Virus record (IMG/VR): IMGVR_UViG_3300032236_002285
Coordinates: 372,001 to 436,000 of that record
DNA: 64,000 bases
Strand: one strand, 5' to 3'
Part shown: in pieces, positions 1 to 64,000 of the stretch
Layout: every line of letters begins with the position of its first letter
Position numbering within the stretch: position 1 is the first letter of the stretch
Made by a program: the position numbers and the translations under genes
The notes under the pieces: generated by a model
What the model saw: only the letters and a program-made list of their open reading frames with translations
What the model was told of the DNA's origin: nothing
Database searches by the model: none

Positions 1-107
1 GATCAAGTGGCTCATCAGGCTCTTCTGGATTAAATGGCACTTCAGGTTCAAGTGGCACTTCAGGTTCAAGCGGAACATCTGGATCAAGTGGTTCATCCGG
101 AACAAGC
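1..107 (+). repeat. 9-nt period coding repeat (GSS/GTS triplets)
   Basis: Repeating ggN-tcN/acN-agt/tcN units, e.g. ggcacttcaggttcaag twice in tandem. Confidence 0.85.
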
Positions 108-1286
108 TACAATGGAACATCAAACTATTTATATGCTACAAGAACTGTAACACAAACAATCGCTTCAGGTACTTGGTCTAATAGAGATATTATATTTAAT
201 ACTAAAAATACTGGTAGTGGTATAACTTATGCGACTGCTAGTGGTATTGCTTCTTTAACAGGTGGTAGAGTTTATAAAATAAATGCTGGTGTTTCTTGGA
301 ATATATTTGCTAGTAATTATGTATTACAAATTGGATTATATGATAGTTCTAATAACTTATTAAGTCCGGTATTTGAAAGTTTACCACCAACATCAACCAG
401 TAACAATGTATCTGAACAGATGCTTGATTTTATATATGCTCCTGTAAGTAATACTGATGTTAAAATTAGAACAACTGGTAATACTACAGCTTTGAGTGGT
501 GAAAATGTTAGAGGTGATGTTGCTACTTTCTTCTCTATTGTTGAAGTTGGTAATAACTCAGGTACAAGTGGTTTACTTTCATTAACTGGTGCGACAAATA
601 ATGGTTTAATTACATTAAATGGTTCAGCTCCTAATGGTACAGTTGAATCTAATCTAACATTTGATGGTACAACTTTAACAGTTACAGGTACGGTGAGTAC
701 TACAAATAACGCTACTTTTGGTGGTCAAATAACAATTGGTAAAACAACTGCTGCACTTAATGAAGGAGGTCAGATTGATTTAGCAACTGCACCAAGTGGT
801 GGTTTAACTGGTAGTACTGTTACTTTAGATATTTATGCTGATAAATTTAGAATATTTGAAGCTGGTGGTAATAATAGAGGTGTTAGTATTGACCTTAGTA
901 AGGCTCCTAATACTGTTGGTGGTGAATTGATGTGGAAAACTGGTGGTTATGTGAATGCGGGTTCGTATGTAACTTTAGATAACTTAAAAGCAACAGTAAC
1001 AACATCGGGTAATCGTGGGTTAAGTTTGGCTACTGTAGCAGGAACAGTTAGTAGTACAATAAGTGGTTCATATGCACTCTATGCTGGTGGTATCAGTGGT
1101 ACATCTAATGCTTTAACAATAACAACAACAGCAAGTAGTTCATTATTTAGTTGGAACTTTACTGGTCAAGGTGACACAGCAACATATATTATTAATGATA
1201 CGACAAATAGTAGAGTATATCGTATAATATTAATGATAGGTGGTAGTTATAATAATAACTTGATTACAATTGAAAGATTAGTTTAA
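3..1286 (+). CDS. Tail fibre/adhesin-like structural protein, 5'-truncated by the window, with Gly-X-X (GSS/GTS) repeats followed by G/T/S/N-rich beta domains
   Basis: The frame of ORF 420..1286 has no stop back to position 3 and reads SSGSSGSSGLNGTSGSSGTSGSSGTSGSSGSSGTS, so the real start lies upstream of the window. Confidence 0.7.
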   Translation, partial: SSGSSGSSGLNGTSGSSGTSGSSGTSGSSGSSGTSYNGTSNYLYATRTVTQTIASGTWSNRDIIFNTKNTGSGITYATASGIASLTGGRVYKINAGVSWNIFASNYVLQIGLYDSSNNLLSPVFESLPPTSTSNNVSEQMLDFIYAPVSNTDVKIRTTGNTTALSGENVRGDVATFFSIVEVGNNSGTSGLLSLTGATNNGLITLNGSAPNGTVESNLTFDGTTLTVTGTVSTTNNATFGGQITIGKTTAALNEGGQIDLATAPSGGLTGSTVTLDIYADKFRIFEAGGNNRGVSIDLSKAPNTVGGELMWKTGGYVNAGSYVTLDNLKATVTTSGNRGLSLATVAGTVSSTISGSYALYAGGISGTSNALTITTTASSSLFSWNFTGQGDTATYIINDTTNSRVYRIILMIGGSYNNNLITIERLV

Positions 1287-1292
1287 CATTTT

Positions 1293-1301
1293 TAATATAT
1301 A
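1293..1301 (+). promoter_or_regulatory. TAATATATA box, putative phage late promoter heading the tagged-protein array
   Basis: The same 9-mer recurs upstream of more than 10 genes in the window. Confidence 0.7.
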
Positions 1302-1323
1302 AGAAAGAAATAATATTTACAAT

Positions 1324-2088
1324 ATGAAATACTTAAAAAGATTTAACGAAGAACTTAAACCAAGTACATATATGTCTGCTGCTAAAAAGCTAACAGCAAT
1401 TGGTCATACAGGTAGAGCCAATGCTCTAAAAGATTGGGCGAATGAAACTGAAAAAAGAGAAGAGATGTCTAAGTGGAAGGATCGTTTACAAGACTATGGT
1501 CTTTTTGGTTCTTATAAGATGAATATTGTTAATCCAGAAACTGAAGAAAAATTTACAGGTGATTTTTACTTAGATATTAATTTTGATGAAATGGCATTTG
1601 AGGATAGCTTTGAATATGAGAAAGAAAATAATCCAGATAATATTAAAGGTGTTTCTATTTTATTTTTTATTGGTTTAATTCCAACATCTGAAGAAACACT
1701 TAGAAAATGTATGGAGATTATGCCTTGTGCAGAGTTTGGTAATGGTATGTTCTGGGGTATGAGTTGTGGTTTAGACTTACAAATTCTAAACGATAGATTA
1801 ACATTTACTAAATTCAGTTTAGATGATTATGATGATAACCTATCAGGTAATGTTTCTTTTGCTGATAGAGCTTCTGCTGGTAAATTCAAAACTTTATTAA
1901 AGAATATATTTAGTAATCCAGAATTAAACTATCCAAGTGGATATACAGATGTTGAATATATGTACCAAAAATTAGAACAAGTAGTTTGTATTAGACAATC
2001 ATTCTCATCTGATTATGGATTTGAATTAAAACAAGTGGCTGATTTTATTAATGCTCAGTCACCAAATACAATGTATAAAACTATTTAA
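1324..2088 (+). CDS. N-tagged hypothetical protein, paralog family A
   Basis: Starts MKYLKRFNEE. Shares SAAxKLxxxGH, G-x-FY, FxG, RxxAxxFK and a terminal YK with 2440 and 4675. Confidence 0.8.
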   Translation: MKYLKRFNEELKPSTYMSAAKKLTAIGHTGRANALKDWANETEKREEMSKWKDRLQDYGLFGSYKMNIVNPETEEKFTGDFYLDINFDEMAFEDSFEYEKENNPDNIKGVSILFFIGLIPTSEETLRKCMEIMPCAEFGNGMFWGMSCGLDLQILNDRLTFTKFSLDDYDDNLSGNVSFADRASAGKFKTLLKNIFSNPELNYPSGYTDVEYMYQKLEQVVCIRQSFSSDYGFELKQVADFINAQSPNTMYKTI

Positions 2089-2089
2089 T

Positions 2090-2440
2090 ATGAAACACTT
2101 AAAGAAATATGAAACCTTTAGTCCATATGATGATGAGCCACTAACAAGAGCGGAAGAAATCTTTGGAAAACAAACAAGATTAGAAAAACAATTTTCTGAA
2201 ATTATGATAGATGGTTTATCTAGCGACGATGTTGATGTTGCTCACTATTGGTCTACAATTAATGCTATTGTGGTAAATATAAAAGAAGATAAACTTCTTG
2301 ATGAAACATCAATTAAAGAATTACAACACAGAGTAGTAGAAGGTGAAAACCCAACAGAAGTTATAAATGATATTTGTTCAAGAATAAAAAAGCCTACTAG
2401 TGAAGTACAAAGACTATTAAAAAAACTAAATTCATTTTAA
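2090..2440 (+). CDS. N-tagged hypothetical protein
   Basis: Start moved to the internal Met (MKHLKKYETF) just after the upstream stop codon. Confidence 0.75.
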   Translation: MKHLKKYETFSPYDDEPLTRAEEIFGKQTRLEKQFSEIMIDGLSSDDVDVAHYWSTINAIVVNIKEDKLLDETSIKELQHRVVEGENPTEVINDICSRIKKPTSEVQRLLKKLNSF

Positions 2441-3261
2441 TGAAACATCTTAAAAGTATTAATGAATTAAAATCAAGCACTTTTAGAAATGCTGCTACTA
2501 AATTGAAGCAGTTAGGTCATATTAGAAGAAGTCAAGAAATTGAATCTCATGCTATTGATGTTGAGGAGAGAGAAGAAAAAGCAAGAATTGAACAAAGAAC
2601 TAAATGGTTAAAAGAACAAGCACCATTTAGATTACAATATTATAAAACAAAATATAACTCAGCCACTAAATCACATGAAAAGGATTTATTATGTGAAGGT
2701 AACTTTTATATAGAACCTTCTTTTGATGATGGTTGGTTCTCAGATTCAGGATATGATTATAGAGGTGAAGGTGGTAGATATAGTTTATTTATGTACTTTG
2801 AATTTGGTACTACTCCAGCTGATGTGGAAACTGCAAATACTTGGAAATCAATTGAATCTAAGTTATCAGAAGAAGCATATGATGGAATTTATTATGGTAC
2901 AAGATTAGGTATTGAAATTATACCAGAAGGTAATGCTTCAGTTGTTTCTAATGGTAAATGTTACTGGGAGTCAAGAGATAATGATATTTTTATCTTTGCT
3001 AATAGATCAGAAGCTATGAGATTTAAGAAACTTTTAATAGAAGCTCTTGAAGGTAAAATTGAATGGGGTAAAAACAAATGGAATGTGAAAGGTATTATAT
3101 CTTGTTTTGATAGATACTTTTTAAACGATGCTAATTATATACAAAGAAAAATAGATAAAGGTGAAACTCCTGAAGAACCTCTTTTTACAAAAGAAGATAT
3201 GCCTAAATTAATTAACACTCTTAAAACAGGGTTAAGTGTAAATCAATTATATAAAAACTAA
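2440..3261 (+). CDS. N-tagged hypothetical protein, paralog family A
   Basis: MKHLKSINELKSSTFRNAATKLKQLGH; TAATG start/stop coupling. Confidence 0.8.
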   Translation: MKHLKSINELKSSTFRNAATKLKQLGHIRRSQEIESHAIDVEEREEKARIEQRTKWLKEQAPFRLQYYKTKYNSATKSHEKDLLCEGNFYIEPSFDDGWFSDSGYDYRGEGGRYSLFMYFEFGTTPADVETANTWKSIESKLSEEAYDGIYYGTRLGIEIIPEGNASVVSNGKCYWESRDNDIFIFANRSEAMRFKKLLIEALEGKIEWGKNKWNVKGIISCFDRYFLNDANYIQRKIDKGETPEEPLFTKEDMPKLINTLKTGLSVNQLYKN

Positions 3262-4190
3262 TGAGATATTTAAAAACATATGAACTATTTGGATTTGGTT
3301 CTAAGAAATCAAAAACTTGGCAAGAAAAGTTCCAAGACATATACAATTGGTATTTAAAGAATAAAGATAAAAAAGATATCCGATCTATTGATTTACCACA
3401 TGCTGATGTTAAAGATGACTCTTTATCAATATCACAAGGTTTAGATAATCATTTGGTTTTCTATGGTAAAATAAAAGGTGGTAACAGACATATGGAATTA
3501 GTTGATTTCTCTGAAGCTGATTATGCTGATCCAAAATCAACAAAAGGTGTTTATCCAATCACTCAAGAAGTTTATGATGAGTATGAGAAAAAGATTCAAG
3601 AGATATCAGATTGGTTAGATGCTAGAAGTGAAAAAGAGTTTGGTAAGTCAGATAGTATTATTTCAGATGATGGTGAATTAAACTTAGATTTTGATGAAGC
3701 GGATTTAGCTTTAGAAGAAATAAATGATAAGATAAAATCTGAATTAGATATCATTGGTAAAGAATATGAATTTGAAATGTCTTACCATCTTTGGACATCT
3801 AAATCAACAAATGAATTAATAGTTGAAAGAATACAATTAGCTATTGATGACTTAAAATTTGGTTTTGGTGGTAATAGATTTTATTGTCAATTATTCACAA
3901 AAGATCCATTCGGTGAAAGAGCTGATATCTGGTTAGAGTCATATTCCTCTTCAGAGTATTATGACTTTGATGAACACAAGTGGCCTTATAGTGATGATAA
4001 AGATAAGATTATTAGAATGTCAACTATTAAAAAAGAGATGACTAGAAAAGAAGAAAGAGATTTTGAAAAGAATAGAAAATATCCTTATGCTTTTGCTTAT
4101 GATATTACACCTTGTAAATGGGAATCTATGGAGCTAGTAAAAGAGATTACTTCTCTATTACAACAAATGAATGATAGTATAAAGAAATGA
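3261..4190 (+). CDS. N-tagged hypothetical protein
   Basis: MRYLKTYELFGF; translationally coupled to neighbours. Confidence 0.8.
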   Translation: MRYLKTYELFGFGSKKSKTWQEKFQDIYNWYLKNKDKKDIRSIDLPHADVKDDSLSISQGLDNHLVFYGKIKGGNRHMELVDFSEADYADPKSTKGVYPITQEVYDEYEKKIQEISDWLDARSEKEFGKSDSIISDDGELNLDFDEADLALEEINDKIKSELDIIGKEYEFEMSYHLWTSKSTNELIVERIQLAIDDLKFGFGGNRFYCQLFTKDPFGERADIWLESYSSSEYYDFDEHKWPYSDDKDKIIRMSTIKKEMTRKEERDFEKNRKYPYAFAYDITPCKWESMELVKEITSLLQQMNDSIKK

Positions 4191-4678
4191 GATACTTAGA
4201 AAAATTCAAATCATTTGAAAATGTTTCTGTTATAAATTCATATATTCAAGATATAAATGATATTTTACTAGAATTAAGTGATTATAACTGGGTTATTCTA
4301 GTTGACTATGTTCCAAAAAGATGGGAAAATCCAAGTGCAAACTATACAATAAAATCCGACTACATCGGTGTAGTTATCAAAAAGAAGCAAAATAAATCAC
4401 AATCAAGATATCCAGAAGGATCTGAGTTCAAATTCTCTGATGTTTCTGATTATATACATAGAATAGTAGATTATTTTATGACAAATGACTATAGAATTAG
4501 GATTTGTGAATTAAATAATGCTTGGTACAATGGTATGCCAGGTCACTCAGAGAAAGGTATATGGTCTGATTGGACCGATTCAGAGATGCCTGAATTAGAT
4601 AAAAACATTTTGGGCATAGAAATTAATATATACTTACAAGGTGCTAACCTTGACGATTTTAAATATAAATTTAGATGA
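4187..4678 (+). CDS. N-tagged hypothetical protein, paralog family B
   Basis: MRYLEKFKSFE; DINDILLELSD helix resembles segments in 5454, 5864 and 6309. Confidence 0.75.
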   Translation: MRYLEKFKSFENVSVINSYIQDINDILLELSDYNWVILVDYVPKRWENPSANYTIKSDYIGVVIKKKQNKSQSRYPEGSEFKFSDVSDYIHRIVDYFMTNDYRIRICELNNAWYNGMPGHSEKGIWSDWTDSEMPELDKNILGIEINIYLQGANLDDFKYKFR

Positions 4679-5454
4679 GATACTTAAACAAATATAATGA
4701 AGAGTTGAAGTCAGATGTTTATAAATCTGCTGCTGATAAATTAACAAAATTAGGTCATATTAAAAGACCTGAAGAGTTAATGAAGTGGCATGAAATCACT
4801 AAGCAAAAAGAAATTGATGCTTCTAAATTAGCAACTCTTAAAGATTGTGAACAAATGGGTGTTTATCAACTTTCTCTTTCATATAGAAAAGGTGGTCAAG
4901 ATTTTAAGTATAAAGGTGATTTCTATATCAATCTTTCTTTTGACGGCTATAATTTAGATGAACAATACCCAGAGTGGAAAGAAGGTCAAGGTAATCTTTG
5001 GATTAGCTTTAGTTTTGGTGTTATACCTGTAGATGATGAAGGTAAAGAGTTTTGTAAGAATGTAGTAGAATCAATAATCGGATTGGGTGGTGATAAAATA
5101 ACTTATTGGTTAGGTGCTTTTTGGTTAAATATAAGTAAATCAATAGAAATAAATCCTTCTACAGGATTACCAGCAGAAGAATTGAAATTCGTACCAGAAA
5201 ATAAAAGTTACTTTGAAGAGTATGAAGGTAGTTGGCACTTAGATAATAGAGCATCTGCTATAAAATTCAAAAATACTTTATATCAAATATTTAGTGGTGA
5301 TATTATTATAAGAGAAACACCGAGTGTTCCAGGTGGAATGAAAGAGCAAATAATAGATGAACTTTGTAATAATAGAGGTCACGATATTGATGAGTTTGAA
5401 GCTATTATGAACTCTATTAAAGTTCTGAATATAAATAAATTGTATAAAGATTAA
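4675..5454 (+). CDS. N-tagged hypothetical protein, paralog family A
   Basis: MRYLNKYNEELKSDVYKSAADKLTKLGH. Confidence 0.8.
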   Translation: MRYLNKYNEELKSDVYKSAADKLTKLGHIKRPEELMKWHEITKQKEIDASKLATLKDCEQMGVYQLSLSYRKGGQDFKYKGDFYINLSFDGYNLDEQYPEWKEGQGNLWISFSFGVIPVDDEGKEFCKNVVESIIGLGGDKITYWLGAFWLNISKSIEINPSTGLPAEELKFVPENKSYFEEYEGSWHLDNRASAIKFKNTLYQIFSGDIIIRETPSVPGGMKEQIIDELCNNRGHDIDEFEAIMNSIKVLNINKLYKD

Positions 5455-5867
5455 TGAAACACTTAAAAACATTTGAATCACTATATGAACTACCGGTTAT
5501 TTTAGAGTTAAAAGATATGGCTCTTGAACTAACTGATATGTTTTTTAATGTTCAAATATTCAAGGATAATCCAAAACAAAAGAACTATAACGGCATCATA
5601 GATGTTGAATATGATGTTAGTGTTATAATTACATATGATAAAGGTTTGGGAATTTTTGGATATGGTAACTTTACAATGATAGATGACTTAAAAAGTTTCT
5701 TATTCAGAGCTATCGGTTATATGAAAGATAATGGCTATCAATTTGAAACTCATTCAAATATGGGTAGCTTACATTTTACTGATGATGGTAGAGTAATCAT
5801 TTCCAGCGGTGAAGCAAGAGCAAACTACCCATCATTCACAATGATAAATATATTATTTAAAAAATGA
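5454..5867 (+). CDS. N-tagged hypothetical protein, paralog family B
   Basis: MKHLKTFE; ELKDMALELTD. Confidence 0.75.
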   Translation: MKHLKTFESLYELPVILELKDMALELTDMFFNVQIFKDNPKQKNYNGIIDVEYDVSVIITYDKGLGIFGYGNFTMIDDLKSFLFRAIGYMKDNGYQFETHSNMGSLHFTDDGRVIISSGEARANYPSFTMINILFKK

Positions 5868-6331
5868 GATACTTAAAAACATATGAAGGTTTGTTTGATT
5901 TCTTTAAGAAAAAGAAATCTAATAATGAATATAATGACATGATGGATAAGCAATCATATCTTAAAATTCATTTAGAAGATGTAAAAGATTGTTTTATTGA
6001 TTTATGCTCTTATAATTCTTATGATCTAAAAGCATTTATTAGTGGTGGTGAAATACAAGTTAATATTTATCCACTTAAAGATAAATTTATGAAACTTGAA
6101 GATTTGATGGAAACTTTTAGATTTACTGACTCATATATAACCGACTTAGGATTGAAAATTATTAGATACGAATTGTATATTAGTGGTAAATATGATGGTA
6201 TCAATTATATGGGAGATATCTATTATGATAAAATTTGGGAATTGGAACAAGCCCTGGATGAAGAAGGAACTAAACACATAGAAAGTTTATTAATAAGAAT
6301 TAAAAAATATGAAATACTTAAAACGATTTAA
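5864..6331 (+). CDS. N-tagged hypothetical protein, paralog family B
   Basis: MRYLKTYEGLF; EDVKDCFIDL. Confidence 0.75.
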   Translation: MRYLKTYEGLFDFFKKKKSNNEYNDMMDKQSYLKIHLEDVKDCFIDLCSYNSYDLKAFISGGEIQVNIYPLKDKFMKLEDLMETFRFTDSYITDLGLKIIRYELYISGKYDGINYMGDIYYDKIWELEQALDEEGTKHIESLLIRIKKYEILKTI

Positions 6332-6677
6332 TGAATCATCCGACTTTAATCCTGAAGAAATAATGAAAGAATTAACTCTTGAATTATTAGATGCTGGTTT
6401 ACAAGTTAATATTTATTCTGGTCAGTATAAATATTCTAATCATCCAAAATTTGAAGGTGAGTTACATGTTGAGATAACAGATAATGATAAAGTGTTTTGT
6501 AAAAACTATCCTGAAGATGATATGGATTGGTTATATGGTAAACCTATTATTATGAATTTCTTTGATGAACTAACCGATTTTGGTTTAATAAGAGACAAAG
6601 ATTATAAAGTATATGGTGGTGGACTAGGAGTTAATTTAGTCTTCCAGAAAGGTGGACTTAAAAAAGTTAAACTATAA
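6309..6677 (+). CDS. N-tagged hypothetical protein, paralog family B
   Basis: MKYLKRFNE; EIMKELTLELLD. Confidence 0.75.
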   Translation: MKYLKRFNESSDFNPEEIMKELTLELLDAGLQVNIYSGQYKYSNHPKFEGELHVEITDNDKVFCKNYPEDDMDWLYGKPIIMNFFDELTDFGLIRDKDYKVYGGGLGVNLVFQKGGLKKVKL

Positions 6678-6701
6678 CCTGAAAATCTTTCAGGTTTTTT
6701 T
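6676..6701 (+). terminator. Rho-independent terminator
   Basis: Hairpin aacctgaaa-atc-tttcaggtt followed by a T-run. Confidence 0.75.
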
Positions 6702-6727
6702 ATTATCTTTGCTGAATATATAGGTAT

Positions 6728-7897
6728 ATGAAATTAAAAAGATATAATCAATTTTTAGAATCTAAATCTGATATGTGGGACATTATTCCACAATCAGTTA
6801 AAGAGTTACATGAATTATTTCAATCAGCTGGTAAGAAACTTTACTTAGTTGGTGGTTCAGTGCGTGACTTCTTAACTGGTGATAAGCCAAAAGATTTTGA
6901 CCTAGCAACTGACGCACTTCCGGATGAAGTATTAGAAATCGTTGGTGATCAATTTAGAACTAACCTTCAAGGTAAGGCATTTGGTGTAGTTGTTGTTTAC
7001 ACTAAAGAAGTTCCAGAAGGAATGGAGATTGCTACATTCAGACAAGATGTTAGTAAAGGTCGTAACCCAGAAGTTAAACTAGGTGTTACTATTGAAGATG
7101 ATGTTAAACGTAGAGATCTAACATACAACTCTCTTTTTTATGATTTAGATACAAGACAAATCGTTGACTTAGTTGGTGGTAAAGAAGATTTACAATCTGG
7201 TGTTACTAGAATGGTTGGTGATCCAATTGAAAGATTTGATGAAGATTCATTAAGAATTTTAAGAGCATTTAGATTTGCTTCAAGATACGAACATCCTTTA
7301 CATAAAGATACTGAGAAGGCAATTGAGAAAAGAAAACAACTTCAAAACATTGACCCAGAAACTGGTGAAATGAAAAGAATTTCTCAAGAAAGAGTTTGGG
7401 AAGAAATGAAGAAAGCTTGGAAACAAGCCAAAGATTATAGATACTATTTATCATTCTTTACTAAGTTTGATATGTGGGAAGAAGTATTTCCAGGTGCTAA
7501 CATCAATACTAACTTAGTTGATAGTAAAGATTTTGTAGTTGTTATTGCTAACTTATTTAAGAACGAAAGTCCTATTGGATTGGCTGACAAGTTGGCTCAA
7601 GAATATAAGATTGAATTAGAGTTGGCGACTAAAGTAGCTTTCTTAATTTCTTTATTAAATTTCAAAGTAGAAGATGTATTTGACATCTACAAGAAAAGAC
7701 AACAATGTGCTATCACTGATGCTACTATTTTAGAGTGGTTGAAAGTGGAAGGTATTGATACTAATGAACTAATTAAGTTTGTTGAATACAGACCAAGTGT
7801 ATCGGCTCAAGAACTAATGTCTCAAGGATTCAAGGGTAAAGAACTTGGAATTGAAATCAAAAGATTAGAGGTAGAAAAATTTAAACAAATGTTATGA
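6728..7897 (+). CDS. cca: CCA-adding tRNA nucleotidyltransferase (class II, PolyA_pol family) with N-terminal tag
   Basis: Motifs LYLVGGSVRD..KDFDLAT, EIATFR, RRDLTYNSL and EDSLRILRAFRF. N-terminus MKLKRYNQFLE. Confidence 0.9.
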   Translation: MKLKRYNQFLESKSDMWDIIPQSVKELHELFQSAGKKLYLVGGSVRDFLTGDKPKDFDLATDALPDEVLEIVGDQFRTNLQGKAFGVVVVYTKEVPEGMEIATFRQDVSKGRNPEVKLGVTIEDDVKRRDLTYNSLFYDLDTRQIVDLVGGKEDLQSGVTRMVGDPIERFDEDSLRILRAFRFASRYEHPLHKDTEKAIEKRKQLQNIDPETGEMKRISQERVWEEMKKAWKQAKDYRYYLSFFTKFDMWEEVFPGANINTNLVDSKDFVVVIANLFKNESPIGLADKLAQEYKIELELATKVAFLISLLNFKVEDVFDIYKKRQQCAITDATILEWLKVEGIDTNELIKFVEYRPSVSAQELMSQGFKGKELGIEIKRLEVEKFKQML

Positions 7898-8298
7898 AAA
7901 AATTCACAGAAAGTATTGAATCTATAAAAAAAGTACCATCAGAAACTTTAAAGTATTTTGACCTATTTCCTCTATTAAAAGGTTTAGAGTCAGAGAGACC
8001 TGGTATTAAAGAAAGAGTTTGGGAATGGATGTGTGATGAATGGGATGCTGCCTTTAAGCCATATAATGGTAGAATTTCAAGTATTAATTTATTTTTCTAT
8101 GGTATTGGTGATGAATATCCGAATGATTATTTGAATCAATATCCTGATGAACTTGAACATTGTAAAAAGATACACCCTGAAGCTTTTGTAGAAGGTTCAA
8201 AGGAAAAAGAACTAAGATTAGATTTGAATCTAATCTGGTCAGTATATGAAGAAGAGATTGAAGATCCAGAATCTTTTAGTGTAAAGGTTTTTTGGTAA
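7894..8298 (+). CDS. Hypothetical protein with a weak N-tag (MKKFTE)
   Basis: ATGA overlap with cca. Confidence 0.7.
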   Translation: MKKFTESIESIKKVPSETLKYFDLFPLLKGLESERPGIKERVWEWMCDEWDAAFKPYNGRISSINLFFYGIGDEYPNDYLNQYPDELEHCKKIHPEAFVEGSKEKELRLDLNLIWSVYEEEIEDPESFSVKVFW

Positions 8299-8315
8299 AA
8301 AAAAATTATAAATTA

Positions 8316-9289
8316 ATGAGACATTTAAAAACATTCAAACTATTTGAAGAAGCGGTTCCGAAACCGTTAAAAAAGTTTCCTACAGAACCGGCTGTTCATT
8401 GGAATTATCTAATGAAAGTTCTAGAAGATGCTGGTATTAACCCACATGATGGTTTAGTGAAAGGACAGAGAGATACTTATTTTCAGGACTTTTTGCTAAA
8501 TGTGCTAGTAGAGATAATGTTGTTTTCCCTAATATGTTAGACATTGAAGGTTGGTCTAAAGAAGGTCAAAGTGATGCTAGATATAAGAATTTTATCTTTG
8601 GTGAATCTGTGTTTCTTTTACCAATAAGCTACGATGGTTCTAATGATGCGGTAGAAGCAGTTCAAAAGAAAAAGAGCTTTCTTGATAATATGAGAGATTT
8701 CGCCAGACAAATGGGTAAATCTAAAGCAGAGGAAGATAAGTTTGTTCAAGATGCTGAGAAACATACACATTTTGGACCAAGTGGATACGACTGGGCTAAC
8801 CCAGCACTTAAAGTTATTCATGATAAATTAGGACAATATTACAGGAATGATAAATTAAGAGTTTGGTTCCCTAAAGATAGAGATTATGATCCTTGGGAAG
8901 GTATGGACTATCCACATAAATATAATGTAGTTGGTGATTTAGATAGACCAAATGGTGTTTATTTCCTTTCTGATATTGAGAAGTTTATTGATGATAAATA
9001 TGGTATTAAAGATGAACTATTCTATAAGTTTATTATTGATAATCAATATATTGAAGGTCGTTATTGGGAAAGAGTTTGGTCTCTTTCAACTGAAGATGAA
9101 AATGGGAAAGATACTGGAAATAAACTTCAGAAATCCAACTTTGGTCAATATGGAATGGAACCAACTGAAAACATTCTTGATATGTTGAATATCATAGAGC
9201 ATGAGTTTGGTGATGAAATTCAATCAACTGATTATGAAGGATTCCCAATCTATGTAGATTATTACAAAAAAGTAGAACCAAAATATTAA
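8316..9289 (+). pseudogene. N-tagged gene split by a 1-nt frameshift in the T5 run at 8490-8494 (assembly error, pseudogene or slippage)
   Basis: The MRHLKTFKLFEE frame stops at 8540, while the downstream frame is open from 8450. One extra T gives a continuous ...YFQDFFAKCASRDNVVFPNMLDIEG... Confidence 0.6.
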
Positions 9290-9290
9290 T

Positions 9291-9755
9291 ATGACTTATT
9301 ACTTAACATACTTAAAAGACACAATTGGCAACAATTATGTAGGAATTAATATTCCTGAAGCTATTGTTGAACCACATTTAGAAAAACTAAAAGAGATTTT
9401 AGGTGAAGAAGATTTTCAAATCTTTACACAAAATCAAAAGATGAGAGACCACGGTCACTATCATATCACCGTTATTAATGTAATGGATTGTAACCGCCTT
9501 TCAAAAGAAATGGGTATGGCTAACTTTGTTAAGTCAGTTGAACTTGCTTTTGAGTACCCAGTAGAAGATTTAGAAATGTTAGGTGTTGGTAAAGCTTCTA
9601 AGAACGATAATACGGCTTACTTTATAGTTTGTTCATCTGATAGTTTAGATGCTGTTAGAACTCGTTTTAACCTACCTAAACAAGACTTCCACGTTACTTT
9701 GGGATTCAATGCTAAGGATGTATTTGGTGTTCCAAAAAATGAGGTAATATTTTAA
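9291..9755 (+). CDS. 2H phosphoesterase family protein
   Basis: Two HxT motifs (YHITV, FHVTLG) about 75 aa apart. Confidence 0.8.
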   Translation: MTYYLTYLKDTIGNNYVGINIPEAIVEPHLEKLKEILGEEDFQIFTQNQKMRDHGHYHITVINVMDCNRLSKEMGMANFVKSVELAFEYPVEDLEMLGVGKASKNDNTAYFIVCSSDSLDAVRTRFNLPKQDFHVTLGFNAKDVFGVPKNEVIF

Positions 9756-9806
9756 AACTTTTCTTCTTTTAAAGAATAAGAAAAAATAAAAATAATAAAT
9801 TAAAAT

Positions 9807-10085
9807 ATGGAATTGTATAACTATTATAGCCTTGATGAATGTCCAGAAAGAAAGGTTATTAAAAAAAGACTAACACAACTTCAAGATGAAGGTAGAATTG
9901 AATTTGAAATAGATGGTGATGTTCTTAAATTAACTGATTTGGATTTAGATGAAAATGAAGTTGCTGAATTAATTGAAATGTTTGATAAATATGATGCTTT
10001 TCCTTATCCAGATTATGAAGAAGGATTGGATGATGAAGAAGAGGATGACGACTACTACGATAATTACGATGAAGATGATTATTAA
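9807..10085 (+). CDS. Small, highly acidic protein
   Basis: D/E/Y-rich C-terminal tail. Confidence 0.7.
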   Translation: MELYNYYSLDECPERKVIKKRLTQLQDEGRIEFEIDGDVLKLTDLDLDENEVAELIEMFDKYDAFPYPDYEEGLDDEEEDDDYYDNYDEDDY

Positions 10086-10097
10086 TACTTAATAAAA

Positions 10098-10682
10098 ATG
10101 ATTAAAATAGGAATTACGGGAGAAATGGGAAGCGGGAAAACCTTCTGTTCTAAGATATTTGAACAATTGGGAGTTCCTGTTTTTTATTCTGATGATATTT
10201 CAAAGTCTATAGTAAATACAAACAAAGCTTTGAAGCAAGAACTAACTCAAGAGTTTGGTAATATTTATGATGAAAATTCAATGATAGTTCCAAAACTACT
10301 AAGAGATATTGTATTTGTTAAAGGTGGTGAGCAAAAGCTAAAAATGTTGAATAAAATAATTCATCCTTATGTATTTAATGAATTTGAATTGTTCTGTAAT
10401 AAAAACTCTAGCAGTCCTTATATTATTGCTGAAACCGCACTTCTTTATGAAAGTAACATGAGAAGATATGTTGATAAAGTTATTTATGTTTGTGTAGAAG
10501 AGCAAACAAGAATCCAAAGAACATTCAAAAGAAGTGGTTATTCTGAACAAGAATATAAAGAAAGAATGAAATATCAGATTAATCCAGAAACAAAGAAAAA
10601 ACTATCAAATTTCATTATTTATAATAATGATGGTGATGATGTTAATAAACAAATTTTAGAAATACATAATACTTTAAAATAA
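10098..10682 (+). CDS. coaE: Dephospho-CoA kinase
   Basis: IGITGEMGSGKT Walker A; LNKIIHPYV, ETALLYE, IIYNN. Confidence 0.9.
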   Translation: MIKIGITGEMGSGKTFCSKIFEQLGVPVFYSDDISKSIVNTNKALKQELTQEFGNIYDENSMIVPKLLRDIVFVKGGEQKLKMLNKIIHPYVFNEFELFCNKNSSSPYIIAETALLYESNMRRYVDKVIYVCVEEQTRIQRTFKRSGYSEQEYKERMKYQINPETKKKLSNFIIYNNDGDDVNKQILEIHNTLK

Positions 10683-10714
10683 AAAAGACCAATCATTGAT
10701 TGGTCTTTTTTTTT
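10681..10714. terminator. Bidirectional terminator between convergent coaE and pit
   Basis: aaaaaagaccaatca-t-tgattggtctttttt. Confidence 0.85.
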
Positions 10715-10724
10715 ATTTTTAATA

Positions 10725-11786
10725 CTATCCAAATATATATCTAAATAGTAGGAATAATCCACCAGACATTACAATAGTGACAGGTAATGTTAATAACCAA
10801 GCAGATAATATAGTTTTGATTGTGTTTGTTTTTAAGTTAGTAACACCTTTGGAAGCCACCATTGAGCCAGCAATACCTGAACTTAAAATATGAGTTGTTG
10901 AAACTGGTAATTTAAACCAAGTAGATAAACCAATTGTTATAGCACCAACCAATTCAGCGGAAGCTCCTTGAGCATATGTTAGATGTGTTTTACCAATTTT
11001 CTCACCAATTGTAACAACAATTCTTTTCCAACCAATCATTGTTCCAAGACCAAGTGAAGCAGCAACCATCCACATAACCCAAGTTGGTGGGTGTGAAATC
11101 GTATCTAATGTATAAGCCGCAGGTAAGAAAGCCATTAGAATAATCATCACCAAGCCTATTCCTTTTTGTCCATCATTTCTACCGTGAAAGAATGATACTA
11201 AAGATGATGTTGTGAATAAAGTGGCTCTAATCCAAAACGGAGGTGGATTAACACCATCCGGTTCTTCAAATACATCTTTTCTTTTAACTACTTTTCTCAA
11301 GAACCACATTAGGAAGATAACTAAGCTGAAACCTAAAAGTGGTGATAAAACTAATGCTTTACCTATATCAATTGCTTTACCCCAATTAACTACATCAATA
11401 CCAGAATATAATGAGTAACCAACACCAACACCAAGTATTGAACCTATAAGAGTGTGAGATGATGAGGCGGGAATACCTTTATACCATGTGATTAGATTCC
11501 AGAAGATAGCAGTTGTGAGTAGAGCTGTAACCATCTGAATAACATGAGATGTGTTAGCATCTGTTAAAATTTCCTTTGGTATAAGACCAACGATTGCCAT
11601 TGTAACACCAACGCCACCAGTTATCAGACCTAGAAAGTTCATAAGACCTGACCAAACAACGGCTGTTGTTGGTTTAAGAGATTTTGTATAAATTACCGTT
11701 GCTACGGCATTTGCTGTGTCGTGAAATCCATTAACGAATTCATAAGCACAGGCTAATAATAGAAATAATACTAATAAGAATGTCAT
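10725..11786 (-). CDS. pit: Inorganic phosphate transporter, PiT family
   Basis: NGFHDTANAVAT, GIPASSSHTLIG, HGRNDGQK, LPVSTTH; many transmembrane segments. Confidence 0.92.
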   Translation of the reverse strand: MTFLLVLFLLLACAYEFVNGFHDTANAVATVIYTKSLKPTTAVVWSGLMNFLGLITGGVGVTMAIVGLIPKEILTDANTSHVIQMVTALLTTAIFWNLITWYKGIPASSSHTLIGSILGVGVGYSLYSGIDVVNWGKAIDIGKALVLSPLLGFSLVIFLMWFLRKVVKRKDVFEEPDGVNPPPFWIRATLFTTSSLVSFFHGRNDGQKGIGLVMIILMAFLPAAYTLDTISHPPTWVMWMVAASLGLGTMIGWKRIVVTIGEKIGKTHLTYAQGASAELVGAITIGLSTWFKLPVSTTHILSSGIAGSMVASKGVTNLKTNTIKTILSAWLLTLPVTIVMSGGLFLLFRYIFG

Positions 11787-11798
11787 AATTTATTGTTT

Positions 11799-12638
11799 TT
11801 ATTTTTTAGTGAAAATTTTATTAAAGTTTTCAAATATAATGTATGCTTGTAAGATATTATTTTTTTCTAAATAATCAATAGTACCATATCTATTAGCATA
11901 TTGTAGACCATAACCTAACTCGAATCTCATAGGAACAGACATTTTTGGTTTATAACCTAATAAACAGAATGTTCTATTTTGGTCCCAAATTTTATTATCA
12001 GCTACATTCTTACCAACTGAGATAAACATCTCATTCCAAGTAGTTATATAAAATGTATTATCTTCTAACTTTTTATGATTTAGAGGAACAATTGCTCTTA
12101 CAAAATATCTAATTCTTCCTTTTTGAGCACTTGGTAAGTAATCATCACCTAATGAATATCCTAAACCCGTAGATGTATTATCAACCTTGTTACCCATAAA
12201 TCTATATTCAAATCTATACCTTTGATCAATAATAACTCTACCGATCTTATTACTTAATGTTACTTGAGGACATATTCTAAACTCTGGTTGGATCTTTGGC
12301 TTTCCACCACCTTCTAAAGAAGATGTATAAGTTTCCCAGAATCCAATAGGAGAAAGAGAAAATCTAACATTATCATTTAATTGATAATGAACCCATGGTC
12401 TATAAACATGTTGATATGGGTTCTCAAATATGTTTTTTGAAGTAGATAGATTACTTGGATCAGAACATCTGCGATATTGATAATCTAATTGCCACTTCCA
12501 TTTGTTTTTGATACTACCATTGATAACCGTCTCTGTCCAAAAAGAGTAACGATTAAATGATTGTCTTGTACTTTGTGCGTTTGATGCTATTGAAATTAAC
12601 AATAAAGCAACAACTAATAGTTTTTTCATTTTTTTCAT
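11799..12638 (-). CDS. DUF2490-like outer-membrane beta-barrel protein
   Basis: Signal peptide MKKLLVVALLLISIASNAQ; DYQYRR, RYRFEYRF, NEMFI, WDQNR and ELGY strand motifs. Confidence 0.75.
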   Translation of the reverse strand: MKKMKKLLVVALLLISIASNAQSTRQSFNRYSFWTETVINGSIKNKWKWQLDYQYRRCSDPSNLSTSKNIFENPYQHVYRPWVHYQLNDNVRFSLSPIGFWETYTSSLEGGGKPKIQPEFRICPQVTLSNKIGRVIIDQRYRFEYRFMGNKVDNTSTGLGYSLGDDYLPSAQKGRIRYFVRAIVPLNHKKLEDNTFYITTWNEMFISVGKNVADNKIWDQNRTFCLLGYKPKMSVPMRFELGYGLQYANRYGTIDYLEKNNILQAYIIFENFNKIFTKK

Positions 12639-12696
12639 TTTTATTTTTATAATCTATATATGATGTGTATTATTTACTATTTTATAAAAAAATCAG

Positions 12697-12767
12697 TTAA
12701 CAATTTGATAACTATTAATTAATATCGATATCTATTGAGTTTCACTCTATTATTATCAAATTGTTAA
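12697..12767. promoter_or_regulatory. 15-bp perfect inverted repeat upstream of the DUF2490-pit operon
   Basis: ttaacaatttgataa at 12697-12711 and ttatcaaattgttaa at 12753-12767. Confidence 0.6.
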
Positions 12768-12798
12768 GTTTATTTGTTATAGAAATTATTATCATAAA

Positions 12799-12830
12799 TT
12801 TGTCTAATTGAAAAATCTTTCGTATCTTTG
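12799..12830 (+). promoter_or_regulatory. Bacteroidota sigma70-type promoter (putative early)
   Basis: TTTG-N20-TATCTTTG. Confidence 0.8.
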
Positions 12831-12889
12831 TATTCACAAAGGACGGGAACTAAGTAAGAGAAAAATAAAATAAAAAATCTCTTAAAAAT

Positions 12890-12920
12890 TTTGACAGAAT
12901 AAAAAAGTTCCTTATCTTTG
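12890..12920 (+). promoter_or_regulatory. Bacteroidota sigma70-type promoter (putative early)
   Basis: TTTG-N19-TATCTTTG. Confidence 0.8.
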
Positions 12921-12964
12921 TATAACAAATCAGATAAATAACCACTACTAAAAATAAAAATATT

Positions 12965-13588
12965 ATGGCTACAAACTTATTCGCAAAAGCTAAAAAATCA
13001 GCACCAGCTAAAACAACTAAAGCTAAAGACCAGAAGGTTCGTCTTACCGTTGAAGACGCTAACTTCTTCGCTAATGTTCAAAAACTTGAAGAATTGAACG
13101 ACCAGATGAAAGCTGCTAAAGCTAAAGCTGATATGATTTCTGATGAAATTCGTGATGTGGCTAAAGAAGCTTGGCTTAAACAATACGAAACAACTGGTAA
13201 AAACCCTGAGTCAGTTATGGTTTGCCAAGAAAGTGGCTTAGATGTGGCTCAACTTATGTTTGTACCTACTGACAAGTATATTACAATCACTGAAGCTCGT
13301 GCTGAAGAACTTCGTGAAGCATATGGTGATGAAATCGTTACAGAAGATACAACTTTTGGATTCGATGCCACTATGATTGAAAAATATGGAGAAATTCTTT
13401 CTCGCCTTATTGAAGAATCTAATGAGATTGATGAAAAAGATAAGGAAAAAATTATCACTGCTAAAACTTCATACTCTGTTGCTAAAGGTACTATTGATAA
13501 CTTTACTAAGTATGGTGATGTAAACGAAGTGATGGATGCTGTAAAACCAGTAGTAGCACTTAAAAACGTAGAAATTATCAAAGGATAA
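12965..13588 (+). CDS. Hypothetical protein, probably early and highly expressed
   Basis: Two tandem host-type promoters upstream; GCT/CGT/AAC-biased codons. Confidence 0.8.
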   Translation: MATNLFAKAKKSAPAKTTKAKDQKVRLTVEDANFFANVQKLEELNDQMKAAKAKADMISDEIRDVAKEAWLKQYETTGKNPESVMVCQESGLDVAQLMFVPTDKYITITEARAEELREAYGDEIVTEDTTFGFDATMIEKYGEILSRLIEESNEIDEKDKEKIITAKTSYSVAKGTIDNFTKYGDVNEVMDAVKPVVALKNVEIIKG

Positions 13589-13635
13589 TAAACTTTATGA
13601 AAGTGAGAGAATATACATCTTTCACTTTCAAACCT

Positions 13636-13721
13636 GGCCGGGTGGTGGAACTGGTAGACACGCAGGACTTAAAATCCTGTGGACCGAAAGGTCCGTGCGG
13701 GTTCGATTCCCGCCCCGGCTA
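13636..13721 (+). tRNA. tRNA-Leu(TAA), CCA not encoded
   Basis: Acceptor stem GGCCGGG/CCCGGCT; anticodon arm CAGGA-CTTAAAA-TCCTG; long variable arm; GGTTCGATT T-loop; followed by CAA. Confidence 0.95.
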
Positions 13722-13734
13722 CAAAAAAATATAT

Positions 13735-13806
13735 GGTTCCATCGTTCAAAGGATAGGACATCTGCCTTCTAAGCAGAGAATCTAGGTTCGATTCCTAGTG
13801 GGACTA
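13735..13806 (+). tRNA. tRNA-Arg(TCT), CCA not encoded
   Basis: Acceptor stem GGTTCCA/TGGGACT; anticodon arm TCTGC-CTTCTAA-GCAGA; followed by CTA. Confidence 0.95.
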
Positions 13807-13810
13807 CTAA

Positions 13811-13840
13811 AAAAAAGAGACACTTAAAGTGTCTCTTTTT
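13811..13840. terminator. Bidirectional terminator
   Basis: aaaaagagacactt-a-aagtgtctcttttt. Confidence 0.8.
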
Positions 13841-14360
13841 CTTTTATTTCATGGTGTATCTCTCTGTGACAATTAGCACAAACTAATATACACTTATCCA
13901 ATTCATTTTTTATTCTATCATCAAACTTATACTTCTTTAGATTTGATGGATTGAAATCTTTCTCATTTGGATCTAAATGATGAAAATCTAAAGCACCTTG
14001 GTACTTATTATACCCACATCTTGAACAACAACCACCTTTATAATCTATCATTTGAGATTTAATTTTTCTATTTCTTTCCATAGTTTGCTCGGTTGTACAA
14101 CTTTTACAATATGTTGCGCTATTTGCCTTACCTCTTCTCTGATGAAAGTTTTCAGTTTTAACATCACACTTACATCTTGGACAAAATCTTGTTTCACCAT
14201 ATTCGGTCTTTTCTAAAAATTTAAATGTTTTATAAGATGATTTTAATGAATACTTATCTTTCCAGTATCTAATAGTTGTTAATGACTTCCCAGTTAGTTT
14301 ACAAATTTTATTTAACGAAAGACCCTCTTGTAGGTATTTTTCTAATACTTCTTTTTCCAT
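13824..14360 (-). mobile_element. HNH homing endonuclease with an N-terminal HTH and Zn fingers, inserted in the tRNA region
   Basis: CSRCGY..ALDFHHLDP...CILVCANCHREIH; N-terminal GLSLNKICKLTGKSLTTIRYW; antisense to its neighbours; TAATATATA box at 14398-14406 (-). Confidence 0.85.
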
Positions 14361-14425
14361 AGTTTAGTGTATTTTATTTTTATTTTATCCTTTTAACTAT
14401 ATATTAAAAAATATTTTTCCTTTTT

Positions 14426-14457
14426 CTTGTTTTATAAACTTTCTCGCTTTATATTTG
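14426..14457 (+). promoter_or_regulatory. Bacteroidota sigma70-type promoter
   Basis: CTTG-N20-TATATTTG. Confidence 0.65.
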
Positions 14458-14485
14458 TAAAACAATTCAGAACAATAAAAGAAAT

Positions 14486-14752
14486 ATGAAACGAATTAAT
14501 TTAGTATTACTTTTTGGTGCTATGCTTGTTTTTAGCTTAGGTTATATGACATCCCGTGTTATGTACACACCAGATAACTATACTAGAGTTATGTTTGAGA
14601 ATGACTCATTGAGGTTTACTAATCTTCAAAAAGATAGTACCATCTTTGAAATCTCAGAAGAAAAGTTATACTTCTCAACTCAGCTTGATGAAATGTATGA
14701 TGAGCTTGAATTTAAAAATAAAGAAATTGATTCATTGAGTAAAAAAAAGTAA
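14486..14752 (+). CDS. Small membrane-anchored coiled-coil protein
   Basis: N-terminal hydrophobic segment followed by a charged helical region. Confidence 0.7.
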   Translation: MKRINLVLLFGAMLVFSLGYMTSRVMYTPDNYTRVMFENDSLRFTNLQKDSTIFEISEEKLYFSTQLDEMYDELEFKNKEIDSLSKKK

Positions 14753-14823
14753 GTGTGCCTCGTCAAGCCTCTTGTCTTGAACAACGTAACGAGTGGGGAA
14801 GGTTAACACTGACGCACCCAATC

Positions 14824-14897
14824 GGTCCCTTAGCTCAGTTGGTTAGAGCAACTCGCTCATAACGAGAAGGTCGGTGGTTCGAGCCCGCCAGGGACCA
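14824..14897 (+). tRNA. tRNA with CAT anticodon, probably Ile2 (lysidine type), CCA not encoded
   Basis: Acceptor stem GGTCCCT/AGGGACC and TAGCTCAG..GGTTAGAGCA resemble ileX-type tRNAs; loop CTCATAA; followed by CAA. Confidence 0.9.
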
Positions 14898-14916
14898 CAA
14901 AAAAAAAGAGTTAACT

Positions 14917-15099
14917 ATGGATTTCATGTTTACAAAAGAACAGATTGATATTTTGAAGCAACTACAAAAAAAATATCCAAATGATATGGAGTATGGTGCT
15001 TCTATAAGGTCGAAATTTATAGATGAATCTTTTACAAGAGCAATTCCAAATGATATGGAACTTGGAAAAGAATTCAGAAAAATATTTCAAAATTTATAA
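14917..15099 (+). CDS. Small protein with a duplicated PNDMExGxxxR motif
   Basis: PNDMEYGASIR and PNDMELGKEFR. Confidence 0.7.
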   Translation: MDFMFTKEQIDILKQLQKKYPNDMEYGASIRSKFIDESFTRAIPNDMELGKEFRKIFQNL

Positions 15100-15106
15100 A
15101 ATAAAT

Positions 15107-15137
15107 TTTGTTAGTTCAAAAAAAGTTACTACATTTG
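15107..15137 (+). promoter_or_regulatory. Bacteroidota sigma70-type promoter
   Basis: TTTG-N19-TACATTTG. Confidence 0.8.
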
Positions 15138-15167
15138 TATAAATAATTAAAAACAAAAAAATCAGAT

Positions 15168-16301
15168 ATGGCTGAAATGACTAAATCTACAATGCCTCAA
15201 TCAATGGTTGAGAATCTTTCAAAGTTAACTGCGAAAGAACGTAAATACTTTGCCGTGATGTGGGCTAAGTATGGTGTATTAAACATTACATCTAAACCCG
15301 GTGTTGCGAAGTCTGCTATTGGTAAATCAATTGCCGATAAAATGAACTTCCGTTATATGGACTTACGTTTATCAATGGTTGACGAAACTGACGTAGGTTT
15401 GTACCCAGCTGTTAACGAAATTGAAGTTGATGGTAAAATGGTAAAATGTTTGGACTTCGTTGTTCCTCGTTGGGCAATTGAAGCTAACAAACAACCAACC
15501 ATCATTCACTTTGAAGAGTTGAACCGTGCTTCTCAGCAAGTTCGTAATGCCGCTCTTCAAATCTTACTTGAGCGTCAAATTGGTGTTGATTTCAAATTCA
15601 ACGATAATGTTTTGATGATGTCTTCTGGTAACTTAGGTGACGAAGACGGAACAGACGTTGAAGAATTTGACTCTGCTTTGAATAACCGTTTGGTTCACAT
15701 CAACCACACCTTGAGTGTAGAAGAATGGTTAGGTGACTTTGCTGTTGCTAATTGTCACAAGTTAATCACTTCTTTCATTAAAGCTCACCCAGAGCAAATG
15801 TATAAGTCAAGTGAGAACACTAAAGCTTACGCTACTCCACGTTCTTGGACTATGATGTCTAAGTTCATCACTGAAAACTTTGGTCAAGATGCTTCACCTC
15901 GTGATTTCTTACCTTTGTTGAAAGAAGTAGCAAGTGGTTACCTTGGTAACTCTGCTGTGAAGTTTGTTCAATACTGCGAAGATATGTTGAATATCTCTAT
16001 CAACGATGTAATCAACAACTACGATGGTATCAAGAAAGACCTTGAGAAATACAACCGTGATAAGAACTCTGAATTGATTCAATCATTGAAAGAGATTGAC
16101 ATCACCAAGTTGAATAAGAAACAACTTGACAACGTTGTAAAATTCTTGAACAACGTGGGTGACGATGAAAAGACAGCTTACTTGCTTTACATCTTAGATA
16201 ACATCGCAGATGTAACAAACCCAACCTTGAAAGCTTTCTTGCTTCAGTTCGAAGACCTTCTTCGCACTATCAAGAAAATCAACAAGCCTGGTAGTAAGTA
16301 A
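15168..16301 (+). CDS. MoxR/dynein-like AAA+ ATPase
   Basis: Variant Walker A SKPGVAKS; DLRLS; Walker B IIHFEELNRA; SGN; ALNNRL; TPRSW. Confidence 0.85.
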   Translation: MAEMTKSTMPQSMVENLSKLTAKERKYFAVMWAKYGVLNITSKPGVAKSAIGKSIADKMNFRYMDLRLSMVDETDVGLYPAVNEIEVDGKMVKCLDFVVPRWAIEANKQPTIIHFEELNRASQQVRNAALQILLERQIGVDFKFNDNVLMMSSGNLGDEDGTDVEEFDSALNNRLVHINHTLSVEEWLGDFAVANCHKLITSFIKAHPEQMYKSSENTKAYATPRSWTMMSKFITENFGQDASPRDFLPLLKEVASGYLGNSAVKFVQYCEDMLNISINDVINNYDGIKKDLEKYNRDKNSELIQSLKEIDITKLNKKQLDNVVKFLNNVGDDEKTAYLLYILDNIADVTNPTLKAFLLQFEDLLRTIKKINKPGSK

Positions 16302-16323
16302 TCGGAACAGCCAATCTGAATTC

Positions 16324-16358
16324 AAGGGGGTATCATGAACTTGATATCCCCTTTTTTT
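16324..16358 (+). terminator. Rho-independent terminator
   Basis: aagggggtatca...tgatatcccc followed by T7. Confidence 0.8.
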
Positions 16359-16359
16359 C

Positions 16360-16387
16360 TAAACAAAATATCCATATATAGATATAA
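16360..16387 (+). promoter_or_regulatory. TAAAC-N18-TATAA motif (putative middle promoter)
   Basis: The same spacing occurs at six gene-upstream sites. Confidence 0.65.
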
Positions 16388-16392
16388 CTAAT

Positions 16393-16650
16393 ATGGAAAT
16401 GTATCAAGTTCAACTGGTTCTAATTAACAAATTCGGTGAGTTCAAGGGCAAGCCTGCCGAAATCGATGAAGAAACATTACAGAGTTTGATTGAAATGTCT
16501 AAGACATTTTATATGAGCGGTGGATTTGAACTAACCTGCGAAGATAATAAATATGTTATATTCGCCCCTGAAATAGTAAAAGAATCTATTTTGGTAATAA
16601 ATAAAAAACTAATATCTGTTAACACAGAACAAGAAGAAGAAAATGTATAG
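16393..16650 (+). CDS. Hypothetical protein
   Basis: ORF directly after the promoter motif, coupled to the next gene. Confidence 0.7.
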   Translation: MEMYQVQLVLINKFGEFKGKPAEIDEETLQSLIEMSKTFYMSGGFELTCEDNKYVIFAPEIVKESILVINKKLISVNTEQEEENV

Positions 16651-17293
16651 AGCTAAATTCAAGAAGTTTGGTGGAGAATATATCCCAGACATCATACAAT
16701 ACTTAAAAGAAGCTATTGAAGCTGACCCAACGATCACTATTACCGTTGGTTGCGACTCTATTCAAAAGAGACGTAGAACCGTTTATGCTATAACTCTGAT
16801 GTTGTATAATCAAGACATTAGAAGAGGTGCGCATGTTGTTTTCTTCCGTGAGTCTTGTACTAAGATAAGAGATAATAACGAAAGACTTTACAAAGAAGCT
16901 CAATATCTACACGATGTTGCTACTTTTTTAGATAAGGAACTTTCTGACTTCTATGTTAGAAAAGACTTAACAGAAATTGAAAGAAAAAGATATAAGTTTC
17001 ACTTAGCAAAATGTAATGGTGAATACTCTGATATTCCGGTTCACTATGAAGATGGTGTTATGAAGGCTTTGAGTTTAAACCATGCTGATAATGTTGATTT
17101 CAGACTTGTTGATATTCATATTGATTTTAACCCATCAGAAGGAACAAAGAATGAAAGAGGTGTTAGTAAGAATAAATCTTATGCTTCTTATAAGTCTTAT
17201 GTACCTTGGTTAAGAGGTTTAGGTTTCAGAACCTGGGCTAAACCATCTGCTTTTGGTGCTACAACTGCTGCTGACCTTTTATTACAAGACTAA
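16643..17293 (+). CDS. RNase H-like YkuK (DUF458) family protein
   Basis: ITVGCDS, RLYKEA, IHIDFN, KPSAFGATTAAD. Confidence 0.75.
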   Translation: MYRAKFKKFGGEYIPDIIQYLKEAIEADPTITITVGCDSIQKRRRTVYAITLMLYNQDIRRGAHVVFFRESCTKIRDNNERLYKEAQYLHDVATFLDKELSDFYVRKDLTEIERKRYKFHLAKCNGEYSDIPVHYEDGVMKALSLNHADNVDFRLVDIHIDFNPSEGTKNERGVSKNKSYASYKSYVPWLRGLGFRTWAKPSAFGATTAADLLLQD

Positions 17294-17294
17294 T

Positions 17295-17603
17295 ATGTTC
17301 CAGATAAACTCAATGTTATTAATTAAGATGGGTTGGACAGAATACAAATGGGGTTATTCTAATAGCCCCTTTTTTGATGATCCAAATTTAGTTAAGTTTT
17401 ATATAAGAAAAGAAACTAAATACATTATTATAAAAGAAATTGAAAGAAAGAAACAAATATTAAAAAATTCATATAAATTTGTAGTTGGTGATAAAGAAAT
17501 TTATTTCAACTCAAATATGGAGTTATTAAAATTAGTTATTAATCACGAAGCTTGTAACGAAGAATATAAAAGACACTTTAAACTAAATAGAATATTAAAA
17601 TGA
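17295..17603 (+). CDS. C-tagged hypothetical protein
   Basis: Start moved to MFQ after the upstream stop; ends KRHFKLNRILK. Confidence 0.7.
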   Translation: MFQINSMLLIKMGWTEYKWGYSNSPFFDDPNLVKFYIRKETKYIIIKEIERKKQILKNSYKFVVGDKEIYFNSNMELLKLVINHEACNEEYKRHFKLNRILK

Positions 17604-18193
17604 AAAAAGAAGTAAAAATATTAGGCTTATCATATAGCCAATCAAACACTGGATCATATGTGGTTGTTCTTTCTGAGAAGAAAGGTAAACGTAAATTACC
17701 TATAGTAATCAAGCCATCTGATGCTCAACAAATCGCACTTAAAATTGAAGGTGTTAAATCACCAAGACCCTTAACACATGACTTATTTAAAAGTGTTGTT
17801 GAAGCTTACACTATCGATGTTCAAGAAGTTTATATCTATGCTATACTCGAAGGTGTTTTCTATACGAAGTTAATTACATCCAACGGTTTAGATGAAGTTG
17901 AGATTGAATGTACTGCGGGTGATGGTATTGCTCTTTCGATTGTATTTGATTGTCCTTTGTATGCTTCTAAAGAAGTTTTAGAAATGTCAGGTGTTTATAT
18001 AAACGATGATGGTTCTACAATGAGTAACTCTGAAGTCGAAGTTGAAGATGATGAAGACTATGTAGAAGAACCAAAAAGGGTTGTATCTATTGAGAATCTA
18101 CAACATATGATGGAAGAAGCGCTTCGTAACGAAGAATATGAAATTGCGGCTGAAATCCGTGATAGAATTGCTAAGATGAAAGAGCAACAATAA
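17600..18193 (+). CDS. Bifunctional nuclease (DUF151) with a C-terminal UVR domain
   Basis: RKLPIVI, PRPLTHDL, EGVFY, and EEYEIAAEIRD. Confidence 0.88.
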   Translation: MKKEVKILGLSYSQSNTGSYVVVLSEKKGKRKLPIVIKPSDAQQIALKIEGVKSPRPLTHDLFKSVVEAYTIDVQEVYIYAILEGVFYTKLITSNGLDEVEIECTAGDGIALSIVFDCPLYASKEVLEMSGVYINDDGSTMSNSEVEVEDDEDYVEEPKRVVSIENLQHMMEEALRNEEYEIAAEIRDRIAKMKEQQ

Positions 18194-18207
18194 AATAAAG
18201 ATTAATA

Positions 18208-19041
18208 ATGATTAGCTATATCGGTGGTAAAAGTAAAATAGGATGTTGGATTAGAAATTATATTCCTAATAATATAGAAACTTATGTAGAGCCTTTTAGT
18301 GGTGCTTTCTGGGTTTTCTTTAAATTAAATACTCCGAGTTTTAAAAACCTTAAAACCGTTGTTTATAATGATGTCAACCCACTAAATGTAAACCTTTTCT
18401 TATGTTTGAAAGAATATAAGAAGTTCTGGGAAATGACTCAAAACACACCTATTGAGAGTAAGGAGTTATTTGATAAATGTAAATCAGATATCTTTGATAC
18501 TGATTTTGTATTAGATATGAATAACCCTAACTTTGATATTGCTTTCAAGTATGCTTATGTGTTAAGTCAAGTTTGGTCAGGTACTGACCCAAGAAAAGGA
18601 AATCTTATTCTAAAAGGTGGTTATGAAGGTAAAGATGGTACTTACAAATCTAAGTTTGAAATCTTTAGAAGTAAACTAATTGATCCTAAATGGCAAAAAT
18701 ATCTTGACTCAATTACTAATATTGAGAATATGGATTTTGAAGATGTTGTTAAAAAATACGACTCACCAACAACTTATTTTTATTGTGACCCACCATACTT
18801 CAAAACCGAAGACTACTATATCAACCATAGTTTTGGTATTCAAACACATGAAAGATTGGCTAACTGCTTAAAATCTATTCAAGGTAAGTTTTCACTGAGT
18901 TACTATCATTTTGATTTATTAGATGAATGGTTTCCGGTAACAGAATACACTTGGAAAAATAAAGAGTTTGCTAAAACAGCAATGGCTGTTCCAGGAAAAG
19001 CTCAAACCAAAGGTATAGAGCTCTTAATAATGAACTATTGA
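18208..19041 (+). CDS. Dam-like (D12 class) N6-adenine DNA methyltransferase
   Basis: YIGGKS, YVEPFSG, YND, DPPY, ELLIMNY. Confidence 0.9.
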   Translation: MISYIGGKSKIGCWIRNYIPNNIETYVEPFSGAFWVFFKLNTPSFKNLKTVVYNDVNPLNVNLFLCLKEYKKFWEMTQNTPIESKELFDKCKSDIFDTDFVLDMNNPNFDIAFKYAYVLSQVWSGTDPRKGNLILKGGYEGKDGTYKSKFEIFRSKLIDPKWQKYLDSITNIENMDFEDVVKKYDSPTTYFYCDPPYFKTEDYYINHSFGIQTHERLANCLKSIQGKFSLSYYHFDLLDEWFPVTEYTWKNKEFAKTAMAVPGKAQTKGIELLIMNY

Positions 19042-19042
19042 T

Positions 19043-19387
19043 ATGATACTTTTAACCAGTCAGTTATTATTTGAAAACTCTAAAACTTGGCCAAATCGTC
19101 TACAACGGATATTAACATCAATTGTTTATGATGAAACTGGCAATAGATTTGTTAAAATAAGTCAAAAAATATCAGCTGAGCTAACACAAGATTTATCATC
19201 ATCTAACCCCATCGTTGATATTATGGATGTAATTAATTTAGATTATGTAGATTATGTTTTCAATGAAGAAGAAATTGAAGAAATATTTGAAATGGTAGAC
19301 GATGTTCCGGATAATGATATAGTTAGAAAAGCAAAAGAATTTATTGTTTCTTATAGAAGAAATAAAAAAATAGACAAATTATTATGA
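19043..19387 (+). CDS. C-tagged hypothetical protein
   Basis: Ends RRNKKIDKLL. Confidence 0.7.
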   Translation: MILLTSQLLFENSKTWPNRLQRILTSIVYDETGNRFVKISQKISAELTQDLSSSNPIVDIMDVINLDYVDYVFNEEEIEEIFEMVDDVPDNDIVRKAKEFIVSYRRNKKIDKLL

Positions 19388-19698
19388 GGTACAAAAAGAT
19401 AATTAAGGAATGGAATGAAGCAACGCCTAAAGAAGTTTGGGAAGGAGTTAGAGATAATTTTCTTTTTGGATTTATTGGTGCAACACTGGTTGTATTTATT
19501 GCAACTAAAATAGATTTCGCAGTTTTGATTGGATACTTTACCTACTATATGTTTATGGGTAGAATTGTTAACCGTCCTAAATATGTAACTGACTTAGGTA
19601 AGTTAATTGTATTTCCAATACCATCAGCGATAGGTGCTTTCACCGGATATAAAATATCATACTTGATGATAGAATTTATAAGTCAAGTATTAAAATAA
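19384..19698 (+). CDS. Small membrane protein
   Basis: About three hydrophobic segments. Confidence 0.7.
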   Translation: MRYKKIIKEWNEATPKEVWEGVRDNFLFGFIGATLVVFIATKIDFAVLIGYFTYYMFMGRIVNRPKYVTDLGKLIVFPIPSAIGAFTGYKISYLMIEFISQVLK

Positions 19699-19726
19699 AA
19701 AACCCTCATTGATTGAGGGTTTTTTT
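19697..19726. terminator. Bidirectional terminator
   Basis: aaaaaaccctca-ttgat-tgagggttttttt. Confidence 0.85.
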
Positions 19727-20285
19727 ATTCATCATAAGTAAAATTCATACTTATTATTATTCTCTTTTGATTACTTAGATTCTTTGTAACACAATGTGGT
19801 AGTGTTGAATCAAATAATATAAATTTACCAGTCTCGGCTTTTTCAGTGTACATTCTTGAAACAAATGGATTCTCATCACATTTGAAAACTATATCACCGC
19901 TATTTTCCGGCACATCAACATAATAAACGGCACTTACTTTAGCACCTGCTTGATAATTATAATGAGTAGCGTGGTCGTGCCAGTTTGTACTTTCATTATG
20001 TTCATGTACAACCGCCCAAACAACTTCATTGATATCTTGTGACGGTACTGGTTTAAGTTTATCTCCATATTGTTGATAAAACTTATCCATAATAGTATTC
20101 ATTAGATTTTTTACTTCTGGATAGAAATCTAATCTAATGTCTTCATTTCTTATACTTTCTGGATCTTCTTCCATAAATTTACCTTCTTCATAGTTTCTTA
20201 GGATATTTGCTTTAAGTTTAGCATTATCTATATTATCTAAATAACCAGTAAGATATTCAACCGTGTGTAAAACTTTAACTTCCAT
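19725..20285 (-). CDS. 2OG-Fe(II) oxygenase-like protein (TIGR02466-like)
   Basis: WHDH, SAVYYV, FILFDSTLPHCV, RIIISMN. Confidence 0.8.
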   Translation of the reverse strand: MEVKVLHTVEYLTGYLDNIDNAKLKANILRNYEEGKFMEEDPESIRNEDIRLDFYPEVKNLMNTIMDKFYQQYGDKLKPVPSQDINEVVWAVVHEHNESTNWHDHATHYNYQAGAKVSAVYYVDVPENSGDIVFKCDENPFVSRMYTEKAETGKFILFDSTLPHCVTKNLSNQKRIIISMNFTYDE

Positions 20286-20286
20286 A

Positions 20287-21144
20287 TTACATTGATAATG
20301 CTTTGCTAAATCCGTTGGGACAAGTTGATGTACAAATTAATGTAGCAACAACTGGTGCCACTGCTGCGCCGATAGCGATACCAACACCAGCTGGTGTAGC
20401 CCAAAGAGCCGCACAATCTAAACTATAATATATGCAGTTGGAAATTACATTTTTTAATAACTTAGCATTTACAGAACCTTTAACACCCGGTATTAATAAG
20501 AAAGCATCAACACAAACTTCAGCCATTGCTGTTGCAACCGCCATCTTAGCCGCCATATCTGCTGTATATAATACAGGAGTAGCCATAAATGACAATGAAG
20601 TTGATGTAATTGTTCCAGGATCACCAGGAGCTGGTTTTGGAGTGAAGTAAGTAACAACACCTAAAGAGATTGCTGATGTTAAAGCAAGACGACAAGCGTT
20701 CTCATCTAACCATTGATAAGCTTCTTCAGCAACATCTTTAAGAACTTCAACACCTGCGATTACTTGTTTTTCAACTTGTCTACTTAGATCATTAAATTCT
20801 TTTGATGTTGTGTCTAGGCCAGCTTTAGCCAATTCTTCTGTACTTTTAAGAACGGTAGCTTGTATAGACTCGGTTCTTTTAATTGTATCATTTGCAAAAT
20901 CAACAGCGTAATTATAAGTATCTTTTGTGATATCAATAACTTTATTTGTTGTATCTACAATTGCATTACCAGCGTCTACAGCTGTTTTTTCAATTGCATT
21001 ACCTGCATCTGTTGTAGTTTTTTCAATCGCTTTGCCGGTATCAGTGGCTGTTTTTTCGATTGCTTTACCGGTATCTTTAGCACCTTTATCGATTGCTTTA
21101 CCGGCATCTTTGAATCCTTTACTGATAGATTTTCCCCATCCCAT
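20287..21144 (-). CDS. Protein with N-terminal 11-aa amphipathic repeats and a hydrophobic, Cys-containing C-terminal domain
   Basis: About five copies of D[AT]G[KN]AI[DE]Kxxx (33-nt repeat). Confidence 0.75.
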   Translation of the reverse strand: MGWGKSISKGFKDAGKAIDKGAKDTGKAIEKTATDTGKAIEKTTTDAGNAIEKTAVDAGNAIVDTTNKVIDITKDTYNYAVDFANDTIKRTESIQATVLKSTEELAKAGLDTTSKEFNDLSRQVEKQVIAGVEVLKDVAEEAYQWLDENACRLALTSAISLGVVTYFTPKPAPGDPGTITSTSLSFMATPVLYTADMAAKMAVATAMAEVCVDAFLLIPGVKGSVNAKLLKNVISNCIYYSLDCAALWATPAGVGIAIGAAVAPVVATLICTSTCPNGFSKALSM

Positions 21145-21232
21145 TTCGTTTATAATTATTTTTTATAATTTATATATCTAATGAGGTGAAGTCTGTTTTT
21201 TAATAAATAAATTATAAAATTATAAATTGTCT

Positions 21233-21463
21233 ATGAAATTTAAAATTGGAGATGTCGTAATTAAAACCACAGGTGGTAATAAAATGACGGTATCTGATAA
21301 TATAAAAGACGGTGTTTATAAATGCCTTTGGTTCGTTGAAAGTTCTTTAAACGAATCAATATTTAAAGAAGAAGATATCGTTACTCTGAGTGAGTATAAA
21401 AGATTTCTAAAAACAGAAGAAAGAGAAGATAAAATTAATCAGCTACTTAAAGATTCCAATTAA
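21233..21463 (+). CDS. DUF2158/YodC-like small beta-barrel protein with C-tag
   Basis: MKFKIGDVVIKTTGGNKMTV...CLWF; ends EREDKINQLLKDSN. Confidence 0.75.
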   Translation: MKFKIGDVVIKTTGGNKMTVSDNIKDGVYKCLWFVESSLNESIFKEEDIVTLSEYKRFLKTEEREDKINQLLKDSN

Positions 21464-22235
21464 CATTAGTTAATTTAGGTTCTGTATAAAGAGCACTAGA
21501 ATAGTACCCATCAAATACTTCTCTGTATTTTTCCATCCACTCATCAATATTAGGAATATTCATTTCTTCCATTTTTCTACCTAACCCAGTGGACATATAA
21601 GCTTGTAGCTCATCTGGTAAAACGTGATCAGCATAACCATATTCAGTGATACATTTAAACATAGAATCCTTAACAACACTATCACATTCATTATTTAATT
21701 GAGTCATTGCTGATTTATATTCTGGTAATGTAAAGTACATAGCATGAGCAAATTCGTGTTCAAGTAAATGATTAGCCAACTCATCAACACCTAAAAGATA
21801 ATAATTATGATCTCCCTCAACTTCTTTAATAGCTGATATAATAGATAACATTATTTTATCATAGGTATTAATTTCATCCTCAGGTACATTAAACATACAC
21901 TCTTCTAAAACATTAGATGGAATATTAAATCCAGACCAATCAGAACCATAAGTAAACTCTTGTTTACCATAATGTTGCTTGTAGATATCCATATACTTTG
22001 ATACCTTAAATTGTTTACCAATTATCTCATCAAATGCTGATTCATAAAACTCTTGAGATCTCATAAAAACCATAGCTCTAGAATGAGAATCATTAATCTT
22101 AACGGCCCAAATATGTTGACCACAATGATATAACTCAATTTTATTTAAGAAGTCTTCAGTTTTAGGAGCCAATAAGTGAGATGGGTCCGTAATTAATTTT
22201 TCTAAAAATAGTTTGTATGTTTTAATTATTCTCAT
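21447..22235 (-). CDS. N-tagged putative zinc metallopeptidase
   Basis: MRIIKTYKLFLE; HEFAH plus a downstream DELQAY. Confidence 0.65.
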   Translation of the reverse strand: MRIIKTYKLFLEKLITDPSHLLAPKTEDFLNKIELYHCGQHIWAVKINDSHSRAMVFMRSQEFYESAFDEIIGKQFKVSKYMDIYKQHYGKQEFTYGSDWSGFNIPSNVLEECMFNVPEDEINTYDKIMLSIISAIKEVEGDHNYYLLGVDELANHLLEHEFAHAMYFTLPEYKSAMTQLNNECDSVVKDSMFKCITEYGYADHVLPDELQAYMSTGLGRKMEEMNIPNIDEWMEKYREVFDGYYSSALYTEPKLTNVNWNL

Positions 22236-23305
22236 AATCTTGTATTATTTTTTAATGAATATAGTTTTATTATGTTTTTTTGTAATTTTTCACCAGAACG
22301 ATTGATTCTTTTTTGAATAAATGATAAAAACTTATCAACCGACATTGATCTAATAGCTTCTCCTGATAATGTAGGCTTATCTTGTTTATAAGCAATTGAC
22401 TCTTCTCTTCTATTTATTAACTCATTAGCGAGTCCGTTTTTCATTCTCTTCAACATCATATCAACATCAGCATCTGGATAAACACTTAGGATTTTATCAG
22501 ACATTTTTTGCTTAAAAGTTTTAGCATCAAATTCTTTCATTCTTTTTGCGAATCTCCAAGTTGGTGCTTTTTCTTTTACCTCTTCTATATCATATCTTTT
22601 AACATAAGGCCAAGCATCTTGAGTCATTGCGTTCATCTCATGTGGTTCACTCCAATAAATATAAAAGCCAATCTCATCATACCATATTTTCCAAATATCT
22701 TTTCTTATTTTAGCTCTATTAACATCTAAACCAAAAGTAACATCAGTTGATAACTGACCTTTATTTTTCTTCATTCTATTCCAACCTTCATATCCATGAT
22801 TTAACTCATGTGTTATAGAGGATTCAACTTCAATTGATAAACCCTCTCTATCATTAAATGAATCAGAAATAACAGCACCAATTTCAAGTACCAAGTGAAT
22901 AGTAACATCAGATCTATCATCAATACTAGGTCTAATTTCTGAACCACCTTCTTCTCCAATATTATAACAAGCACCAGTTCCAACAAATTTCTTTAATAAT
23001 CCTGTAGTTGGAAACCTTTTATTATAATTATCATCAGTCATTACTTTTATTGAATAAGTAACCTTCATTGATGAAATAGGGTATTTGGGCCAAAATTCAC
23101 TATTAATAAATAACGATAAGTCTTCTTTATTATACTCCTTTATAACTGAGTAATCTCTATTATCATTCTTATCGGCTAATTCATCTTCCTTAATAAATGA
23201 ATCAAAGCACTGATTAAACTCGTCTAATAGGAACTGATTATAAATTAGAGTAGCTTCTGCTACACCATGTGCTTCAAATAATTGATATGATTTTATATGT
23301 TTCAT
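22232..23305 (-). CDS. N-tagged putative zinc metallopeptidase
   Basis: MKHIKSYQLFE; HELNH plus a downstream EMNA; TAATATATA box 5 nt upstream. Confidence 0.6.
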   Translation of the reverse strand: MKHIKSYQLFEAHGVAEATLIYNQFLLDEFNQCFDSFIKEDELADKNDNRDYSVIKEYNKEDLSLFINSEFWPKYPISSMKVTYSIKVMTDDNYNKRFPTTGLLKKFVGTGACYNIGEEGGSEIRPSIDDRSDVTIHLVLEIGAVISDSFNDREGLSIEVESSITHELNHGYEGWNRMKKNKGQLSTDVTFGLDVNRAKIRKDIWKIWYDEIGFYIYWSEPHEMNAMTQDAWPYVKRYDIEEVKEKAPTWRFAKRMKEFDAKTFKQKMSDKILSVYPDADVDMMLKRMKNGLANELINRREESIAYKQDKPTLSGEAIRSMSVDKFLSFIQKRINRSGEKLQKNIIKLYSLKNNTRL

Positions 23306-23425
23306 TTCGTTATATATTAAAATAGATTAAGAATTTTTCCGGTTTGTATTGAAATAACTTCTTTAGAAATATTTGTATTTTCATTAAAAGTGTACCAACG
23401 CTTAATCATATAATATATATTAAAT

Positions 23426-23770
23426 ATGAAACTTGATATCAATGAAATTTACCACAATTATATTGTGAGAGTTGTAGTATTTGCTCTCTTTACTTTTAAG
23501 AGACAGATAAGACAACCTAATATTTATAAGATGTCTGTTATAGCTTTTACTATTAAAAGATTGCCTTGGAAAATTAATTTAGTAATTGATACAGGATTAA
23601 AACTAGATAAAGAAGATGAAAGAGAAATACTACTTAATGAAATATTAGAAGGTATTGAAACAGATTATTTATCAACCGTTACCGTTACATTTATCACACC
23701 ACTAAAAGAAGTTACTATGAGTGTGGATTTAAGTGATGAAGAAAAATACGAACACTATCTTTATTCTTAA
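23426..23770 (+). CDS. Hypothetical protein with an internal C-tag-like helix
   Basis: TAATATATA at 23411-23419; internal EREILLNEIL. Confidence 0.65.
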   Translation: MKLDINEIYHNYIVRVVVFALFTFKRQIRQPNIYKMSVIAFTIKRLPWKINLVIDTGLKLDKEDEREILLNEILEGIETDYLSTVTVTFITPLKEVTMSVDLSDEEKYEHYLYS

Positions 23771-25008
23771 TACTCAAAATTAACTTCAGCTCTTCTGTAG
23801 TTTAAGTCAAATGAACTAAATCCAAAGATATCACAGATTCTTTGAAATTTATCCTCACAACTTTCTTCAGATGGTAGTTGACCATCATAAGCATAAGAGC
23901 TAAATTCTATTTTAGTTTCTGAGTCGCCTATTTTTAGACTATCTACTCTGAATCCTAATTTTTCAATTTCATATTTTAAATCAACTTCGTCGGGTAATTC
24001 AAAGTTATCATGTTGAATACTTGGTCTACTGAATTCAAAAAATATATTAAATACTTTATTAACTTCAAAACCAGATAAAGTCCAACCATCATCTCCTAAT
24101 CTACCTACTGCAGATTGCATATTTTCTAATATAACCATTAAGTTATTATAAGTGGCATCTTTAGGTGAATAAACAATACTGAACTTACTAACGGTTTTAT
24201 TTTTAGATACAAGAACTGGTTTGAAATTTTGATATCTTATATTTTTTTCAAGATAATCTGAGTATGTCATATTACCGGTAGAAGACTTGAAGGTAATCTT
24301 TTCACCTTCATCAATAAAGTCCAACATAGTATCAACTATCTTATCAACTTCATTGTGTGTATCAGTTGATTCTTTGATAAAAGAAACATATTTATCAACC
24401 TTTCTTTTCTTTAATTTACCATTATCAAACTTATAGTATTTATACTTACCATCTTTATTAAGAACCACATAAAAAGAATCGGGTTTAATATATTTTAGAT
24501 AAGACTTTGTTGTTTGTAATTGAGTTGAGTAAACATAATCAATATAATCTTCATCTGCTTTATGACCACCCATCTCACCTCTTGTTAGGTTTTGCTTTTT
24601 AGCTGTTGACAAATCAATTAAAATAAGAATAAAAATAACATTATAACCATACTTGTGAGCATCCTTAGTAATCTCAAAAATGTTTTTATCATTTGATCCG
24701 GTTGTATCGTAGATAAAGTTTTGACCGGTTCTTAAATATGATTTTAGATGTGTAATATTTAATTCTGATGCGCCTTGATGATATTTAGATTTATCTTTAC
24801 TAAGTATATATGAAACATCATCGGTTGAAAACTTTCTAATATTAGAATTATAAGGCAAGATATTGTTATTAGCAAATGTAGATTTACCAGAGCCTGGAAT
24901 GCCAAGTAAAACTATACCTAGCTTTTCCTTTTGTCTAATATCGGGTATAGGATCATTCTTTGACCACTCTTCATTTATAAACCCTTCAAAATTGTTAATA
25001 ACTCTCAT
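23767..25008 (-). CDS. N-tagged P-loop kinase (zeta-toxin/AAA_33-like) fused to a second module
   Basis: GIPGSGKST, FIYDTTGS; an internal tag-like KYVSFIKES precedes the C-terminal module. Confidence 0.75.
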   Translation of the reverse strand: MRVINNFEGFINEEWSKNDPIPDIRQKEKLGIVLLGIPGSGKSTFANNNILPYNSNIRKFSTDDVSYILSKDKSKYHQGASELNITHLKSYLRTGQNFIYDTTGSNDKNIFEITKDAHKYGYNVIFILILIDLSTAKKQNLTRGEMGGHKADEDYIDYVYSTQLQTTKSYLKYIKPDSFYVVLNKDGKYKYYKFDNGKLKKRKVDKYVSFIKESTDTHNEVDKIVDTMLDFIDEGEKITFKSSTGNMTYSDYLEKNIRYQNFKPVLVSKNKTVSKFSIVYSPKDATYNNLMVILENMQSAVGRLGDDGWTLSGFEVNKVFNIFFEFSRPSIQHDNFELPDEVDLKYEIEKLGFRVDSLKIGDSETKIEFSSYAYDGQLPSEESCEDKFQRICDIFGFSSFDLNYRRAEVNFEY

Positions 25009-25038
25009 CTTGATATATATTAAATTTTAGGTAATCAT

Positions 25039-25069
25039 TTTGTTTTTGATAAAAAATTACTTATCTTTG
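25039..25069 (+). promoter_or_regulatory. Bacteroidota sigma70-type promoter
   Basis: TTTG-N19-TATCTTTG. Confidence 0.8.
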
Positions 25070-25085
25070 TGTAAATAATTTAGAT

Positions 25086-25943
25086 ATGAAAGGTTTTAGA
25101 CCATATAACAAGGCAGATATTTTCAACACACTTGATAATATCACAATCACTAAAAATGAAAACAACCAGGTTATCACCAGTTATGGCGGTCGAGTAATCA
25201 ACATTACCAATGTCTCTAATCGTTACGAGATATTTGATATTGTTAAGTATCTAAAGGATAAAATTGAATCTATCGAAAAAAACTTTACCATAAGTAAATA
25301 CTCTCTTGGTCTTACAAGAGGTCGCCAATCACTAACTTTAGTTTCTGATGAAGTAGAAGTTGGTGGTGTTAAGTTTCATAAAACCTTTTACATTCTAAAC
25401 TCAACTGATAAATCTCGTAGACTTCACTTCAGTGCTGGTCTACATTCTGATAAATTTTATTTTATTGGCGCTAATAATGTTGGTTTGACTAAACTACATT
25501 TAAAAGGTGTTACACAAGCCGCAGAGGATGCTTCTGCTGCTCTTAATGGTGAAACATTTGATGAGCAAATTGAATCACTAAATTCATTAGTAGGACATCG
25601 TATTCAATTTTCTAAAATTCGTCAAGTAATTCTTGGTGATAAGCAAGATGTTCCACAAATTAATCACCGTAAGTTTGATGCTTTTAAGAACTCTATTAGA
25701 TATGCTAGCTCTGATAATAAAATCACTTTAACCAGTGACCAAAGAAATCAGTTGTTTACAGAGTCGGAAAAGCTTACTACTATTCAACATGATTTTTATA
25801 TTGATGCTTTCTTTGCTTTTCAAATTTATATGAGATTGTTTAATAAGCAAGATGCTCATATTATCAAGAATGAAACGGCTCGTATTATGAAAATAACTCA
25901 ATGGGCGGTTCGTAATAACGTTTTAGAATCACTTGGTATCTAA
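25086..25943 (+). CDS. DUF932-like protein with C-tag
   Basis: VSNRYEI and YILNSTDKS..HFSAGL..KLH resemble DUF932 motifs; ends RNNVLESLGI. Confidence 0.55.
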   Translation: MKGFRPYNKADIFNTLDNITITKNENNQVITSYGGRVINITNVSNRYEIFDIVKYLKDKIESIEKNFTISKYSLGLTRGRQSLTLVSDEVEVGGVKFHKTFYILNSTDKSRRLHFSAGLHSDKFYFIGANNVGLTKLHLKGVTQAAEDASAALNGETFDEQIESLNSLVGHRIQFSKIRQVILGDKQDVPQINHRKFDAFKNSIRYASSDNKITLTSDQRNQLFTESEKLTTIQHDFYIDAFFAFQIYMRLFNKQDAHIIKNETARIMKITQWAVRNNVLESLGI

Positions 25944-26155
25944 TGAAATTTGACCACGATATATTATTTCAGTTCCTATCAGAGGAAGATCAAAAATCAT
26001 TTATGGTTTGGGACAATGTTATTATTAACTATGCCGGAAACATTTTGGCAACTTTCAGATCACCATTTGATGAGAGAATTGTAATACCATTTGAAGAATA
26101 CCAAATGAAGTTGAAACAAAAAGAAAGAGAAATTAAGTTAAATAAAATATTATAA
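25943..26155 (+). CDS. C-tagged hypothetical protein
   Basis: Ends EREIKLNKIL. Confidence 0.7.
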   Translation: MKFDHDILFQFLSEEDQKSFMVWDNVIINYAGNILATFRSPFDERIVIPFEEYQMKLKQKEREIKLNKIL

Positions 26156-26156
26156 A

Positions 26157-26660
26157 ATGTTAAGAGAAGATAATTCAGGGTTTGTTCATTTCCCGTTGCC
26201 ATCTAAAATGATAAACCGTTTAGAAACCGGTAAAACATTTGTGTATCTTGTAGCATTTGATGCTGAAGATGTTTCAAACAATGCTTATGAGTTATCTAAT
26301 CTTAGGTTGGTTTTACCCGGTACTTTCATTGCTGATGATATTAGTATGAGAGCTAAACCAAAAGGTGGTAAAATGTCAATTGATGAATTGATTAAGAATA
26401 ATCTAAAAGATGATGAATATGATAATCTTTATTTCCCAAATTCAGGTGATAAAGATGATCTTAAAAAAATGATGTCTATTCCTTTAACAACTTGTATCTG
26501 TATGGGTTGGTCTGAATATACATTTGATATAAAAGATGATTTAGGGTTTTGGAGTGCTTCATTCCGTGACTTAACCAATGAGGGTAGAAAACTTTACTAC
26601 TCAATAAAAAAGTTACACAATAATAAAGAAGTTAGAATTCTAACATTTAGCAATATTTAA
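26157..26660 (+). CDS. Hypothetical protein
   Basis: ORF within the operon. Confidence 0.7.
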   Translation: MLREDNSGFVHFPLPSKMINRLETGKTFVYLVAFDAEDVSNNAYELSNLRLVLPGTFIADDISMRAKPKGGKMSIDELIKNNLKDDEYDNLYFPNSGDKDDLKKMMSIPLTTCICMGWSEYTFDIKDDLGFWSASFRDLTNEGRKLYYSIKKLHNNKEVRILTFSNI

Positions 26661-26692
26661 CTTGCTAAATTAAAAATTAAGAATTAAATTTG
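26661..26692 (+). promoter_or_regulatory. Bacteroidota sigma70-type promoter
   Basis: CTTG-N20-TAAATTTG. Confidence 0.65.
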
Positions 26693-26705
26693 TAAAAAAA
26701 TATTT

Positions 26706-28112
26706 ATGCCATACGAAAGAAAAACATTTGATTTAGTCATATCTGAAGAGTTGAGGAGTGTGTTATCAGAAATTGAGTCTGATTCACAGGTAGCAAAATT
26801 GTTGCTAAAGAAAAGACATGATAAAGATGATTTGGTCGAAGACCCAATCAATTTTATTTCAGTTGCGCATGATAAAACAAAAATCTCTTATCTAACTACA
26901 GATAGGATTGCTAAAATTGAAGATCCTTCTCAATATTGGTCTTCTTCTCGTAGATTTGCCGCTAAGCCAGGTGGATTTATCTCAAAACTATTCAAAGATA
27001 TTCCAGCTAAAGAGGTAGAGAAATTCTCTAATCTTTATCGCGCTCAATCCAATAAACCTAAATTTGAATTAAAAATAGTTGAGGGTGGTGAAATCCTTAA
27101 ATACTATCATTATAAGTCTTATCTTGATGAAAGAGGTACGCTTGGTGCTTCTTGTATGAAACACGATAGTTGTCAAAACTTCCTTGATATCTATATAAAC
27201 AATAATAACATCGTTAAGATGTTAGTTATGTTAAATAATGATGGTATGTTGATGGGTCGTGCTCTTCTTTGGAATTTTGATAGTAATAAAATTATGGATC
27301 GTATTTATACGATTTCTGATGAAGAACTTGTTTTCCATTTCAAGAAATGGGCAACTGACAATGGCTATCTTTATAAATCAGAACAAAACTGGTACAACAC
27401 TCTTAATTTTGAAAACCTTTCAACATCTAAACAAGAGTTGAAGCTTAAAATTAAATTGAATAACTCTTCTGTTAGAAGGTTTCCTTATGTTGATACTTTC
27501 AAGTTTTTAGACGAAGAAAATGGCTTATTACTAAACTATATACCAGATGGTGATTTTAGAACTTTGTGTGCTTCTGATGGTAGTAAGTATGGCTCTGACT
27601 ATTTAATATTTGATGGCATTGATAGAGTGTTGAGACATAGAGGTGATAGTGTTTATCTAAGATATTTAGATATCAGAACACATGCTAATAATGCTCGTTA
27701 CTCTGATATTAATGATGAATATATCTTACACAAAGATTGTAACTATGATGAAGATTTAGGTGATTATATCTTCAACAAGAATAACGATAAGTATAATAAT
27801 GCTGAAAGAATTCAAGAAAGAAGAGACTATCTTAAAAATAGAAGAGAAGAGATGGAAAAAAGAGAATCTTCAAGTAGGTCTAAAAAAAGAAATAGCTGGA
27901 TAGAAGAAATTATCAATAATAATGACTTATCAGATGAAGGTATCCGTGAGGTATATAATCGCATGACAAGCATGACTGGTATTCCGCGAGGTTATTTTGG
28001 AAGCTTTGATTATTTTGATGCTAGTGATATTTCTATAAGAGAAGAAAGACAAGAAACTCAATCTGAAGATCATTCGGAACCAACTCAAGAAACAGAAATA
28101 ACTGAACTATAA
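26706..28112 (+). CDS. Conserved phage protein of unknown function
   Basis: SCM...GRALLW...MDRIY...FPYVDTF motif string, recognised from memory of phage proteins. Confidence 0.65.
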   Translation: MPYERKTFDLVISEELRSVLSEIESDSQVAKLLLKKRHDKDDLVEDPINFISVAHDKTKISYLTTDRIAKIEDPSQYWSSSRRFAAKPGGFISKLFKDIPAKEVEKFSNLYRAQSNKPKFELKIVEGGEILKYYHYKSYLDERGTLGASCMKHDSCQNFLDIYINNNNIVKMLVMLNNDGMLMGRALLWNFDSNKIMDRIYTISDEELVFHFKKWATDNGYLYKSEQNWYNTLNFENLSTSKQELKLKIKLNNSSVRRFPYVDTFKFLDEENGLLLNYIPDGDFRTLCASDGSKYGSDYLIFDGIDRVLRHRGDSVYLRYLDIRTHANNARYSDINDEYILHKDCNYDEDLGDYIFNKNNDKYNNAERIQERRDYLKNRREEMEKRESSSRSKKRNSWIEEIINNNDLSDEGIREVYNRMTSMTGIPRGYFGSFDYFDASDISIREERQETQSEDHSEPTQETEITEL

Positions 28113-28115
28113 AAC

Positions 28116-28140
28116 AAAACCCTCGTCAAGAGGGTTTTTT
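28116..28140 (+). terminator. Rho-independent terminator
   Basis: aaaaccctc-gtcaa-gagggtttttt. Confidence 0.8.
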
Positions 28141-28193
28141 ATTTTAAACTTTATCACTATTTCCGTATAAAACATAAAAATATAGTATGATAG

Positions 28194-28946
28194 ATGATAG
28201 AATTGCTACGCAATCAACTAGAGTGTTTTAACGACTTACAATTTGAATTTGATCCTAAATTACATAGATATACATACGAAGGTGAGCCTTTTGTTTCTGT
28301 AACTCGATTCATACAACAATTTCACAAGCCATTTGAACAAGACTATTGGTCTAAAGTAAAAGCCGATCAGGCCGGTGTTCCACAAGATTGGATATTAGCC
28401 GAATGGAAAAAATTAAATGATTATGCTAATGAAGTTGGTACCGACACTCACCAATGGATTGAAGATTACTTTAATCAAATTTGGAAACCTCTTCCTAATA
28501 ACTTAGATGTTATACACCGTATTAATAAATTTAATAAGATTTATGCTAAACATCTTTATAAACTTGAGCCTCTAAAGTTTGAGGTGAGAGTATTTTCAAA
28601 AAGATGGAAAATAGCCGGAATGATTGACTCTTTATTTGTTTATAGAGGAAAGATTTACATTCTTGACTGGAAAACAAATAAAGACTTTACAGATAATAAC
28701 CATAAGAAAGGCACCTATGAGAAACTACTTGCGCCTTTTCAAGATTACTATAAAAATCATCTAAACGAATACTCAATACAACTATCTATGTATGCCTTAA
28801 TTTTAGAAGAGTGGGGCTTTCAAGTAGGTGGCGCTTACATAGTTCATATTGGACCTGGTGATGAAGAAGCAGAACTATATAAAGTAGTTGACATGAGAGA
28901 CAACCTAAAATTATTTTTAAATGGATCTATACAGGAGTCTAACTAA
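28194..28946 (+). CDS. PD-(D/E)XK superfamily exonuclease
   Basis: SVT, GTDTHQWIE, IAGMID, ILDWKT, YSIQLSMY. Confidence 0.85.
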   Translation: MIELLRNQLECFNDLQFEFDPKLHRYTYEGEPFVSVTRFIQQFHKPFEQDYWSKVKADQAGVPQDWILAEWKKLNDYANEVGTDTHQWIEDYFNQIWKPLPNNLDVIHRINKFNKIYAKHLYKLEPLKFEVRVFSKRWKIAGMIDSLFVYRGKIYILDWKTNKDFTDNNHKKGTYEKLLAPFQDYYKNHLNEYSIQLSMYALILEEWGFQVGGAYIVHIGPGDEEAELYKVVDMRDNLKLFLNGSIQESN

Positions 28947-29226
28947 TAGTGATGATTTTTTAAACTACTTCTGTGATGTATTAGAAGATAATATATCAAC
29001 TAAAGCAGGTTATAAGGTTAATATTAGTTTCAAGAAACATGACATGTCTATATTCTTTTTTATAGATGGATCGTCTATACTACAAGTAATACCTGATAAA
29101 GATTTACAATATACATATGCTCACGTTCCTTCTTATGAGAAGGAGATAAGACATTCAATTGGAGTAGCCGAGAAACAATATAAGAGAGATAAAACGATAG
29201 AAGAGATCATAAAAAAAGAGAGTTAA
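28921..29226 (+). CDS. C-tagged hypothetical protein
   Basis: Ends KRDKTIEEIIKKES. Confidence 0.65.
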   Translation: MDLYRSLTNSDDFLNYFCDVLEDNISTKAGYKVNISFKKHDMSIFFFIDGSSILQVIPDKDLQYTYAHVPSYEKEIRHSIGVAEKQYKRDKTIEEIIKKES

Positions 29227-29242
29227 TTTAACTCTCTTTTTT
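29211..29242. terminator. Bidirectional terminator
   Basis: aaaaaagagagttaa-t-ttaactctctttttt. Confidence 0.8.
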
Positions 29243-29261
29243 ATTTTTAGTATGTTTTGTA

Positions 29262-29744
29262 TTAAACATTTGGCTCAACTACTTCACCAGAAGCTACCTC
29301 TGTATAAAATAATCCTTTTTGTTTAATAACATCCAAGATAGTATTAGTAGCATCAATTCTATCTGTGTTAAAGATAACTTCCATCTTACCCATAACTAAA
29401 TCAATAGAGTTTTGGTTAGCCCACTCATCGATGATAACCGACAATTGATCATAAACACTTGTATTTAGATCTTCTGACATTTGCTTAAGTTGAGTTTTAA
29501 ATTCAGTATCAGCTTTCATTAGAGTATCTTGGATTTGTTTGAATTTCTCCATATCTCTTTTTTGAGATACTTCATCTACAATAAGACCTGATTGAGATCT
29601 TGTAATGATTGCTTGCATTTCTTTTCTAGAAGGTTCAACACTCTCCAACATTCTTCTTTTTTCAGATTCAATGTTTTTGTAACCATCAACATATGGTTGA
29701 AAATTTCTTGTTAAAACTTCAAAGTCTATTACTCTTAATTCCAT
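29262..29744 (-). CDS. OmpH/Skp-like chaperone without a signal peptide
   Basis: LRVIDFEVL, long coiled coil, IIDEWANQNSIDLVM, DATNTIL; TAAAC-N18-TATAA at 29763-29790 (-). Confidence 0.7.
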   Translation of the reverse strand: MELRVIDFEVLTRNFQPYVDGYKNIESEKRRMLESVEPSRKEMQAIITRSQSGLIVDEVSQKRDMEKFKQIQDTLMKADTEFKTQLKQMSEDLNTSVYDQLSVIIDEWANQNSIDLVMGKMEVIFNTDRIDATNTILDVIKQKGLFYTEVASGEVVEPNV

Positions 29745-29787
29745 TTAAAATATTTTTTCTTATTATAGATTAAATTGATATAAATGT

Positions 29788-30339
29788 TTAAGAAAGAAGA
29801 TAATCAACAGCTATTTTATATCTGTTTAATAAATTAGTATCTTCTGAGTAAGCAGCATCTGTTGTATCAACAATAATACTAGATGTTGCACCTTGTTTTG
29901 TGACTTCTAAATAAGTTACTCTTGATCCGATTACTTTAGCAAATTGTTTATTTTGTAGATAGTAACTAGAATCTGGAGAGAATTGATCTACCTCAACTAT
30001 CTGACCAATTGTTTGATTTGTTGAATCTAAATGAATATCAAATCCCATTTGATAAAGACTTTTCTTATCCATTAAAGCTTTTATTTTCTTTGATACAGAT
30101 GGGTTTGTTTGGAATAAAATACTTTCCCATGTTTTGTTTTTAACATCAACTATACTTTGAAAATCGGTAATATCAATACTATATTTGTAATATAATGTCA
30201 ATTCAAAATAATTATAATCACCTTTTGTAATTAAGTCATCTATCAATGTATGATACTCATAGATGTATTCTCTGCCTTTAGTAGCAAGTTTATCTATTTG
30301 AGAATATATTTTATTAATTTTCTTTTTATCTGGACTCAT
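29788..30339 (-). CDS. Hypothetical protein (putative late)
   Basis: TAATATATA box 4 nt upstream (30344-30352). Confidence 0.7.
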   Translation of the reverse strand: MSPDKKKINKIYSQIDKLATKGREYIYEYHTLIDDLITKGDYNYFELTLYYKYSIDITDFQSIVDVKNKTWESILFQTNPSVSKKIKALMDKKSLYQMGFDIHLDSTNQTIGQIVEVDQFSPDSSYYLQNKQFAKVIGSRVTYLEVTKQGATSSIIVDTTDAAYSEDTNLLNRYKIAVDYLLS

Positions 30340-30351
30340 ATCTTATATATT

Positions 30352-30380
30352 AAAAAATCCGAACTTGTGATTCGGATTTT
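30352..30380 (-). terminator. Rho-independent terminator
   Basis: aaaatccgaa-cttgtga-ttcggatttt with an A-run on the plus strand. Confidence 0.75.
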
Positions 30381-30383
30381 AAT

Positions 30384-31511
30384 TTATTTAGCTTCTTCGC
30401 CACCTAATTGTTTTTCAATTTCGGTTATCTTATCTTTATTTGCTTCTGGTTCTTGATATAGTTTAGCTATATCATCTAACTTTTTAATCGCTTCAGGATT
30501 TTTAGTTTTTACATCTGCTAAAGTTTTAACTAAATCTTCTTGACCTTCTGCTTTTTCAACCTCACCTTCAGCTTTCATAAGTATGTCAGCTATAGTTTTA
30601 GTAAAGTCAGCACCTTCAAAAGAAACTTTATCACCTTCAATTTTAGAAATCTTTTTAATTCCAATTTCATCAGTTTGAAGTTCTTTCATTTTACCTTCAT
30701 TTGTTTTTTTCTTATCGTCATCTGTTAAAGCATCCCATTTAGCCTGGTCAAATTTATCTCTTTTATAAACTACGGTATCACCTACTTTATAATCCTGAGT
30801 CGCACCCGCTCCACCAAATGTTATTTTTTTAGCCTCAAGATTTTTATTCAACTCGTCTATCGTTATAGCTTTTTCAAACTTAACCAATTGAGGAATTAAA
30901 GTTTTTTCAACCCAATTTATAATTGCGTCTTTTTTCTTTTTACCATCATTTGCTGCCGCTAATAACTTTTTAACATCAGGAAGATGTGTAGTATCCTTTA
31001 AGTCAACATTAATCTTTTTAGGATCAACTTTACCATCAGTTGGGCCACCAGCAAATTTATATTGAGCTATTGCCTTATTTCTAATTGTTTCAAAAACATA
31101 TTGAGTATCAGCAGGTAACCAGTTCATTGGTTCACCTTTTTTTGGTGGATATTTTTTATTAAGAGCATCTAACATTGGTTTTAATCCTTGTTTTCCTAAA
31201 GCACCTGTTTCTGGATTAAGTATACCATCAACAAGAGTTAAACAATCTTGATCATTAGCCTCTGGTCTTTTTTTGAACTCCTCCATTTGTTGTTTAAACA
31301 TATAAGAATCATCTGTTGGATTTAAGGTATTTGTGCTTATCCATTTTGTTATATCTTCTTGCTTAGGATTTGCACCAAGCTTGTCTAATTCGGCAATAGC
31401 TTTATTCCAAAGATTCTTAAAAAAGTTAATAACACCACCTAATAATTCTTCATTAACAGGCTCCGTGTTTTTTAGTTTTCTATGAGACTCGAATGTTTTA
31501 ATATACTTCAT
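30384..31511 (-). CDS. N-tagged Lys/Glu-rich protein, probably virion-associated
   Basis: MKYIKTFE...VNEELLG. Confidence 0.75.
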   Translation of the reverse strand: MKYIKTFESHRKLKNTEPVNEELLGGVINFFKNLWNKAIAELDKLGANPKQEDITKWISTNTLNPTDDSYMFKQQMEEFKKRPEANDQDCLTLVDGILNPETGALGKQGLKPMLDALNKKYPPKKGEPMNWLPADTQYVFETIRNKAIAQYKFAGGPTDGKVDPKKINVDLKDTTHLPDVKKLLAAANDGKKKKDAIINWVEKTLIPQLVKFEKAITIDELNKNLEAKKITFGGAGATQDYKVGDTVVYKRDKFDQAKWDALTDDDKKKTNEGKMKELQTDEIGIKKISKIEGDKVSFEGADFTKTIADILMKAEGEVEKAEGQEDLVKTLADVKTKNPEAIKKLDDIAKLYQEPEANKDKITEIEKQLGGEEAK

Positions 31512-31602
31512 AAATTAATAATTTATTTATTTAGTGTATATATTTATTTTCTTAAACCAAATACTTAAATTTTCATATAAACTTCAAATAACTAATTTTA
31601 TA

Positions 31603-32073
31603 ATGGAACAAATCAATTCACTTAATCAAGTCGCTGACTTTCACAGGACATTTAATGCACCTATTTTAGATACACCTCAAATCCCATCTGAACAAAGATG
31701 CCAACTTCGTGTTAATCTTTTACAAGAAGAATTAAATGAACTATCACAAGCTATTAAAGACAATGATATTGTAGAAATCGCAGATGCTCTTTGTGATATT
31801 CAATACGTTCTTTCCGGTGCTGTATTAGAATTTGGCTTAGGTGAAAAATTTGTTGAGTTATTCAATGAAGTTCAAAGAAGTAATATGTCTAAAGCTTGTT
31901 CAACTGAAGAAGAGGCTCAAAGAACTTTAGAACACTATAAACAAAAAGATGGCACTGAAGGTTACTACAAACAAGTAGGAGATAAATGGGTTGCTTATAG
32001 AAACGGTGATGATAAAGTATTAAAATCAGTTGGGTATTCAGCTGCAAATATAAAGGGGATGTTGAATGATTAG
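31603..32073 (+). CDS. MazG-like/PRA-PH nucleoside triphosphate pyrophosphohydrolase
   Basis: VADFHRTF, LLQEELNEL, EIADALCDIQYV, EVQRSNMSK; start moved to MEQ after TAAAC-N18-TATAA (31553-31580). Confidence 0.85.
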   Translation: MEQINSLNQVADFHRTFNAPILDTPQIPSEQRCQLRVNLLQEELNELSQAIKDNDIVEIADALCDIQYVLSGAVLEFGLGEKFVELFNEVQRSNMSKACSTEEEAQRTLEHYKQKDGTEGYYKQVGDKWVAYRNGDDKVLKSVGYSAANIKGMLND

Positions 32074-32392
32074 TGATTATGTTGAATACAAACTAAGACT
32101 AAAAGTAACAACTCATCTTAGATTAGCCGGGCTTGATACTAATGTTGATATATCATCATTGGTTGAAAAGGTTAAAGAAATGGGTGACTATAAAATAAGT
32201 TGGCAAGAGAATATACCAGTTGCTATAAATATGTTTGACTTTCCACATAAAGTAGAAGTTGATTTTGGTAAGTACTTTATTTTAAACGAAGATGGTAGTT
32301 TTAAGCAGCAACTTTATTCATCAGAGTTTATAGATTTTTCTCTAAAAGAAATGAGAGAATATAGATTAAGTAAAATATTAAAAGAGTTATGA
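32066..32392 (+). CDS. C-tagged hypothetical protein
   Basis: Ends MREYRLSKILKEL. Confidence 0.7.
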   Translation: MISDYVEYKLRLKVTTHLRLAGLDTNVDISSLVEKVKEMGDYKISWQENIPVAINMFDFPHKVEVDFGKYFILNEDGSFKQQLYSSEFIDFSLKEMREYRLSKILKEL

Positions 32393-33381
32393 AAACAATC
32401 TTAGTAACAGGTGGATCAGGTTATATTGGATCACACACGGTAGTAGAGTTATTAAAAAACCCAGAATATGATGTTATCATTGTTGATAACTTCTCAAATT
32501 CAAACCCAGAGATAGTTAACCGTCTTTATGAGGTAACTCAAAGACCTATAAAAATCTACCACAGAGATTGTAGAGATCAATTAGATGATATTCTTTCTCA
32601 ACATAAAGTAGATGGTATTATTCACTTTGCTGCTTATAAGTCTGTTGGTGAATCAGTTGAAAGTCCAATACAATACTATGATAATAATATTAATTCTTTG
32701 TTGAATATGTTAGATACTGCTAAGTATTTTGGTATTAAAAACTTTGTATTCTCTTCTTCTTGTGCTCTTTATGGTAATCTAAAAGAACTACCAGCAACAG
32801 AAGAGTCTCCACTATCTGAGCCAGAGTCACCTTATGCCAATACTAAATTAATGGGTGAACAAATTCTGAAGGATTTTTCAAAAGCCAATCCAGATATAAA
32901 AATTATATCTTTAAGATACTTTAATCCGGTTGGCGCTCACGAATCTGGTCTAATAGGTGAATCACCAATTAACAAACCAAATAATATCCTACCAGTAATT
33001 TGCAACTCAGCAGAAACTAAAGAAGAAATGTTAGTTTTTGGTGGTGATTATCCAACAAAAGATGGGACTTGTATTAGAGATTATGTTCATGTTTCTGATA
33101 TTGCTGAAGCTCATGTTAAAGCTTTTGAATATTCAAGTGATAAACCCTATGATGTTTTTAACTTAGGATCAAATAATGGCGTTTCAGTCTTAGATATAAT
33201 AAACTCATTTGAAAGAGTTAATAATGTTAAGGTTAATTATAAGATAAGTGATAGAAGAGAAGGTGATATTATTCAGATATATTCCGATTCAAGTAAAGCA
33301 AAGATAATTGGTTGGGAACCAAAAAGAAGTGTTGATGATATGGTTTCAAGTGCTTGGAAATGGTATAAAAATAAAATTTAA
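32389..33381 (+). CDS. galE: UDP-glucose 4-epimerase
   Basis: ILVTGGSGYIGSHT, HFAAYKSVGES, YANTK, LRYFNPVGAH, DGTCIRDYVHV. Confidence 0.95.
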   Translation: MKTILVTGGSGYIGSHTVVELLKNPEYDVIIVDNFSNSNPEIVNRLYEVTQRPIKIYHRDCRDQLDDILSQHKVDGIIHFAAYKSVGESVESPIQYYDNNINSLLNMLDTAKYFGIKNFVFSSSCALYGNLKELPATEESPLSEPESPYANTKLMGEQILKDFSKANPDIKIISLRYFNPVGAHESGLIGESPINKPNNILPVICNSAETKEEMLVFGGDYPTKDGTCIRDYVHVSDIAEAHVKAFEYSSDKPYDVFNLGSNNGVSVLDIINSFERVNNVKVNYKISDRREGDIIQIYSDSSKAKIIGWEPKRSVDDMVSSAWKWYKNKI

Positions 33382-33406
33382 TTAAAATATTTTGTATATT
33401 TGCATT

Positions 33407-33769
33407 ATGAATATTTCCAATCGAGAAAAGAAAAGACGACAACATTCAAAAGAATTAAACTCTTTTAGAAATAAAATGGGTAAACATATTGTTTGGTTTG
33501 ACTCTTTGTCAACAACGAAGCAATATGATTTGCTATTTGGTTGGAAAAGAGAGAAGAAAACAAACAAGTTACAATCACCTGAAGAAAAAACAATCTTGAG
33601 ACCAACCTATGTTGGTTACAGAAGAAAAATGGTAAAACAAAAAATCACTTCTTATCCAGCGTCACTTAAACACTTTATAATTAAATGTAGAATGAACCCA
33701 AATTTCCAACCTCATAAAACAAGAGTTAGGGATGCGGCAATCGATATACTTTTAAATAACAAAAAATAA
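33407..33769 (+). CDS. Basic C-tagged hypothetical protein
   Basis: TATATTTG at 33395-33402 precedes the ATG at 33407; ends RDAAIDILLNNKK. Confidence 0.65.
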   Translation: MNISNREKKRRQHSKELNSFRNKMGKHIVWFDSLSTTKQYDLLFGWKREKKTNKLQSPEEKTILRPTYVGYRRKMVKQKITSYPASLKHFIIKCRMNPNFQPHKTRVRDAAIDILLNNKK

Positions 33770-33782
33770 TAAAAAATATAGT

Positions 33783-34745
33783 ATGAAAATCTTTAGTGGA
33801 TCATCAAGTCAAGTTCTCACAGATCAGATTTGTGAAATTTTAAATCAAGAGTTGAAAAGTTTCTCCTCAATGGGTATCACCAACGGTGAAATTAAACCAG
33901 GTAAATTACAAATTGATAAATTCTCAGATGGTGAGATTTTACCATTATTCAATGAATCAGTTAGAGACGAGCATGTTTTCTTTGTCAGTACAACAAATAG
34001 TTCTGATAATATTGTTGAAACACTTCTTGTAATTGATGCCGCTAAAAGAGCTGGTTGTAAATCATTTACTTTAATTGCGCCATTTCAAGGCTATTCTCGT
34101 CAAGATAAAACAGACCATCTTCGTTCATCAATTGGTTCTAAAATGCTGGCGGATGTTTTAACATCCGCAGGTATGACAAGAATTATGACAATTGACTTAC
34201 ACGCATCAGCTATTCAAGGTTTTTATAATGTTCCTGTTATTCACTTAAATGGTAACAAAATCTTTATTGATTATATTAAAGATCACAAAATTGAAGATTT
34301 AACAATTGTGGCACCAGACCAGGGAGCCGTTAAAAGAGCTTCTGATTTTTGTAAAGCTTTTCCAGATGCTACTTTTGCTATGATTAATAAGAAAAGAATT
34401 AAACCAAATGAAGTTCACTCAATGGAATTGGTCGGTGATGTTAGTGGTCGCAATGTTGTTATCGTTGATGATATGGCAGATACGCTAGGTACAATGAAAA
34501 AAGCCGCTGAACTTCTTATGAAAAATGGTGCTAAATCAGTTAGGGCAATTGCCACACATGGTGTTTTAAGTGGTAAAGCATATGAAAACTTAGAATCATC
34601 TGTTTTAACTGAGTTGTTAGTATCAGACTCTATTCCAGCTAAAGCTTCACCTAAATTAAAAGTTATATCTTGCGATAGACTTATTGCTAAATCTATTTGG
34701 GGTTTGGTTAATAGAGTAAGTATTCATGAACTAAATGTAATTTAA
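33783..34745 (+). CDS. prs: Ribose-phosphate pyrophosphokinase
   Basis: KFSDGE, YSRQDK, IDLHA, VAPDQG, VIVDDMADT, ATHGVLSG. Confidence 0.95.
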   Translation: MKIFSGSSSQVLTDQICEILNQELKSFSSMGITNGEIKPGKLQIDKFSDGEILPLFNESVRDEHVFFVSTTNSSDNIVETLLVIDAAKRAGCKSFTLIAPFQGYSRQDKTDHLRSSIGSKMLADVLTSAGMTRIMTIDLHASAIQGFYNVPVIHLNGNKIFIDYIKDHKIEDLTIVAPDQGAVKRASDFCKAFPDATFAMINKKRIKPNEVHSMELVGDVSGRNVVIVDDMADTLGTMKKAAELLMKNGAKSVRAIATHGVLSGKAYENLESSVLTELLVSDSIPAKASPKLKVISCDRLIAKSIWGLVNRVSIHELNVI

Positions 34746-35368
34746 TGAGTTACTTAAATGAAATAAAAGCTTATATGAGAGATATTAATCTTGACATCCT
34801 AATGAATTGCCCGGATGTCAAGATTGATATTTCTAAACGATACAAAAATAAGTTTCGTCTTTTTTATCCAAGCCGTAAACTTATTAAGTATGTAACTAAT
34901 ATCGGTGGTGTACTAACCGGTTCAAGAGCTATTCGTTGTTATACAATTGGTGGTAAACCAATTCTTGAAAGAAAAGTAGATGATTGGGATTTTATTGTTA
35001 CTCTTGATATGGCTTTTAAGATTTGCGCAGATATGGGTATAGATGAAATTCCACAAGTTGATAACGTAATAAGTATTAGAAATCAAAGAATGTGGAGACA
35101 TCCTGATTACTCTGAAGCTTATCGAGTTGGTCCAGTTGATGTTCAATTAATTGTGAAAGAAGAACTTCCAGACTATACAGAGATTGATGGTGTTAGAATT
35201 TCTAACTTTGGTTATTCAGTTTCACAAAAAATTGGATTGACTACCGAGTTACAAAGTAAACTTACTGGTGAAAAATCTGAATATGATGAACACTATCACA
35301 AACACATTTCTGATATGAAAGAAATGATTATAAAATTTAATAGTTTAAAATGGAAACAACCGGCGTAG
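34745..35368 (+). CDS. Putative nucleotidyltransferase-fold protein with an N-terminal C-tag-like helix
   Basis: LTGSRA...DDWDF (GS plus DxD); MRDINLDIL near the N-terminus. Confidence 0.55.
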   Translation: MSYLNEIKAYMRDINLDILMNCPDVKIDISKRYKNKFRLFYPSRKLIKYVTNIGGVLTGSRAIRCYTIGGKPILERKVDDWDFIVTLDMAFKICADMGIDEIPQVDNVISIRNQRMWRHPDYSEAYRVGPVDVQLIVKEELPDYTEIDGVRISNFGYSVSQKIGLTTELQSKLTGEKSEYDEHYHKHISDMKEMIIKFNSLKWKQPA

Positions 35369-36261
35369 CAAATATATTAGACGGTAAATTAGTATCTAAC
35401 CACATACTTGATGGTGTTAGAGAGAATGTTGATAAACATGTAAATGAATCAAAAGAAAAGTTAGGCTATACAATCGCAAGACCAAGTATGGCTATCGTTC
35501 TTGTTGGTAACAATCCTGCTTCTGAATCATATGTTAAAGGCAAATTAAAAGCTTGTGAGAAAGCCGGTATCAATCATCATCTAATTAGATTTGATGAATC
35601 AATATCTGCTTTTGATTTATTAACAGAAGTTAAGAACTTAAACAAATCTTCTTATGATGGTTTCATTGTTCAACTTCCTTTACCAGAACATATCAAACCA
35701 GAGCCAATTATCAATGAGATAAGTGCTTACAAAGATATTGATGGGTTTCATCCACTTAACTTTGGTAAGATGGCTTTAGGTCAAAAAGCAATGAGACCAG
35801 CAACTGCTTATGGTATTCTAAAGTTGTTAGAGTATTATCAACTTGAAACAAAAGGTAAACATGTGGTTGTTATTGGTCGTTCAAATATTGTCGGTAAACC
35901 TATTTCTATTATGCTTGGTAATGACTTTAACATCGGACGAGCTACTGTTACCTCATGTGATATTAACACTCCCAAATCGCTTCTAATTGAAGAATGTCAA
36001 AAAGCAGATATCGTTATTGTAGCTGTTGGTAAGCCTTGTTTAGTAACGGCTGATATGATTAAAGAAGGTGCTGTTGTGATTGATGTTGGTATTAATAAAT
36101 TAGAATCAGGTAAGTTAGTTGGTGATTGTGACTTTGGCGCGATTGCTGAGAAAGCAAGTTGGGTTACTCCGGTACCAGGCGGTGTTGGACCAATGACTAT
36201 ATCTGGTTTGATTCTAAATACTTATGAAGCTTGGAAAATGAAAAACTTTATCAATGAATAA
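35350..36261 (+). CDS. folD: Methylenetetrahydrofolate dehydrogenase/cyclohydrolase
   Basis: VQLPLP, KDIDGFHP, VVIGRSNIVGKP, VIDVGIN, TPVPGGVGPMT. Confidence 0.95.
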   Translation: METTGVANILDGKLVSNHILDGVRENVDKHVNESKEKLGYTIARPSMAIVLVGNNPASESYVKGKLKACEKAGINHHLIRFDESISAFDLLTEVKNLNKSSYDGFIVQLPLPEHIKPEPIINEISAYKDIDGFHPLNFGKMALGQKAMRPATAYGILKLLEYYQLETKGKHVVVIGRSNIVGKPISIMLGNDFNIGRATVTSCDINTPKSLLIEECQKADIVIVAVGKPCLVTADMIKEGAVVIDVGINKLESGKLVGDCDFGAIAEKASWVTPVPGGVGPMTISGLILNTYEAWKMKNFINE

Positions 36262-36499
36262 AGTAATGTGTGTTAGTAATAAGGGTTGGGAACCTCTTCC
36301 GATAACAATCGGTAAGATTTATGATGTTATTAGGTTAGAGAATATACCATTCTCACCACATAGGTATGATGATCCAAGTGGTCCTTTTTATTTAATCAAG
36401 TGTGACAATAAAGAATTAAAACATATTGATGCTAATAGATTTCGTGAGTTAACATTAGATGAGAAAAGAGAATTAAAACTTGAAGATTTGGGAATATGA
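36254..36499 (+). CDS. C-tagged small beta-rich protein
   Basis: TIGKIYDV..YLIKCD..; ends KRELKLEDLGI. Confidence 0.75.
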   Translation: MNKVMCVSNKGWEPLPITIGKIYDVIRLENIPFSPHRYDDPSGPFYLIKCDNKELKHIDANRFRELTLDEKRELKLEDLGI

Positions 36500-36825
36500 T
36501 GCTAAATTGTAGCAGTGAAGAGTCTAAACAAGTGTGTCAAATTATTAATGAATTTGACAAACATAGAGAAAATTATATAAAAGTTTTTAATGTTGAGTTA
36601 ACAAAAGGTAAAGTTTCTAATAGAATACATATCGGTGCACCATTAAGACAAGTAGAAGTTAATTGTTTTAAAGTAAGACATTCAAGTGAATTTGCTTACA
36701 ATAAAGTTTCAACTGGTACACGATATATCTATGAAGGTGATATATTATACACAGAGATTTATAAATGGTATAATAGACATCTACGAGACAATAAATTAGA
36801 AGAATTATTTAATGGAATTTTATAA
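36496..36825 (+). CDS. C-tagged hypothetical protein
   Basis: Ends LRDNKLEELFNGIL. Confidence 0.7.
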   Translation: MMLNCSSEESKQVCQIINEFDKHRENYIKVFNVELTKGKVSNRIHIGAPLRQVEVNCFKVRHSSEFAYNKVSTGTRYIYEGDILYTEIYKWYNRHLRDNKLEELFNGIL

Positions 36826-37105
36826 CTTATTTAAGTTAGTATTTTCAATTGTAATTTATATTATATTATCACCAATCATTATTCCTATTTTATTAATCAA
36901 TGAAGTAAGATGGAATAAAGGTGTTTGTAGAAAGTGTAACTCTGATAGATATGATTTAGATTTCAGACCAGATAAGTTTATTAACCATCACTATGTTTGT
37001 AAGAAGTGTGGATATAGATTCTTATCATCAAGACATAGAATTCAACCGAGTAATAATCAATTAAAAACTCTGATAAGAGAAAATAAGATAAATAAAATAT
37101 TATAA
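36812..37105 (+). CDS. C-tagged membrane-anchored Zn-ribbon protein
   Basis: TM helix, CRKC..CKKC; ends IRENKINKIL. Confidence 0.7.
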   Translation: MEFYNLFKLVFSIVIYIILSPIIIPILLINEVRWNKGVCRKCNSDRYDLDFRPDKFINHHYVCKKCGYRFLSSRHRIQPSNNQLKTLIRENKINKIL

Positions 37106-37106
37106 A

Positions 37107-37370
37107 ATGATTTACCCATCAAGAATAAAAGGTCAGGAATATCCTCTTAGTAAAGGGGATATTGTTGTTTGTATAACTGAGAATTTTGGTGAGTTTACTT
37201 TTGGTAAAAAATATACTTTATACTCTGACTTTGATGGTAATACTTTACCAATTACATCAGATTTAGGTAATCAACCATTACCTTGTTACTACGCACCAAC
37301 TGGATATTATTTTCTACCTCTTCATATCTGGAGAGAATTAAAAATAAACAAAGTATTAGAAAATGAGTAA
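37107..37370 (+). CDS. C-tagged small beta-rich protein
   Basis: GDIVVCI..FTFGKKY; ends WRELKINKVLENE. Confidence 0.7.
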   Translation: MIYPSRIKGQEYPLSKGDIVVCITENFGEFTFGKKYTLYSDFDGNTLPITSDLGNQPLPCYYAPTGYYFLPLHIWRELKINKVLENE

Positions 37371-37542
37371 AGTGACAAAAGAAGAACTTGAAAGATATAA
37401 AAAAATCTTAGCAAATGAAATATCAGCTTTTTTAAAAGAATGTCCAATTTGTAAACAAAAGTTCAAAGATTTTTTAGATATCAAAATCATTTGCACTAAT
37501 TGTGATAGAGAAGAGAAACTAAACAAAGTATTAGAAAAATGA
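37363..37542 (+). CDS. C-tagged 59-aa Zn-finger protein (absent from the ORF track)
   Basis: MSKVTKEELERYKKILANEISAFLKECPICKQKFKDFLDIKIICTNCDREEKLNKVLEK; fills the gap and overlaps both neighbours. Confidence 0.75.
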   Translation: MSKVTKEELERYKKILANEISAFLKECPICKQKFKDFLDIKIICTNCDREEKLNKVLEK

Positions 37543-37763
37543 TAAAAGTAGGAGATAGAGTTAGAAACATCAGAGTAGAAGTATATAAAGATGAACCTAT
37601 AATTGTGATTGATAAATCTTGGAGAGATAGATATCATATTAAATACCTAAATGTTTATACGGTTCAGAATACAAATATGTTATCTTGGGTTGATGAAGGT
37701 GATATAACTTTAGATATAGAATATTATAGAAATCTTAAATTAGAAAAATTATTAAATGAATAA
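37539..37763 (+). CDS. C-tagged small beta-rich protein
   Basis: MIKVGDRV; ends YRNLKLEKLLNE. Confidence 0.7.
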   Translation: MIKVGDRVRNIRVEVYKDEPIIVIDKSWRDRYHIKYLNVYTVQNTNMLSWVDEGDITLDIEYYRNLKLEKLLNE

Positions 37764-38757
37764 TATAAACGATTTTATTAAAACCTTATCAATTAAAGAT
37801 AAGAAGACGCTTTCACAGAAAGGTCTTAAACTTGTAGAAGAAGTAGGTGAGCTAGCAAGAGTTATTTTACCTTATGATTCTGCTCACGGAACTAATCATA
37901 GATTTATTGACAGAGAAGCAATACTTGAAGAAGTAGTTGATGTTTATCTAACAAACATTTCAATTGCTCACTCATTAGGATTCACTGATGAGGAGTTTAA
38001 TGATATGTTGAGTAAGAAGTCAGAGAAGTGGTCTCAGTTACAAGCAAGTGAGGAAAAGGCTGAGTTCCCTCTACCTTTTGAAATTCATGTAACAATTGAA
38101 TCACCTAGTTCTATTGATAAATTCAAACAATCTTGTTCTTTAATTGAAGTTAAACCGATTGTAATTGATTTAGAGATTAATGATGGCTCTATTATTAAAG
38201 ATGTTATGACATCTTCTAAACACTTTGGTGATAACAGAACAGCTTATGAAGAATCAAAAAGAATCTGTAGAGAGTTAGAACTACAAGGTTTTAGAGTTTT
38301 GAGAAATAAAATAGAAAGTGTGCCTTGGCATCCAGCCGCTCCGGTTATTTCAACTGGTAAAGAGATTCCAAATGGTTGTTACTTTGAGGCACACATTGGT
38401 GTTGTTATTAAACCTGAAGAAAAAGATAAATTAAGTGACTTTGTTAAATATCTTGTGAAAACATCTTGCCTATTTAAGTCTGAATACTTATCAAAAAATA
38501 CAATTCCATTGTCAGGAACAGCCAAACTATCACAAAATTTCTTTAAGAAGTCTAAAGATGGTAATGAGTTTATCAATATGTTAACTTATAGAAGTAATAA
38601 ATGTGGTTCTGATAACTTCAAACTAGAAGTTGAGAGTATTAAAAATAGCTTACAAGAAGAAGGATTTGAATTTGAAAAAGTTGAAGTTGAATACGCTGTG
38701 TATGATACAAATGTAACACACGACGCAAAATGGATTTTAGGATATGAAGTCGCTTGA
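37756..38757 (+). CDS. MazG-like pyrophosphohydrolase domain fused to an unknown domain
   Basis: KLVEEVGELA..EEVVDV; C-terminal part has FEIHVT and YFEAHI motifs. Confidence 0.7.
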   Translation: MNNINDFIKTLSIKDKKTLSQKGLKLVEEVGELARVILPYDSAHGTNHRFIDREAILEEVVDVYLTNISIAHSLGFTDEEFNDMLSKKSEKWSQLQASEEKAEFPLPFEIHVTIESPSSIDKFKQSCSLIEVKPIVIDLEINDGSIIKDVMTSSKHFGDNRTAYEESKRICRELELQGFRVLRNKIESVPWHPAAPVISTGKEIPNGCYFEAHIGVVIKPEEKDKLSDFVKYLVKTSCLFKSEYLSKNTIPLSGTAKLSQNFFKKSKDGNEFINMLTYRSNKCGSDNFKLEVESIKNSLQEEGFEFEKVEVEYAVYDTNVTHDAKWILGYEVA

Positions 38758-39133
38758 TATTAGAACTATACAAAATTGGGTAAATCAAACACAAGTTGTT
38801 TGGTTACCTGACTTTGCTGAGATATTAGATATATCTTTTGATGAATGGGGTAGTAATTTAAACATACTATATCAGTTTGACTATCAGTTAGCCGGTACCA
38901 ATCAAAAAATGTTTAACATTTGGATAATGGATTCTAAAAACATATGTCCACCACCAGGTGACTTTTATAAATTCTTTGGAACAGTTGAAAAAAGATTTTC
39001 AGAAGTAAATTTGGCTAATGCTAATAACGGTAGAACAATCACGGTTGATACAGTAACAAAGTGTTATATTTTTATAGAAGAAGTAAAAACAATTGCTGAA
39101 AACAGAGAAGAAAAATTAAACGAAATACTATGA
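38744..39133 (+). CDS. C-tagged hypothetical protein
   Basis: Ends NREEKLNEIL. Confidence 0.7.
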   Translation: MKSLDIRTIQNWVNQTQVVWLPDFAEILDISFDEWGSNLNILYQFDYQLAGTNQKMFNIWIMDSKNICPPPGDFYKFFGTVEKRFSEVNLANANNGRTITVDTVTKCYIFIEEVKTIAENREEKLNEIL

Positions 39134-39474
39134 CAAAAATATATTTAGCCATTCCGTATTCAAGATACGAAGAAAAAAGTTTTAAGTTAGCCAATGAAAT
39201 TGCGGCTCAGTTAATTAACATGGGACACGTTGTTTTCTCACCAATCAGTATGTCACATCCGATTGCTGTTCACGGCAATCTAAAAGGTGACTGGGAAACC
39301 TGGAAAAGAATTGATTTTGAATTCATTAAGTGGTGTGATGAGGTAGTAGTTGTAAACTTTGATGAAGAAGCTGTTGCTAATTCAACTGGTGTTCAAGGTG
39401 AATTAGAATTTGCTAAAGAACTTGGTAAAAATATCAGATATTACTATGACAGGCCACGAGTGGAAAATAACTGA
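39130..39474 (+). CDS. DUF1937 / nucleoside 2-deoxyribosyltransferase-like protein
   Basis: KIYLAIPYS, VFSPISMSH, STGVQGELEFAKELGK. Confidence 0.75.
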   Translation: MTKIYLAIPYSRYEEKSFKLANEIAAQLINMGHVVFSPISMSHPIAVHGNLKGDWETWKRIDFEFIKWCDEVVVVNFDEEAVANSTGVQGELEFAKELGKNIRYYYDRPRVENN

Positions 39475-39475
39475 T

Positions 39476-39730
39476 ATGATTGAAAAAGGATTGGTCAGCT
39501 ATGTTAAAGGTGAAAAGGTTGTCTTATTCCGCAGAAAATCAAATGGTTATCCGAAAGGAATCAAAGATGGTGTTGAATACACTATAAGAGGAATCTATGG
39601 TGAAGGTATTGAAGTTGCTTTAAATTCTTCTGATGGTGTGGGTTGGTTACAATCCATAAAAGTCCACAAGACATATATGATACCTAAATATGCCTTGAGA
39701 GATATAAATCTTAAAAAACTTCTTAATTAA
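39476..39730 (+). CDS. C-tagged small beta-rich protein
   Basis: Start moved to just after the upstream stop; ends LRDINLKKLLN. Confidence 0.65.
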   Translation: MIEKGLVSYVKGEKVVLFRRKSNGYPKGIKDGVEYTIRGIYGEGIEVALNSSDGVGWLQSIKVHKTYMIPKYALRDINLKKLLN

Positions 39731-40455
39731 TTTCTTTTTGGTTGCTTACCATCATACCTTTTACCATCTTTAAATCTTGTTGAAGTTCTAACACCAGCAT
39801 CATGTAAAATTCTACTGGTTATCATAATAGTTAAACCTTCCTCTTCAGATATTTCTTTAATGGTTTTACCATTTTCATATTTAGATATTACAGAATTTAT
39901 TTTATCATCTTCAAGTTTTATAGAGTTTGTTAATTTAACCATATCTTTATCTATATTAATATTATTTGATTTAAAAAATCTTGATAGTCTTTGTCTTGAT
40001 ATATTATATTTTTTAGAAATTTCTCTAATTGATATTTTATTATTTAGATAATCATCTAATATAGATTTTGATATAATTCCTGATATATCTACATAATAGT
40101 TTTCAGAGTCATATCCTTTTGAAGTTAGTTGCTGTTTTATTATATCAAGCCTTCTTGGGTTATTAGATATAGTATCACCACCATCACCGCCCGTAGATGT
40201 ATTATATCCATTTTTTATAGAGTCATATTTTAAAATAAATTCTATTTCTTTTTGATTTATTATGTCTATATCCTCTGTCTCAAAAATAATTTCCCATTTT
40301 ATTGAATCAAAGCCATATTTATTTATAGCATTTGTAAGTTTTGTATTATAATATCGTGTACTATAAGAGTGTTTGATTTTTCTACTATCAAAGTCTTTAC
40401 TTTTACCAATATAAACTTTACCATTTGGAAATTCTGCTTTATATATAACAAACAT
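39727..40455 (-). mobile_element. GIY-YIG homing endonuclease with C-terminal HTH repeats
   Basis: VIYK..NGKVYIGKS..R, AINKYG, E, GYNTSTGGDGG; antisense insertion; TAATATATA box 4 nt upstream. Confidence 0.85.
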
Positions 40456-40515
40456 AGATTATATATTAAACAAAGTGAACTCTTAGAACTATAATTAAAA
40501 AAACATAATAAATAG

Positions 40516-41694
40516 ATGCCAAAATTAATTTTAAATACTATCGTTAAAGATGAATCACATTGTATTTTAACAATGTTAAAATCAGCTATACAAATATCAG
40601 ATGCTATAGTTATAGCAGACACTGGTTCTACTGATGGAACACAAGAAATAATTAGAAAATTTGGAGAGGAAAATAATATTCCAACATATGTCGTTGAAAG
40701 ACCATTTGATGACTTTGAGAAAAGTAGAAATTTTGGAATGGAGAAGGCAAGAGAAATTGTAAAAGAGTTAGGTTGGAATCCAAATGATTGTTGGACTTGG
40801 TGGTGTGATGCTGATGAAACTATTATAGTTGATTCAAAGTTTGATAAAAAACAATTTGTTAATGACCTTTATATGATAAACACATACATAGGTCAAATGA
40901 AATATACAAGAAATACATTTGCTAGAGTTTCAAAACCTTTTAGGTTTTATGGTCCAATTCACGAGTTCATTGTTTGTGATGACCAAAACATCACATCTGG
41001 TTTAGCAACTGATATTCACGTTGATGTTAAGATGATTGGTGCTTCTTGGCAAGGTGATATCCCAACTAAATATAAGAACCACGCTTTTGTATTAGAAAAG
41101 TACATTGATGCTAATCGTCAAGATCCTCGTTGGATTTTCTATACAGCTCAGTCATATCACGACTCTGCTTCTATTCCTGATAATAAAGAAGAAAATGAAG
41201 AAAGATTGCGTAGAGCAATGAAGTATTACAAAGAACGTGTTAATAGACCGGATGGTTATGCTGAAGAGGTTTACTATTCACAGTTCCGTATTGGTACTAT
41301 TATGCGTGCTATGGAAGAACCTTGGAACTTAACACACCAAGAGTTATTGAAAGCTTATAATATGGATCCAATGAGAGGTGAATCTATTAAGATTATCATT
41401 GATTACTACTTACAAATGAATGAGTGGAATATGGCTTATTTATATTCTAAGTTTGCTAAATTAAACTTCCACGGTAAGAATCCTTATCCTAATAGATTAT
41501 TATTTGTTGATGAAGCTCTTTATGTTTGGAAATTTGCTGAAGCTCACGCCGCTTCTTGTTTCTACACAGGTAGAATGGATGAGGCTAAAGCATCATTTAC
41601 TGAGATAATGCAAATATCTAAAACAAGTCCTCAGTACTTTACACCAGAAGATATGGCTAAGATCCAACAAAACGCACAATTCTTCTTAAAGTAA
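40516..41694 (+). CDS. Family 2 glycosyltransferase with a TPR-like C-terminus
   Basis: IVKDES, DTGSTDGT, DFEKSRN, DADE, GPIHE; TAAAC-N18-TATAA at 40467-40494. Confidence 0.85.
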   Translation: MPKLILNTIVKDESHCILTMLKSAIQISDAIVIADTGSTDGTQEIIRKFGEENNIPTYVVERPFDDFEKSRNFGMEKAREIVKELGWNPNDCWTWWCDADETIIVDSKFDKKQFVNDLYMINTYIGQMKYTRNTFARVSKPFRFYGPIHEFIVCDDQNITSGLATDIHVDVKMIGASWQGDIPTKYKNHAFVLEKYIDANRQDPRWIFYTAQSYHDSASIPDNKEENEERLRRAMKYYKERVNRPDGYAEEVYYSQFRIGTIMRAMEEPWNLTHQELLKAYNMDPMRGESIKIIIDYYLQMNEWNMAYLYSKFAKLNFHGKNPYPNRLLFVDEALYVWKFAEAHAASCFYTGRMDEAKASFTEIMQISKTSPQYFTPEDMAKIQQNAQFFLK

Positions 41695-41695
41695 A

Positions 41696-42175
41696 ATGGT
41701 AAAGATAATAGTAGCAATGTCTGAGAATAGAGTTATTGGAAACAATAATGAATTGATATGGAAACTATCATCTGACCTCAAACGATTCAAAGAGTTAACT
41801 ACAGGACATCCGGTTGTGATGGGTAGAAAGACCTATGAATCAATTGGTAGACCTCTTCCTAATAGAAGAAACATAATCATAACAAGAAATTCAGAATATG
41901 AAGTTGAAGGTTGTGAGATTGTTTCTTCATTAGAAGAGGCTTTACTTTTAACAGGTAGCAACTGTTTTATTATAGGTGGTGGAGAAATCTATAAACAATC
42001 ATTAGAAATAGCTGATAAGATATATCTAACAGTAGTTCATAAAGACTTTGAAGGTGATACATCATTTCCAGAATTGGATGAAACCTGGGCCAAGTTAGAT
42101 GTCAAAGACTTCACATCTGATGAGAAGAATGAATATGATTATTCATTTATTGAATACGAAAGATATCAGTTTTAA
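41696..42175 (+). CDS. folA: Dihydrofolate reductase
   Basis: VIGNNNELIW, DLKRFK, VMGRKTYESIGRPLPNRRNII, IIGGGEIY, GDTSFP. Confidence 0.95.
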   Translation: MVKIIVAMSENRVIGNNNELIWKLSSDLKRFKELTTGHPVVMGRKTYESIGRPLPNRRNIIITRNSEYEVEGCEIVSSLEEALLLTGSNCFIIGGGEIYKQSLEIADKIYLTVVHKDFEGDTSFPELDETWAKLDVKDFTSDEKNEYDYSFIEYERYQF

Positions 42176-42205
42176 AATAAGAAACCCATTCATTTCTGAA
42201 TGGGT
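42176..42205 (-). terminator. Terminator hairpin between convergent genes
   Basis: acccattca-tttc-tgaatgggt with a T-rich tail on the minus strand. Confidence 0.65.
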
Positions 42206-42236
42206 CAGTCAAGGGATGCTATCCTAAGAGGGGTTC

Positions 42237-42767
42237 TTATTTACAAGATTTTATAATAGAAGAAATCTCAGCTTTAATTTTACCTAACTCTTCATATCCT
42301 AATTCTTTAGGGAATTTATTACCTACTTTCTTAACACCAACATAGTCAGCTCTAAACATTACTTGACCAACGTGTTCATCACAACAATGAATCTCCAAGT
42401 CATCACCTACTTGTTTAGTTTTACAATCTTTATTTGATTCAATAATATCTTTGATTTTCTTTCTGAAAGAATCTCTCTTATCAGCTTTAACTTCTTTATG
42501 TTTATCTTTAGTTCTTACTGACTTCTCAGCAACACCTTCACCTAACCAACTTGGTTTGCCCATACCATCTTGCCAACCACCTTTTGAGTCAGAGTCATCA
42601 TATCTTTCATCATCTCTTGGATACATTCCATCTGGATCTTCTTTCTGAGATCTTTTTATTCTTTTTTCTCTTTTCTCAGCATCCTCTTTAGCTTTGTGTG
42701 GAAAATTAGAGATAGCTGTTTTTTCTGCTGGAGATAACTCCTCATTAAATCTCTTTAAGTATTTCAT
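42237..42767 (-). CDS. N-tagged charged protein
   Basis: MKYLKRFNEEL. Confidence 0.75.
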   Translation of the reverse strand: MKYLKRFNEELSPAEKTAISNFPHKAKEDAEKREKRIKRSQKEDPDGMYPRDDERYDDSDSKGGWQDGMGKPSWLGEGVAEKSVRTKDKHKEVKADKRDSFRKKIKDIIESNKDCKTKQVGDDLEIHCCDEHVGQVMFRADYVGVKKVGNKFPKELGYEELGKIKAEISSIIKSCK

Positions 42768-42813
42768 ATTTTAATATGTATTTTTATAATGTATATATAA
42801 AATTTTACTGCAT

Positions 42814-42837
42814 AAAAAAACTCACCGAAGTGAGTTT
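42814..42837 (-). terminator. Rho-independent terminator
   Basis: aaactcac-cgaa-gtgagttt (UUCG loop on the minus strand) with a T7 tail. Confidence 0.8.
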
Positions 42838-42843
42838 CTTAAA

Positions 42844-43494
42844 TTATTTACTTAAAAGTTTTATTAAGTCTTCTGTGATTTTAGTAATCATCTTTTTACC
42901 TTCAACTTCTAATAAAGGAATGTTTTTAACCATTGAGTATTTATCATTACCATCAACAACTATTTTAGAAATAGCTTCAATGAACTTTTTATCTTTACCA
43001 TATTTCTTAGTATAGTATCCTTTTAACTCGTTAACGAATTTAGATAAATCAACACCTTCTTTGTAGTTATATTTAACCATTTGAAGTTCGTTGTCTTGCT
43101 TCTCAACCATAATATACCAAATAGACTTCTTAGAAACTTTAACATTCTCAAGGAAGTTATAAGCTTTAGATGCTTTAGTATTCTTAGGGAACTTAGCAAC
43201 CTTACCAGTGAAGTTTACATTTTCATGTGTTTTATCACCTTTCATTTCAATATCATTTTCAAATTCATCTTCGTCAGAAGGTAAATCTACCGTTTGATCT
43301 TGAGGAATCAAGTTTTTTCTTGAAGCTGGTTTTTCGATTTTTTTAGAATCTTTAGGCACATTAGGATTTGCTGGCAAATCTGAATCAGTAGCCGGTTGAG
43401 CGTCTAACGAAGGATTAACCTCTTCAATCTTAGATTTGCTCTTGATATCTGAGAATTTCTTAAATCCAACAATCTTTTTGTTTTCTTCTGCCAT
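42844..43494 (-). CDS. Putative late protein with a tag-like segment (KKIVGFKKF)
   Basis: TAATATATA at 43519-43527. Confidence 0.7.
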   Translation of the reverse strand: MAEENKKIVGFKKFSDIKSKSKIEEVNPSLDAQPATDSDLPANPNVPKDSKKIEKPASRKNLIPQDQTVDLPSDEDEFENDIEMKGDKTHENVNFTGKVAKFPKNTKASKAYNFLENVKVSKKSIWYIMVEKQDNELQMVKYNYKEGVDLSKFVNELKGYYTKKYGKDKKFIEAISKIVVDGNDKYSMVKNIPLLEVEGKKMITKITEDLIKLLSK

Positions 43495-43559
43495 TTGATT
43501 TTATTACGTTTTGTCTATTATATATTAAATAAATTATTTAGTTTTCTTGATTTTTAAAA

Positions 43560-43811
43560 TTATCTTTGTCTATAGTGATATTTGTCTACCATATAGTTCT
43601 TCCAGTTCTTCATAATGTTCATTTGGTCAAACAAAATAGCTACCAATGGTTGCATTTTATTTAGCCAATTATTCATTAAGTCATTTTGAAAAATGTAAGG
43701 TGACAAAGACTTATCAAGTATAACCTCATCATATTTCACAAAATTAGTATCATCATCATGAAGATGTTTCATATGATATAATTCTGGTAACTGATTCTTT
43801 TCGTATAACAT
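43560..43811 (-). CDS. Small putative late protein downstream of the baseplate gene
   Basis: TAATATATA box 4 nt upstream (43816-43824). Confidence 0.7.
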   Translation of the reverse strand: MLYEKNQLPELYHMKHLHDDDTNFVKYDEVILDKSLSPYIFQNDLMNNWLNKMQPLVAILFDQMNIMKNWKNYMVDKYHYRQR

Positions 43812-43824
43812 ATCTTATATATTA

Positions 43825-45555
43825 TTAAACAGCGGGTCTGTTTTTAGCATCTATAGTTCCTTTCTTAATAATATTAACAGATTTCAAACCATTGCCATCT
43901 ATATCATCAGAATAATAAACACCATTTCTATCAAACCAACCACCTCTAATAATAGGAATTTCATTTGGTTCGAATATGATATCACCTAAAATAGGATCAA
44001 GACCTTTAACATCACTATATGAATAATCAGGATTCATGTTAGAAATTGATATATCAGTTTGGTAACTTGAGTTATACATATTTAATTTATTTTGAGCATC
44101 GGTCATTGCTTGTGTATGATAATCCTCATTCTTTTTAGATATAATTTGAATATCAACTGAGTGAATATCTTGTATGCTTGAAAGAGCTCTAATTAAATCT
44201 AATTTAGGTATTCTATCAATTCTGGTTAAATTCAAAAAGTAATCAGAAATAGCTTGTAATATTTGAGAATTAACAGAATCATCTAAAGCATCTGAATAAG
44301 ACATCACATAGACATTCATCACATAATATGATAAGTCAGGTGATTTAATTCTATACTTCTTAGTTAATTGTAAGTTACCACCCGCCTTCAAATAAGTATC
44401 TATCTTTGATATCTCATAAGCATCTAAACTAAAAGCCGCAATATCAATCGTAAAATAATCAGAATCTGGACTTTTGAACAATTTAATATTTGGTGTTGCC
44501 ACTATGAAAATTGTTCCTGTTTGCTCATAAGCATTAACATGTGAGAAAACACCTAATTTTTTAATCTCATAAGCATATTGTTGAGGCAAACCTAATACGA
44601 AGTTATTAGAAGCAATAGGAAGAATGTTTTTAGTAAACATCAAATCCTCTTTATCAGCGCCAAAATTAATATCAGTGTAAATATCAACATCAAATACTTT
44701 TGTTATATCTAGTGTGTCACCATTACCATCAAATACATCTTCTACAAACTTCCAATCATTTCTAGTTCTTCTGAAGATATTACCATTAGAACCATTAGTT
44801 TTTAAGTAGTTAATTTGTATTACAGAACCTATTGGAGGAATAGCACCGAATCCACTATTACCAAATACAACATCAATACCACCGTTGAATCCAGTTCTAA
44901 CAACACAAGCGTTTTCATCTGGAATCATCTCCCAAATGTGTTTTTTTATTGACCAATAAACACCATTAACTAAAACTTCAACATTAAAATTTTCGACATC
45001 TTGATTAGCTGACTCTGAAAAGTTAAAAGTTTGTAAAGAAGTTCCATCACCTGTTCTAGTATTTTGAACCCACTCACCTTGAATTATTGGTAAGAAAAAT
45101 TGATAGTTAGGAGTTATTTTATGACTAACTCTTTCAGTACCTATATTAAGAATATAACTTAAACTATTAGTTATGTTTTTAATTCTGGTTCTATTTATAA
45201 TAACAACTCTACCACCTGGTATATCAGTTCCTAAATCTACATTACTTTTCAATGTCAGCCTTAATGTACCAGTAGCACTAATAGCTCTACCTGGATTATG
45301 ACCAGCAAAAATAGCAGCATTTCTAATAATTCTTTCATTTATTGAGTTATTATCACCAAGATCAAACTGATTAATAGCATTCTTCAAATATAAGAATGAC
45401 AACTGATGTAGATTTTCTAAAACAGATAAAATCTGACCATAAGGTGATGCAGGACTATAAAGGATGTTGCCTTTATTATGCTCGTTTCTAAGGAAAGTTT
45501 CTATATCAGCTTTGATATTTGAGTATGTAATCTGTATGAAATTATTTAATGCCAT
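43825..45555 (-). CDS. Baseplate wedge subunit (T4 gp6-like)
   Basis: YSNIKADI..L, LYLKNAINQ, GHNPGRAISA, VVFGNSGFGAIP..G..I.INYLKTNG..GN, GADKED. Confidence 0.75.
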   Translation of the reverse strand: MALNNFIQITYSNIKADIETFLRNEHNKGNILYSPASPYGQILSVLENLHQLSFLYLKNAINQFDLGDNNSINERIIRNAAIFAGHNPGRAISATGTLRLTLKSNVDLGTDIPGGRVVIINRTRIKNITNSLSYILNIGTERVSHKITPNYQFFLPIIQGEWVQNTRTGDGTSLQTFNFSESANQDVENFNVEVLVNGVYWSIKKHIWEMIPDENACVVRTGFNGGIDVVFGNSGFGAIPPIGSVIQINYLKTNGSNGNIFRRTRNDWKFVEDVFDGNGDTLDITKVFDVDIYTDINFGADKEDLMFTKNILPIASNNFVLGLPQQYAYEIKKLGVFSHVNAYEQTGTIFIVATPNIKLFKSPDSDYFTIDIAAFSLDAYEISKIDTYLKAGGNLQLTKKYRIKSPDLSYYVMNVYVMSYSDALDDSVNSQILQAISDYFLNLTRIDRIPKLDLIRALSSIQDIHSVDIQIISKKNEDYHTQAMTDAQNKLNMYNSSYQTDISISNMNPDYSYSDVKGLDPILGDIIFEPNEIPIIRGGWFDRNGVYYSDDIDGNGLKSVNIIKKGTIDAKNRPAV

Positions 45556-45566
45556 AAAGCTATTTA

Positions 45567-45899
45567 TTATTTATTTACTTCTTTTAAGTAATCTTCAGAA
45601 AACCTATTTTTTTCAAAGATTTCTTTAATATCAGATGTGATATCATCAACACTTGAAAATCTTTCAACAAAATCTGAACTTTCATTAAGTGGATTTTCTG
45701 AATATCTCCAAGGGAAACTATAATTCTCTAAATCTTTCTTAGTCATAATCATTTTGACCTCTTTACCTTCATTGATAACAGAAACCTCAATGTAACTACC
45801 ATATTTTAAGTTTGATTTTTCTTCTATTTTAATCTCTGCGTTATAAAACTGCGAAAGAAGATCGCTATGAATCTTATTAATATTATATTTCAAGTCCAT
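45567..45899 (-). CDS. Hypothetical protein (putative late)
   Basis: TAATATATA at 45920-45928. Confidence 0.7.
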   Translation of the reverse strand: MDLKYNINKIHSDLLSQFYNAEIKIEEKSNLKYGSYIEVSVINEGKEVKMIMTKKDLENYSFPWRYSENPLNESSDFVERFSSVDDITSDIKEIFEKNRFSEDYLKEVNK

Positions 45900-46007
45900 T
45901 TTTATTAATTTATTTTATTTATATATTAAATTGGAGCCACCACTTACTTATTTTTTAATAAAAGAGTTTCAATAATAAATATATACTCCTATAAAATATA
46001 ATTAAAG

Positions 46008-46727
46008 ATGGATATAAAAGATATAGCAGACCTTTTAGGTAAATACGGTTTTAAAGGAACCTTATTTGCTGTTTTTGTTTTTTTACTGGTTACTATGTTG
46101 AAAAGCAACTGGTTTAGTGGTGTAATGAGTAAGTTGTCTGATAAGTTTGTTGAAAAGTTTATGAGAAGCAAGGTTAAAGAAGTTAACTCTCATGTTAAAT
46201 CAATTACTGACTCTGATATAACAAATCATGATATATTCAACTATATTGACTTCTGGACTTATTCTAAGGTTCCTACTATTCAATTCTCAACTGAGTATAG
46301 AACCGTAGTATTTAGAAAATATTTAACAATATATCTTAAATCATACAAAAAGAAAATATCAGATTTTGTAAATAGCAAAGAATATCAAGCTATGGATGAT
46401 GCTAAGGTTTGGAAAGCGTTACTTGATTTAATTAATCAAATTGTCTTTGATTACGAAAGAGAGATGATAGATGCTGGTTTACCTAAGATTGTTGTTGATA
46501 AAATGAAGGCTAAAAACAATGATACAATTACTTTAACAATAGATTTAATTGAGGGTATTTGTAACTCACAATTTTATGATTCGGATAAAAACTTCTTAAA
46601 AGTTTATTCTATTCTAAATATTTTATTATCAGTTTTAGAAAATACAATTTCTAATTCCGAAAATGTTTGTAATTCTATTAACGGTCAGTTAAAAGGATTA
46701 AAATTTGATGGAAAAATTGAACCGTAA
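46008..46727 (+). CDS. Single-pass membrane protein, possibly holin-like
   Basis: One N-terminal TM helix followed by a soluble helical domain; AAATATATA upstream. Confidence 0.5.
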   Translation: MDIKDIADLLGKYGFKGTLFAVFVFLLVTMLKSNWFSGVMSKLSDKFVEKFMRSKVKEVNSHVKSITDSDITNHDIFNYIDFWTYSKVPTIQFSTEYRTVVFRKYLTIYLKSYKKKISDFVNSKEYQAMDDAKVWKALLDLINQIVFDYEREMIDAGLPKIVVDKMKAKNNDTITLTIDLIEGICNSQFYDSDKNFLKVYSILNILLSVLENTISNSENVCNSINGQLKGLKFDGKIEP

Positions 46728-46731
46728 TGAA

Positions 46732-47169
46732 ATGAAACACTTAAAATCATATAAGATCTACGAAAGTGATAATGTTTGTACTACTTGTAACGGAACTGGT
46801 GAAGTAGATAGAGAGATTAATATGTGGGGTGATATGGGTAGATATGAGTGTGAGGATTGTAATGGAACTGGTAAACTAAGCACTCAATCATTTACAAAAG
46901 ATTTAAGATCATTCACAGATGAATCTCAATCAGAATTGAAATCATTACTGGATAAGTATGAAATAAAATACGGCGCTGTTTTACCTAAAGTTGAAAGATA
47001 TTCTGATAATCATGAAGATGTTGAGAAGGTAGAAATAGAAGCTCAGTTATACTCAACTTCTACATTAACTAAAGAATTACTTGAAGAAATAAATGAAAAA
47101 TATGTTGATTATAATATTCATTTTGATACTTACAATCACTTATATCTAATGGTTTATAAACTTTACTAA
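46732..47169 (+). CDS. N-tagged protein with a DnaJ-type CxxCxGxG zinc finger
   Basis: MKHLKSYKIYE; CTTCNGTG and CEDCNGTG. Confidence 0.75.
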   Translation: MKHLKSYKIYESDNVCTTCNGTGEVDREINMWGDMGRYECEDCNGTGKLSTQSFTKDLRSFTDESQSELKSLLDKYEIKYGAVLPKVERYSDNHEDVEKVEIEAQLYSTSTLTKELLEEINEKYVDYNIHFDTYNHLYLMVYKLY

Positions 47170-47711
47170 TCCATAAAATCATAAATATCATCTGGTAAAA
47201 ATTCTGGATCAGTTATTTTTAAATCATAGTCTCTAAAGTCTCCGAAGTCAATATCATCAGCATCTAGTCTTCTTGTAATTGAGTCATTTTTATCTTGTCG
47301 TCCTAATAGTCTTGACTCTCTAACCTCTCTATCAATATCAAGATAAACAACAAAGCAACCTTCTCTCATCTCAGGTGTTAAGTTAGTAAACTCACCAGGT
47401 GTCATAATAAATACTTGTGACTCATTGAATTCTTGTAAGGTTATACCATAGTACCATGTTTCTGGTTCTCTACCATCAGGTGTAACATAAAATGTTTGGT
47501 AAGCTAAAAATTTATTTTCATTTATAGATTGTGTAAACTCATAATCAGATACAAAATTGTAAGTAATACCTTGTTCTTCATTTAGTCTTTGAGGTCTTGT
47601 TGTCCATTTAAGACAAGCTTTTAATCCTTTTTCAACAAGCTTTCTCATTAAGAAGTCCTTACCTGAACCAGATTTACCTAAAATAATTAGTTTCTCATTT
47701 TTAACATTCAT
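47166..47711 (-). CDS. gmk: Guanylate kinase-like protein
   Basis: GKSGSGKD, TTRPQRLNE..G..YNFVS, WYYG; TAAAC-N18-TATAA at 47735-47762 (-). Confidence 0.8.
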   Translation of the reverse strand: MNVKNEKLIILGKSGSGKDFLMRKLVEKGLKACLKWTTRPQRLNEEQGITYNFVSDYEFTQSINENKFLAYQTFYVTPDGREPETWYYGITLQEFNESQVFIMTPGEFTNLTPEMREGCFVVYLDIDREVRESRLLGRQDKNDSITRRLDADDIDFGDFRDYDLKITDPEFLPDDIYDFMD

Positions 47712-47804
47712 TATATTGTTAATAAATTTATTAATTATAATTTGTAAATATGAAAAAGTTTAAGTATTGAATTTTTAATATATACTAAAAACAAATAATA
47801 ATAT

Positions 47805-48848
47805 ATGTCAGTTGGTACAAAATATGCTACAGCCTTTACGAATGGTGTTACAATTCCAGGTTTTACTAATATTGGTAAAGTTGCCATAGATACAAACCCA
47901 GGTGTCGGAGATTATACACTCGGTAACTTTGTTGGTGGTATAAATGGCTCATATGACTACACTTCATATATTATTATATCTGATACAACTACAGCTCTTA
48001 TTGATAATAGAAGCACTGGTAATCACACGGGTTCGGCTTTACCTAATCAACCAACATTTTTTGCTTCTAAATTTAAAACTGATGAAAGTTTTTTAAGAAT
48101 GGTTAATAGACTACCAGCAAGATCAGGTCAAACTGCTTTTACTGATCCTTTATTAGCTTCTTCCTGGCTTAGGTCAAATGGTTATTGGACTACTTATGTA
48201 ACACCGGTACTATCATTAGATGCTGGTAACCCAGCAAGTTACCCAGGAACCGGAAATACATGGACTGATACTATTGGTGGTAAAACATTCAATTTATATA
48301 ATGGCGTTGGTTACGATCCAAACAATGGTGGTAAGTTTTATTTTTATGCACCAGCGGGTCAATATGCTGAGTGTAATACAAGTTTACCTGATTTAAATAC
48401 TTGGTCAGTTGGTGTTTGGCACTATTATACTGGTCAAAATATTGGTTCTGGTATGTGTATTGTAACTGAAGTTTACCCAGGAGTAAATAATAATATAAAC
48501 TACTCTTTAGGAGATAACGATACTGGCGGTGATATAAGTGCAGGATTTTTTGATGGCGCTTGGAGAGTAAGTAATCCTTATAGTTTAACACCTAATAATT
48601 GGTATTATATCGTTGGTACCTATGATGGTAGTACAATTAGTCTTTATGTTAATGGTAGTCTAGTACAATCAAATAATTATAATGGTTACCCAATATCATC
48701 CCAGGGTGGTATAAGATTAATGAGAAGATGGGATAATCCTGATTATTGGGATGGTTATTTATCTACGGTTGATATTTATGATCAAGCATTAGATTCATCA
48801 AAGATATCATCTATCTTTAATTCAACTAAATCAAGATTTGGTTTGTAA
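47805..48848 (+). CDS. LamG/concanavalin A-like domain virion protein
   Basis: LDAGNPASYPGTGNTWTD, WYYIVGTYDG..ISLYVNG, IYDQAL..FNSTKSRFGL; TAATATATA at 47776-47784. Confidence 0.85.
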   Translation: MSVGTKYATAFTNGVTIPGFTNIGKVAIDTNPGVGDYTLGNFVGGINGSYDYTSYIIISDTTTALIDNRSTGNHTGSALPNQPTFFASKFKTDESFLRMVNRLPARSGQTAFTDPLLASSWLRSNGYWTTYVTPVLSLDAGNPASYPGTGNTWTDTIGGKTFNLYNGVGYDPNNGGKFYFYAPAGQYAECNTSLPDLNTWSVGVWHYYTGQNIGSGMCIVTEVYPGVNNNINYSLGDNDTGGDISAGFFDGAWRVSNPYSLTPNNWYYIVGTYDGSTISLYVNGSLVQSNNYNGYPISSQGGIRLMRRWDNPDYWDGYLSTVDIYDQALDSSKISSIFNSTKSRFGL

Positions 48849-48850
48849 TA

Positions 48851-49096
48851 TTATCTAATTGGTTTGTAATTAGGAATAGCACCTTTGTAATTAGTGTTAC
48901 CTTTTCTGATTTCTTCATGTTCAGCTTCTACTGCTGCTTGATATTCAGGATCATTCTTTTCATCCTGTTTACAATTCATACAAATAACATCTTCATTAAA
49001 CATAGACATTGTAGTAACACCATTAGTTGGCTCACCACATCTATCACAGATAGATTTATTCATTTCAAATGATTCGTATGTTTTTAAGTGTTTCAT
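48851..49096 (-). CDS. N-tagged Zn-finger protein
   Basis: MKHLKTYESFE; CDRC..MSMFN..ICMNCK. Confidence 0.75.
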   Translation of the reverse strand: MKHLKTYESFEMNKSICDRCGEPTNGVTTMSMFNEDVICMNCKQDEKNDPEYQAAVEAEHEEIRKGNTNYKGAIPNYKPIR

Positions 49097-49608
49097 TATT
49101 TCTTAATAGTATTGATATCATTCTTTTGAAAGTCATCAAAACTCATAACTTTCTTTTCACCATTTTTAGATTGACCTGATGTGAAATCTTGTTTTTTAGC
49201 AAAAACACTTTTAAGAGCTTTTAAGTCTAATTTTTTAGTTCTTGATTTCTTACCGGTTCTTGGTCCGTGGTCATTACCCATTGGTGCTGGTATTTTCTGA
49301 AATACTCTATTAGCACCACTTGGATTATAAGGAACATCAACATCACCTGAACCTGTTGTACCACCGTGAGATGCCCAACTTGTACCAATTGTAGCACCTG
49401 CTAAACCTGAAGGTTGAGCATTAACAACAGCACCCATACCACCAACAGCTGGACCACCAGTAGCAGAAGTACCACCACCATCTTCAAGAAGACTTTCTCT
49501 GTTTGATATTTTCTCACAAAGTTTCAAATACCCTTCTTCAGAAGAAAGATTTTCTTTTTCCATTGTTTCTTTTAAAAGATGTAATTGGTATAATGATAAT
49601 TGATTCAT
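49096..49608 (-). CDS. Gly-rich putative late protein, possibly head-associated
   Basis: LLEDGGGTSA; C-terminal KKVMSFDDF; TAATATATA at 49614-49622. Confidence 0.7.
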   Translation of the reverse strand: MNQLSLYQLHLLKETMEKENLSSEEGYLKLCEKISNRESLLEDGGGTSATGGPAVGGMGAVVNAQPSGLAGATIGTSWASHGGTTGSGDVDVPYNPSGANRVFQKIPAPMGNDHGPRTGKKSRTKKLDLKALKSVFAKKQDFTSGQSKNGEKKVMSFDDFQKNDINTIKK

Positions 49609-49689
49609 AAACTTATATATTAAATATTAAACTCACTATTTTGTTTTCAACAAAAGCAGTGACTAATTATATATAAACTACCTATTTGT

Positions 49690-50322
49690 ATGAGCAAGAT
49701 AAAACAACTTGAGATTAAAAAACTATTGAAAGAGTTAGATTTTATTGAATCTGATTATAACTATAAAAGTGAAATAATAAATGAGGCTGATAGTAATTTC
49801 ATTAAAACGGTTAATGATCTACTTGAAGAGCATCCATTATTAAAAGAGGTATTTGACAAAAAAATTAATAGTAAGCTAGATCAAATATTTGAAAAAAAAT
49901 CAGAACAGATAAAAGAAAAGATTGAAGTTGATATCGAAAAAGAAAATCAAGAGGAAGTATTTGAAGATGTTATAATTGAAAAGTTTGTAGATGATAAGGT
50001 TAAAAAACTTTATAGAGAAATAGCTAAACTAACACATCCAGATAGAGTCAGTAATAAAAAACTAAACGACCTGTATATTAAAGCAACCGATTGCTATCAT
50101 AACAATGATAGACCCGGAACTTATACTATTTGTGATGAGTTAGATATAGACTATGAACCAGATGATTCAGATAATCAAATGATAAGTAGTAAGATTTCTA
50201 GCATTAAAGGTAAGATTAATTTCATAGAATCAACTATGACTTGGAATTGGTACCACTCAAATGATGAAAAAGAAAAAGAACAAATGGTGTTAAGATATAT
50301 TAAAAATAGATTAGATAATTGA
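49690..50322 (+). CDS. J-domain-like co-chaperone
   Basis: VKKLYREIAKLTHPDR (HPD motif). Confidence 0.7.
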   Translation: MSKIKQLEIKKLLKELDFIESDYNYKSEIINEADSNFIKTVNDLLEEHPLLKEVFDKKINSKLDQIFEKKSEQIKEKIEVDIEKENQEEVFEDVIIEKFVDDKVKKLYREIAKLTHPDRVSNKKLNDLYIKATDCYHNNDRPGTYTICDELDIDYEPDDSDNQMISSKISSIKGKINFIESTMTWNWYHSNDEKEKEQMVLRYIKNRLDN

Positions 50323-50943
50323 TATTTTAACTTTTCTTTCGTTTAATAATGATTGTAACTCATCTTTTCTGAAAAATCTCTTATAAATATCGTTTTCCTT
50401 ATCAAGGTTTTGAAGTTCCCAAGTATTACCATCAGCTGTTGTGTAGATATAATTCTCGTCACCATCTGCAACTTCAATAGTTTTAGATGAAAGTTTATCA
50501 TAAAACTTTTTAACATCACCATTAATTTGAAATAGTTTAACATCTTCCCAGTCTTTATTAGTTTCATTCCATGTTTGAAAAGCAATATAAACAGGGTTTT
50601 CTAGTTCATTGGAATTAATATCATAAATAAACATCCATTTACAAGGTTTATTGACAAATGTTTGATAATCTTCTGTATTTTGAACTGGTGACTTTTTCAA
50701 ACCTAAAGAAGATAGAGAATTAATAAATTCTATGTTATCTGATAAAAAGTCTAAAGTAAGTCTACCTTGATAAAAATCTTTAGGTAATTTTAAAGTATCA
50801 AAAATATCTTTTTCTTCAGCTGAAATAGCCGAAAGAAGCACATCATGCCATATATTCATCGATTCTAGTATATCAACTGACATAGTAACCAAGTCGATAA
50901 CTAAAGATTCTTTGAATTGTTTGTATGTTTTTATTGTCTTCAT
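50311..50943 (-). CDS. N-tagged hypothetical protein
   Basis: MKTIKTYKQFKE. Confidence 0.75.
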   Translation of the reverse strand: MKTIKTYKQFKESLVIDLVTMSVDILESMNIWHDVLLSAISAEEKDIFDTLKLPKDFYQGRLTLDFLSDNIEFINSLSSLGLKKSPVQNTEDYQTFVNKPCKWMFIYDINSNELENPVYIAFQTWNETNKDWEDVKLFQINGDVKKFYDKLSSKTIEVADGDENYIYTTADGNTWELQNLDKENDIYKRFFRKDELQSLLNERKVKISII

Positions 50944-50960
50944 AAAAAAAGAATTAATAC

Positions 50961-50980
50961 TTTTAATATATATATTAAAA
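50961..50980. promoter_or_regulatory. 20-bp palindrome containing back-to-back TAATATATA boxes
   Basis: ttttaatatatatattaaaa lies between two divergent N-tagged genes. Confidence 0.75.
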
Positions 50981-50998
50981 TACTACATCACAAATCGA

Positions 50999-52372
50999 AT
51001 GAAATGGTTGAGAGGTTATAAATTATTCAAAGAAGCTAAGCAAGAAAAATCTTATAAGAATTTAATTAATGAGATATGTACTTGTATGGTACTCTTAAAC
51101 AATGAATTCTTAGATAATTTATTAGATAGAGGATTGAAAGCAAGATATTCTGAAAACTCAGAAATATTTGTTACTGACTTAAAAAATTTGTTATTAGCTA
51201 AGAATAGATTGAATTTAGGTAAGTTTGAAGGTGATACTTGTATTGCTGATGATGAGCTAGCAAAGGTTAATATGGCTTTTGATGGTATTGAGTTTGATAT
51301 TGAGAAAGATTGGGATAAATTAGTTTCTGCTAGAACAACTGCTAGAAATATTATTGATAAGTTATTATTAGATTCTAAACTAAAACCAGAGATGATTAAA
51401 AATATCTACTGGATTGGTCCTAATAAAGATACCGATCATGAGGAAGATATAGTTATAGAAGATAAAAATGGTCAACAATATAGTTTTTACTTAAATAAAA
51501 ATCTTGCTACACAAAAAACTGCTTCATTTAGTTTATTTGCTGATGACTTGATTGGTGCTGATATTGATAAATTATATAAAGATGAGTATTTACCTAAATG
51601 GGATAAATTAACTCAAGAATGGATTAGATTAATCTATGAGAATGCTAATAAAAATATTCAACAATTAATTGAGAAGTTTATTGACCCTAAAAGAATTGAT
51701 ACAATTGGTTATTTTGAATACTATGACATAAGACATAAAGACCCAAAATTCAAACACTTAGGTGAATTTGTTAGAGAGTTTGAAAAGAATATTTTAAAGT
51801 TTTCAGATTTAATGTCTGAAATATGGAAGAATAAAGATAATTGCTTTATGGACTCAAATAGAGTTACTAAGGAATGGATGGAAGTTAAAATAGTTATTCT
51901 TAACTCTAAAATTCTTGAGAATCTATTAACAACAAGTCTTAAATCAAATCATGTTGATGATATTCAAAAAGTTGAAGATAGTTGGAAATTGGCTGGTGGA
52001 ACCGTTAAGATGAAACTATTTAAGACTTTAGTTGAAAAAATGGGTTGTCTAGAAAGACCTGTTTACTTCTTGGGTAAAAATGGTGACATCTTTAATCTAG
52101 TCCCATCAAGAGAATTCTTTAGAGAAAACTATGATGACTTAAATATTAAATTTGATTATCATGTTAACTTTAATGTTAGTGACGAAGAAGAGAATAATGA
52201 TTTCACAATTAAAATAAAACTAGAGTTAGATGACAACACATTGATAGATATGTTTGTTATAGTTAAATTCTCTGGTGGTGAAATGTCTGGTAAATTATCA
52301 GCTAAATATAAATTTGATATCGCTGATAACTTTAATTATTTAATTTCCAAAAAACAATCTAGTGTTGAATAA
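50999..52372 (+). CDS. N-tagged hypothetical protein
   Basis: Start moved to MKWLRGYKLFKE, downstream of the palindrome. Confidence 0.75.
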   Translation: MKWLRGYKLFKEAKQEKSYKNLINEICTCMVLLNNEFLDNLLDRGLKARYSENSEIFVTDLKNLLLAKNRLNLGKFEGDTCIADDELAKVNMAFDGIEFDIEKDWDKLVSARTTARNIIDKLLLDSKLKPEMIKNIYWIGPNKDTDHEEDIVIEDKNGQQYSFYLNKNLATQKTASFSLFADDLIGADIDKLYKDEYLPKWDKLTQEWIRLIYENANKNIQQLIEKFIDPKRIDTIGYFEYYDIRHKDPKFKHLGEFVREFEKNILKFSDLMSEIWKNKDNCFMDSNRVTKEWMEVKIVILNSKILENLLTTSLKSNHVDDIQKVEDSWKLAGGTVKMKLFKTLVEKMGCLERPVYFLGKNGDIFNLVPSREFFRENYDDLNIKFDYHVNFNVSDEEENNDFTIKIKLELDDNTLIDMFVIVKFSGGEMSGKLSAKYKFDIADNFNYLISKKQSSVE

Positions 52373-52423
52373 ATTTTAGGAATACATGATATAAAAATAT
52401 ATATCTAAAATTCTTAAAATTAA

Positions 52424-55400
52424 ATGGCTTTACCTGGTTTATTTCCACTTTACCCCGATCCAATACCAATGAAATATCAAGTTTCATTAGGTCTACCGCC
52501 TCTTCCGGTAAGTGAAATAACTAAGTCAATTGGTATAACTTCATCAAGCTCATTTTTAGTTCCTAATATTGAATATCTTCAAAAGTTTATTGAAGGTGAT
52601 TTAGGAATTGCTGATAAGGCAGTAAAAGAAACATTATATAAAAACTTTAATGACCCTATTGCTCAGAATAATGATAAAGTATTCAAAAGCTATGCTAGTC
52701 TAAATCAAATTGACATACCAGATATTAATAAGTATAAAGTAGATGGTAAAATAAAATTCCCTAAAGAAGATGTAACAGCTCCTAATTTAGATGGCATTGG
52801 ATTCAAAGCATTTGAGAAAACCATTATGACTTCTATCTTTGAAACTCAGAAACCATATCTTGAAGTTGCTAAATTAGTTATTGCTAATGTTGCTAAAATA
52901 GAAGACATAACCGCAAGAGTCATGCCTTTATTGGGTGTTCCTCTTAAAACTAAATCGCTAAAACCAACAGGTAATAGTGGTGCGGGTGATAGACCTAAAG
53001 CAATTGGTTATCAAAATGGTGATGAGTTAAAGAAAGCTCTTTCTCAATTACAAACACTAACTAATCAAGGATCAAAGATAAAAATAGATAAAAATGGTAA
53101 TGCTACTCAAAGTATAACACCAACCGGAACAGCAAGCGTTTCGGGTAACGGTGATAATACAAACTGGCAGATACTATCAAGTGTTTATTCAACTGGTAAA
53201 TTCATACCAGGCATAGACTATCAATATACTTATATTGATTTACCAAGCCAAACAAAGAACACACCAGAAACAGCTGACTTAAATTTAGGAGATGATGATC
53301 CATATAGTGGTTATAAACCAGAGAGAATAATATTGGGTATATTTAGATCGGATGGAACGCCATTAGATCCTAATGAATATCTAAAGACTATTGGTTCAAA
53401 TGGCAATAATATAACATATAATGAAACAAATTTCAAAAGAGCTGATTGGGTATTAAAATCACCGAAGTGGCATTTACCACCATATCTTTCAGATACAAGA
53501 TCGGCTATTTACTCTTGGCCGGCATTTGGCTCACCAACATATAAGTGGAAAGGTCCTTTATTATTAACTCAAGATAGTAAGACGAAACCAGCGGATGGTT
53601 GGGAAATAATGAAATATGAAAAAGGAGATAAGAATGTAATTACCGGAGATGACGCTATCGAAGGTGACCCAATAATAACTGGGTTTGATACTAATCAAAT
53701 TAATGAGTATAAGTCTTATTTTACCGATACGGTTAAATATAAAATGAATCAATCTGATGGTTTAGAACAAACAGAAAAAGATCAATATTCTAATGAAATA
53801 ATTAGCAAACTAAATATTCAATCACATCTTCAAAATGTTTACTTATATGGTCAATCAAAGTCATCTGTTTACAAACAAATTAATAATAAACCGGCTTACC
53901 CTGAATCATTAAAAATATCTTTTAAGCCTTTTCAGATATATTCAGCATCGGCTTCTCAAGATGTTAATCTTGCTGCTTATAATAAATCAGTGGGTTTACA
54001 ACCAGGATTTATTTGGATTGATCCAGAATCTGATTATGAAACAAAGATAATAAGAGTTGATCCTACAACTAAAATTGCTTTTGAAGAGGGAAAAGGTCAG
54101 CCTCAAATTTCATCAACAATTAAATCATTTGTTAAAAACAAAGCCAGTTTTAGTATATCTAATGGTCAAAACTTTAATATTGATATTCAAAAGAACGGCT
54201 TAGTAACGGAATCATTTACAAATGTTAATCAGTATGTTCTTGAAAATTGGAATTATAATTCAGATACTAATTTACCACCAGAAAATAGATTTGAGAATAC
54301 TAACTTTTATAACATCTCTATTTGGTCAACAACACCTACAAAAGACTATGTTAATAAATCAGGAACAATAGAATTAAATCCTGACTCCTACTATCGTGAG
54401 TTAGTTAGAGAAAATGATAAATGGCTATATAAATCATATATCTATGATAGCAATGGTGATAAATCTTATGTCGTGATATCAGATGGTGATATACTACTTA
54501 ATGATAATATGAAAACTAGAGTTAGAATTCAAAATGGTTATATTATAAGATGGTATTATGCTTATAATAGAGTATTTAATGCTACAAACCTACCCGCATT
54601 TGGAAAAGGAAGAAACTTAGTATTAAACTACACAAACGATTTGGATTCAAATTCTAACTTAATCATAAACACAACAGATACTGATATACCTTTATATCAA
54701 TTAAAAGTCGAAAATAGTGATTTTCCTTATGGTAAAATTATAGACCCATCAAAAATAACTAACGACAACTTAATTAAAGACCAATTATTCTCAAAAGGTA
54801 AGTATGGTCATGGTGATGCTGAAAATCCACAAGAGATAGAAGTTATACAAAGATATATGCTAACTGATTTAGACACAGAGTCTTATTATATCATAGAGGG
54901 AGTTTTAACAGAAAAAAATACACAAACTGACACGGTACCTTCAACAGGCGGCGCTGCGTCCGGTGGTGGTTATTATAGACTACCACATGCTTTAGGTGCG
55001 ACTAAAGTTTTCTTATCTTTATTAGTAGATATCTTTTCAAAGTTAATACCTCAAATAACTAAGATGATAGCTCTTTTCAAAAATCCAGGAAGTTTTATAA
55101 TAGACATTATACAAAGAAAGTTAGGTGAAGGTTTTTCTATTTTTTCTAAACAATCATTTGATACATTTGAAAAGGCAAAATCTATTTCAAATAAGAAAGT
55201 TGATAGCACCAATAGAGTATCCGATAAGGTTAATAGGCTTAAAGATACATTTAAAAACTCACCATTATCTAATGTGGTTTATGTTGATAAAAAAGGTAAT
55301 TACAAATTTTTACTTGATGGTGTAGCTATGTTACCATTTGAGATGTTTGGTTTAAGTATTCCTTTTGGTGCTGATTTGAACTTTTCTAATTTACCTGATG

Positions 55401-56719
55401 TGCCTATAAAATTAATAACAGATGTTAAAACAGCAAAAGCTAAAAATATTCAAGACTTCTTAAAACCTAAGTTAAAAGAATTTAACGGACCAGGTAGTAC
55501 CGGTGTTGCGCCAACAGGAGCAGGAAAGCTAGCACCTGGATTAAATATCTCAGATATAAAGTCAATTAAAGATGATCCTATTTATAATACTAATGTAAAT
55601 AATGGTAAAACCAATCCTAATGATTATCAGATTATTGATGTTAAATATTCAACTGGTTCTTATATAAATGGTGTGAATTATAATTATATTTATATTAATC
55701 AAGATGAAGATAAAATATTAACTGATGCTAATAATTTAGTAAATACTCCTAATGAAGCGGTCGATTTACCTAAGGCTCAAAAAACTTTACAGGATTTGAA
55801 TGATGCTCAAAAGAAAGACCCTACAAATGAGGCAATAAAAGATATGATTAATAAACTTAAAAATAAGTTAGCAAATCTTTCTGATAATACTCAACCAATT
55901 ATTAAAATGTTATTAGGCTTTGTTACAATACCTGTAAAAATAATTGGTGGTATAATAAGTTGGTTAATGGACTTTTTCAAAAGTCTAACAAATCCACTAA
56001 CACTACCTGCTAAAATAGCAGAATTATTATCTTTTAGTTGGCTCATGAAGTTTTTCACACCTATTGGTATGATGGAACTTATAGGATTTAAGTTTGAACC
56101 AGCTAAACTAGCAGAGTGGCTTGCCTTGGTTAAGGTACCAAGTGTAAAACCACCTAATATATCACCTAAAATACCAGATGGTTTTGATTTACCAAGTGCT
56201 CATTATTACAAGGATGCAACACCAAAAGGTAGATTTTTAATACCAGATGATTTTGATATAGCTGACTTAAATATGGTAATTGCTGCTCCGTTTATTCCTA
56301 AATTACCAACCTATACAGCTAGACAATTCAGAGAGAATCCAACAAGACCTATTAAGTTAATATTGCCTTTTCTTTGTTTCTTTGAAAAAATAATAAATGG
56401 TATAATTGATTTTATTTGGTCAACATTAGGTATAGAAGCTTTAATACCAGCACCTCATATAAAATTATGTAGTAATTCAGTAAATCCTAGTATAAGTGAT
56501 GCTGTTAAGATAGCTGATGACTTGAAGAAAACGGGAACTGAACCGGTTGCTACAGGTGGTACCTTTAGTAATGGTAGTAGCACTAATATACCAACAGATG
56601 CTGGGTTTTTATATGATATAACTCTTGATAATGGGACCGTAGTAAAAGGTTTAAACTATGAAGAAATGCAAAAGTATATTAAAGACCATGAGAATATTGG
56701 TTATGATTTTAAATTCTAA
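52424..56719 (+). CDS. Large (1431 aa) putative late, probably structural protein
   Basis: AAATATATA upstream; internal duplication YSTGKFIPGIDYQYTYI / YSTGSYINGVNYNYIYI; hydrophobic helical segments. Confidence 0.7.
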   Translation: MALPGLFPLYPDPIPMKYQVSLGLPPLPVSEITKSIGITSSSSFLVPNIEYLQKFIEGDLGIADKAVKETLYKNFNDPIAQNNDKVFKSYASLNQIDIPDINKYKVDGKIKFPKEDVTAPNLDGIGFKAFEKTIMTSIFETQKPYLEVAKLVIANVAKIEDITARVMPLLGVPLKTKSLKPTGNSGAGDRPKAIGYQNGDELKKALSQLQTLTNQGSKIKIDKNGNATQSITPTGTASVSGNGDNTNWQILSSVYSTGKFIPGIDYQYTYIDLPSQTKNTPETADLNLGDDDPYSGYKPERIILGIFRSDGTPLDPNEYLKTIGSNGNNITYNETNFKRADWVLKSPKWHLPPYLSDTRSAIYSWPAFGSPTYKWKGPLLLTQDSKTKPADGWEIMKYEKGDKNVITGDDAIEGDPIITGFDTNQINEYKSYFTDTVKYKMNQSDGLEQTEKDQYSNEIISKLNIQSHLQNVYLYGQSKSSVYKQINNKPAYPESLKISFKPFQIYSASASQDVNLAAYNKSVGLQPGFIWIDPESDYETKIIRVDPTTKIAFEEGKGQPQISSTIKSFVKNKASFSISNGQNFNIDIQKNGLVTESFTNVNQYVLENWNYNSDTNLPPENRFENTNFYNISIWSTTPTKDYVNKSGTIELNPDSYYRELVRENDKWLYKSYIYDSNGDKSYVVISDGDILLNDNMKTRVRIQNGYIIRWYYAYNRVFNATNLPAFGKGRNLVLNYTNDLDSNSNLIINTTDTDIPLYQLKVENSDFPYGKIIDPSKITNDNLIKDQLFSKGKYGHGDAENPQEIEVIQRYMLTDLDTESYYIIEGVLTEKNTQTDTVPSTGGAASGGGYYRLPHALGATKVFLSLLVDIFSKLIPQITKMIALFKNPGSFIIDIIQRKLGEGFSIFSKQSFDTFEKAKSISNKKVDSTNRVSDKVNRLKDTFKNSPLSNVVYVDKKGNYKFLLDGVAMLPFEMFGLSIPFGADLNFSNLPDVPIKLITDVKTAKAKNIQDFLKPKLKEFNGPGSTGVAPTGAGKLAPGLNISDIKSIKDDPIYNTNVNNGKTNPNDYQIIDVKYSTGSYINGVNYNYIYINQDEDKILTDANNLVNTPNEAVDLPKAQKTLQDLNDAQKKDPTNEAIKDMINKLKNKLANLSDNTQPIIKMLLGFVTIPVKIIGGIISWLMDFFKSLTNPLTLPAKIAELLSFSWLMKFFTPIGMMELIGFKFEPAKLAEWLALVKVPSVKPPNISPKIPDGFDLPSAHYYKDATPKGRFLIPDDFDIADLNMVIAAPFIPKLPTYTARQFRENPTRPIKLILPFLCFFEKIINGIIDFIWSTLGIEALIPAPHIKLCSNSVNPSISDAVKIADDLKKTGTEPVATGGTFSNGSSTNIPTDAGFLYDITLDNGTVVKGLNYEEMQKYIKDHENIGYDFKF

Positions 56720-56771
56720 TAAACATTTTAGTAAGCTTCATATATAACTAAAAACATAAATTAAATTAAAA

Positions 56772-56993
56772 ATGGGAAAAGCAGCAAAAGAACACCGTAA
56801 GAAAGTTCAAGCAAGAAACAATCGCATCAATCAACAAAAGCAAAAAGTGCAAAAGATGCAAAAAGATTTTATCATGAATTTGATTAAGCAAGAGCAAGAA
56901 AAAGGAATGTTTGAGAATAATCCAAGTATTACACCAATGCCGGGATTGAATGGACCAGCAATCGATACAACAATAGAAGGACCTTCTATCTAA
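56772..56993 (+). CDS. Small basic protein
   Basis: TAAAC-N18-TATAA at 56720-56747. Confidence 0.7.
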   Translation: MGKAAKEHRKKVQARNNRINQQKQKVQKMQKDFIMNLIKQEQEKGMFENNPSITPMPGLNGPAIDTTIEGPSI

Positions 56994-56999
56994 TACTAT

Positions 57000-57179
57000 T
57001 TAAAATAAAAAAAAGGCTTTGCTTGGTTGAACTAATTTAGTTCTCTCAAACAGAGCCTTATTTATTTTAGCAACAAGATATTTTCTTGCTAGTTCCGTCT
57101 TAGGACAAGATGGCTTTTCCATCTTACACTTAATAAGGTACCAATTTGCTAAAAGAATCGAATCTATGTCTTGTTTCAT
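57000..57179 (-). CDS. 59-aa hypothetical protein (absent from the ORF track)
   Basis: MKQDIDSILLANWYLIKCK...; fills the gap; TTATATATA box upstream. Confidence 0.5.
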   Translation of the reverse strand: MKQDIDSILLANWYLIKCKMEKPSCPKTELARKYLVAKINKALFERTKLVQPSKAFFLF

Positions 57180-57237
57180 TTAATATTTAAACTTTTAATG
57201 AGATTATATATAAAAAAATAAAATCAATTTTCTTATT

Positions 57238-58323
57238 TTGAAAAATAAATCTACATACACAACACCTACACTGAATCTTAATGTAAATAAAGATGATGCT
57301 GAATTAAATGACTTTTTATATTGTTGGGAACAATTTGGAACTCGTCCTAATAAAATAGTTATACATAATACATACTCAACAAAGCCATTTAACCAGCTTT
57401 TATCAGAGTTAATAATTGAAAAAAATTATTTTACAGAGATTTTACCAGCAGAAGATGAGTTTGTCATCAATGATAAAATGTTTGTTAAAATAACAGATGA
57501 AGTTTATTGCGCATATGTGGTTGTTGATAGAAAACATGAAAACTCTATTATCAGCGAACTAACATTCTTTTACAAATCAGAAGAAGATTTCAAAACTATT
57601 CAAGAAATTGTAGAAGATCTAAATACTTGCACACTTAATTTTCAAGAAGAAGAATCTAATAATCTAAATACAATTGCGCTAAGCACTACCAGTGGTTTAG
57701 AAATAGAGCCTATTGAAATGTCTGAGCTAGATATTGATAATTTTGATTTGTATTACACAAAGAGTACCGGTAAAGATATTAACAAACTAGTAAAAGAGAT
57801 TAAAAAATCTGATAAAGGTTTAAGTATATTATACGGTGAAAGAGGAACAGGTAAAACATCAGTTATTAACTTCTTAGCATCTAAACTTGATAGAATTGTA
57901 ATATTCATACCAAATAGTATGATTGAACACACTATAAACAATCCAGAGTTTAGAAAATTCTTAAAAAGATATACCAAACCGGTAATTGTAATTGATGATT
58001 GTGAGATGATGTTTCATGAATATTTTAATAAATCAAATATGTTTGTAAATAATCTTTTACAAATGGTAGATGGTTTCTTATCTGATTCAATGGAGGTAAA
58101 TGTAGTTGCTATATTTAATGTTAATAGTGATGATGAAATAGACCATTCTCTTTTAGAGTCAAATAACTTGATAAGAGTTATTGAATTTGATCATTTATCA
58201 TCTGAAGAAGCAACGGATTTATCTGAATTTATAGGATACAAAAAGCAATATAAAAACAAAACAAAGGTTTTAGATATAATAAGGAATAGAAAACCAAAGG
58301 ATGTGAAGGAGTTTGGTTTGTAA
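57238..58323 (+). CDS. AAA+ ATPase
   Basis: Walker A GERGTGKT; Walker B IVIDDCE; NLLQMVDG. Confidence 0.8.
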   Translation: MKNKSTYTTPTLNLNVNKDDAELNDFLYCWEQFGTRPNKIVIHNTYSTKPFNQLLSELIIEKNYFTEILPAEDEFVINDKMFVKITDEVYCAYVVVDRKHENSIISELTFFYKSEEDFKTIQEIVEDLNTCTLNFQEEESNNLNTIALSTTSGLEIEPIEMSELDIDNFDLYYTKSTGKDINKLVKEIKKSDKGLSILYGERGTGKTSVINFLASKLDRIVIFIPNSMIEHTINNPEFRKFLKRYTKPVIVIDDCEMMFHEYFNKSNMFVNNLLQMVDGFLSDSMEVNVVAIFNVNSDDEIDHSLLESNNLIRVIEFDHLSSEEATDLSEFIGYKKQYKNKTKVLDIIRNRKPKDVKEFGL

Positions 58324-58340
58324 AAAAAATATATATACAC

Positions 58341-58682
58341 ATGATTTCAGAACTAAAAGATGACGAAATATTAGATTTCTTGATGACTTCCGACTTCGAA
58401 GATGATTATTCTCCAACAGAGCTAAAATATCTATTGGTTAAATGGAGATATTTTTACAGACTTCAAAACGGTGCGTTAGAAAGAAGGTCAGTTGATTTAG
58501 AAGGTAAAATAAGAATTTTAGAAGAAAAAGTTAATGCTCAAGAAAGAGAGAAAACAAATCTTCAAATTCAATTAGCTGATAGTCAAAACACCATCGATAG
58601 TATGAAAAACAGAAATCTTACCTTCAAGGAAAGATGGTCTGGAAAAATTATTCTAAAAGAAGATGAAAATACAAGAGTTTAA
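58341..58682 (+). CDS. Coiled-coil hypothetical protein
   Basis: Heptad pattern; LTFKERWSGKI near the C-terminus. Confidence 0.7.
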   Translation: MISELKDDEILDFLMTSDFEDDYSPTELKYLLVKWRYFYRLQNGALERRSVDLEGKIRILEEKVNAQEREKTNLQIQLADSQNTIDSMKNRNLTFKERWSGKIILKEDENTRV

Positions 58683-59787
58683 AAAACTAGAAGAGAAAAT
58701 AACGGGTCAAGACTTCAATAGAGGTTATAAAAACATTAATACTTTAATGCTTATACTTTCTATTTTTGGACACTTTGCCTCTATTTTCTTGGCTTATTTT
58801 ATGGTTTCTAAAGTTTTATCAGGTGCTATGACTGATAACCCTGTTGCTGTGTTCATAGCTTCAATCGTAATCCTTTCTGGATTAGAGTTATTAAAAAGAG
58901 ATATCTTTGATAAATTCAGTATTCAATACTTGAAATTCAAATCATTTACAAAAGAAGTTTTACCGCTTTTTATTTTAAGTGTTGCTATTATAAGTATATC
59001 TTTCTACTCATCTATATCAGGTGCTAAAGAGTTTTCATCTAAAGCCGCAGTGATTGAGCAAAACAAAAAAGAAGTGGTTAGTCAGTTTGCTGATAGTTTA
59101 ACTAAAATTTATGATGCTAAAGTATCTGAAATTGATAGTGAAATTAAATCAGATAAAGATAAAATTGATGCTAAAGATAAAGAACAAACAGATCTTGAAG
59201 CTATTCAACCACCTACTCGTTCTCAAAGATCTAGAATTAAAGACTTAAAAGATGAGAAGACTATTTTAAGAAATGAGATTACTAAATTTGAAAGTGATCA
59301 AAATAATATTAAAGCTGAGCTTGCTACTAAGTTAAAAGAACATGAAACTGAAGTAAGTAAAGATGCTGATAGTAAAAAGAAAGATAACAGCTCTAACTCT
59401 TTAGCATTTGTTTTAATATCAACTTTGATTGAATTGGTTATCTTAGCTGGTGTTTATTTCAATGAGTATTATAAATTCAGATCGTATAGAGAATTTAGAA
59501 ATAAAATTGAAAAAGATCCTAACTATCAAAAATGGATGCTTTACGACCAAATGTTACACATTGTTTACACAGAAGATTCTAAAATGAATCAAAAACTACC
59601 AGCTAATAAAGGTATTGCTGATATGTGTAAAGTAAATGATATCATTGTTATGCCTAAAGATATCACAGATTTCTTAAAAGTTATGAACGGTCTTGGTATT
59701 ATTAAAACATCTGGTTCAACTAGGTATATAAATAAGCAAAGAGATTTAGCTTTTGAGATTTTAAGAAGACATTTTAATATTCAATAA
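58663..59787 (+). CDS. Membrane protein with a long coiled coil
   Basis: Three N-terminal TM helices, a coiled coil, then a fourth TM helix. Confidence 0.7.
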   Translation: MKIQEFKKLEEKITGQDFNRGYKNINTLMLILSIFGHFASIFLAYFMVSKVLSGAMTDNPVAVFIASIVILSGLELLKRDIFDKFSIQYLKFKSFTKEVLPLFILSVAIISISFYSSISGAKEFSSKAAVIEQNKKEVVSQFADSLTKIYDAKVSEIDSEIKSDKDKIDAKDKEQTDLEAIQPPTRSQRSRIKDLKDEKTILRNEITKFESDQNNIKAELATKLKEHETEVSKDADSKKKDNSSNSLAFVLISTLIELVILAGVYFNEYYKFRSYREFRNKIEKDPNYQKWMLYDQMLHIVYTEDSKMNQKLPANKGIADMCKVNDIIVMPKDITDFLKVMNGLGIIKTSGSTRYINKQRDLAFEILRRHFNIQ

Positions 59788-59788
59788 T

Positions 59789-60595
59789 ATGTATATAGAT
59801 TCTGTAATGAATTACACGGGAAGTAAATTCAAGCTACTTGAACAATTACTTCCCGTTTTTGATTATACAAAACCTTACTTTGTAGATGTATTTGCCGGTG
59901 GTGGCTCAATCTACACAAATGTCGTTGATAAGTATCAAAAGGTATTAGTCAATGATGTTATATCTGATTTAGTCGGAATACATCAAAATCTTCTATTAGG
60001 AGACGAAATTATTCAAACAACTAAAGAACTATGCCCGGGTAAAAATAACCCAACCAAGTTCGCCGAATTGAGAAATTCATACAATTTAGAACCAACACCT
60101 GCTAAACTTTGGGCTTTGATGTTATCATCAACTAATAATATGATGAGGTTCAATCAAAAGTTCAAGTATAATCAAACTTATGGTGATAGAGGTTGGAATG
60201 CTAACACTGATAAGAAGGTAGAAACATTTACTAATCATATCAGACAATACAAAGAAAGGATTAAATTCATTTCTAAACCATTTGATCAGATAGAGATATC
60301 TTCAAATAAAATTATGTTTTATTGTGATCCGCCATACAAAAACTCAAATGCTGGTTATAACGCATATTGGAAAAATGAAGATGAGGATAAGTTATATGAA
60401 TATCTAAAAAAAATAGACAACCATGGTTCTTCATTTATGGTATCTGGAGTTTTAAAACATAATAATATTGAATCTGAGTTGTTAAAAAAACTGATATCAG
60501 ATGGATATAAGTATAAAGAGTTAAGATTTGATTATAATAAGGTCTCAAGAGTTGGTAAAAAAGAAACAACGGAGATTATAGTTATGAACTATTAG
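59789..60595 (+). CDS. Dam-like N6-adenine DNA methyltransferase (T4 Dam-like)
   Basis: NYTGSKFKLL, FVDVFAGGGS, RFNQKF.YN, DPPY, EIIVMNY. Confidence 0.9.
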   Translation: MYIDSVMNYTGSKFKLLEQLLPVFDYTKPYFVDVFAGGGSIYTNVVDKYQKVLVNDVISDLVGIHQNLLLGDEIIQTTKELCPGKNNPTKFAELRNSYNLEPTPAKLWALMLSSTNNMMRFNQKFKYNQTYGDRGWNANTDKKVETFTNHIRQYKERIKFISKPFDQIEISSNKIMFYCDPPYKNSNAGYNAYWKNEDEDKLYEYLKKIDNHGSSFMVSGVLKHNNIESELLKKLISDGYKYKELRFDYNKVSRVGKKETTEIIVMNY

Positions 60596-60683
60596 ATATA
60601 TTTAAATATATTGATCCTCCCTATTAAAAATCCAAAGAAAGCGCACTTTTTAATATATAAACCATAAAAAATAAAAATAAATT

Positions 60684-60899
60684 ATGGAATACTTAGACAA
60701 ATACGATAAATTGGTTAAGTTACTTACAGAAGATTTTGAGATTGAAGGTAAGAATTTTAATCTAAAAGATGACTTTGAAAAGTTCTTCGTAAAAGGCAAC
60801 AAAACTGCAGGCACTCGTATTAGAAAAGCAATGCAAGAGTTAAAGAAATTATCTCAAGAAGTTAGAAATGATGTTCAAGAGTATAAAACTAAAATCTAA
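60684..60899 (+). CDS. Histone H1-like (Hc1 family) nucleoid protein
   Basis: DFEKFFVKGNKTAGTRIRKAMQELKKLSQEVRNDVQ; TAATATATA at 60651-60659. Confidence 0.8.
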   Translation: MEYLDKYDKLVKLLTEDFEIEGKNFNLKDDFEKFFVKGNKTAGTRIRKAMQELKKLSQEVRNDVQEYKTKI

Positions 60900-60911
60900 T
60901 GAAAAGATATT

Positions 60912-60938
60912 AAAACCCATCTCAAAAAGATGGGTTTT
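60912..60938 (+). terminator. Rho-independent terminator
   Basis: aaaacccatct-caaaa-agatgggtttt. Confidence 0.8.
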
Positions 60939-60976
60939 GCTTTTTAATATATAATTATACAAATAAGATTTATAAT

Positions 60977-61561
60977 ATGAAAAAGTTCAGTAACATATCA
61001 AACGTAAAGGTTTCAGAAGAACCTAAAATAGAAGTTAAACAATTAAACGAAGAAGAAATGTTTAAGGTTAAGGTAATGAACCTTATGGAACAACTTCTTT
61101 CTGTAAGAACTTATGGCCCGGTTGATAGATATCTAAGAGCCGGTAACATTAAAGTTGTTGGTAAAGAAATGTTTTTAGAAGCTTTAATGGACTTACTAAA
61201 AGATAAATCTTCAAAAGATGAAAAGAAAATATTAGAATCACTTAAAGCTGAAGTTTCCAACTGGGAAGTGATTGATTCTAAAATTGATGAAGTAAATCAA
61301 AAAATTGCTGAGAATCAAGAAAAGGATAAAATGATTCCTCATAGAAACAAGCTCAAATCTCTTTATAATAACTACGGTCAAGACGAAGAAATGTTTATGA
61401 ACATGGTTCAAGAAGCTTGTAACAAAATTACAAATAGCGAAACAGCTTATTTAAGAGGTTTAACAGCCGAATATATGGCTAATGAAGGTAAATACCCAAA
61501 AGAAGTATTTGCTAAAGTATCTGAATTATTTAAAGAAAAATCTAAACAATTAGGCTCATAA
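60977..61561 (+). CDS. Putative late helical protein with a weak N-tag (MKKFS)
   Basis: TAATATATA at 60945-60953. Confidence 0.7.
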   Translation: MKKFSNISNVKVSEEPKIEVKQLNEEEMFKVKVMNLMEQLLSVRTYGPVDRYLRAGNIKVVGKEMFLEALMDLLKDKSSKDEKKILESLKAEVSNWEVIDSKIDEVNQKIAENQEKDKMIPHRNKLKSLYNNYGQDEEMFMNMVQEACNKITNSETAYLRGLTAEYMANEGKYPKEVFAKVSELFKEKSKQLGS

Positions 61562-61568
61562 TTAATTA

Positions 61569-61823
61569 ATGACTGATCTAACAGACAATCAACTTGAAAA
61601 GCTTTATGCTATGTCTGAAATCCACTACAAATGGTTCCAGATATATTCTCCTGAGACTAAATATGAAGATGTTTTAAAGCTTAATCATATAAAGATGTTA
61701 AGTATAATGGAAGGTTGTTCTGATTGTTCAGAAGATATGTTAGATTTTATTTTTGATGCTATTATTAGAGATTATAAAGAAATGTTAAATGATTATTCAA
61801 TTGGCTTAGACGATATTATCTAA
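61569..61823 (+). CDS. Hypothetical protein
   Basis: ORF within the operon. Confidence 0.6.
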   Translation: MTDLTDNQLEKLYAMSEIHYKWFQIYSPETKYEDVLKLNHIKMLSIMEGCSDCSEDMLDFIFDAIIRDYKEMLNDYSIGLDDII

Positions 61824-62186
61824 GTTCTTTCTTCTGCGATACTTTTGTTTTGACTTTTCCACTTCATCTTCGTTGTTTCCGTACATATAGTTATAATAAT
61901 AAAGAAGTGTTGCGTCTTGTAAGTTTTCTTTAATACAATCATCACAAATAGCAATCACGAATTGATCACCATCATGTGTTGAACCATAACCAGCGTCAAT
62001 GATATGAATTATACCATTATCAATCATTTCATTATTGACATTAACCAAACTACCATCTTCTCTTCTTTCTCTTTTCCAAATAACATCCTCTTCACTTTGA
62101 GGGGGTGAATCTTCAGTTGAGATTTTAGAACCCATTCTTGGTGTATAAGGAATTACATTATTTTTCTTACAACAGATGCAATACAT
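61806..62186 (-). CDS. C-tagged Zn-binding protein
   Basis: CICC...AGYGSTHD..ICDDC; ends RRRKNLDNIV. Confidence 0.7.
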   Translation of the reverse strand: MYCICCKKNNVIPYTPRMGSKISTEDSPPQSEEDVIWKRERREDGSLVNVNNEMIDNGIIHIIDAGYGSTHDGDQFVIAICDDCIKENLQDATLLYYYNYMYGNNEDEVEKSKQKYRRRKNLDNIV

Positions 62187-62335
62187 TAGTTAAATATCTT
62201 TTTAATTTTTTTCATTCTTTTCTTTTCTCTACTTAATGGTCTGTTATAAGTTATAATAGAAGATATTCTTGTTTCTAAATTAGGTAGAAACCTTATTTTA
62301 GCACCTGGCTTTAACTCAAAGAATTCTTTTTTCAT
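62186..62335 (-). CDS. C-tagged 49-aa protein (absent from the ORF track)
   Basis: MKKEFFELKPGAKIRFLPNLETRISSIITYNRPLSREKKRMKKIKKIFN; coupled to both neighbours. Confidence 0.7.
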   Translation of the reverse strand: MKKEFFELKPGAKIRFLPNLETRISSIITYNRPLSREKKRMKKIKKIFN

Positions 62336-62517
62336 ATATCAAATATGTTTTTAATTTTTTTCATTCTTCTGCTTTGCTTAGAAGGAAACTTCATTGTCAT
62401 AAAAGATGGATAAATAATTCTATCGTAGTTTTTAATACTATCTTGAATTTTACCCTTCTGTTCTTTTCTAAGTGATGCTAGTTCTTCTAACATCTTCTTC
62501 ATTTGTTCTTCGTTCAT
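62332..62517 (-). CDS. C-tagged small protein
   Basis: Ends RRMKKIKNIFDI. Confidence 0.7.
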   Translation of the reverse strand: MNEEQMKKMLEELASLRKEQKGKIQDSIKNYDRIIYPSFMTMKFPSKQSRRMKKIKNIFDI

Positions 62518-62657
62518 AGATTAAACAAGTTCTTTATTTTCTCTTTTCTTTTTGTTCGTCTTGATGGTAGAATAGTTACTGAATGTGTTAAAGAGGATAT
62601 ACCACCTTGTAATCCACTTGGTAAAGTAAAAACAAAATCAAAATTCTTTATATTCAT
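62514..62657 (-). CDS. C-tagged 47-aa protein (absent from the ORF track)
   Basis: MNIKNFDFVFTLPSGLQGGISSLTHSVTILPSRRTKRKEKIKNLFNL; ATGA overlaps on both sides. Confidence 0.7.
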   Translation of the reverse strand: MNIKNFDFVFTLPSGLQGGISSLTHSVTILPSRRTKRKEKIKNLFNL

Positions 62658-63496
62658 TTCTCTGCTACTTTTCTAAAGTCAGTTAAGATAGTGTTTCTTA
62701 GTTCTCTGAACTCTTCATCTAATTCCTCCCAAGTCCATCTTTTTCTTTTAATCTTATCCCAAATAAAGTTAGCACAAGAAAAATCTGTAATACGACCTGA
62801 CGTTGCTATTTGAGTAGCAAACATAGGAATTCTCAATGAGTGAAAAAGAGATTTAACTCCGGTGTGGTATTCGTCAGTTAGTTCTAATTTCTTTTTGCAC
62901 TTGACCCAGCTATTAGAACTTATATGAGAAGTTGCGTGTCTGAGTTTAGCTAAGTTGATTTTGAAATTATCAAACTTGATAGTTTCTTTTAACTTAGCCC
63001 AATCTGGTGCCCAAATACATTCTAGATTGTTTATACGATGCCATTCTAAATCAGCTTTGAACTTATCAGGAGTGTAAACGTGAATGTTGAATAAACCATT
63101 ACGAATCTCAGTTGATTCAACAGAGTTGTTAGCGATCATAATAATATCCCAATCAGAATCAGAGGTAGCTGTTCCGTATACCTGAGACCCGAAGATGTAC
63201 ACGTTAAAGACCCGACTTGGGTGTATCTTTGATGCTTTAATTATTGTTTCTAATGTTGGTATCATTATCTTATCTATTTTAATATTTCTTACTGCTGATG
63301 GATCTAAACTCTCTAAAATCCCCTCAATACAATCTTGACAAAGAATTGAAACTCCACCATCTAATGTGTGTATAGAAGCACACTTCACAACGTGAGAGTC
63401 ACAACCATCACATATCTTATTATCATCAACAAACATTAGAGATGCTTTAAGTACTTGTGGTCTTTCTGGAAACTTAGATAAGTGTATTTTTCTCAT
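62654..63496 (-). CDS. Pol-beta-type nucleotidyltransferase fused to an N-terminal Zn-finger/tag module
   Basis: YIFGSQVYGTATSDSDWDIIMI; KSLFHSLRI; N-terminal CDGC..CQDC then RNIKIDKI-M. Confidence 0.8.
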   Translation of the reverse strand: MRKIHLSKFPERPQVLKASLMFVDDNKICDGCDSHVVKCASIHTLDGGVSILCQDCIEGILESLDPSAVRNIKIDKIMIPTLETIIKASKIHPSRVFNVYIFGSQVYGTATSDSDWDIIMIANNSVESTEIRNGLFNIHVYTPDKFKADLEWHRINNLECIWAPDWAKLKETIKFDNFKINLAKLRHATSHISSNSWVKCKKKLELTDEYHTGVKSLFHSLRIPMFATQIATSGRITDFSCANFIWDKIKRKRWTWEELDEEFRELRNTILTDFRKVAEK

Positions 63497-63714
63497 ATTC
63501 CTAATTCTTTTAACTTGTCGTCTCTTAATTTACTAAGCAATTCATACTTACTACGAATGAATCTTGTTTCACCAATACAATTACCATTATCATCTTCTAA
63601 ATCAAGACCTCTAATGTCATCATCACCTGTAATAGTGAACTGATGTCCTTTCTTATATACTTTACCGTTAAATTCAAAGTCCTCTAAAAAAACTACTCTG
63701 TCTCCAATTCTCAT
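63493..63714 (-). CDS. C-tagged small beta-rich protein
   Basis: MRIGDRVVF; ends LRDDKLKELGI. Confidence 0.75.
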   Translation of the reverse strand: MRIGDRVVFLEDFEFNGKVYKKGHQFTITGDDDIRGLDLEDDNGNCIGETRFIRSKYELLSKLRDDKLKELGI

Positions 63715-63953
63715 TTTAATATTTTATTTATTTGTTGTTCTCTAAATTCTTCTAACGTCATAAAATGTTTAGCATCCATCTTCCTAAACTTACCATCATC
63801 ACACTTGATAACATATGATGGTGCTACAGGTTTTAATGTAACTGGATCATAAATAACAGGAGTCAATTCACACTCATAAAAGCTACCTGGCTTTACATAG
63901 TAAGCCATTTCATCAACTGGTGATATAGTATCTTTAAGATAGAGTGTAGCCAT
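63711..63953 (-). CDS. C-tagged small beta-rich protein
   Basis: YVIKCDDG..HFMTLEEFREQQINKILK; TATCTTTG at 63958-63965 (-). Confidence 0.75.
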   Translation of the reverse strand: MATLYLKDTISPVDEMAYYVKPGSFYECELTPVIYDPVTLKPVAPSYVIKCDDGKFRKMDAKHFMTLEEFREQQINKILK

Positions 63954-63976
63954 TTTACAAAGATAGTTATTTTTAT

Positions 63977-64000
63977 TTAGATTCCTAATTCACTTAACTT
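63977..64000 (-). CDS. 3' end of another C-tagged gene (truncated by the window)
   Basis: Reads ...KLSELGI-stop. Confidence 0.55.
   Translation of the reverse strand, partial: KLSELGI

What the first reader, a model, noticed from the sequence alone, without database searches (positions are those of the whole stretch)
26139..62368. Near-identical DNA at the 3' ends of different C-tagged genes suggests cassette shuffling
Seen: TAAACAAAGTATTAGAAAA (19 nt) at 37345 and 37520 ends two consecutive genes. TAAATAAAATATTATAAAATG (21 nt, covering tag, stop and next ATG) occurs at 26139 and 37089. A 28-nt segment with one mismatch occurs at 62192 and 62341. Synonymous positions and the stop/start junction are conserved although the gene bodies are unrelated. 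Inference: the tag-coding junction serves as a micro-homology for inserting or excising gene cassettes, or for new ORFs to acquire the tag.
Basis: partly seen in the sequence, partly recalled or inferred. Interest (0 to 1): 0.6.

Follow-up and report, generated by a model that had tools for sequence, protein, structure and literature searches.

The report
Shared peptide tag marks shuffled phage cassettes
In this 476-kb freshwater huge phage, the near-identical DNA at gene ends comes from a roughly ten-residue C-terminal peptide tag carried by about one gene in ten; the DNA identity is no more than that tag and codon bias predict, but related phages show these small genes really are gained, lost and reordered one at a time, with some joints inside the tag.

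Summary
All three repeats are real. They are the three longest exact direct repeats in the window, against 0.1-0.2 expected from composition.

They encode the end of a C-terminal peptide tag, R-[DE]-x-K-[LI]-x-x-[LI]-[LG]-(I/K)-stop. It sits on 71 of 646 ORFs, against 0.6 expected from the internal rate. The stop/start overlap of the next gene adds to the identity.

Once peptide, tag codon usage and junction are held fixed, 19- and 21-nt identities are expected (p about 0.3). Arg is coded by both AGA and CGT. A relative at 37% GC keeps the peptide with other codons. The two families sharing the 21-mer each keep their own tail across 53-100% identity. The DNA identity is therefore a by-product of the peptide.

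The cassette idea still holds:
- Ten related loci with both flanking conserved genes show nine gene orders.
- One relative equals the window minus exactly the 175 bp between the 19-nt repeats.
- Another lineage carries a hybrid tag from a tag-to-tag crossover.
- A third fuses half a tag onto an untagged conserved gene.

Other joints use only ATGA(T) or 3 nt, and untagged small genes turn over as fast.

Verdict: partly supported. This is a new variant of T4-type modular shuffling.

The parts
25943..26155 (+). 70-aa tagged cassette whose tail ends KLNKIL-stop. Its last 17 nt plus the next ATG form copy 1 of the 21-nt repeat (26139-26159).
   Evidence: Absent between the homologs of 25086-25943 and 26157-26660 in LR745206. 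The family keeps this tail in 54 protein clusters.
35350..36261 (+). Conserved left anchor of the island: FolD-type methylene-THF dehydrogenase/cyclohydrolase, untagged.
   Evidence: Pfam E=3e-62. Present in most related loci.
36254..36499 (+). 81-aa tagged cassette with tail RELKLEDLGI-stop and an ATGA overlap with the next gene.
   Evidence: Joined to three different downstream genes in relatives. Carries a hybrid tail in L146-type genomes.
36496..36825 (+). 109-aa tagged cassette with tail RDNKLEELFNGIL-stop. The ATG of the next gene lies inside its last codons.
   Evidence: Its body is missing in L146-L152 and in L037.
36812..37105 (+). 97-aa tagged cassette with weak zinc-ribbon hits and tail RENKINKIL-stop. 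Holds copy 2 of the 21-nt repeat (37089-37109).
37107..37370 (+). 87-aa tagged cassette: SH3-like barrel plus C-terminal helix, tail WRELKINKVLENE-stop. Holds copy 1 of the 19-nt repeat (37345-37363).
   Evidence: The last 1-3 codons change with the downstream neighbour.
37363..37542 (+). 59-aa tagged cassette ('f10'): helix, CxxC...CxxC, then the tag. Holds copy 2 of the 19-nt repeat (37520-37538). Variably present in relatives.
37539..37763 (+). 74-aa tagged cassette ('f15') with tail YRNLKLEKLLNE-stop.
37756..38757 (+). Conserved right anchor of the island: 333 aa, untagged here. Used to fetch related loci.
   Evidence: Fused to half a tag in L006 and L007.
38744..39133 (+). 129-aa tagged cassette with tail REEKLNEIL-stop. 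Absent in L006, L007, L003 and L001.
39446..39730 (+). 94-aa cassette with a tag-like tail (LRDINLKKLLN-stop).
62186..62657 (-). Three tandem small paralogs (49, 61 and 47 aa) with a basic tail variant ending KKIKxIF. The 28-nt repeat (62192-62219 and 62341-62368) is the reverse complement of two of these tails.
   Evidence: Relatives hold 1-2 small genes with the same type of tail at this position.
63493..63953 (-). Two tagged genes (73 and 80 aa). They start an array of seven or more tagged genes that runs past the window end.
   Evidence: None of the seven has a homolog in 19 related loci.
17295..17603 (+). 102-aa tagged gene with tail KLNRILK-stop. Other tagged genes in the window: 19043-19387, 21233-21463 and 32066-32392.

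Best explanation
The window lies in a 476-kb, 30% GC huge phage. About 11% of its genes end in the same C-terminal peptide tag: a hydrophobic or aromatic residue, then R-[DE]-x-K-[LI]-x-x-[LI]-[LG]-(I/K)-stop. These genes are mostly small ORFs of 45-130 aa with unrelated bodies.

Shown:
- The tag is selected as a peptide.
- Coded in AT-rich biased codons, and followed by a stop/start overlap with the next gene, it produces 15-21-nt DNA identities between unrelated genes without any shared DNA ancestry.
- Small genes, tagged and untagged, are single-gene cassettes packed end to end among conserved nucleotide-metabolism genes. They are gained, lost and reordered between related phages.
- Joints lie within a few bases of the stop/start overlap or inside the tag, with 3-19 nt of microhomology.

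Inferred:
- Events arise by short-homology or illegitimate recombination during replication or co-infection.
- Survivors are those that keep both reading frames and the coupled start.
- Because the tag is interchangeable between proteins, an in-frame crossover inside it gives a viable hybrid. The tag therefore acts as a tolerated, sometimes used joint, and can be passed to another ORF.
- The tag is not a dedicated recombination site.
- Its biochemical role is unknown. My leading guess is a short helix that serves as a common docking or turnover signal.
For: Tag is real and terminal:
- 71 motif hits lie within 5 residues of a C-terminus, against 0.6 expected from the internal rate.
- A relative at 28% GC has 0 tagged genes of 368, so AT-richness alone does not make the tag.

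Selection acts on the peptide:
- Arg is AGA 72% and CGT 21%.
- L044 codes the same Arg with CGT where its orthologs use AGA.
- G004 at 36.6% GC has 87 tagged genes with Leu as TTA 18%, against 69% here.
- 24 of 71 tagged genes have no same-strand gene within 40 nt downstream.

DNA identity is explained:
- The codon-resampling null gives p about 0.3.
- There is no neighbour effect.
- The tails of the 25943 and 36812 families are old and family-specific.

Cassette flux:
- Gene maps.
- 9 gene orders in 10 loci and 80 distinct adjacencies, 46 of them spaced -8 to +3 nt.
- The 25943 cassette is absent in LR745206.
- Seven window-only tagged genes lie upstream of 62654-63496.

Joints:
- L009 carries the exact product of recombination between the 19-nt repeats.
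- L146-L152, from seven samples, carry a hybrid tag.
- L006 and L007 carry the anchor fused to half a tag across a 3-nt match.
- The L037 joint is ATGAT.

Other:
- The last 1-3 codons of a tag follow the downstream gene.
- The tag is helical in both AlphaFold models.
Against: - With genome-wide codon usage, the 21-mer excess is nominally significant (p=0.002). Some shared DNA ancestry or local conversion cannot be excluded, especially for the adjacent pair that shares the rarer AAC and GTA codons.
- Only three joints could be placed inside or against a tag.
- Relatives are 70-93% identical in DNA, so the direction of each event (insertion or deletion) and the exact crossover base are not resolved.
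- Selection alone could place surviving joints at gene ends.
- No read-level evidence was obtainable.
- The biochemical role of the tag is untested.
Confidence: 0.7

Rival explanations
1. One reading: the tag-coding DNA and junction are themselves a conserved recombination site, like PeSLs or attC. The site is maintained because it mobilises cassettes, and the peptide is secondary.
For: - The 19-nt repeats flank a variably present cassette, and the exact recombinant exists.
- A hybrid tag exists.
- There is a nominal excess of 19-nt and 21-nt matches under genome-wide codon usage.
Against: - Synonymous codons vary freely, including AGA/CGT for Arg.
- A relative at 37% GC keeps the peptide with different codons.
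- There is no excess once tag codon usage is used.
- Adjacent tags are not homogenised.
- Several joints use only ATGA(T) or 3 nt.
- Untagged cassettes move too.
- There is no tyrosine recombinase, and no inverted repeats at cassette ends.
Confidence: 0.1
2. Pure by-product: the repeats come only from peptide and codon constraint. The tag plays no part in recombination, and joints sit at gene ends only because selection removes everything else.
For: - Null-model p is about 0.3.
- Most joints are at ATGA.
- Tagged small genes are conserved about as often as untagged ones: 25% against 36%, p=0.14.
Against: - Three independent joints lie inside a tag rather than at the stop/start overlap.
- One of them coincides exactly with the 19-nt repeat.
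Confidence: 0.17
3. The shared 3' ends are residual homology. All tagged genes would be diverged paralogs of one small-protein family (beta-barrel plus terminal helix), with the tail as the slowest-evolving part.
For: - The third pair is exactly this: tandem paralogs.
- Many tagged bodies start like SH3-type barrels, and the 37107 model is a barrel plus helix.
Against: - 182 tagged bodies from three genomes fall into 138 phmmer clusters.
- Bodies include a zinc-ribbon protein and proteins of 580-726 aa.
- The tails of the 21-mer pair belong to two separate old families.
Confidence: 0.03

Closest known systems
PeSL-mediated modular shuffling in hyperplastic regions of T4-type phages (Arbiol et al. 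2010, PMC2839356; Comeau et al. 2014, PMC4122927)
   Same: Small, mostly ORFan genes are clustered between conserved genes of a large lytic phage. They are inserted, deleted and replaced one module at a time between relatives. Short repeated sequences lie at module ends and can act as crossover points.
   Different: PeSLs are non-coding promoter plus stem-loop terminator cassettes lying between genes. Here there is no intergenic space. The repeated sequence is coding (a peptide tag) plus a stop/start overlap. Promoter-like sites are not enriched. Mini-circles could not be tested.
Integron gene cassettes (attC sites and IntI integrase)
   Same: Arrays of promoterless single-gene cassettes with a recurrent element at the 3' end of each.
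   Different: There is no tyrosine recombinase in the genome. There are no structured attC-like inverted repeats at cassette ends. The cassettes overlap each other.
C-terminal addressing tags and degrons (the ssrA tag, the C-terminal ClpX recognition signal of MuA)
   Same: A short motif at the extreme C-terminus is shared by otherwise unrelated proteins. The phage encodes ClpP and a ClpC-like ATPase, and ClpP is present in all four tag-bearing genomes examined and absent from both tag-less ones. The ATPase is also present in one tag-less genome (G005).
   Different: The sequence is unlike known degrons. Up to five extra residues can follow it. The ATPase lacks a Clp_N domain. The four tag-bearing genomes may be one clade, so the co-occurrence counts as roughly one observation. 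Nothing was tested biochemically.
Microhomology-mediated illegitimate recombination with translationally coupled (ATGA) gene junctions
   Same: Joints show 3-19 nt of identity and keep the frame and the coupled start. 26 of 69 tagged genes end in an ATGA overlap.
   Different: Here a family-wide peptide motif repeatedly supplies the microhomology and makes in-frame hybrids viable.

Membership tests
PeSL-type modular shuffling | Cassettes are flanked by a conserved non-coding promoter plus stem-loop terminator. | tested here: not met
   Cassettes abut or overlap. There are 50 promoter-like sites against 56.6 expected, and no terminators at cassette ends.
PeSL-type modular shuffling | Indels and replacements between related phages are bounded by the repeated element. 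| tested here: inconclusive
   Three joints lie in or against the tag. Others lie at ATGA(T) only.
PeSL-type modular shuffling | Excised mini-circles are formed by recombination between neighbouring repeats. | not testable with these tools
No reads were laid.
Integron cassette array | An IntI-type tyrosine recombinase is present. | tested here: not met
   PF00589 has no match in the 476-kb genome. The controls were positive.
Integron cassette array | An attC imperfect inverted repeat lies at each cassette end. | tested here: not met
   Only one 12-nt inverted repeat was found in 36200-37800, and it lies inside a gene body.
Shared C-terminal peptide tag (addressing signal or degron class) | The motif is confined to the extreme C-terminus of otherwise unrelated proteins. 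| tested here: met
   71 terminal hits against 0.6 expected. 78 body clusters among 83 bodies, and 138 among 182.
Shared C-terminal peptide tag (addressing signal or degron class) | Conservation acts on the peptide, not the nucleotides. | tested here: met
   Codon usage in tags is close to genome usage, and Arg is coded by AGA and CGT. The motif is kept at 37% GC with other Leu codons.
Shared C-terminal peptide tag (addressing signal or degron class) | A receptor such as a protease, unfoldase or docking protein recognises the tag. | not testable with these tools
   Only co-occurrence was seen: ClpP in 4 of 4 tag-bearing and 0 of 2 tag-less genomes; the ClpC-like ATPase in 4 of 4 tag-bearing but also 1 of 2 tag-less genomes.
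Microhomology-mediated recombination | A short identity is shared by both parental junctions at the crossover. | tested here: met
   19 nt, about 5-8 nt, 5 nt and 3 nt.

The most novel reading that the evidence does not exclude
The tag is a clade-specific addressing helix. It could be, for example, a turnover or docking signal read by the phage's own ClpC-like/ClpP machine or by another hub. It would make ORFan cassettes plug-and-play: any ORF that recombines in frame ahead of a tag is at once addressed. The tag would then be both a functional signal and the engine of gene birth and exchange in these huge phages. An N-terminal motif, M-[KR]-[YH]-L-K-x-[FY], is found in the same genomes and almost never together with the C-tag on one protein (0 of 45 such genes here; 2 of 23 in G004). 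It may be a second address of the same kind.
Probability: 0.15. Interest if true: 0.8.

Novelty: new variant of a known kind. Interest (0 to 1): 0.55.

Why it matters
Huge phages carry hundreds of small genes of unknown function, and how these arise and move is poorly understood. Here 5-17% of the genes in three sequenced relatives share one C-terminal tag. No Pfam or PHROG model covers it, and no paper in the searched library contains four common tag variants. The natural variants show gene-precise shuffling, and some crossovers occur inside the tag. That gives a concrete, testable model for how accessory genes stay exchangeable without breaking operons. It also gives a handle, the tag itself, for finding what dozens of ORFans have in common. 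A methodological point follows: exact 19-21-nt repeats in an AT-rich genome can come from a shared peptide alone.

Tried and rejected
I did not try another route, and read laying was not used.
- Anchor search with 26706-28112 in viral contigs found no relative.
- Pfam and PHROGs on 20 tagged proteins gave nothing covering the tag, only weak hits to the barrel part (DUF7210, DUF7244, DUF6501). The protein atlas returned only unnamed viral clusters.
- Foldseek on the 37107 model gave generic SH3/KOW barrels with E>0.02.
- Shine-Dalgarno explanation for the GGA in LGI tails: rejected. SD-like motifs are depleted upstream of starts, and leaders are simply A-rich.
- The tag as a mere by-product of A-rich leaders: rejected. 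CGT codes Arg in some tags, a third of tagged genes have no downstream gene, and the 28% GC relative has no tags.
- Concerted evolution of neighbouring tags: not seen.
- A resemblance of the small basic-tail genes to DNA polymerase B motif A: dropped. The adjacent 280-aa gene is a Pol-beta-type nucleotidyltransferase.
- Integron model: rejected.
- Complex prediction was not run. No partner had a prior high enough for a pass or a fail to change my odds.
- The large representative-protein search was not used. No claim here rests on absence of relatives.
Full report
CONTEXT

The window is bases 372001-436000 of a single 476,236-bp contig at 29.9% GC. The standard code gives 93% coding density, and reassigning TAG or TGA adds nothing. 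The only DNA relatives among deposited phages are the 635-642-kb 'uncultured phage' records LR745206 and LR756502, with faint hits to Prevotella Lak megaphages. The sequence is therefore a huge phage. Related contigs come from freshwater metagenomes. Gene starts lack Shine-Dalgarno motifs and sit behind A-rich leaders.

THE OBSERVATION

All three repeats are at the stated coordinates. They are the only exact direct repeats of 19 nt or more in the window. Markov models of order 1-5 predict 0.08-0.17 such repeats. Each lies at the 3' end of an ORF:
- The 19-mer ends the adjacent genes 37107-37370 and 37363-37542.
- The 21-mer ends 25943-26155 and 36812-37105 and includes the stop, one A and the next ATG.
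- The 28-nt pair is the reverse complement of the ends of the minus-strand genes 62186-62335 and 62332-62517.

WHAT THE REPEATS ENCODE

Genome-wide, 71 of 646 ORFs end in R-[DE]-x-K-[LI]-x-x-[LI]-[LG], followed by 0-5 residues, most often I or K. The rate of the same pattern inside proteins predicts 0.6 terminal hits. Arg is present in 70 of 71 tags and Lys in 66 of 71. Tagged proteins are small, with a median of 102 aa. They cluster at 340-476 kb of the genome.

Their bodies are diverse. 83 bodies form 78 BLAST clusters. 182 bodies from three related genomes form 138 phmmer clusters. AlphaFold models of two different bodies both end in a helix over the tag: an SH3-like barrel (pLDDT 68.6) and a helix plus zinc-ribbon protein (pLDDT 76.4). 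No Pfam or PHROG model covers the tag. A full-text search for four common tag variants found no paper.

PEPTIDE OR DNA?

Selection acts on the peptide:
- Arg is coded by AGA (72%) and CGT (21%). Lys, Glu, Asp and Gln codons match genome usage. Only Leu, Ile and Asn lean further to A-ending or T-ending codons.
- One ortholog (L044) codes the same tag Arg with CGT where the others use AGA.
- A relative at 36.6% GC (G004) has 87 tagged genes of 512. Its tags use TTA for Leu 18% of the time, against 69% here.
- A relative at 27.9% GC has no tags in 368 genes, so AT-richness does not create the motif.
- 24 of 71 tagged genes have no same-strand gene within 40 nt downstream, so the tag is not just the leader of the next gene.

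ARE THE EXACT IDENTITIES MORE THAN THE PEPTIDE PREDICTS?

I kept each tail's peptide and its stop/start junction and redrew synonymous codons.
- With genome-wide codon usage and a loose tag set, pairs sharing a 19-mer were 3 observed against 0.71 expected (p=0.03). Pairs sharing a 21-mer were 3 against 0.27 (p=0.002).
- With the strict tag set (71 tails, including 37363-37542) and tag codon usage, the figures were 2 against 1.0 (p=0.27) and 1 against 0.34 (p=0.30).
- Adjacent tagged genes are no more alike than random pairs, in amino acids (p=0.31) or DNA (p=0.07). Synonymous codon identity is 0.574 for neighbours and 0.578 for distant pairs.
- The 25943 family (54 clusters, 53-100% identity) and the 36812 family (9 clusters) each keep their own K[LI]NKIL-stop tail throughout. 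The 21-mer is therefore convergence, not a recent copy.
- The third pair lies in three tandem paralogs with a basic tail variant. Relatives have one or two small genes with the same type of tail at that position.

ARE THE GENES CASSETTES?

Yes. I used the conserved 333-aa gene 37756-38757 as an anchor and fetched 3 viral and 44 metagenomic loci, plus 7 more through a cassette homolog. Between the FolD gene (35350-36261) and that anchor:
- The window holds six small tagged genes.
- L003 and L028 hold none.
- LR745206 holds five, only one of them homologous.
- The other loci hold many intermediate combinations, including a reversed order in L035.

Ten loci with both anchors give nine gene orders. 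In and around the island there are 80 distinct gene adjacencies, 46 of them spaced -8 to +3 nt. The next interval (37756 to 40516) behaves the same way. The 25943 cassette is missing between its two neighbours in LR745206. Seven tagged genes upstream of 62654-63496 have no homolog in 19 related loci.

Turnover is not special to tagged genes. 25% of tagged and 36% of untagged ORFs of 130 aa or less have a homolog in two related genomes (p=0.14). Untagged cassettes also come and go.

WHERE ARE THE JOINTS?

- L009, and with two substitutions L010, matches the window's left flank up to and through the 19-mer, and the right flank from the 19-mer onward. It equals the window minus exactly the 175 bp between the repeats.
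- L146-L152, from seven samples, carry the 36254-family body with a hybrid tail. The proximal tag is its own. The distal part is that of 36496-36825, including the embedded ATG of 36812. The body of 36496 is absent, and the crossover lies in a match of about 5-8 nt inside the tag core.
- In L006 and L007 the anchor gene is fused in frame to the last six codons of the tag of 38744-39133 across a 3-nt match. The ATGA start of the following gene is kept.
- L037 lacks 36496 and 36812, with the joint in ATGAT at the stop/start overlap. Several other adjacencies diverge right after ATGA.
- The last 1-3 codons of a tag follow the downstream gene. The 37107 family ends ...VLENE before f10...VLEK before f15 and ...VLEI before the anchor.

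The direction of each event and the exact crossover base cannot be resolved at 70-93% DNA identity.

HOW IT MOST LIKELY WORKS

Shown:
- The tag is a peptide-level tag.
- Cassette flux is gene-precise.
- Joints lie at or within the tag and stop/start zone, with 3-19 nt of microhomology.

Inferred:
- Events arise by short-homology or illegitimate recombination during replication or co-infection.
- Only products that keep both frames and the coupled start persist.
- Because the tag is interchangeable, in-frame crossovers within it are viable. The tag is thus a tolerated and sometimes used joint, and it can be handed to another ORF.
- It is not a dedicated DNA site. There is no integrase and no attC-like structure, and there are no PeSL-like promoter-terminator units.

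THE TAG'S BIOCHEMICAL ROLE IS OPEN

The genome encodes ClpP (genome 440856-441380, among tagged genes) and a 710-aa two-AAA ClpC-like ATPase without a Clp_N domain. ClpP occurs in all four tag-bearing genomes examined and in neither tag-less one. The ATPase occurs in all four tag-bearing genomes and also in one tag-less genome, G005. These genomes may form a single clade, so this is a lead only.

LIMITS

- My ORF calls are mechanical.
- Metagenomic contigs could be chimeric in principle. However, the variant arrangements differ from the window by 7-30% along their whole length and recur in independent samples.

VERDICT

The inference is partly supported. The repeats are a by-product of a shared peptide tag, but the cassette shuffling is real and sometimes uses the tag as its joint.

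Noticed in passing
window 1324-6677, 8316-8540, 22232-23305, 30384-31511, 42237-42767, 48851-49096, and genome-wide: A second shared motif sits at the N-terminus: M-[KR]-[YH]-[LI]-K-x-[FY]-[NE]. It is on 45 genes of this genome, none of which carries the C-terminal tag. Relatives G002 and G004 have 33 and 23 such genes (two of G004's also carry the C-tag), and the two tag-less genomes have about none. It produces its own DNA repeats at gene starts: 18 nt at 1321/6306 and 16 nt at 5453/46731.
   Followed up: partly
genome 440856-441380 (-) and 284643-286775 (+), both outside the window: The phage encodes ClpP (E=2e-55) and a 710-aa ClpC-like double-AAA ATPase with a UVR motif but no Clp_N domain. 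ClpP presence tracks tag presence in six genomes; the ATPase is also present in one tag-less genome (G005).
   Followed up: partly
L069:1021-1320 (-), genome about 440.4 kb, next to ClpP: A 99-aa ORF matches the RNase P protein component (PF00825, E=3e-13), which is unusual for a phage.
   Followed up: no
window 33783-34745, 35350-36261, 39130-39474, 41696-42175: The cassette islands are embedded in a nucleotide and folate metabolism block: PRPP synthetase, FolD, a nucleoside 2-deoxyribosyltransferase-like protein (DUF1937) and DHFR.
   Followed up: yes
L146-L151, about 830-1700 bases downstream of the queried gene's start: In these close relatives the conserved 333-aa anchor gene (window 37756-38757) is replaced by an unrelated 289-aa gene with a weak Glyco_transf_92 hit. 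The flanking genes stay colinear.
   Followed up: no
L006:2700-2800: Where the f10 cassette is missing, this relative keeps nine bases of the f10 start fused to the f15 start. This shifts the f15 frame and leaves a 33-aa remnant, a scar of an imprecise event.
   Followed up: partly
window 13636-13722, 13735-13807, 14824-14898: Three tRNA genes: Leu-TAA, Arg-TCT and Met-CAT.
   Followed up: no
window 6728-7897 and 62654-63496 (-): Two nucleotidyltransferases: a 389-aa protein with a poly(A) polymerase/CCA-adding head domain (E=3e-30) and a 280-aa Pol-beta-type NTase.
   Followed up: no
window 52424-56719 and 23767-25008 (-): A 1431-aa ORF has no Pfam match. A 413-aa ORF has AAA_33/zeta-toxin-like kinase hits.
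   Followed up: no
whole genome: Shine-Dalgarno-like motifs are depleted upstream of starts. Positions -20 to -9 are 50-60% A. This fits a host with SD-independent initiation, such as Bacteroidota; that host assignment is an inference.
   Followed up: partly
window 37356-37637 (-): A 93-aa antisense ORF overlaps the real genes 37363-37542 and 37539-37763. A length-greedy ORF picker prefers it wrongly, so I replaced it by hand.
   Followed up: yes

What the first reader, a model, noticed from the sequence alone, without database searches (positions are those of the whole stretch)
36254..63953. Family of tiny SH3/KOW-like beta proteins carrying the C-tag
Seen: 21233, 36254, 37107, 37539, 39476, 63493 and 63711 are 73-87 aa and share elements such as GD-x-V, G-x-x-Y and YxIKCD before the tag helix. 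36254 and 63711 align well (YLIKCDNKELKHIDANRF / YVIKCDDGKFRKMDAKHF). Inference: a diversified adaptor family with a variable binding barrel and a constant docking helix, conceptually like substrate adaptors for a protease.
Basis: inference. Interest (0 to 1): 0.6.

Follow-up and report, generated by a model that had tools for sequence, protein, structure and literature searches.

The report
Phage mini-barrels sharing a C-terminal tag
Seven tiny proteins of a 476-kb freshwater huge phage are mostly SH3/KOW-like mini-barrels from several separate families, and each ends in the same short helical tag that about 15% of the phage's genes carry, which looks like a so-far undescribed docking or degradation signal.

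Summary
The seven ORFs exist as described (73-87 aa) and all end in the tag. They are not one family. With the tag removed, only 36254 and 63711 are clear homologs, and 21233 (DUF2158) and 37539 are probable remote homologs. The SH3/KOW-like fold is supported for five of the seven: AF2 models of 63493 and 36254 match SH3 domains, the 37539 profile hits ribosomal uL24, and 21233 is DUF2158. 37107 and 39476 remain untested.

The tag is the main feature. Its motif is R-[DE]-x-K-[LI]-x-x-[ILV]-[LG]-x. It lies within 9 residues of the stop in 98 ORFs, about 15% of genes and 35% of 80-120-aa genes; reversed sequences give 1 hit. It is conserved as protein, not DNA, and is kept in orthologs. It is attached to barrels, zinc ribbons, membrane-anchored proteins and larger unknown proteins. 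It is confined to one clade of freshwater huge phages and is absent from Lak-B1 and from more distant relatives.

That clade also encodes a ClpC-type unfoldase without the Clp_N domain, carrying a clade-specific acidic N-terminal peptide. ClpP sits among tagged genes.

Best reading: a modular docking or degron helix for a common partner, with the phage Clp machine as top candidate. The partner is unproven, and the single complex prediction gave no verdict.

The parts
21233..21463 (+). 76-aa DUF2158 (SH3-like) protein with the C-tag; tag helix about 21410-21460
   Evidence: Pfam DUF2158 33.3 bits, cut-off 22.3. phrog_3261 hit. Aligns with the 37539 family over 68 columns, probability 90%. Ortholog in G001 keeps the tag.
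36254..36499 (+). 81-aa mini-barrel with the C-tag (tag 36455-36496); paralog of 63711
   Evidence: AF2 pLDDT 81, five strands then helix 68-79. Best PDB matches are SH3 domains, Z 5-6. Family defined by jackhmmer.
37107..37370 (+). 87-aa protein with the C-tag (tag 37320-37367); fold not determined
   Evidence: 97 homologs, all of those aligned keeping W-R-E-L-K-[IL]-N-K-[VIL]-L. No Pfam, PHROG or PDB profile hit.
37539..37763 (+). 74-aa KOW/SH3-like protein with the C-tag (tag 37716-37760)
   Evidence: Profile of 30 homologs hits archaeal ribosomal uL24 at E 4e-4, and YdhK. The tag arginine is invariant, and ILN and LGI endings interchange among homologs.
39476..39730 (+). 84-aa protein with the C-tag (tag 39686-39727); fold not determined
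   Evidence: Ortholog with tag in G001. One IMG/VR relative. No family hit.
63493..63714 (-). 73-aa SH3-like barrel with the C-tag (tag 63496-63537)
   Evidence: AF2 pLDDT 95.2, six strands then helix 60-70. SH3, RecD2 and Pif1 SH3-like domains match at Z 6-7.3. 94 homologs keep the tag, R64 invariant.
63711..63953 (-). 80-aa mini-barrel with the C-tag (tag 63714-63755); paralog of 36254
36496..36825 (+). 109-aa tagged protein of unknown fold
   Evidence: PWM 18.6. Absent together with the next gene in relatives' contigs.
36812..37105 (+). 97-aa tagged protein with an N-terminal membrane anchor and a zinc ribbon
37363..37542 (+). 59-aa tagged zinc-ribbon protein
38744..39133 (+). 129-aa tagged protein, no Pfam hit
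25086..25943 (+). 285-aa tagged protein, no Pfam or PHROG hit
   Evidence: Ortholog in G001 keeps the tail.
25943..26155 (+). 70-aa tagged protein
17253..17603 (+). 116-aa tagged protein
19043..19387 (+). 114-aa tagged protein
28921..29226 (+). 101-aa tagged protein

Best explanation
The seven ORFs are real small proteins. They come from at least five separate sequence families, and most are SH3/KOW-like mini-barrels.

What unites them is a modular C-terminal amphipathic helix of about 12-15 residues. Its pattern is hydrophobic at -4, often aromatic at -1, then R0, D/E1, K3, L/I4, I/L7, L/G8, followed by 0-2 residues and the stop. The phage appends this helix to about 98 otherwise unrelated and mostly uncharacterised proteins.

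Shown here:
- The tag is specific to its position at the C-terminus.
- It is selected at protein level.
- It is conserved in orthologs.
- It is restricted to one clade.
- It is independent of the fold it is attached to.

Inferred: the conserved residues R0, K3, L4, I7 and L8 fall on one face of the helix, which would dock all tagged proteins onto one common partner.

The best candidate partner is the phage's own ClpC-type unfoldase, working with ClpP. This unfoldase lacks the Clp_N domain. In exactly the tag-bearing clade it carries a short N-terminal peptide, hydrophobic-[KR]-x-A-[LI] followed by an acidic run, that would complement the basic and hydrophobic tag face.

The tag would then act in one of two ways.
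For: Position and abundance:
- 98 tagged ORFs against 1 hit in reversed controls.
- 93 of about 635 genes are tagged: 35% of 80-120-aa genes and 2% of genes of 250 aa or more.

Protein-level selection:
- Arg is encoded by AGA 69, CGT 20 and CGA 7. Leu uses TTA and CTN. Synonymous use tracks the genome-wide pattern.
- Information content peaks at positions 0, 1, 3, 4, 7 and 8, a helical period.
- AF2 places a helix on the tag.

Conservation:
- The G001 counterparts of 24 tagged G000 proteins scored as tagged in 19 cases.
- In four families the tag is as conserved as the body or more so. In the three large ones (A2, A4, A6) the tag arginine is an invariant column.

Modularity:
- The tag occurs on DUF2158, SH3-like barrels, zinc ribbons and membrane-anchored proteins.
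- The only region that aligns between families is the tag.

Clade restriction:
- 70 profile matches in G000 and 67 in LR745206, against 0 in Lak-B1.
- Matches occur in relatives forming one well-supported ClpC clade and in none outside it.

Clp link:
- ClpP scores 185 bits and lies inside a tagged gene array.
- The ClpC-like protein has a VGF ClpP-docking loop and no Clp_N domain.
- Its N-terminal acidic motif is present in all tag-bearing contigs and absent in the nearest tag-free outgroups.
- Contigs found independently through a tag DNA pattern, where ClpC-like is present at 72% identity or more, all carry the motif. Both near-complete ones have it.
- Precedent: SPO1 Gp53 is a phage adaptor-like protein for ClpCP (PMC6873191).
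Against: - No partner was demonstrated. The one complex prediction (ClpC-like plus 63493) gave no verdict.
- The tag and ClpC-motif co-occurrence maps to a single clade, so it counts as one evolutionary event and cannot be separated from shared ancestry.
- G001 is tag-rich and 94% complete, yet no ClpP was found in it by tblastn.
- The tag-free phage G015 has both ClpP and ClpC-like.
- Several tag-pattern contigs lack ClpC-like, but all are fragments.
- AF2 confidence is high on the helix, which could mean that it packs on its own domain.
Confidence: 0.45

Rival explanations
1. The tag is a virion or capsid-targeting (cargo-loading) peptide. Tagged proteins would be packed into the very large head and delivered with the DNA. 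Comparable systems are encapsulin cargo-loading peptides and the basic C-terminal coat-binding helix of scaffolding proteins.
For: - The tag is a C-terminal short peptide on diverse small proteins.
- It has a basic i,i+3 pair on an amphipathic helix.
- Tagged proteins are phage-specific unknowns, with no Pfam hit for 30 of the 31 larger ones scanned in three batches.
Against: - Tagged genes lie in arrays with metabolic and accessory genes at the far end of the genome from the terminase. None lies in the first 50 kb.
- About 100 different cargo species would be unprecedented.
- Seven have membrane anchors.
- No capsid gene was identified for a test.
Confidence: 0.12
2. The tag docks on a host hub such as the host ClpX, another chaperone or protease, or RNA polymerase, or it is an in-plane membrane or other localisation helix. 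The phage Clp genes would then be unrelated to it.
For: - The helix is amphipathic with flanking basic residues.
- ClpP is missing from tag-rich G001, and Clp genes are present in tag-free phages.
Against: - An invariant Arg and an acidic residue at +1 are unusual for membrane-binding helices.
- Only three aliphatic residues are present.
- Restriction to a narrow clade fits a co-evolving phage partner better.
- The host is unknown, so nothing could be tested.
Confidence: 0.2
3. There is no common partner. The helix would be a structural cap, or the last conserved remnant of one ancient and hugely expanded paralog family.
For: - Tagged genes form tandem arrays typical of paralog expansion.
- Some pairs are true paralogs.
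- pLDDT on the helix is high.
Against: - The bodies have different architectures: zinc ribbons, a membrane anchor, barrels and a 581-aa protein.
- The barrel of 63493 matches a PHROG profile over residues 3-53 only, short of the tag.
- R0 and K3 are solvent-type residues, yet they are the most conserved columns.
Confidence: 0.13
4. The signal acts at nucleic-acid or translation level. It could be a recombination or boundary sequence for cassette shuffling, or a nascent-peptide or mRNA element that aids stop-start coupling to the next gene.
For: - 33 of 98 tagged genes overlap the next start by ATGA, against 8 of 102 untagged small genes.
- Relatives gain or lose whole tagged genes exactly at these boundaries.
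Against: - Synonymous codons vary freely, and both Arg codon families are used.
- Many tags precede TAA with a spacer.
- The distance to the stop varies from 0 to 8 residues.
- Conservation has a helical periodicity.
Confidence: 0.05

Closest known systems
SspB-type adaptor docking peptide (C-terminal XB motif binding the ClpX N-domain) and adaptor proteins of ClpC (MecA; phage SPO1 Gp53, PMC6873191)
   Same: - A short peptide at the extreme C-terminus.
- A hydrophobic plus basic character.
- It could tether a variable binding domain to an AAA+ unfoldase.
- Phages are known to supply adaptor-like proteins for ClpCP.
   Different: - Here one motif sits on about 98 different proteins of one phage.
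- The candidate unfoldase is phage-encoded and lacks the N-domain that known adaptors bind.
- There is no sequence similarity to XB or MecA.
- Binding is untested.
C-terminal degrons (ssrA tag; MuA-type basic C-terminal ClpX signal)
   Same: - Extreme C-terminal position.
- A basic plus aliphatic composition.
- A Clp protease is encoded in the same genome.
   Different: - The tag is genetically encoded on about 15% of genes rather than added or present on a few substrates.
- It is helical and longer.
- Degradation has not been shown.
Encapsulin cargo-loading peptides; T4 capsid-targeting sequence
   Same: One short constant peptide that directs many unrelated proteins to one protein shell.
   Different: - No sequence similarity.
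- The T4 signal is N-terminal and is cleaved off.
- Tagged genes are not near packaging genes.
Viral F-box/PRANC and BC-box proteins
   Same: A variable binder plus a constant C-terminal helical docking motif, expanded as many copies in a large viral genome.
   Different: - Those belong to the eukaryotic ubiquitin system.
- Those motifs are longer domains.
- No homology.
SH3-like/KOW small barrels (uL24, Spt5/NusG KOW, DUF2158/YodC, SH3-like domains of Pif1 and RecD2)
   Same: The fold of the bodies of five of the seven proteins.
   Different: - No conserved functional residues were identified.
- The C-terminal tag is not part of those families.

Membership tests
SH3-like / KOW small beta-barrel fold | Five or six short strands forming a small barrel; structural match to SH3 or KOW domains | tested here: met
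   - 63493: pLDDT 95, with SH3, RecD2 and Pif1 domains at Z 6-7.3, rmsd 2.4-3.1 Å over 59-68 residues.
- 36254, standing also for 63711: pLDDT 81, with SH3 domains at Z 5-6.
- All Z values are below 8, so this shows topology, not homology.
SH3-like / KOW small beta-barrel fold | Sequence-profile similarity to a KOW or SH3-like family | tested here: met
   - 37539 profile against archaeal uL24: E 4e-4, 1e-3 and 3e-3.
- 21233: Pfam DUF2158, above the cut-off.
SH3-like / KOW small beta-barrel fold | The same for 37107 and 39476 | tested here: inconclusive
   No Pfam, PHROG, PDB-profile or atlas lead.
One homologous protein family of the seven | Detectable similarity of the bodies once the tag is removed | tested here: not met
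   - BLASTP finds only 4 pairs among 98 proteins.
- jackhmmer links only 36254 and 63711.
- hhalign aligns only the tag.
- The exception is 21233 with 37539.
Clp adaptor with a docking peptide, or Clp degron | A cognate unfoldase and protease is available | tested here: met
   ClpP, and a ClpC-like protein with GYVG pore loops and a VGF loop, are both in G000.
Clp adaptor with a docking peptide, or Clp degron | Physical binding of the tag to the unfoldase, or tag-dependent degradation | tested here: inconclusive
   The complex prediction returned no verdict. Biochemistry is needed.
Clp adaptor with a docking peptide, or Clp degron | Co-occurrence of the tag and the unfoldase across genomes | tested here: inconclusive
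   - All eight near-complete tag-rich genomes have the N-domain-less ClpC-like protein; its N-terminal acidic motif was read and found in the seven whose N-terminus was examined (not LR745206).
- This is a single clade.
- ClpC-like proteins also occur in tag-free phages.
DNA-level repeat (boundary or recombination element) | Conservation at nucleotide rather than amino-acid level | tested here: not met
   Codon choice within the tag follows genome-wide synonymous usage, and both Arg and both Leu codon families are used.
Encapsulin-like cargo-loading peptide | Genes next to the shell gene; peptide binds the shell interior | not tested
   - No capsid gene was identified by Pfam.
- Tagged genes are absent from the 50 kb around the terminase.

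The most novel reading that the evidence does not exclude
A clade of freshwater huge phages marks roughly one gene in seven with a genetically encoded C-terminal helical address tag. The tag is read by the phage's own remodelled ClpC-ClpP machine, in which the N-domain is replaced by a short acidic capture peptide. This would give the phage a private, programmable proteolysis system. It would either time the removal of its accessory proteins or use dozens of mini-binder domains as adaptors to destroy host targets.
Probability: 0.2. Interest if true: 0.9.

Novelty: new variant of a known kind. Interest (0 to 1): 0.7.

Why it matters
Short constant peptides that route many proteins to one machine are known: degrons, adaptor docking peptides and cargo-loading peptides. 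None has been described that covers about 15% of a phage proteome; five full-text literature searches found nothing on it.

If the tag is a docking or degradation signal, it would matter in three ways:
- It gives a handle on about 100 'dark' genes per genome, since one partner would explain them all.
- It offers a natural set of mini-binder domains with a common handle.
- It is a possible example of virus-encoded targeted proteolysis in bacteria.

It is also directly testable with one peptide and a few recombinant proteins.

Tried and rejected
- **Complex prediction:** ClpC-like (710 aa, alignment A5) with 63493 (A2) scored 0.00. The tool's verdict was no answer, so this counts neither for nor against binding.
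- **Phyletic profiling for a partner:** I looked for G000 genes shared with tag-rich G001 but absent from tag-free G015. This gave 135 candidates, too many to be useful because G015 is too distant.
- **Variant tag in a distant relative:** A de novo search for a different C-terminal motif in G015 found none.
- **Lak megaphage link:** Lak-B1 has no tag and no ClpC-like gene.
- **DNA-level motif:** Rejected on codon usage.
- **Alternative genetic code:** Rejected. Code 11 already gives 90% coverage by ORFs of 100 aa or more, and tags precede all three stop codons.
- **Searches that gave nothing useful:**
  - ESM Atlas look-alikes for 37107 and 39476 returned only unnamed viral clusters.
  - PDB sequence or profile searches for 21233, A2, A3 and A6 found nothing significant.
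  - Pfam on the 31 larger tagged proteins scanned in three batches gave only one marginal TacA1-like hit.
  - PHROGs returned only families of unknown function.
  - A search for other proteins carrying the ClpC N-terminal acidic motif found it to be unique in the genome.
- **RNA evidence:** Only a few 151-185-nt metatranscriptome contigs lie over 37418-38382. This is too little to speak to expression of the small ORFs.


Full report
**Context**

The window is bases 372,001-436,000 of a 476,236-bp virus record. It has about 30% G+C. Its nearest relative in the phage collection is the 635-kb uncultured phage LR745206, and it is only faintly similar to Prevotella Lak megaphages. Near-identical DNA occurs in freshwater and aquatic metagenomes from ten studies. 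The standard code applies: ORFs of 100 aa or more already cover 90% of the genome, and reading TAG or TGA through adds little.

The region around the finding mixes accessory metabolic genes with runs of small, tightly packed ORFs. The accessory genes include FolD, PRPP synthetase, an epimerase, a MazG-like protein, a deoxyribosyltransferase-like protein, a glycosyltransferase and a nucleotidyltransferase.

**Observation**

All seven ORFs exist, with lengths of 73-87 aa. Each ends in R-[DE]-x-K-[LI]-x-x-[ILV]-[LG] followed by 1-4 residues.

The shared N-terminal elements are looser than stated:
- G-D-x-V occurs in four of the seven.
- Y-x-I-K-C-D occurs only in 36254 and 63711.

With the tag cut off, the relationships are as follows:
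- An all-against-all BLASTP of 98 tagged proteins finds only four related pairs, one of which is 36254/63711.
- jackhmmer groups 36254 and 63711 with G000 473363, G000 473859 and three G001 proteins, and leaves the other five alone.
- Profile-profile comparison of the 63493, 36254 and 37539 families aligns only the tag.
- 21233 aligns with the 37539 family along its whole length, with probability 90%.

So there are at least five sequence families, not one.

**Fold**

- **63493.** AF2 on 39 sequences gives pLDDT 95.2, with six strands then helix 60-70. Foldseek and VIA return almost only SH3 domains and the SH3-like domains of RecD2 and Pif1, at Z 6-7.3.
- **36254.** AF2 on 13 sequences gives pLDDT 81, with five strands then helix 68-79. 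The matches are again SH3 domains, at Z 5-6.
- **37539.** The family profile hits archaeal ribosomal protein uL24, a KOW protein, at E 4e-4.
- **21233.** It is a DUF2158 member above Pfam's cut-off.
- **37107 and 39476.** They stay unassigned.

Because all Z values are below 8, it describes topology and is not evidence of common descent.

**The tag is the larger phenomenon**

*Abundance and position.* A position weight matrix finds 112 matches in ORFs of 40 aa or more across the genome. Of these, 97 lie within 8 residues of the stop (98 within 9, the tagged set used below), and 61 of them within 0-1 residues. Reversed sequences give 1 match. In a greedy gene set of about 635 genes, 93 are tagged. 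That is 35% of 80-120-aa genes but only 2% of genes of 250 aa or more. Sixty lie in the last 125 kb and none in the first 50 kb, where the terminase sits.

*Conservation pattern.* Conservation peaks at positions 0, 1, 3, 4, 7 and 8. This pattern puts R0, K3, L/I4, I/L7 and L/G8 on one helical face. AF2 models a helix exactly there.

*Codon usage.* Arg uses AGA 69, CGT 20 and CGA 7. Leu uses TTA and CTN, with Ile/Leu alternation. Overall usage follows genome-wide synonymous usage, so selection acts on the peptide and not on the DNA.

*Orthologs and families.* The G001 counterparts of 24 tagged G000 proteins scored as tagged in 19 cases. In families sampled from metagenomes the tag arginine is invariant. 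The -ILx and -LGI endings interchange within one family.

*Bodies.* The tag is attached to very different proteins:
- SH3-like barrels.
- Eight proteins with two C-x-x-C pairs.
- Seven proteins with an N-terminal membrane anchor.
- Proteins of 140-581 aa.

Of the 31 larger tagged proteins scanned in three batches, only one had a Pfam hit, and that hit was marginal. Many untagged neighbours are ordinary enzymes.

**Distribution**

A 15-column tag profile gives these match counts:

| Genome | Matches |
|---|---|
| G000 | 70 |
| LR745206 | 67 |
| Lak-B1 | 0 |

In IMG/VR relatives the tag is present in every sizeable contig of one well-supported clade. It is absent outside that clade, including three complete genomes of 349-380 kb. 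No substitute C-terminal motif appears in the tag-free relative G015.

**Mechanism**

A constant, position-fixed, one-faced helix on about 100 unrelated proteins is best explained as a docking or targeting peptide for one partner. Looking for a partner, I found two candidates:
- **ClpP.** It scores 185 bits and lies inside a tagged gene array just beyond the window end.
- **A 710-aa ClpC-type unfoldase.** It has two AAA+ modules, a UVR-type middle motif, a GYVG pore loop and a VGF ClpP-docking loop, but no Clp_N domain.

Relatives outside the tag clade either keep a full Clp_N domain or have a bare N-terminus. Every member of the tag clade instead has a short N-terminal peptide, hydrophobic-[KR]-x-[AS]-[LI] followed by a run of aspartates. 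This motif is unique in the genome.

A tag-shaped DNA pattern was used to find contigs independently of ClpC. Where those contigs hold a ClpC-like gene at 72% identity or more, they carry the same peptide, and both near-complete ones have it. The acidic and hydrophobic peptide would complement the basic and hydrophobic tag face.

This is suggestive only, for four reasons:
- The co-occurrence is one clade, hence one evolutionary event.
- G001 has tags but no detectable ClpP.
- Tag-free G015 has both Clp genes.
- The single complex prediction returned no verdict.

**Rivals**

The rival readings are listed with their tests in the Rival explanations section:
- A capsid cargo signal.
- A host hub or membrane helix.
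- A structural remnant of a single expanded family.
- A translation or recombination signal.

The last is disfavoured by codon usage and by the variable distance to the stop. Even so, tagged genes overlap the next start by ATGA four times more often than untagged small genes. Relatives also gain and lose whole tagged genes exactly at these junctions.

**Novelty**

Five full-text searches found no description of the motif or of a proteome-wide C-terminal tag in phages.

I rate the specific 'family' claim as partly right. The underlying tag is a new variant of known short docking and degron signals. It is of high interest because one peptide-binding experiment could assign a common mechanism to about 100 unknown genes per genome.

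Noticed in passing
window 36495-37107; 39131-39133: Contigs of related phages join 36495 directly to 37107. They therefore lack the two tagged genes 36496-36825 and 36812-37105 as one 611-nt cassette, cut at the ATGA stop/start overlap. Another relative has 4.4 kb extra exactly at the end of the tagged gene 38744-39133. Gene gain and loss happens at tag/stop boundaries.
   Followed up: partly
G000:440754-441512 (minus), 4.8 kb beyond the window end; G000:284643-286775 (plus): The phage encodes ClpP inside a tagged gene array. It also encodes a ClpC-type unfoldase without the Clp_N domain, which carries a clade-specific acidic N-terminal peptide.
   Followed up: yes
whole record G000: Tagged genes are strongly polar along the genome. 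None lies in the first 50 kb, where the terminase sits at 38.5 kb. Sixty of 93 lie in the last 125 kb, and 28 in the last 26 kb.
   Followed up: partly
G000:87334-89001; 223844-224272; 445982-446194; 466869-467212: A few tag copies lie inside or at the start of ORFs: at residue 245 of a 555-aa protein, at one N-terminus, and in two overlapping 62-aa ORFs with near-identical tag-plus-tail. These may be gene fusions or decayed boundaries.
   Followed up: no
window 36254-39730: Near-identical or related DNA occurs only in freshwater and aquatic metagenomes, from 10 studies. This is unlike the gut-associated Lak phages that are its nearest named relatives.
   Followed up: partly
window 52424-56719: A 1431-aa ORF has no Pfam match at E 0.01 or below. 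It has a 36%-identical homolog in G001.
   Followed up: no
G000:447214-448671; 364935-366518; 358751-359575: Three accessory genes lie beside tagged arrays: a tyrosinase-domain protein, a DUF2201 putative metallopeptidase with a VWA-like domain, and an N6/N4 DNA methylase.
   Followed up: no
window 63493-63714: The barrel of 63493 aligns at about 30% identity over 47 residues with the SH3-like domain of Bacteroides and Deferribacter Pif1 helicases. It also matches phrog_26571 over residues 3-53, short of the tag.
   Followed up: partly
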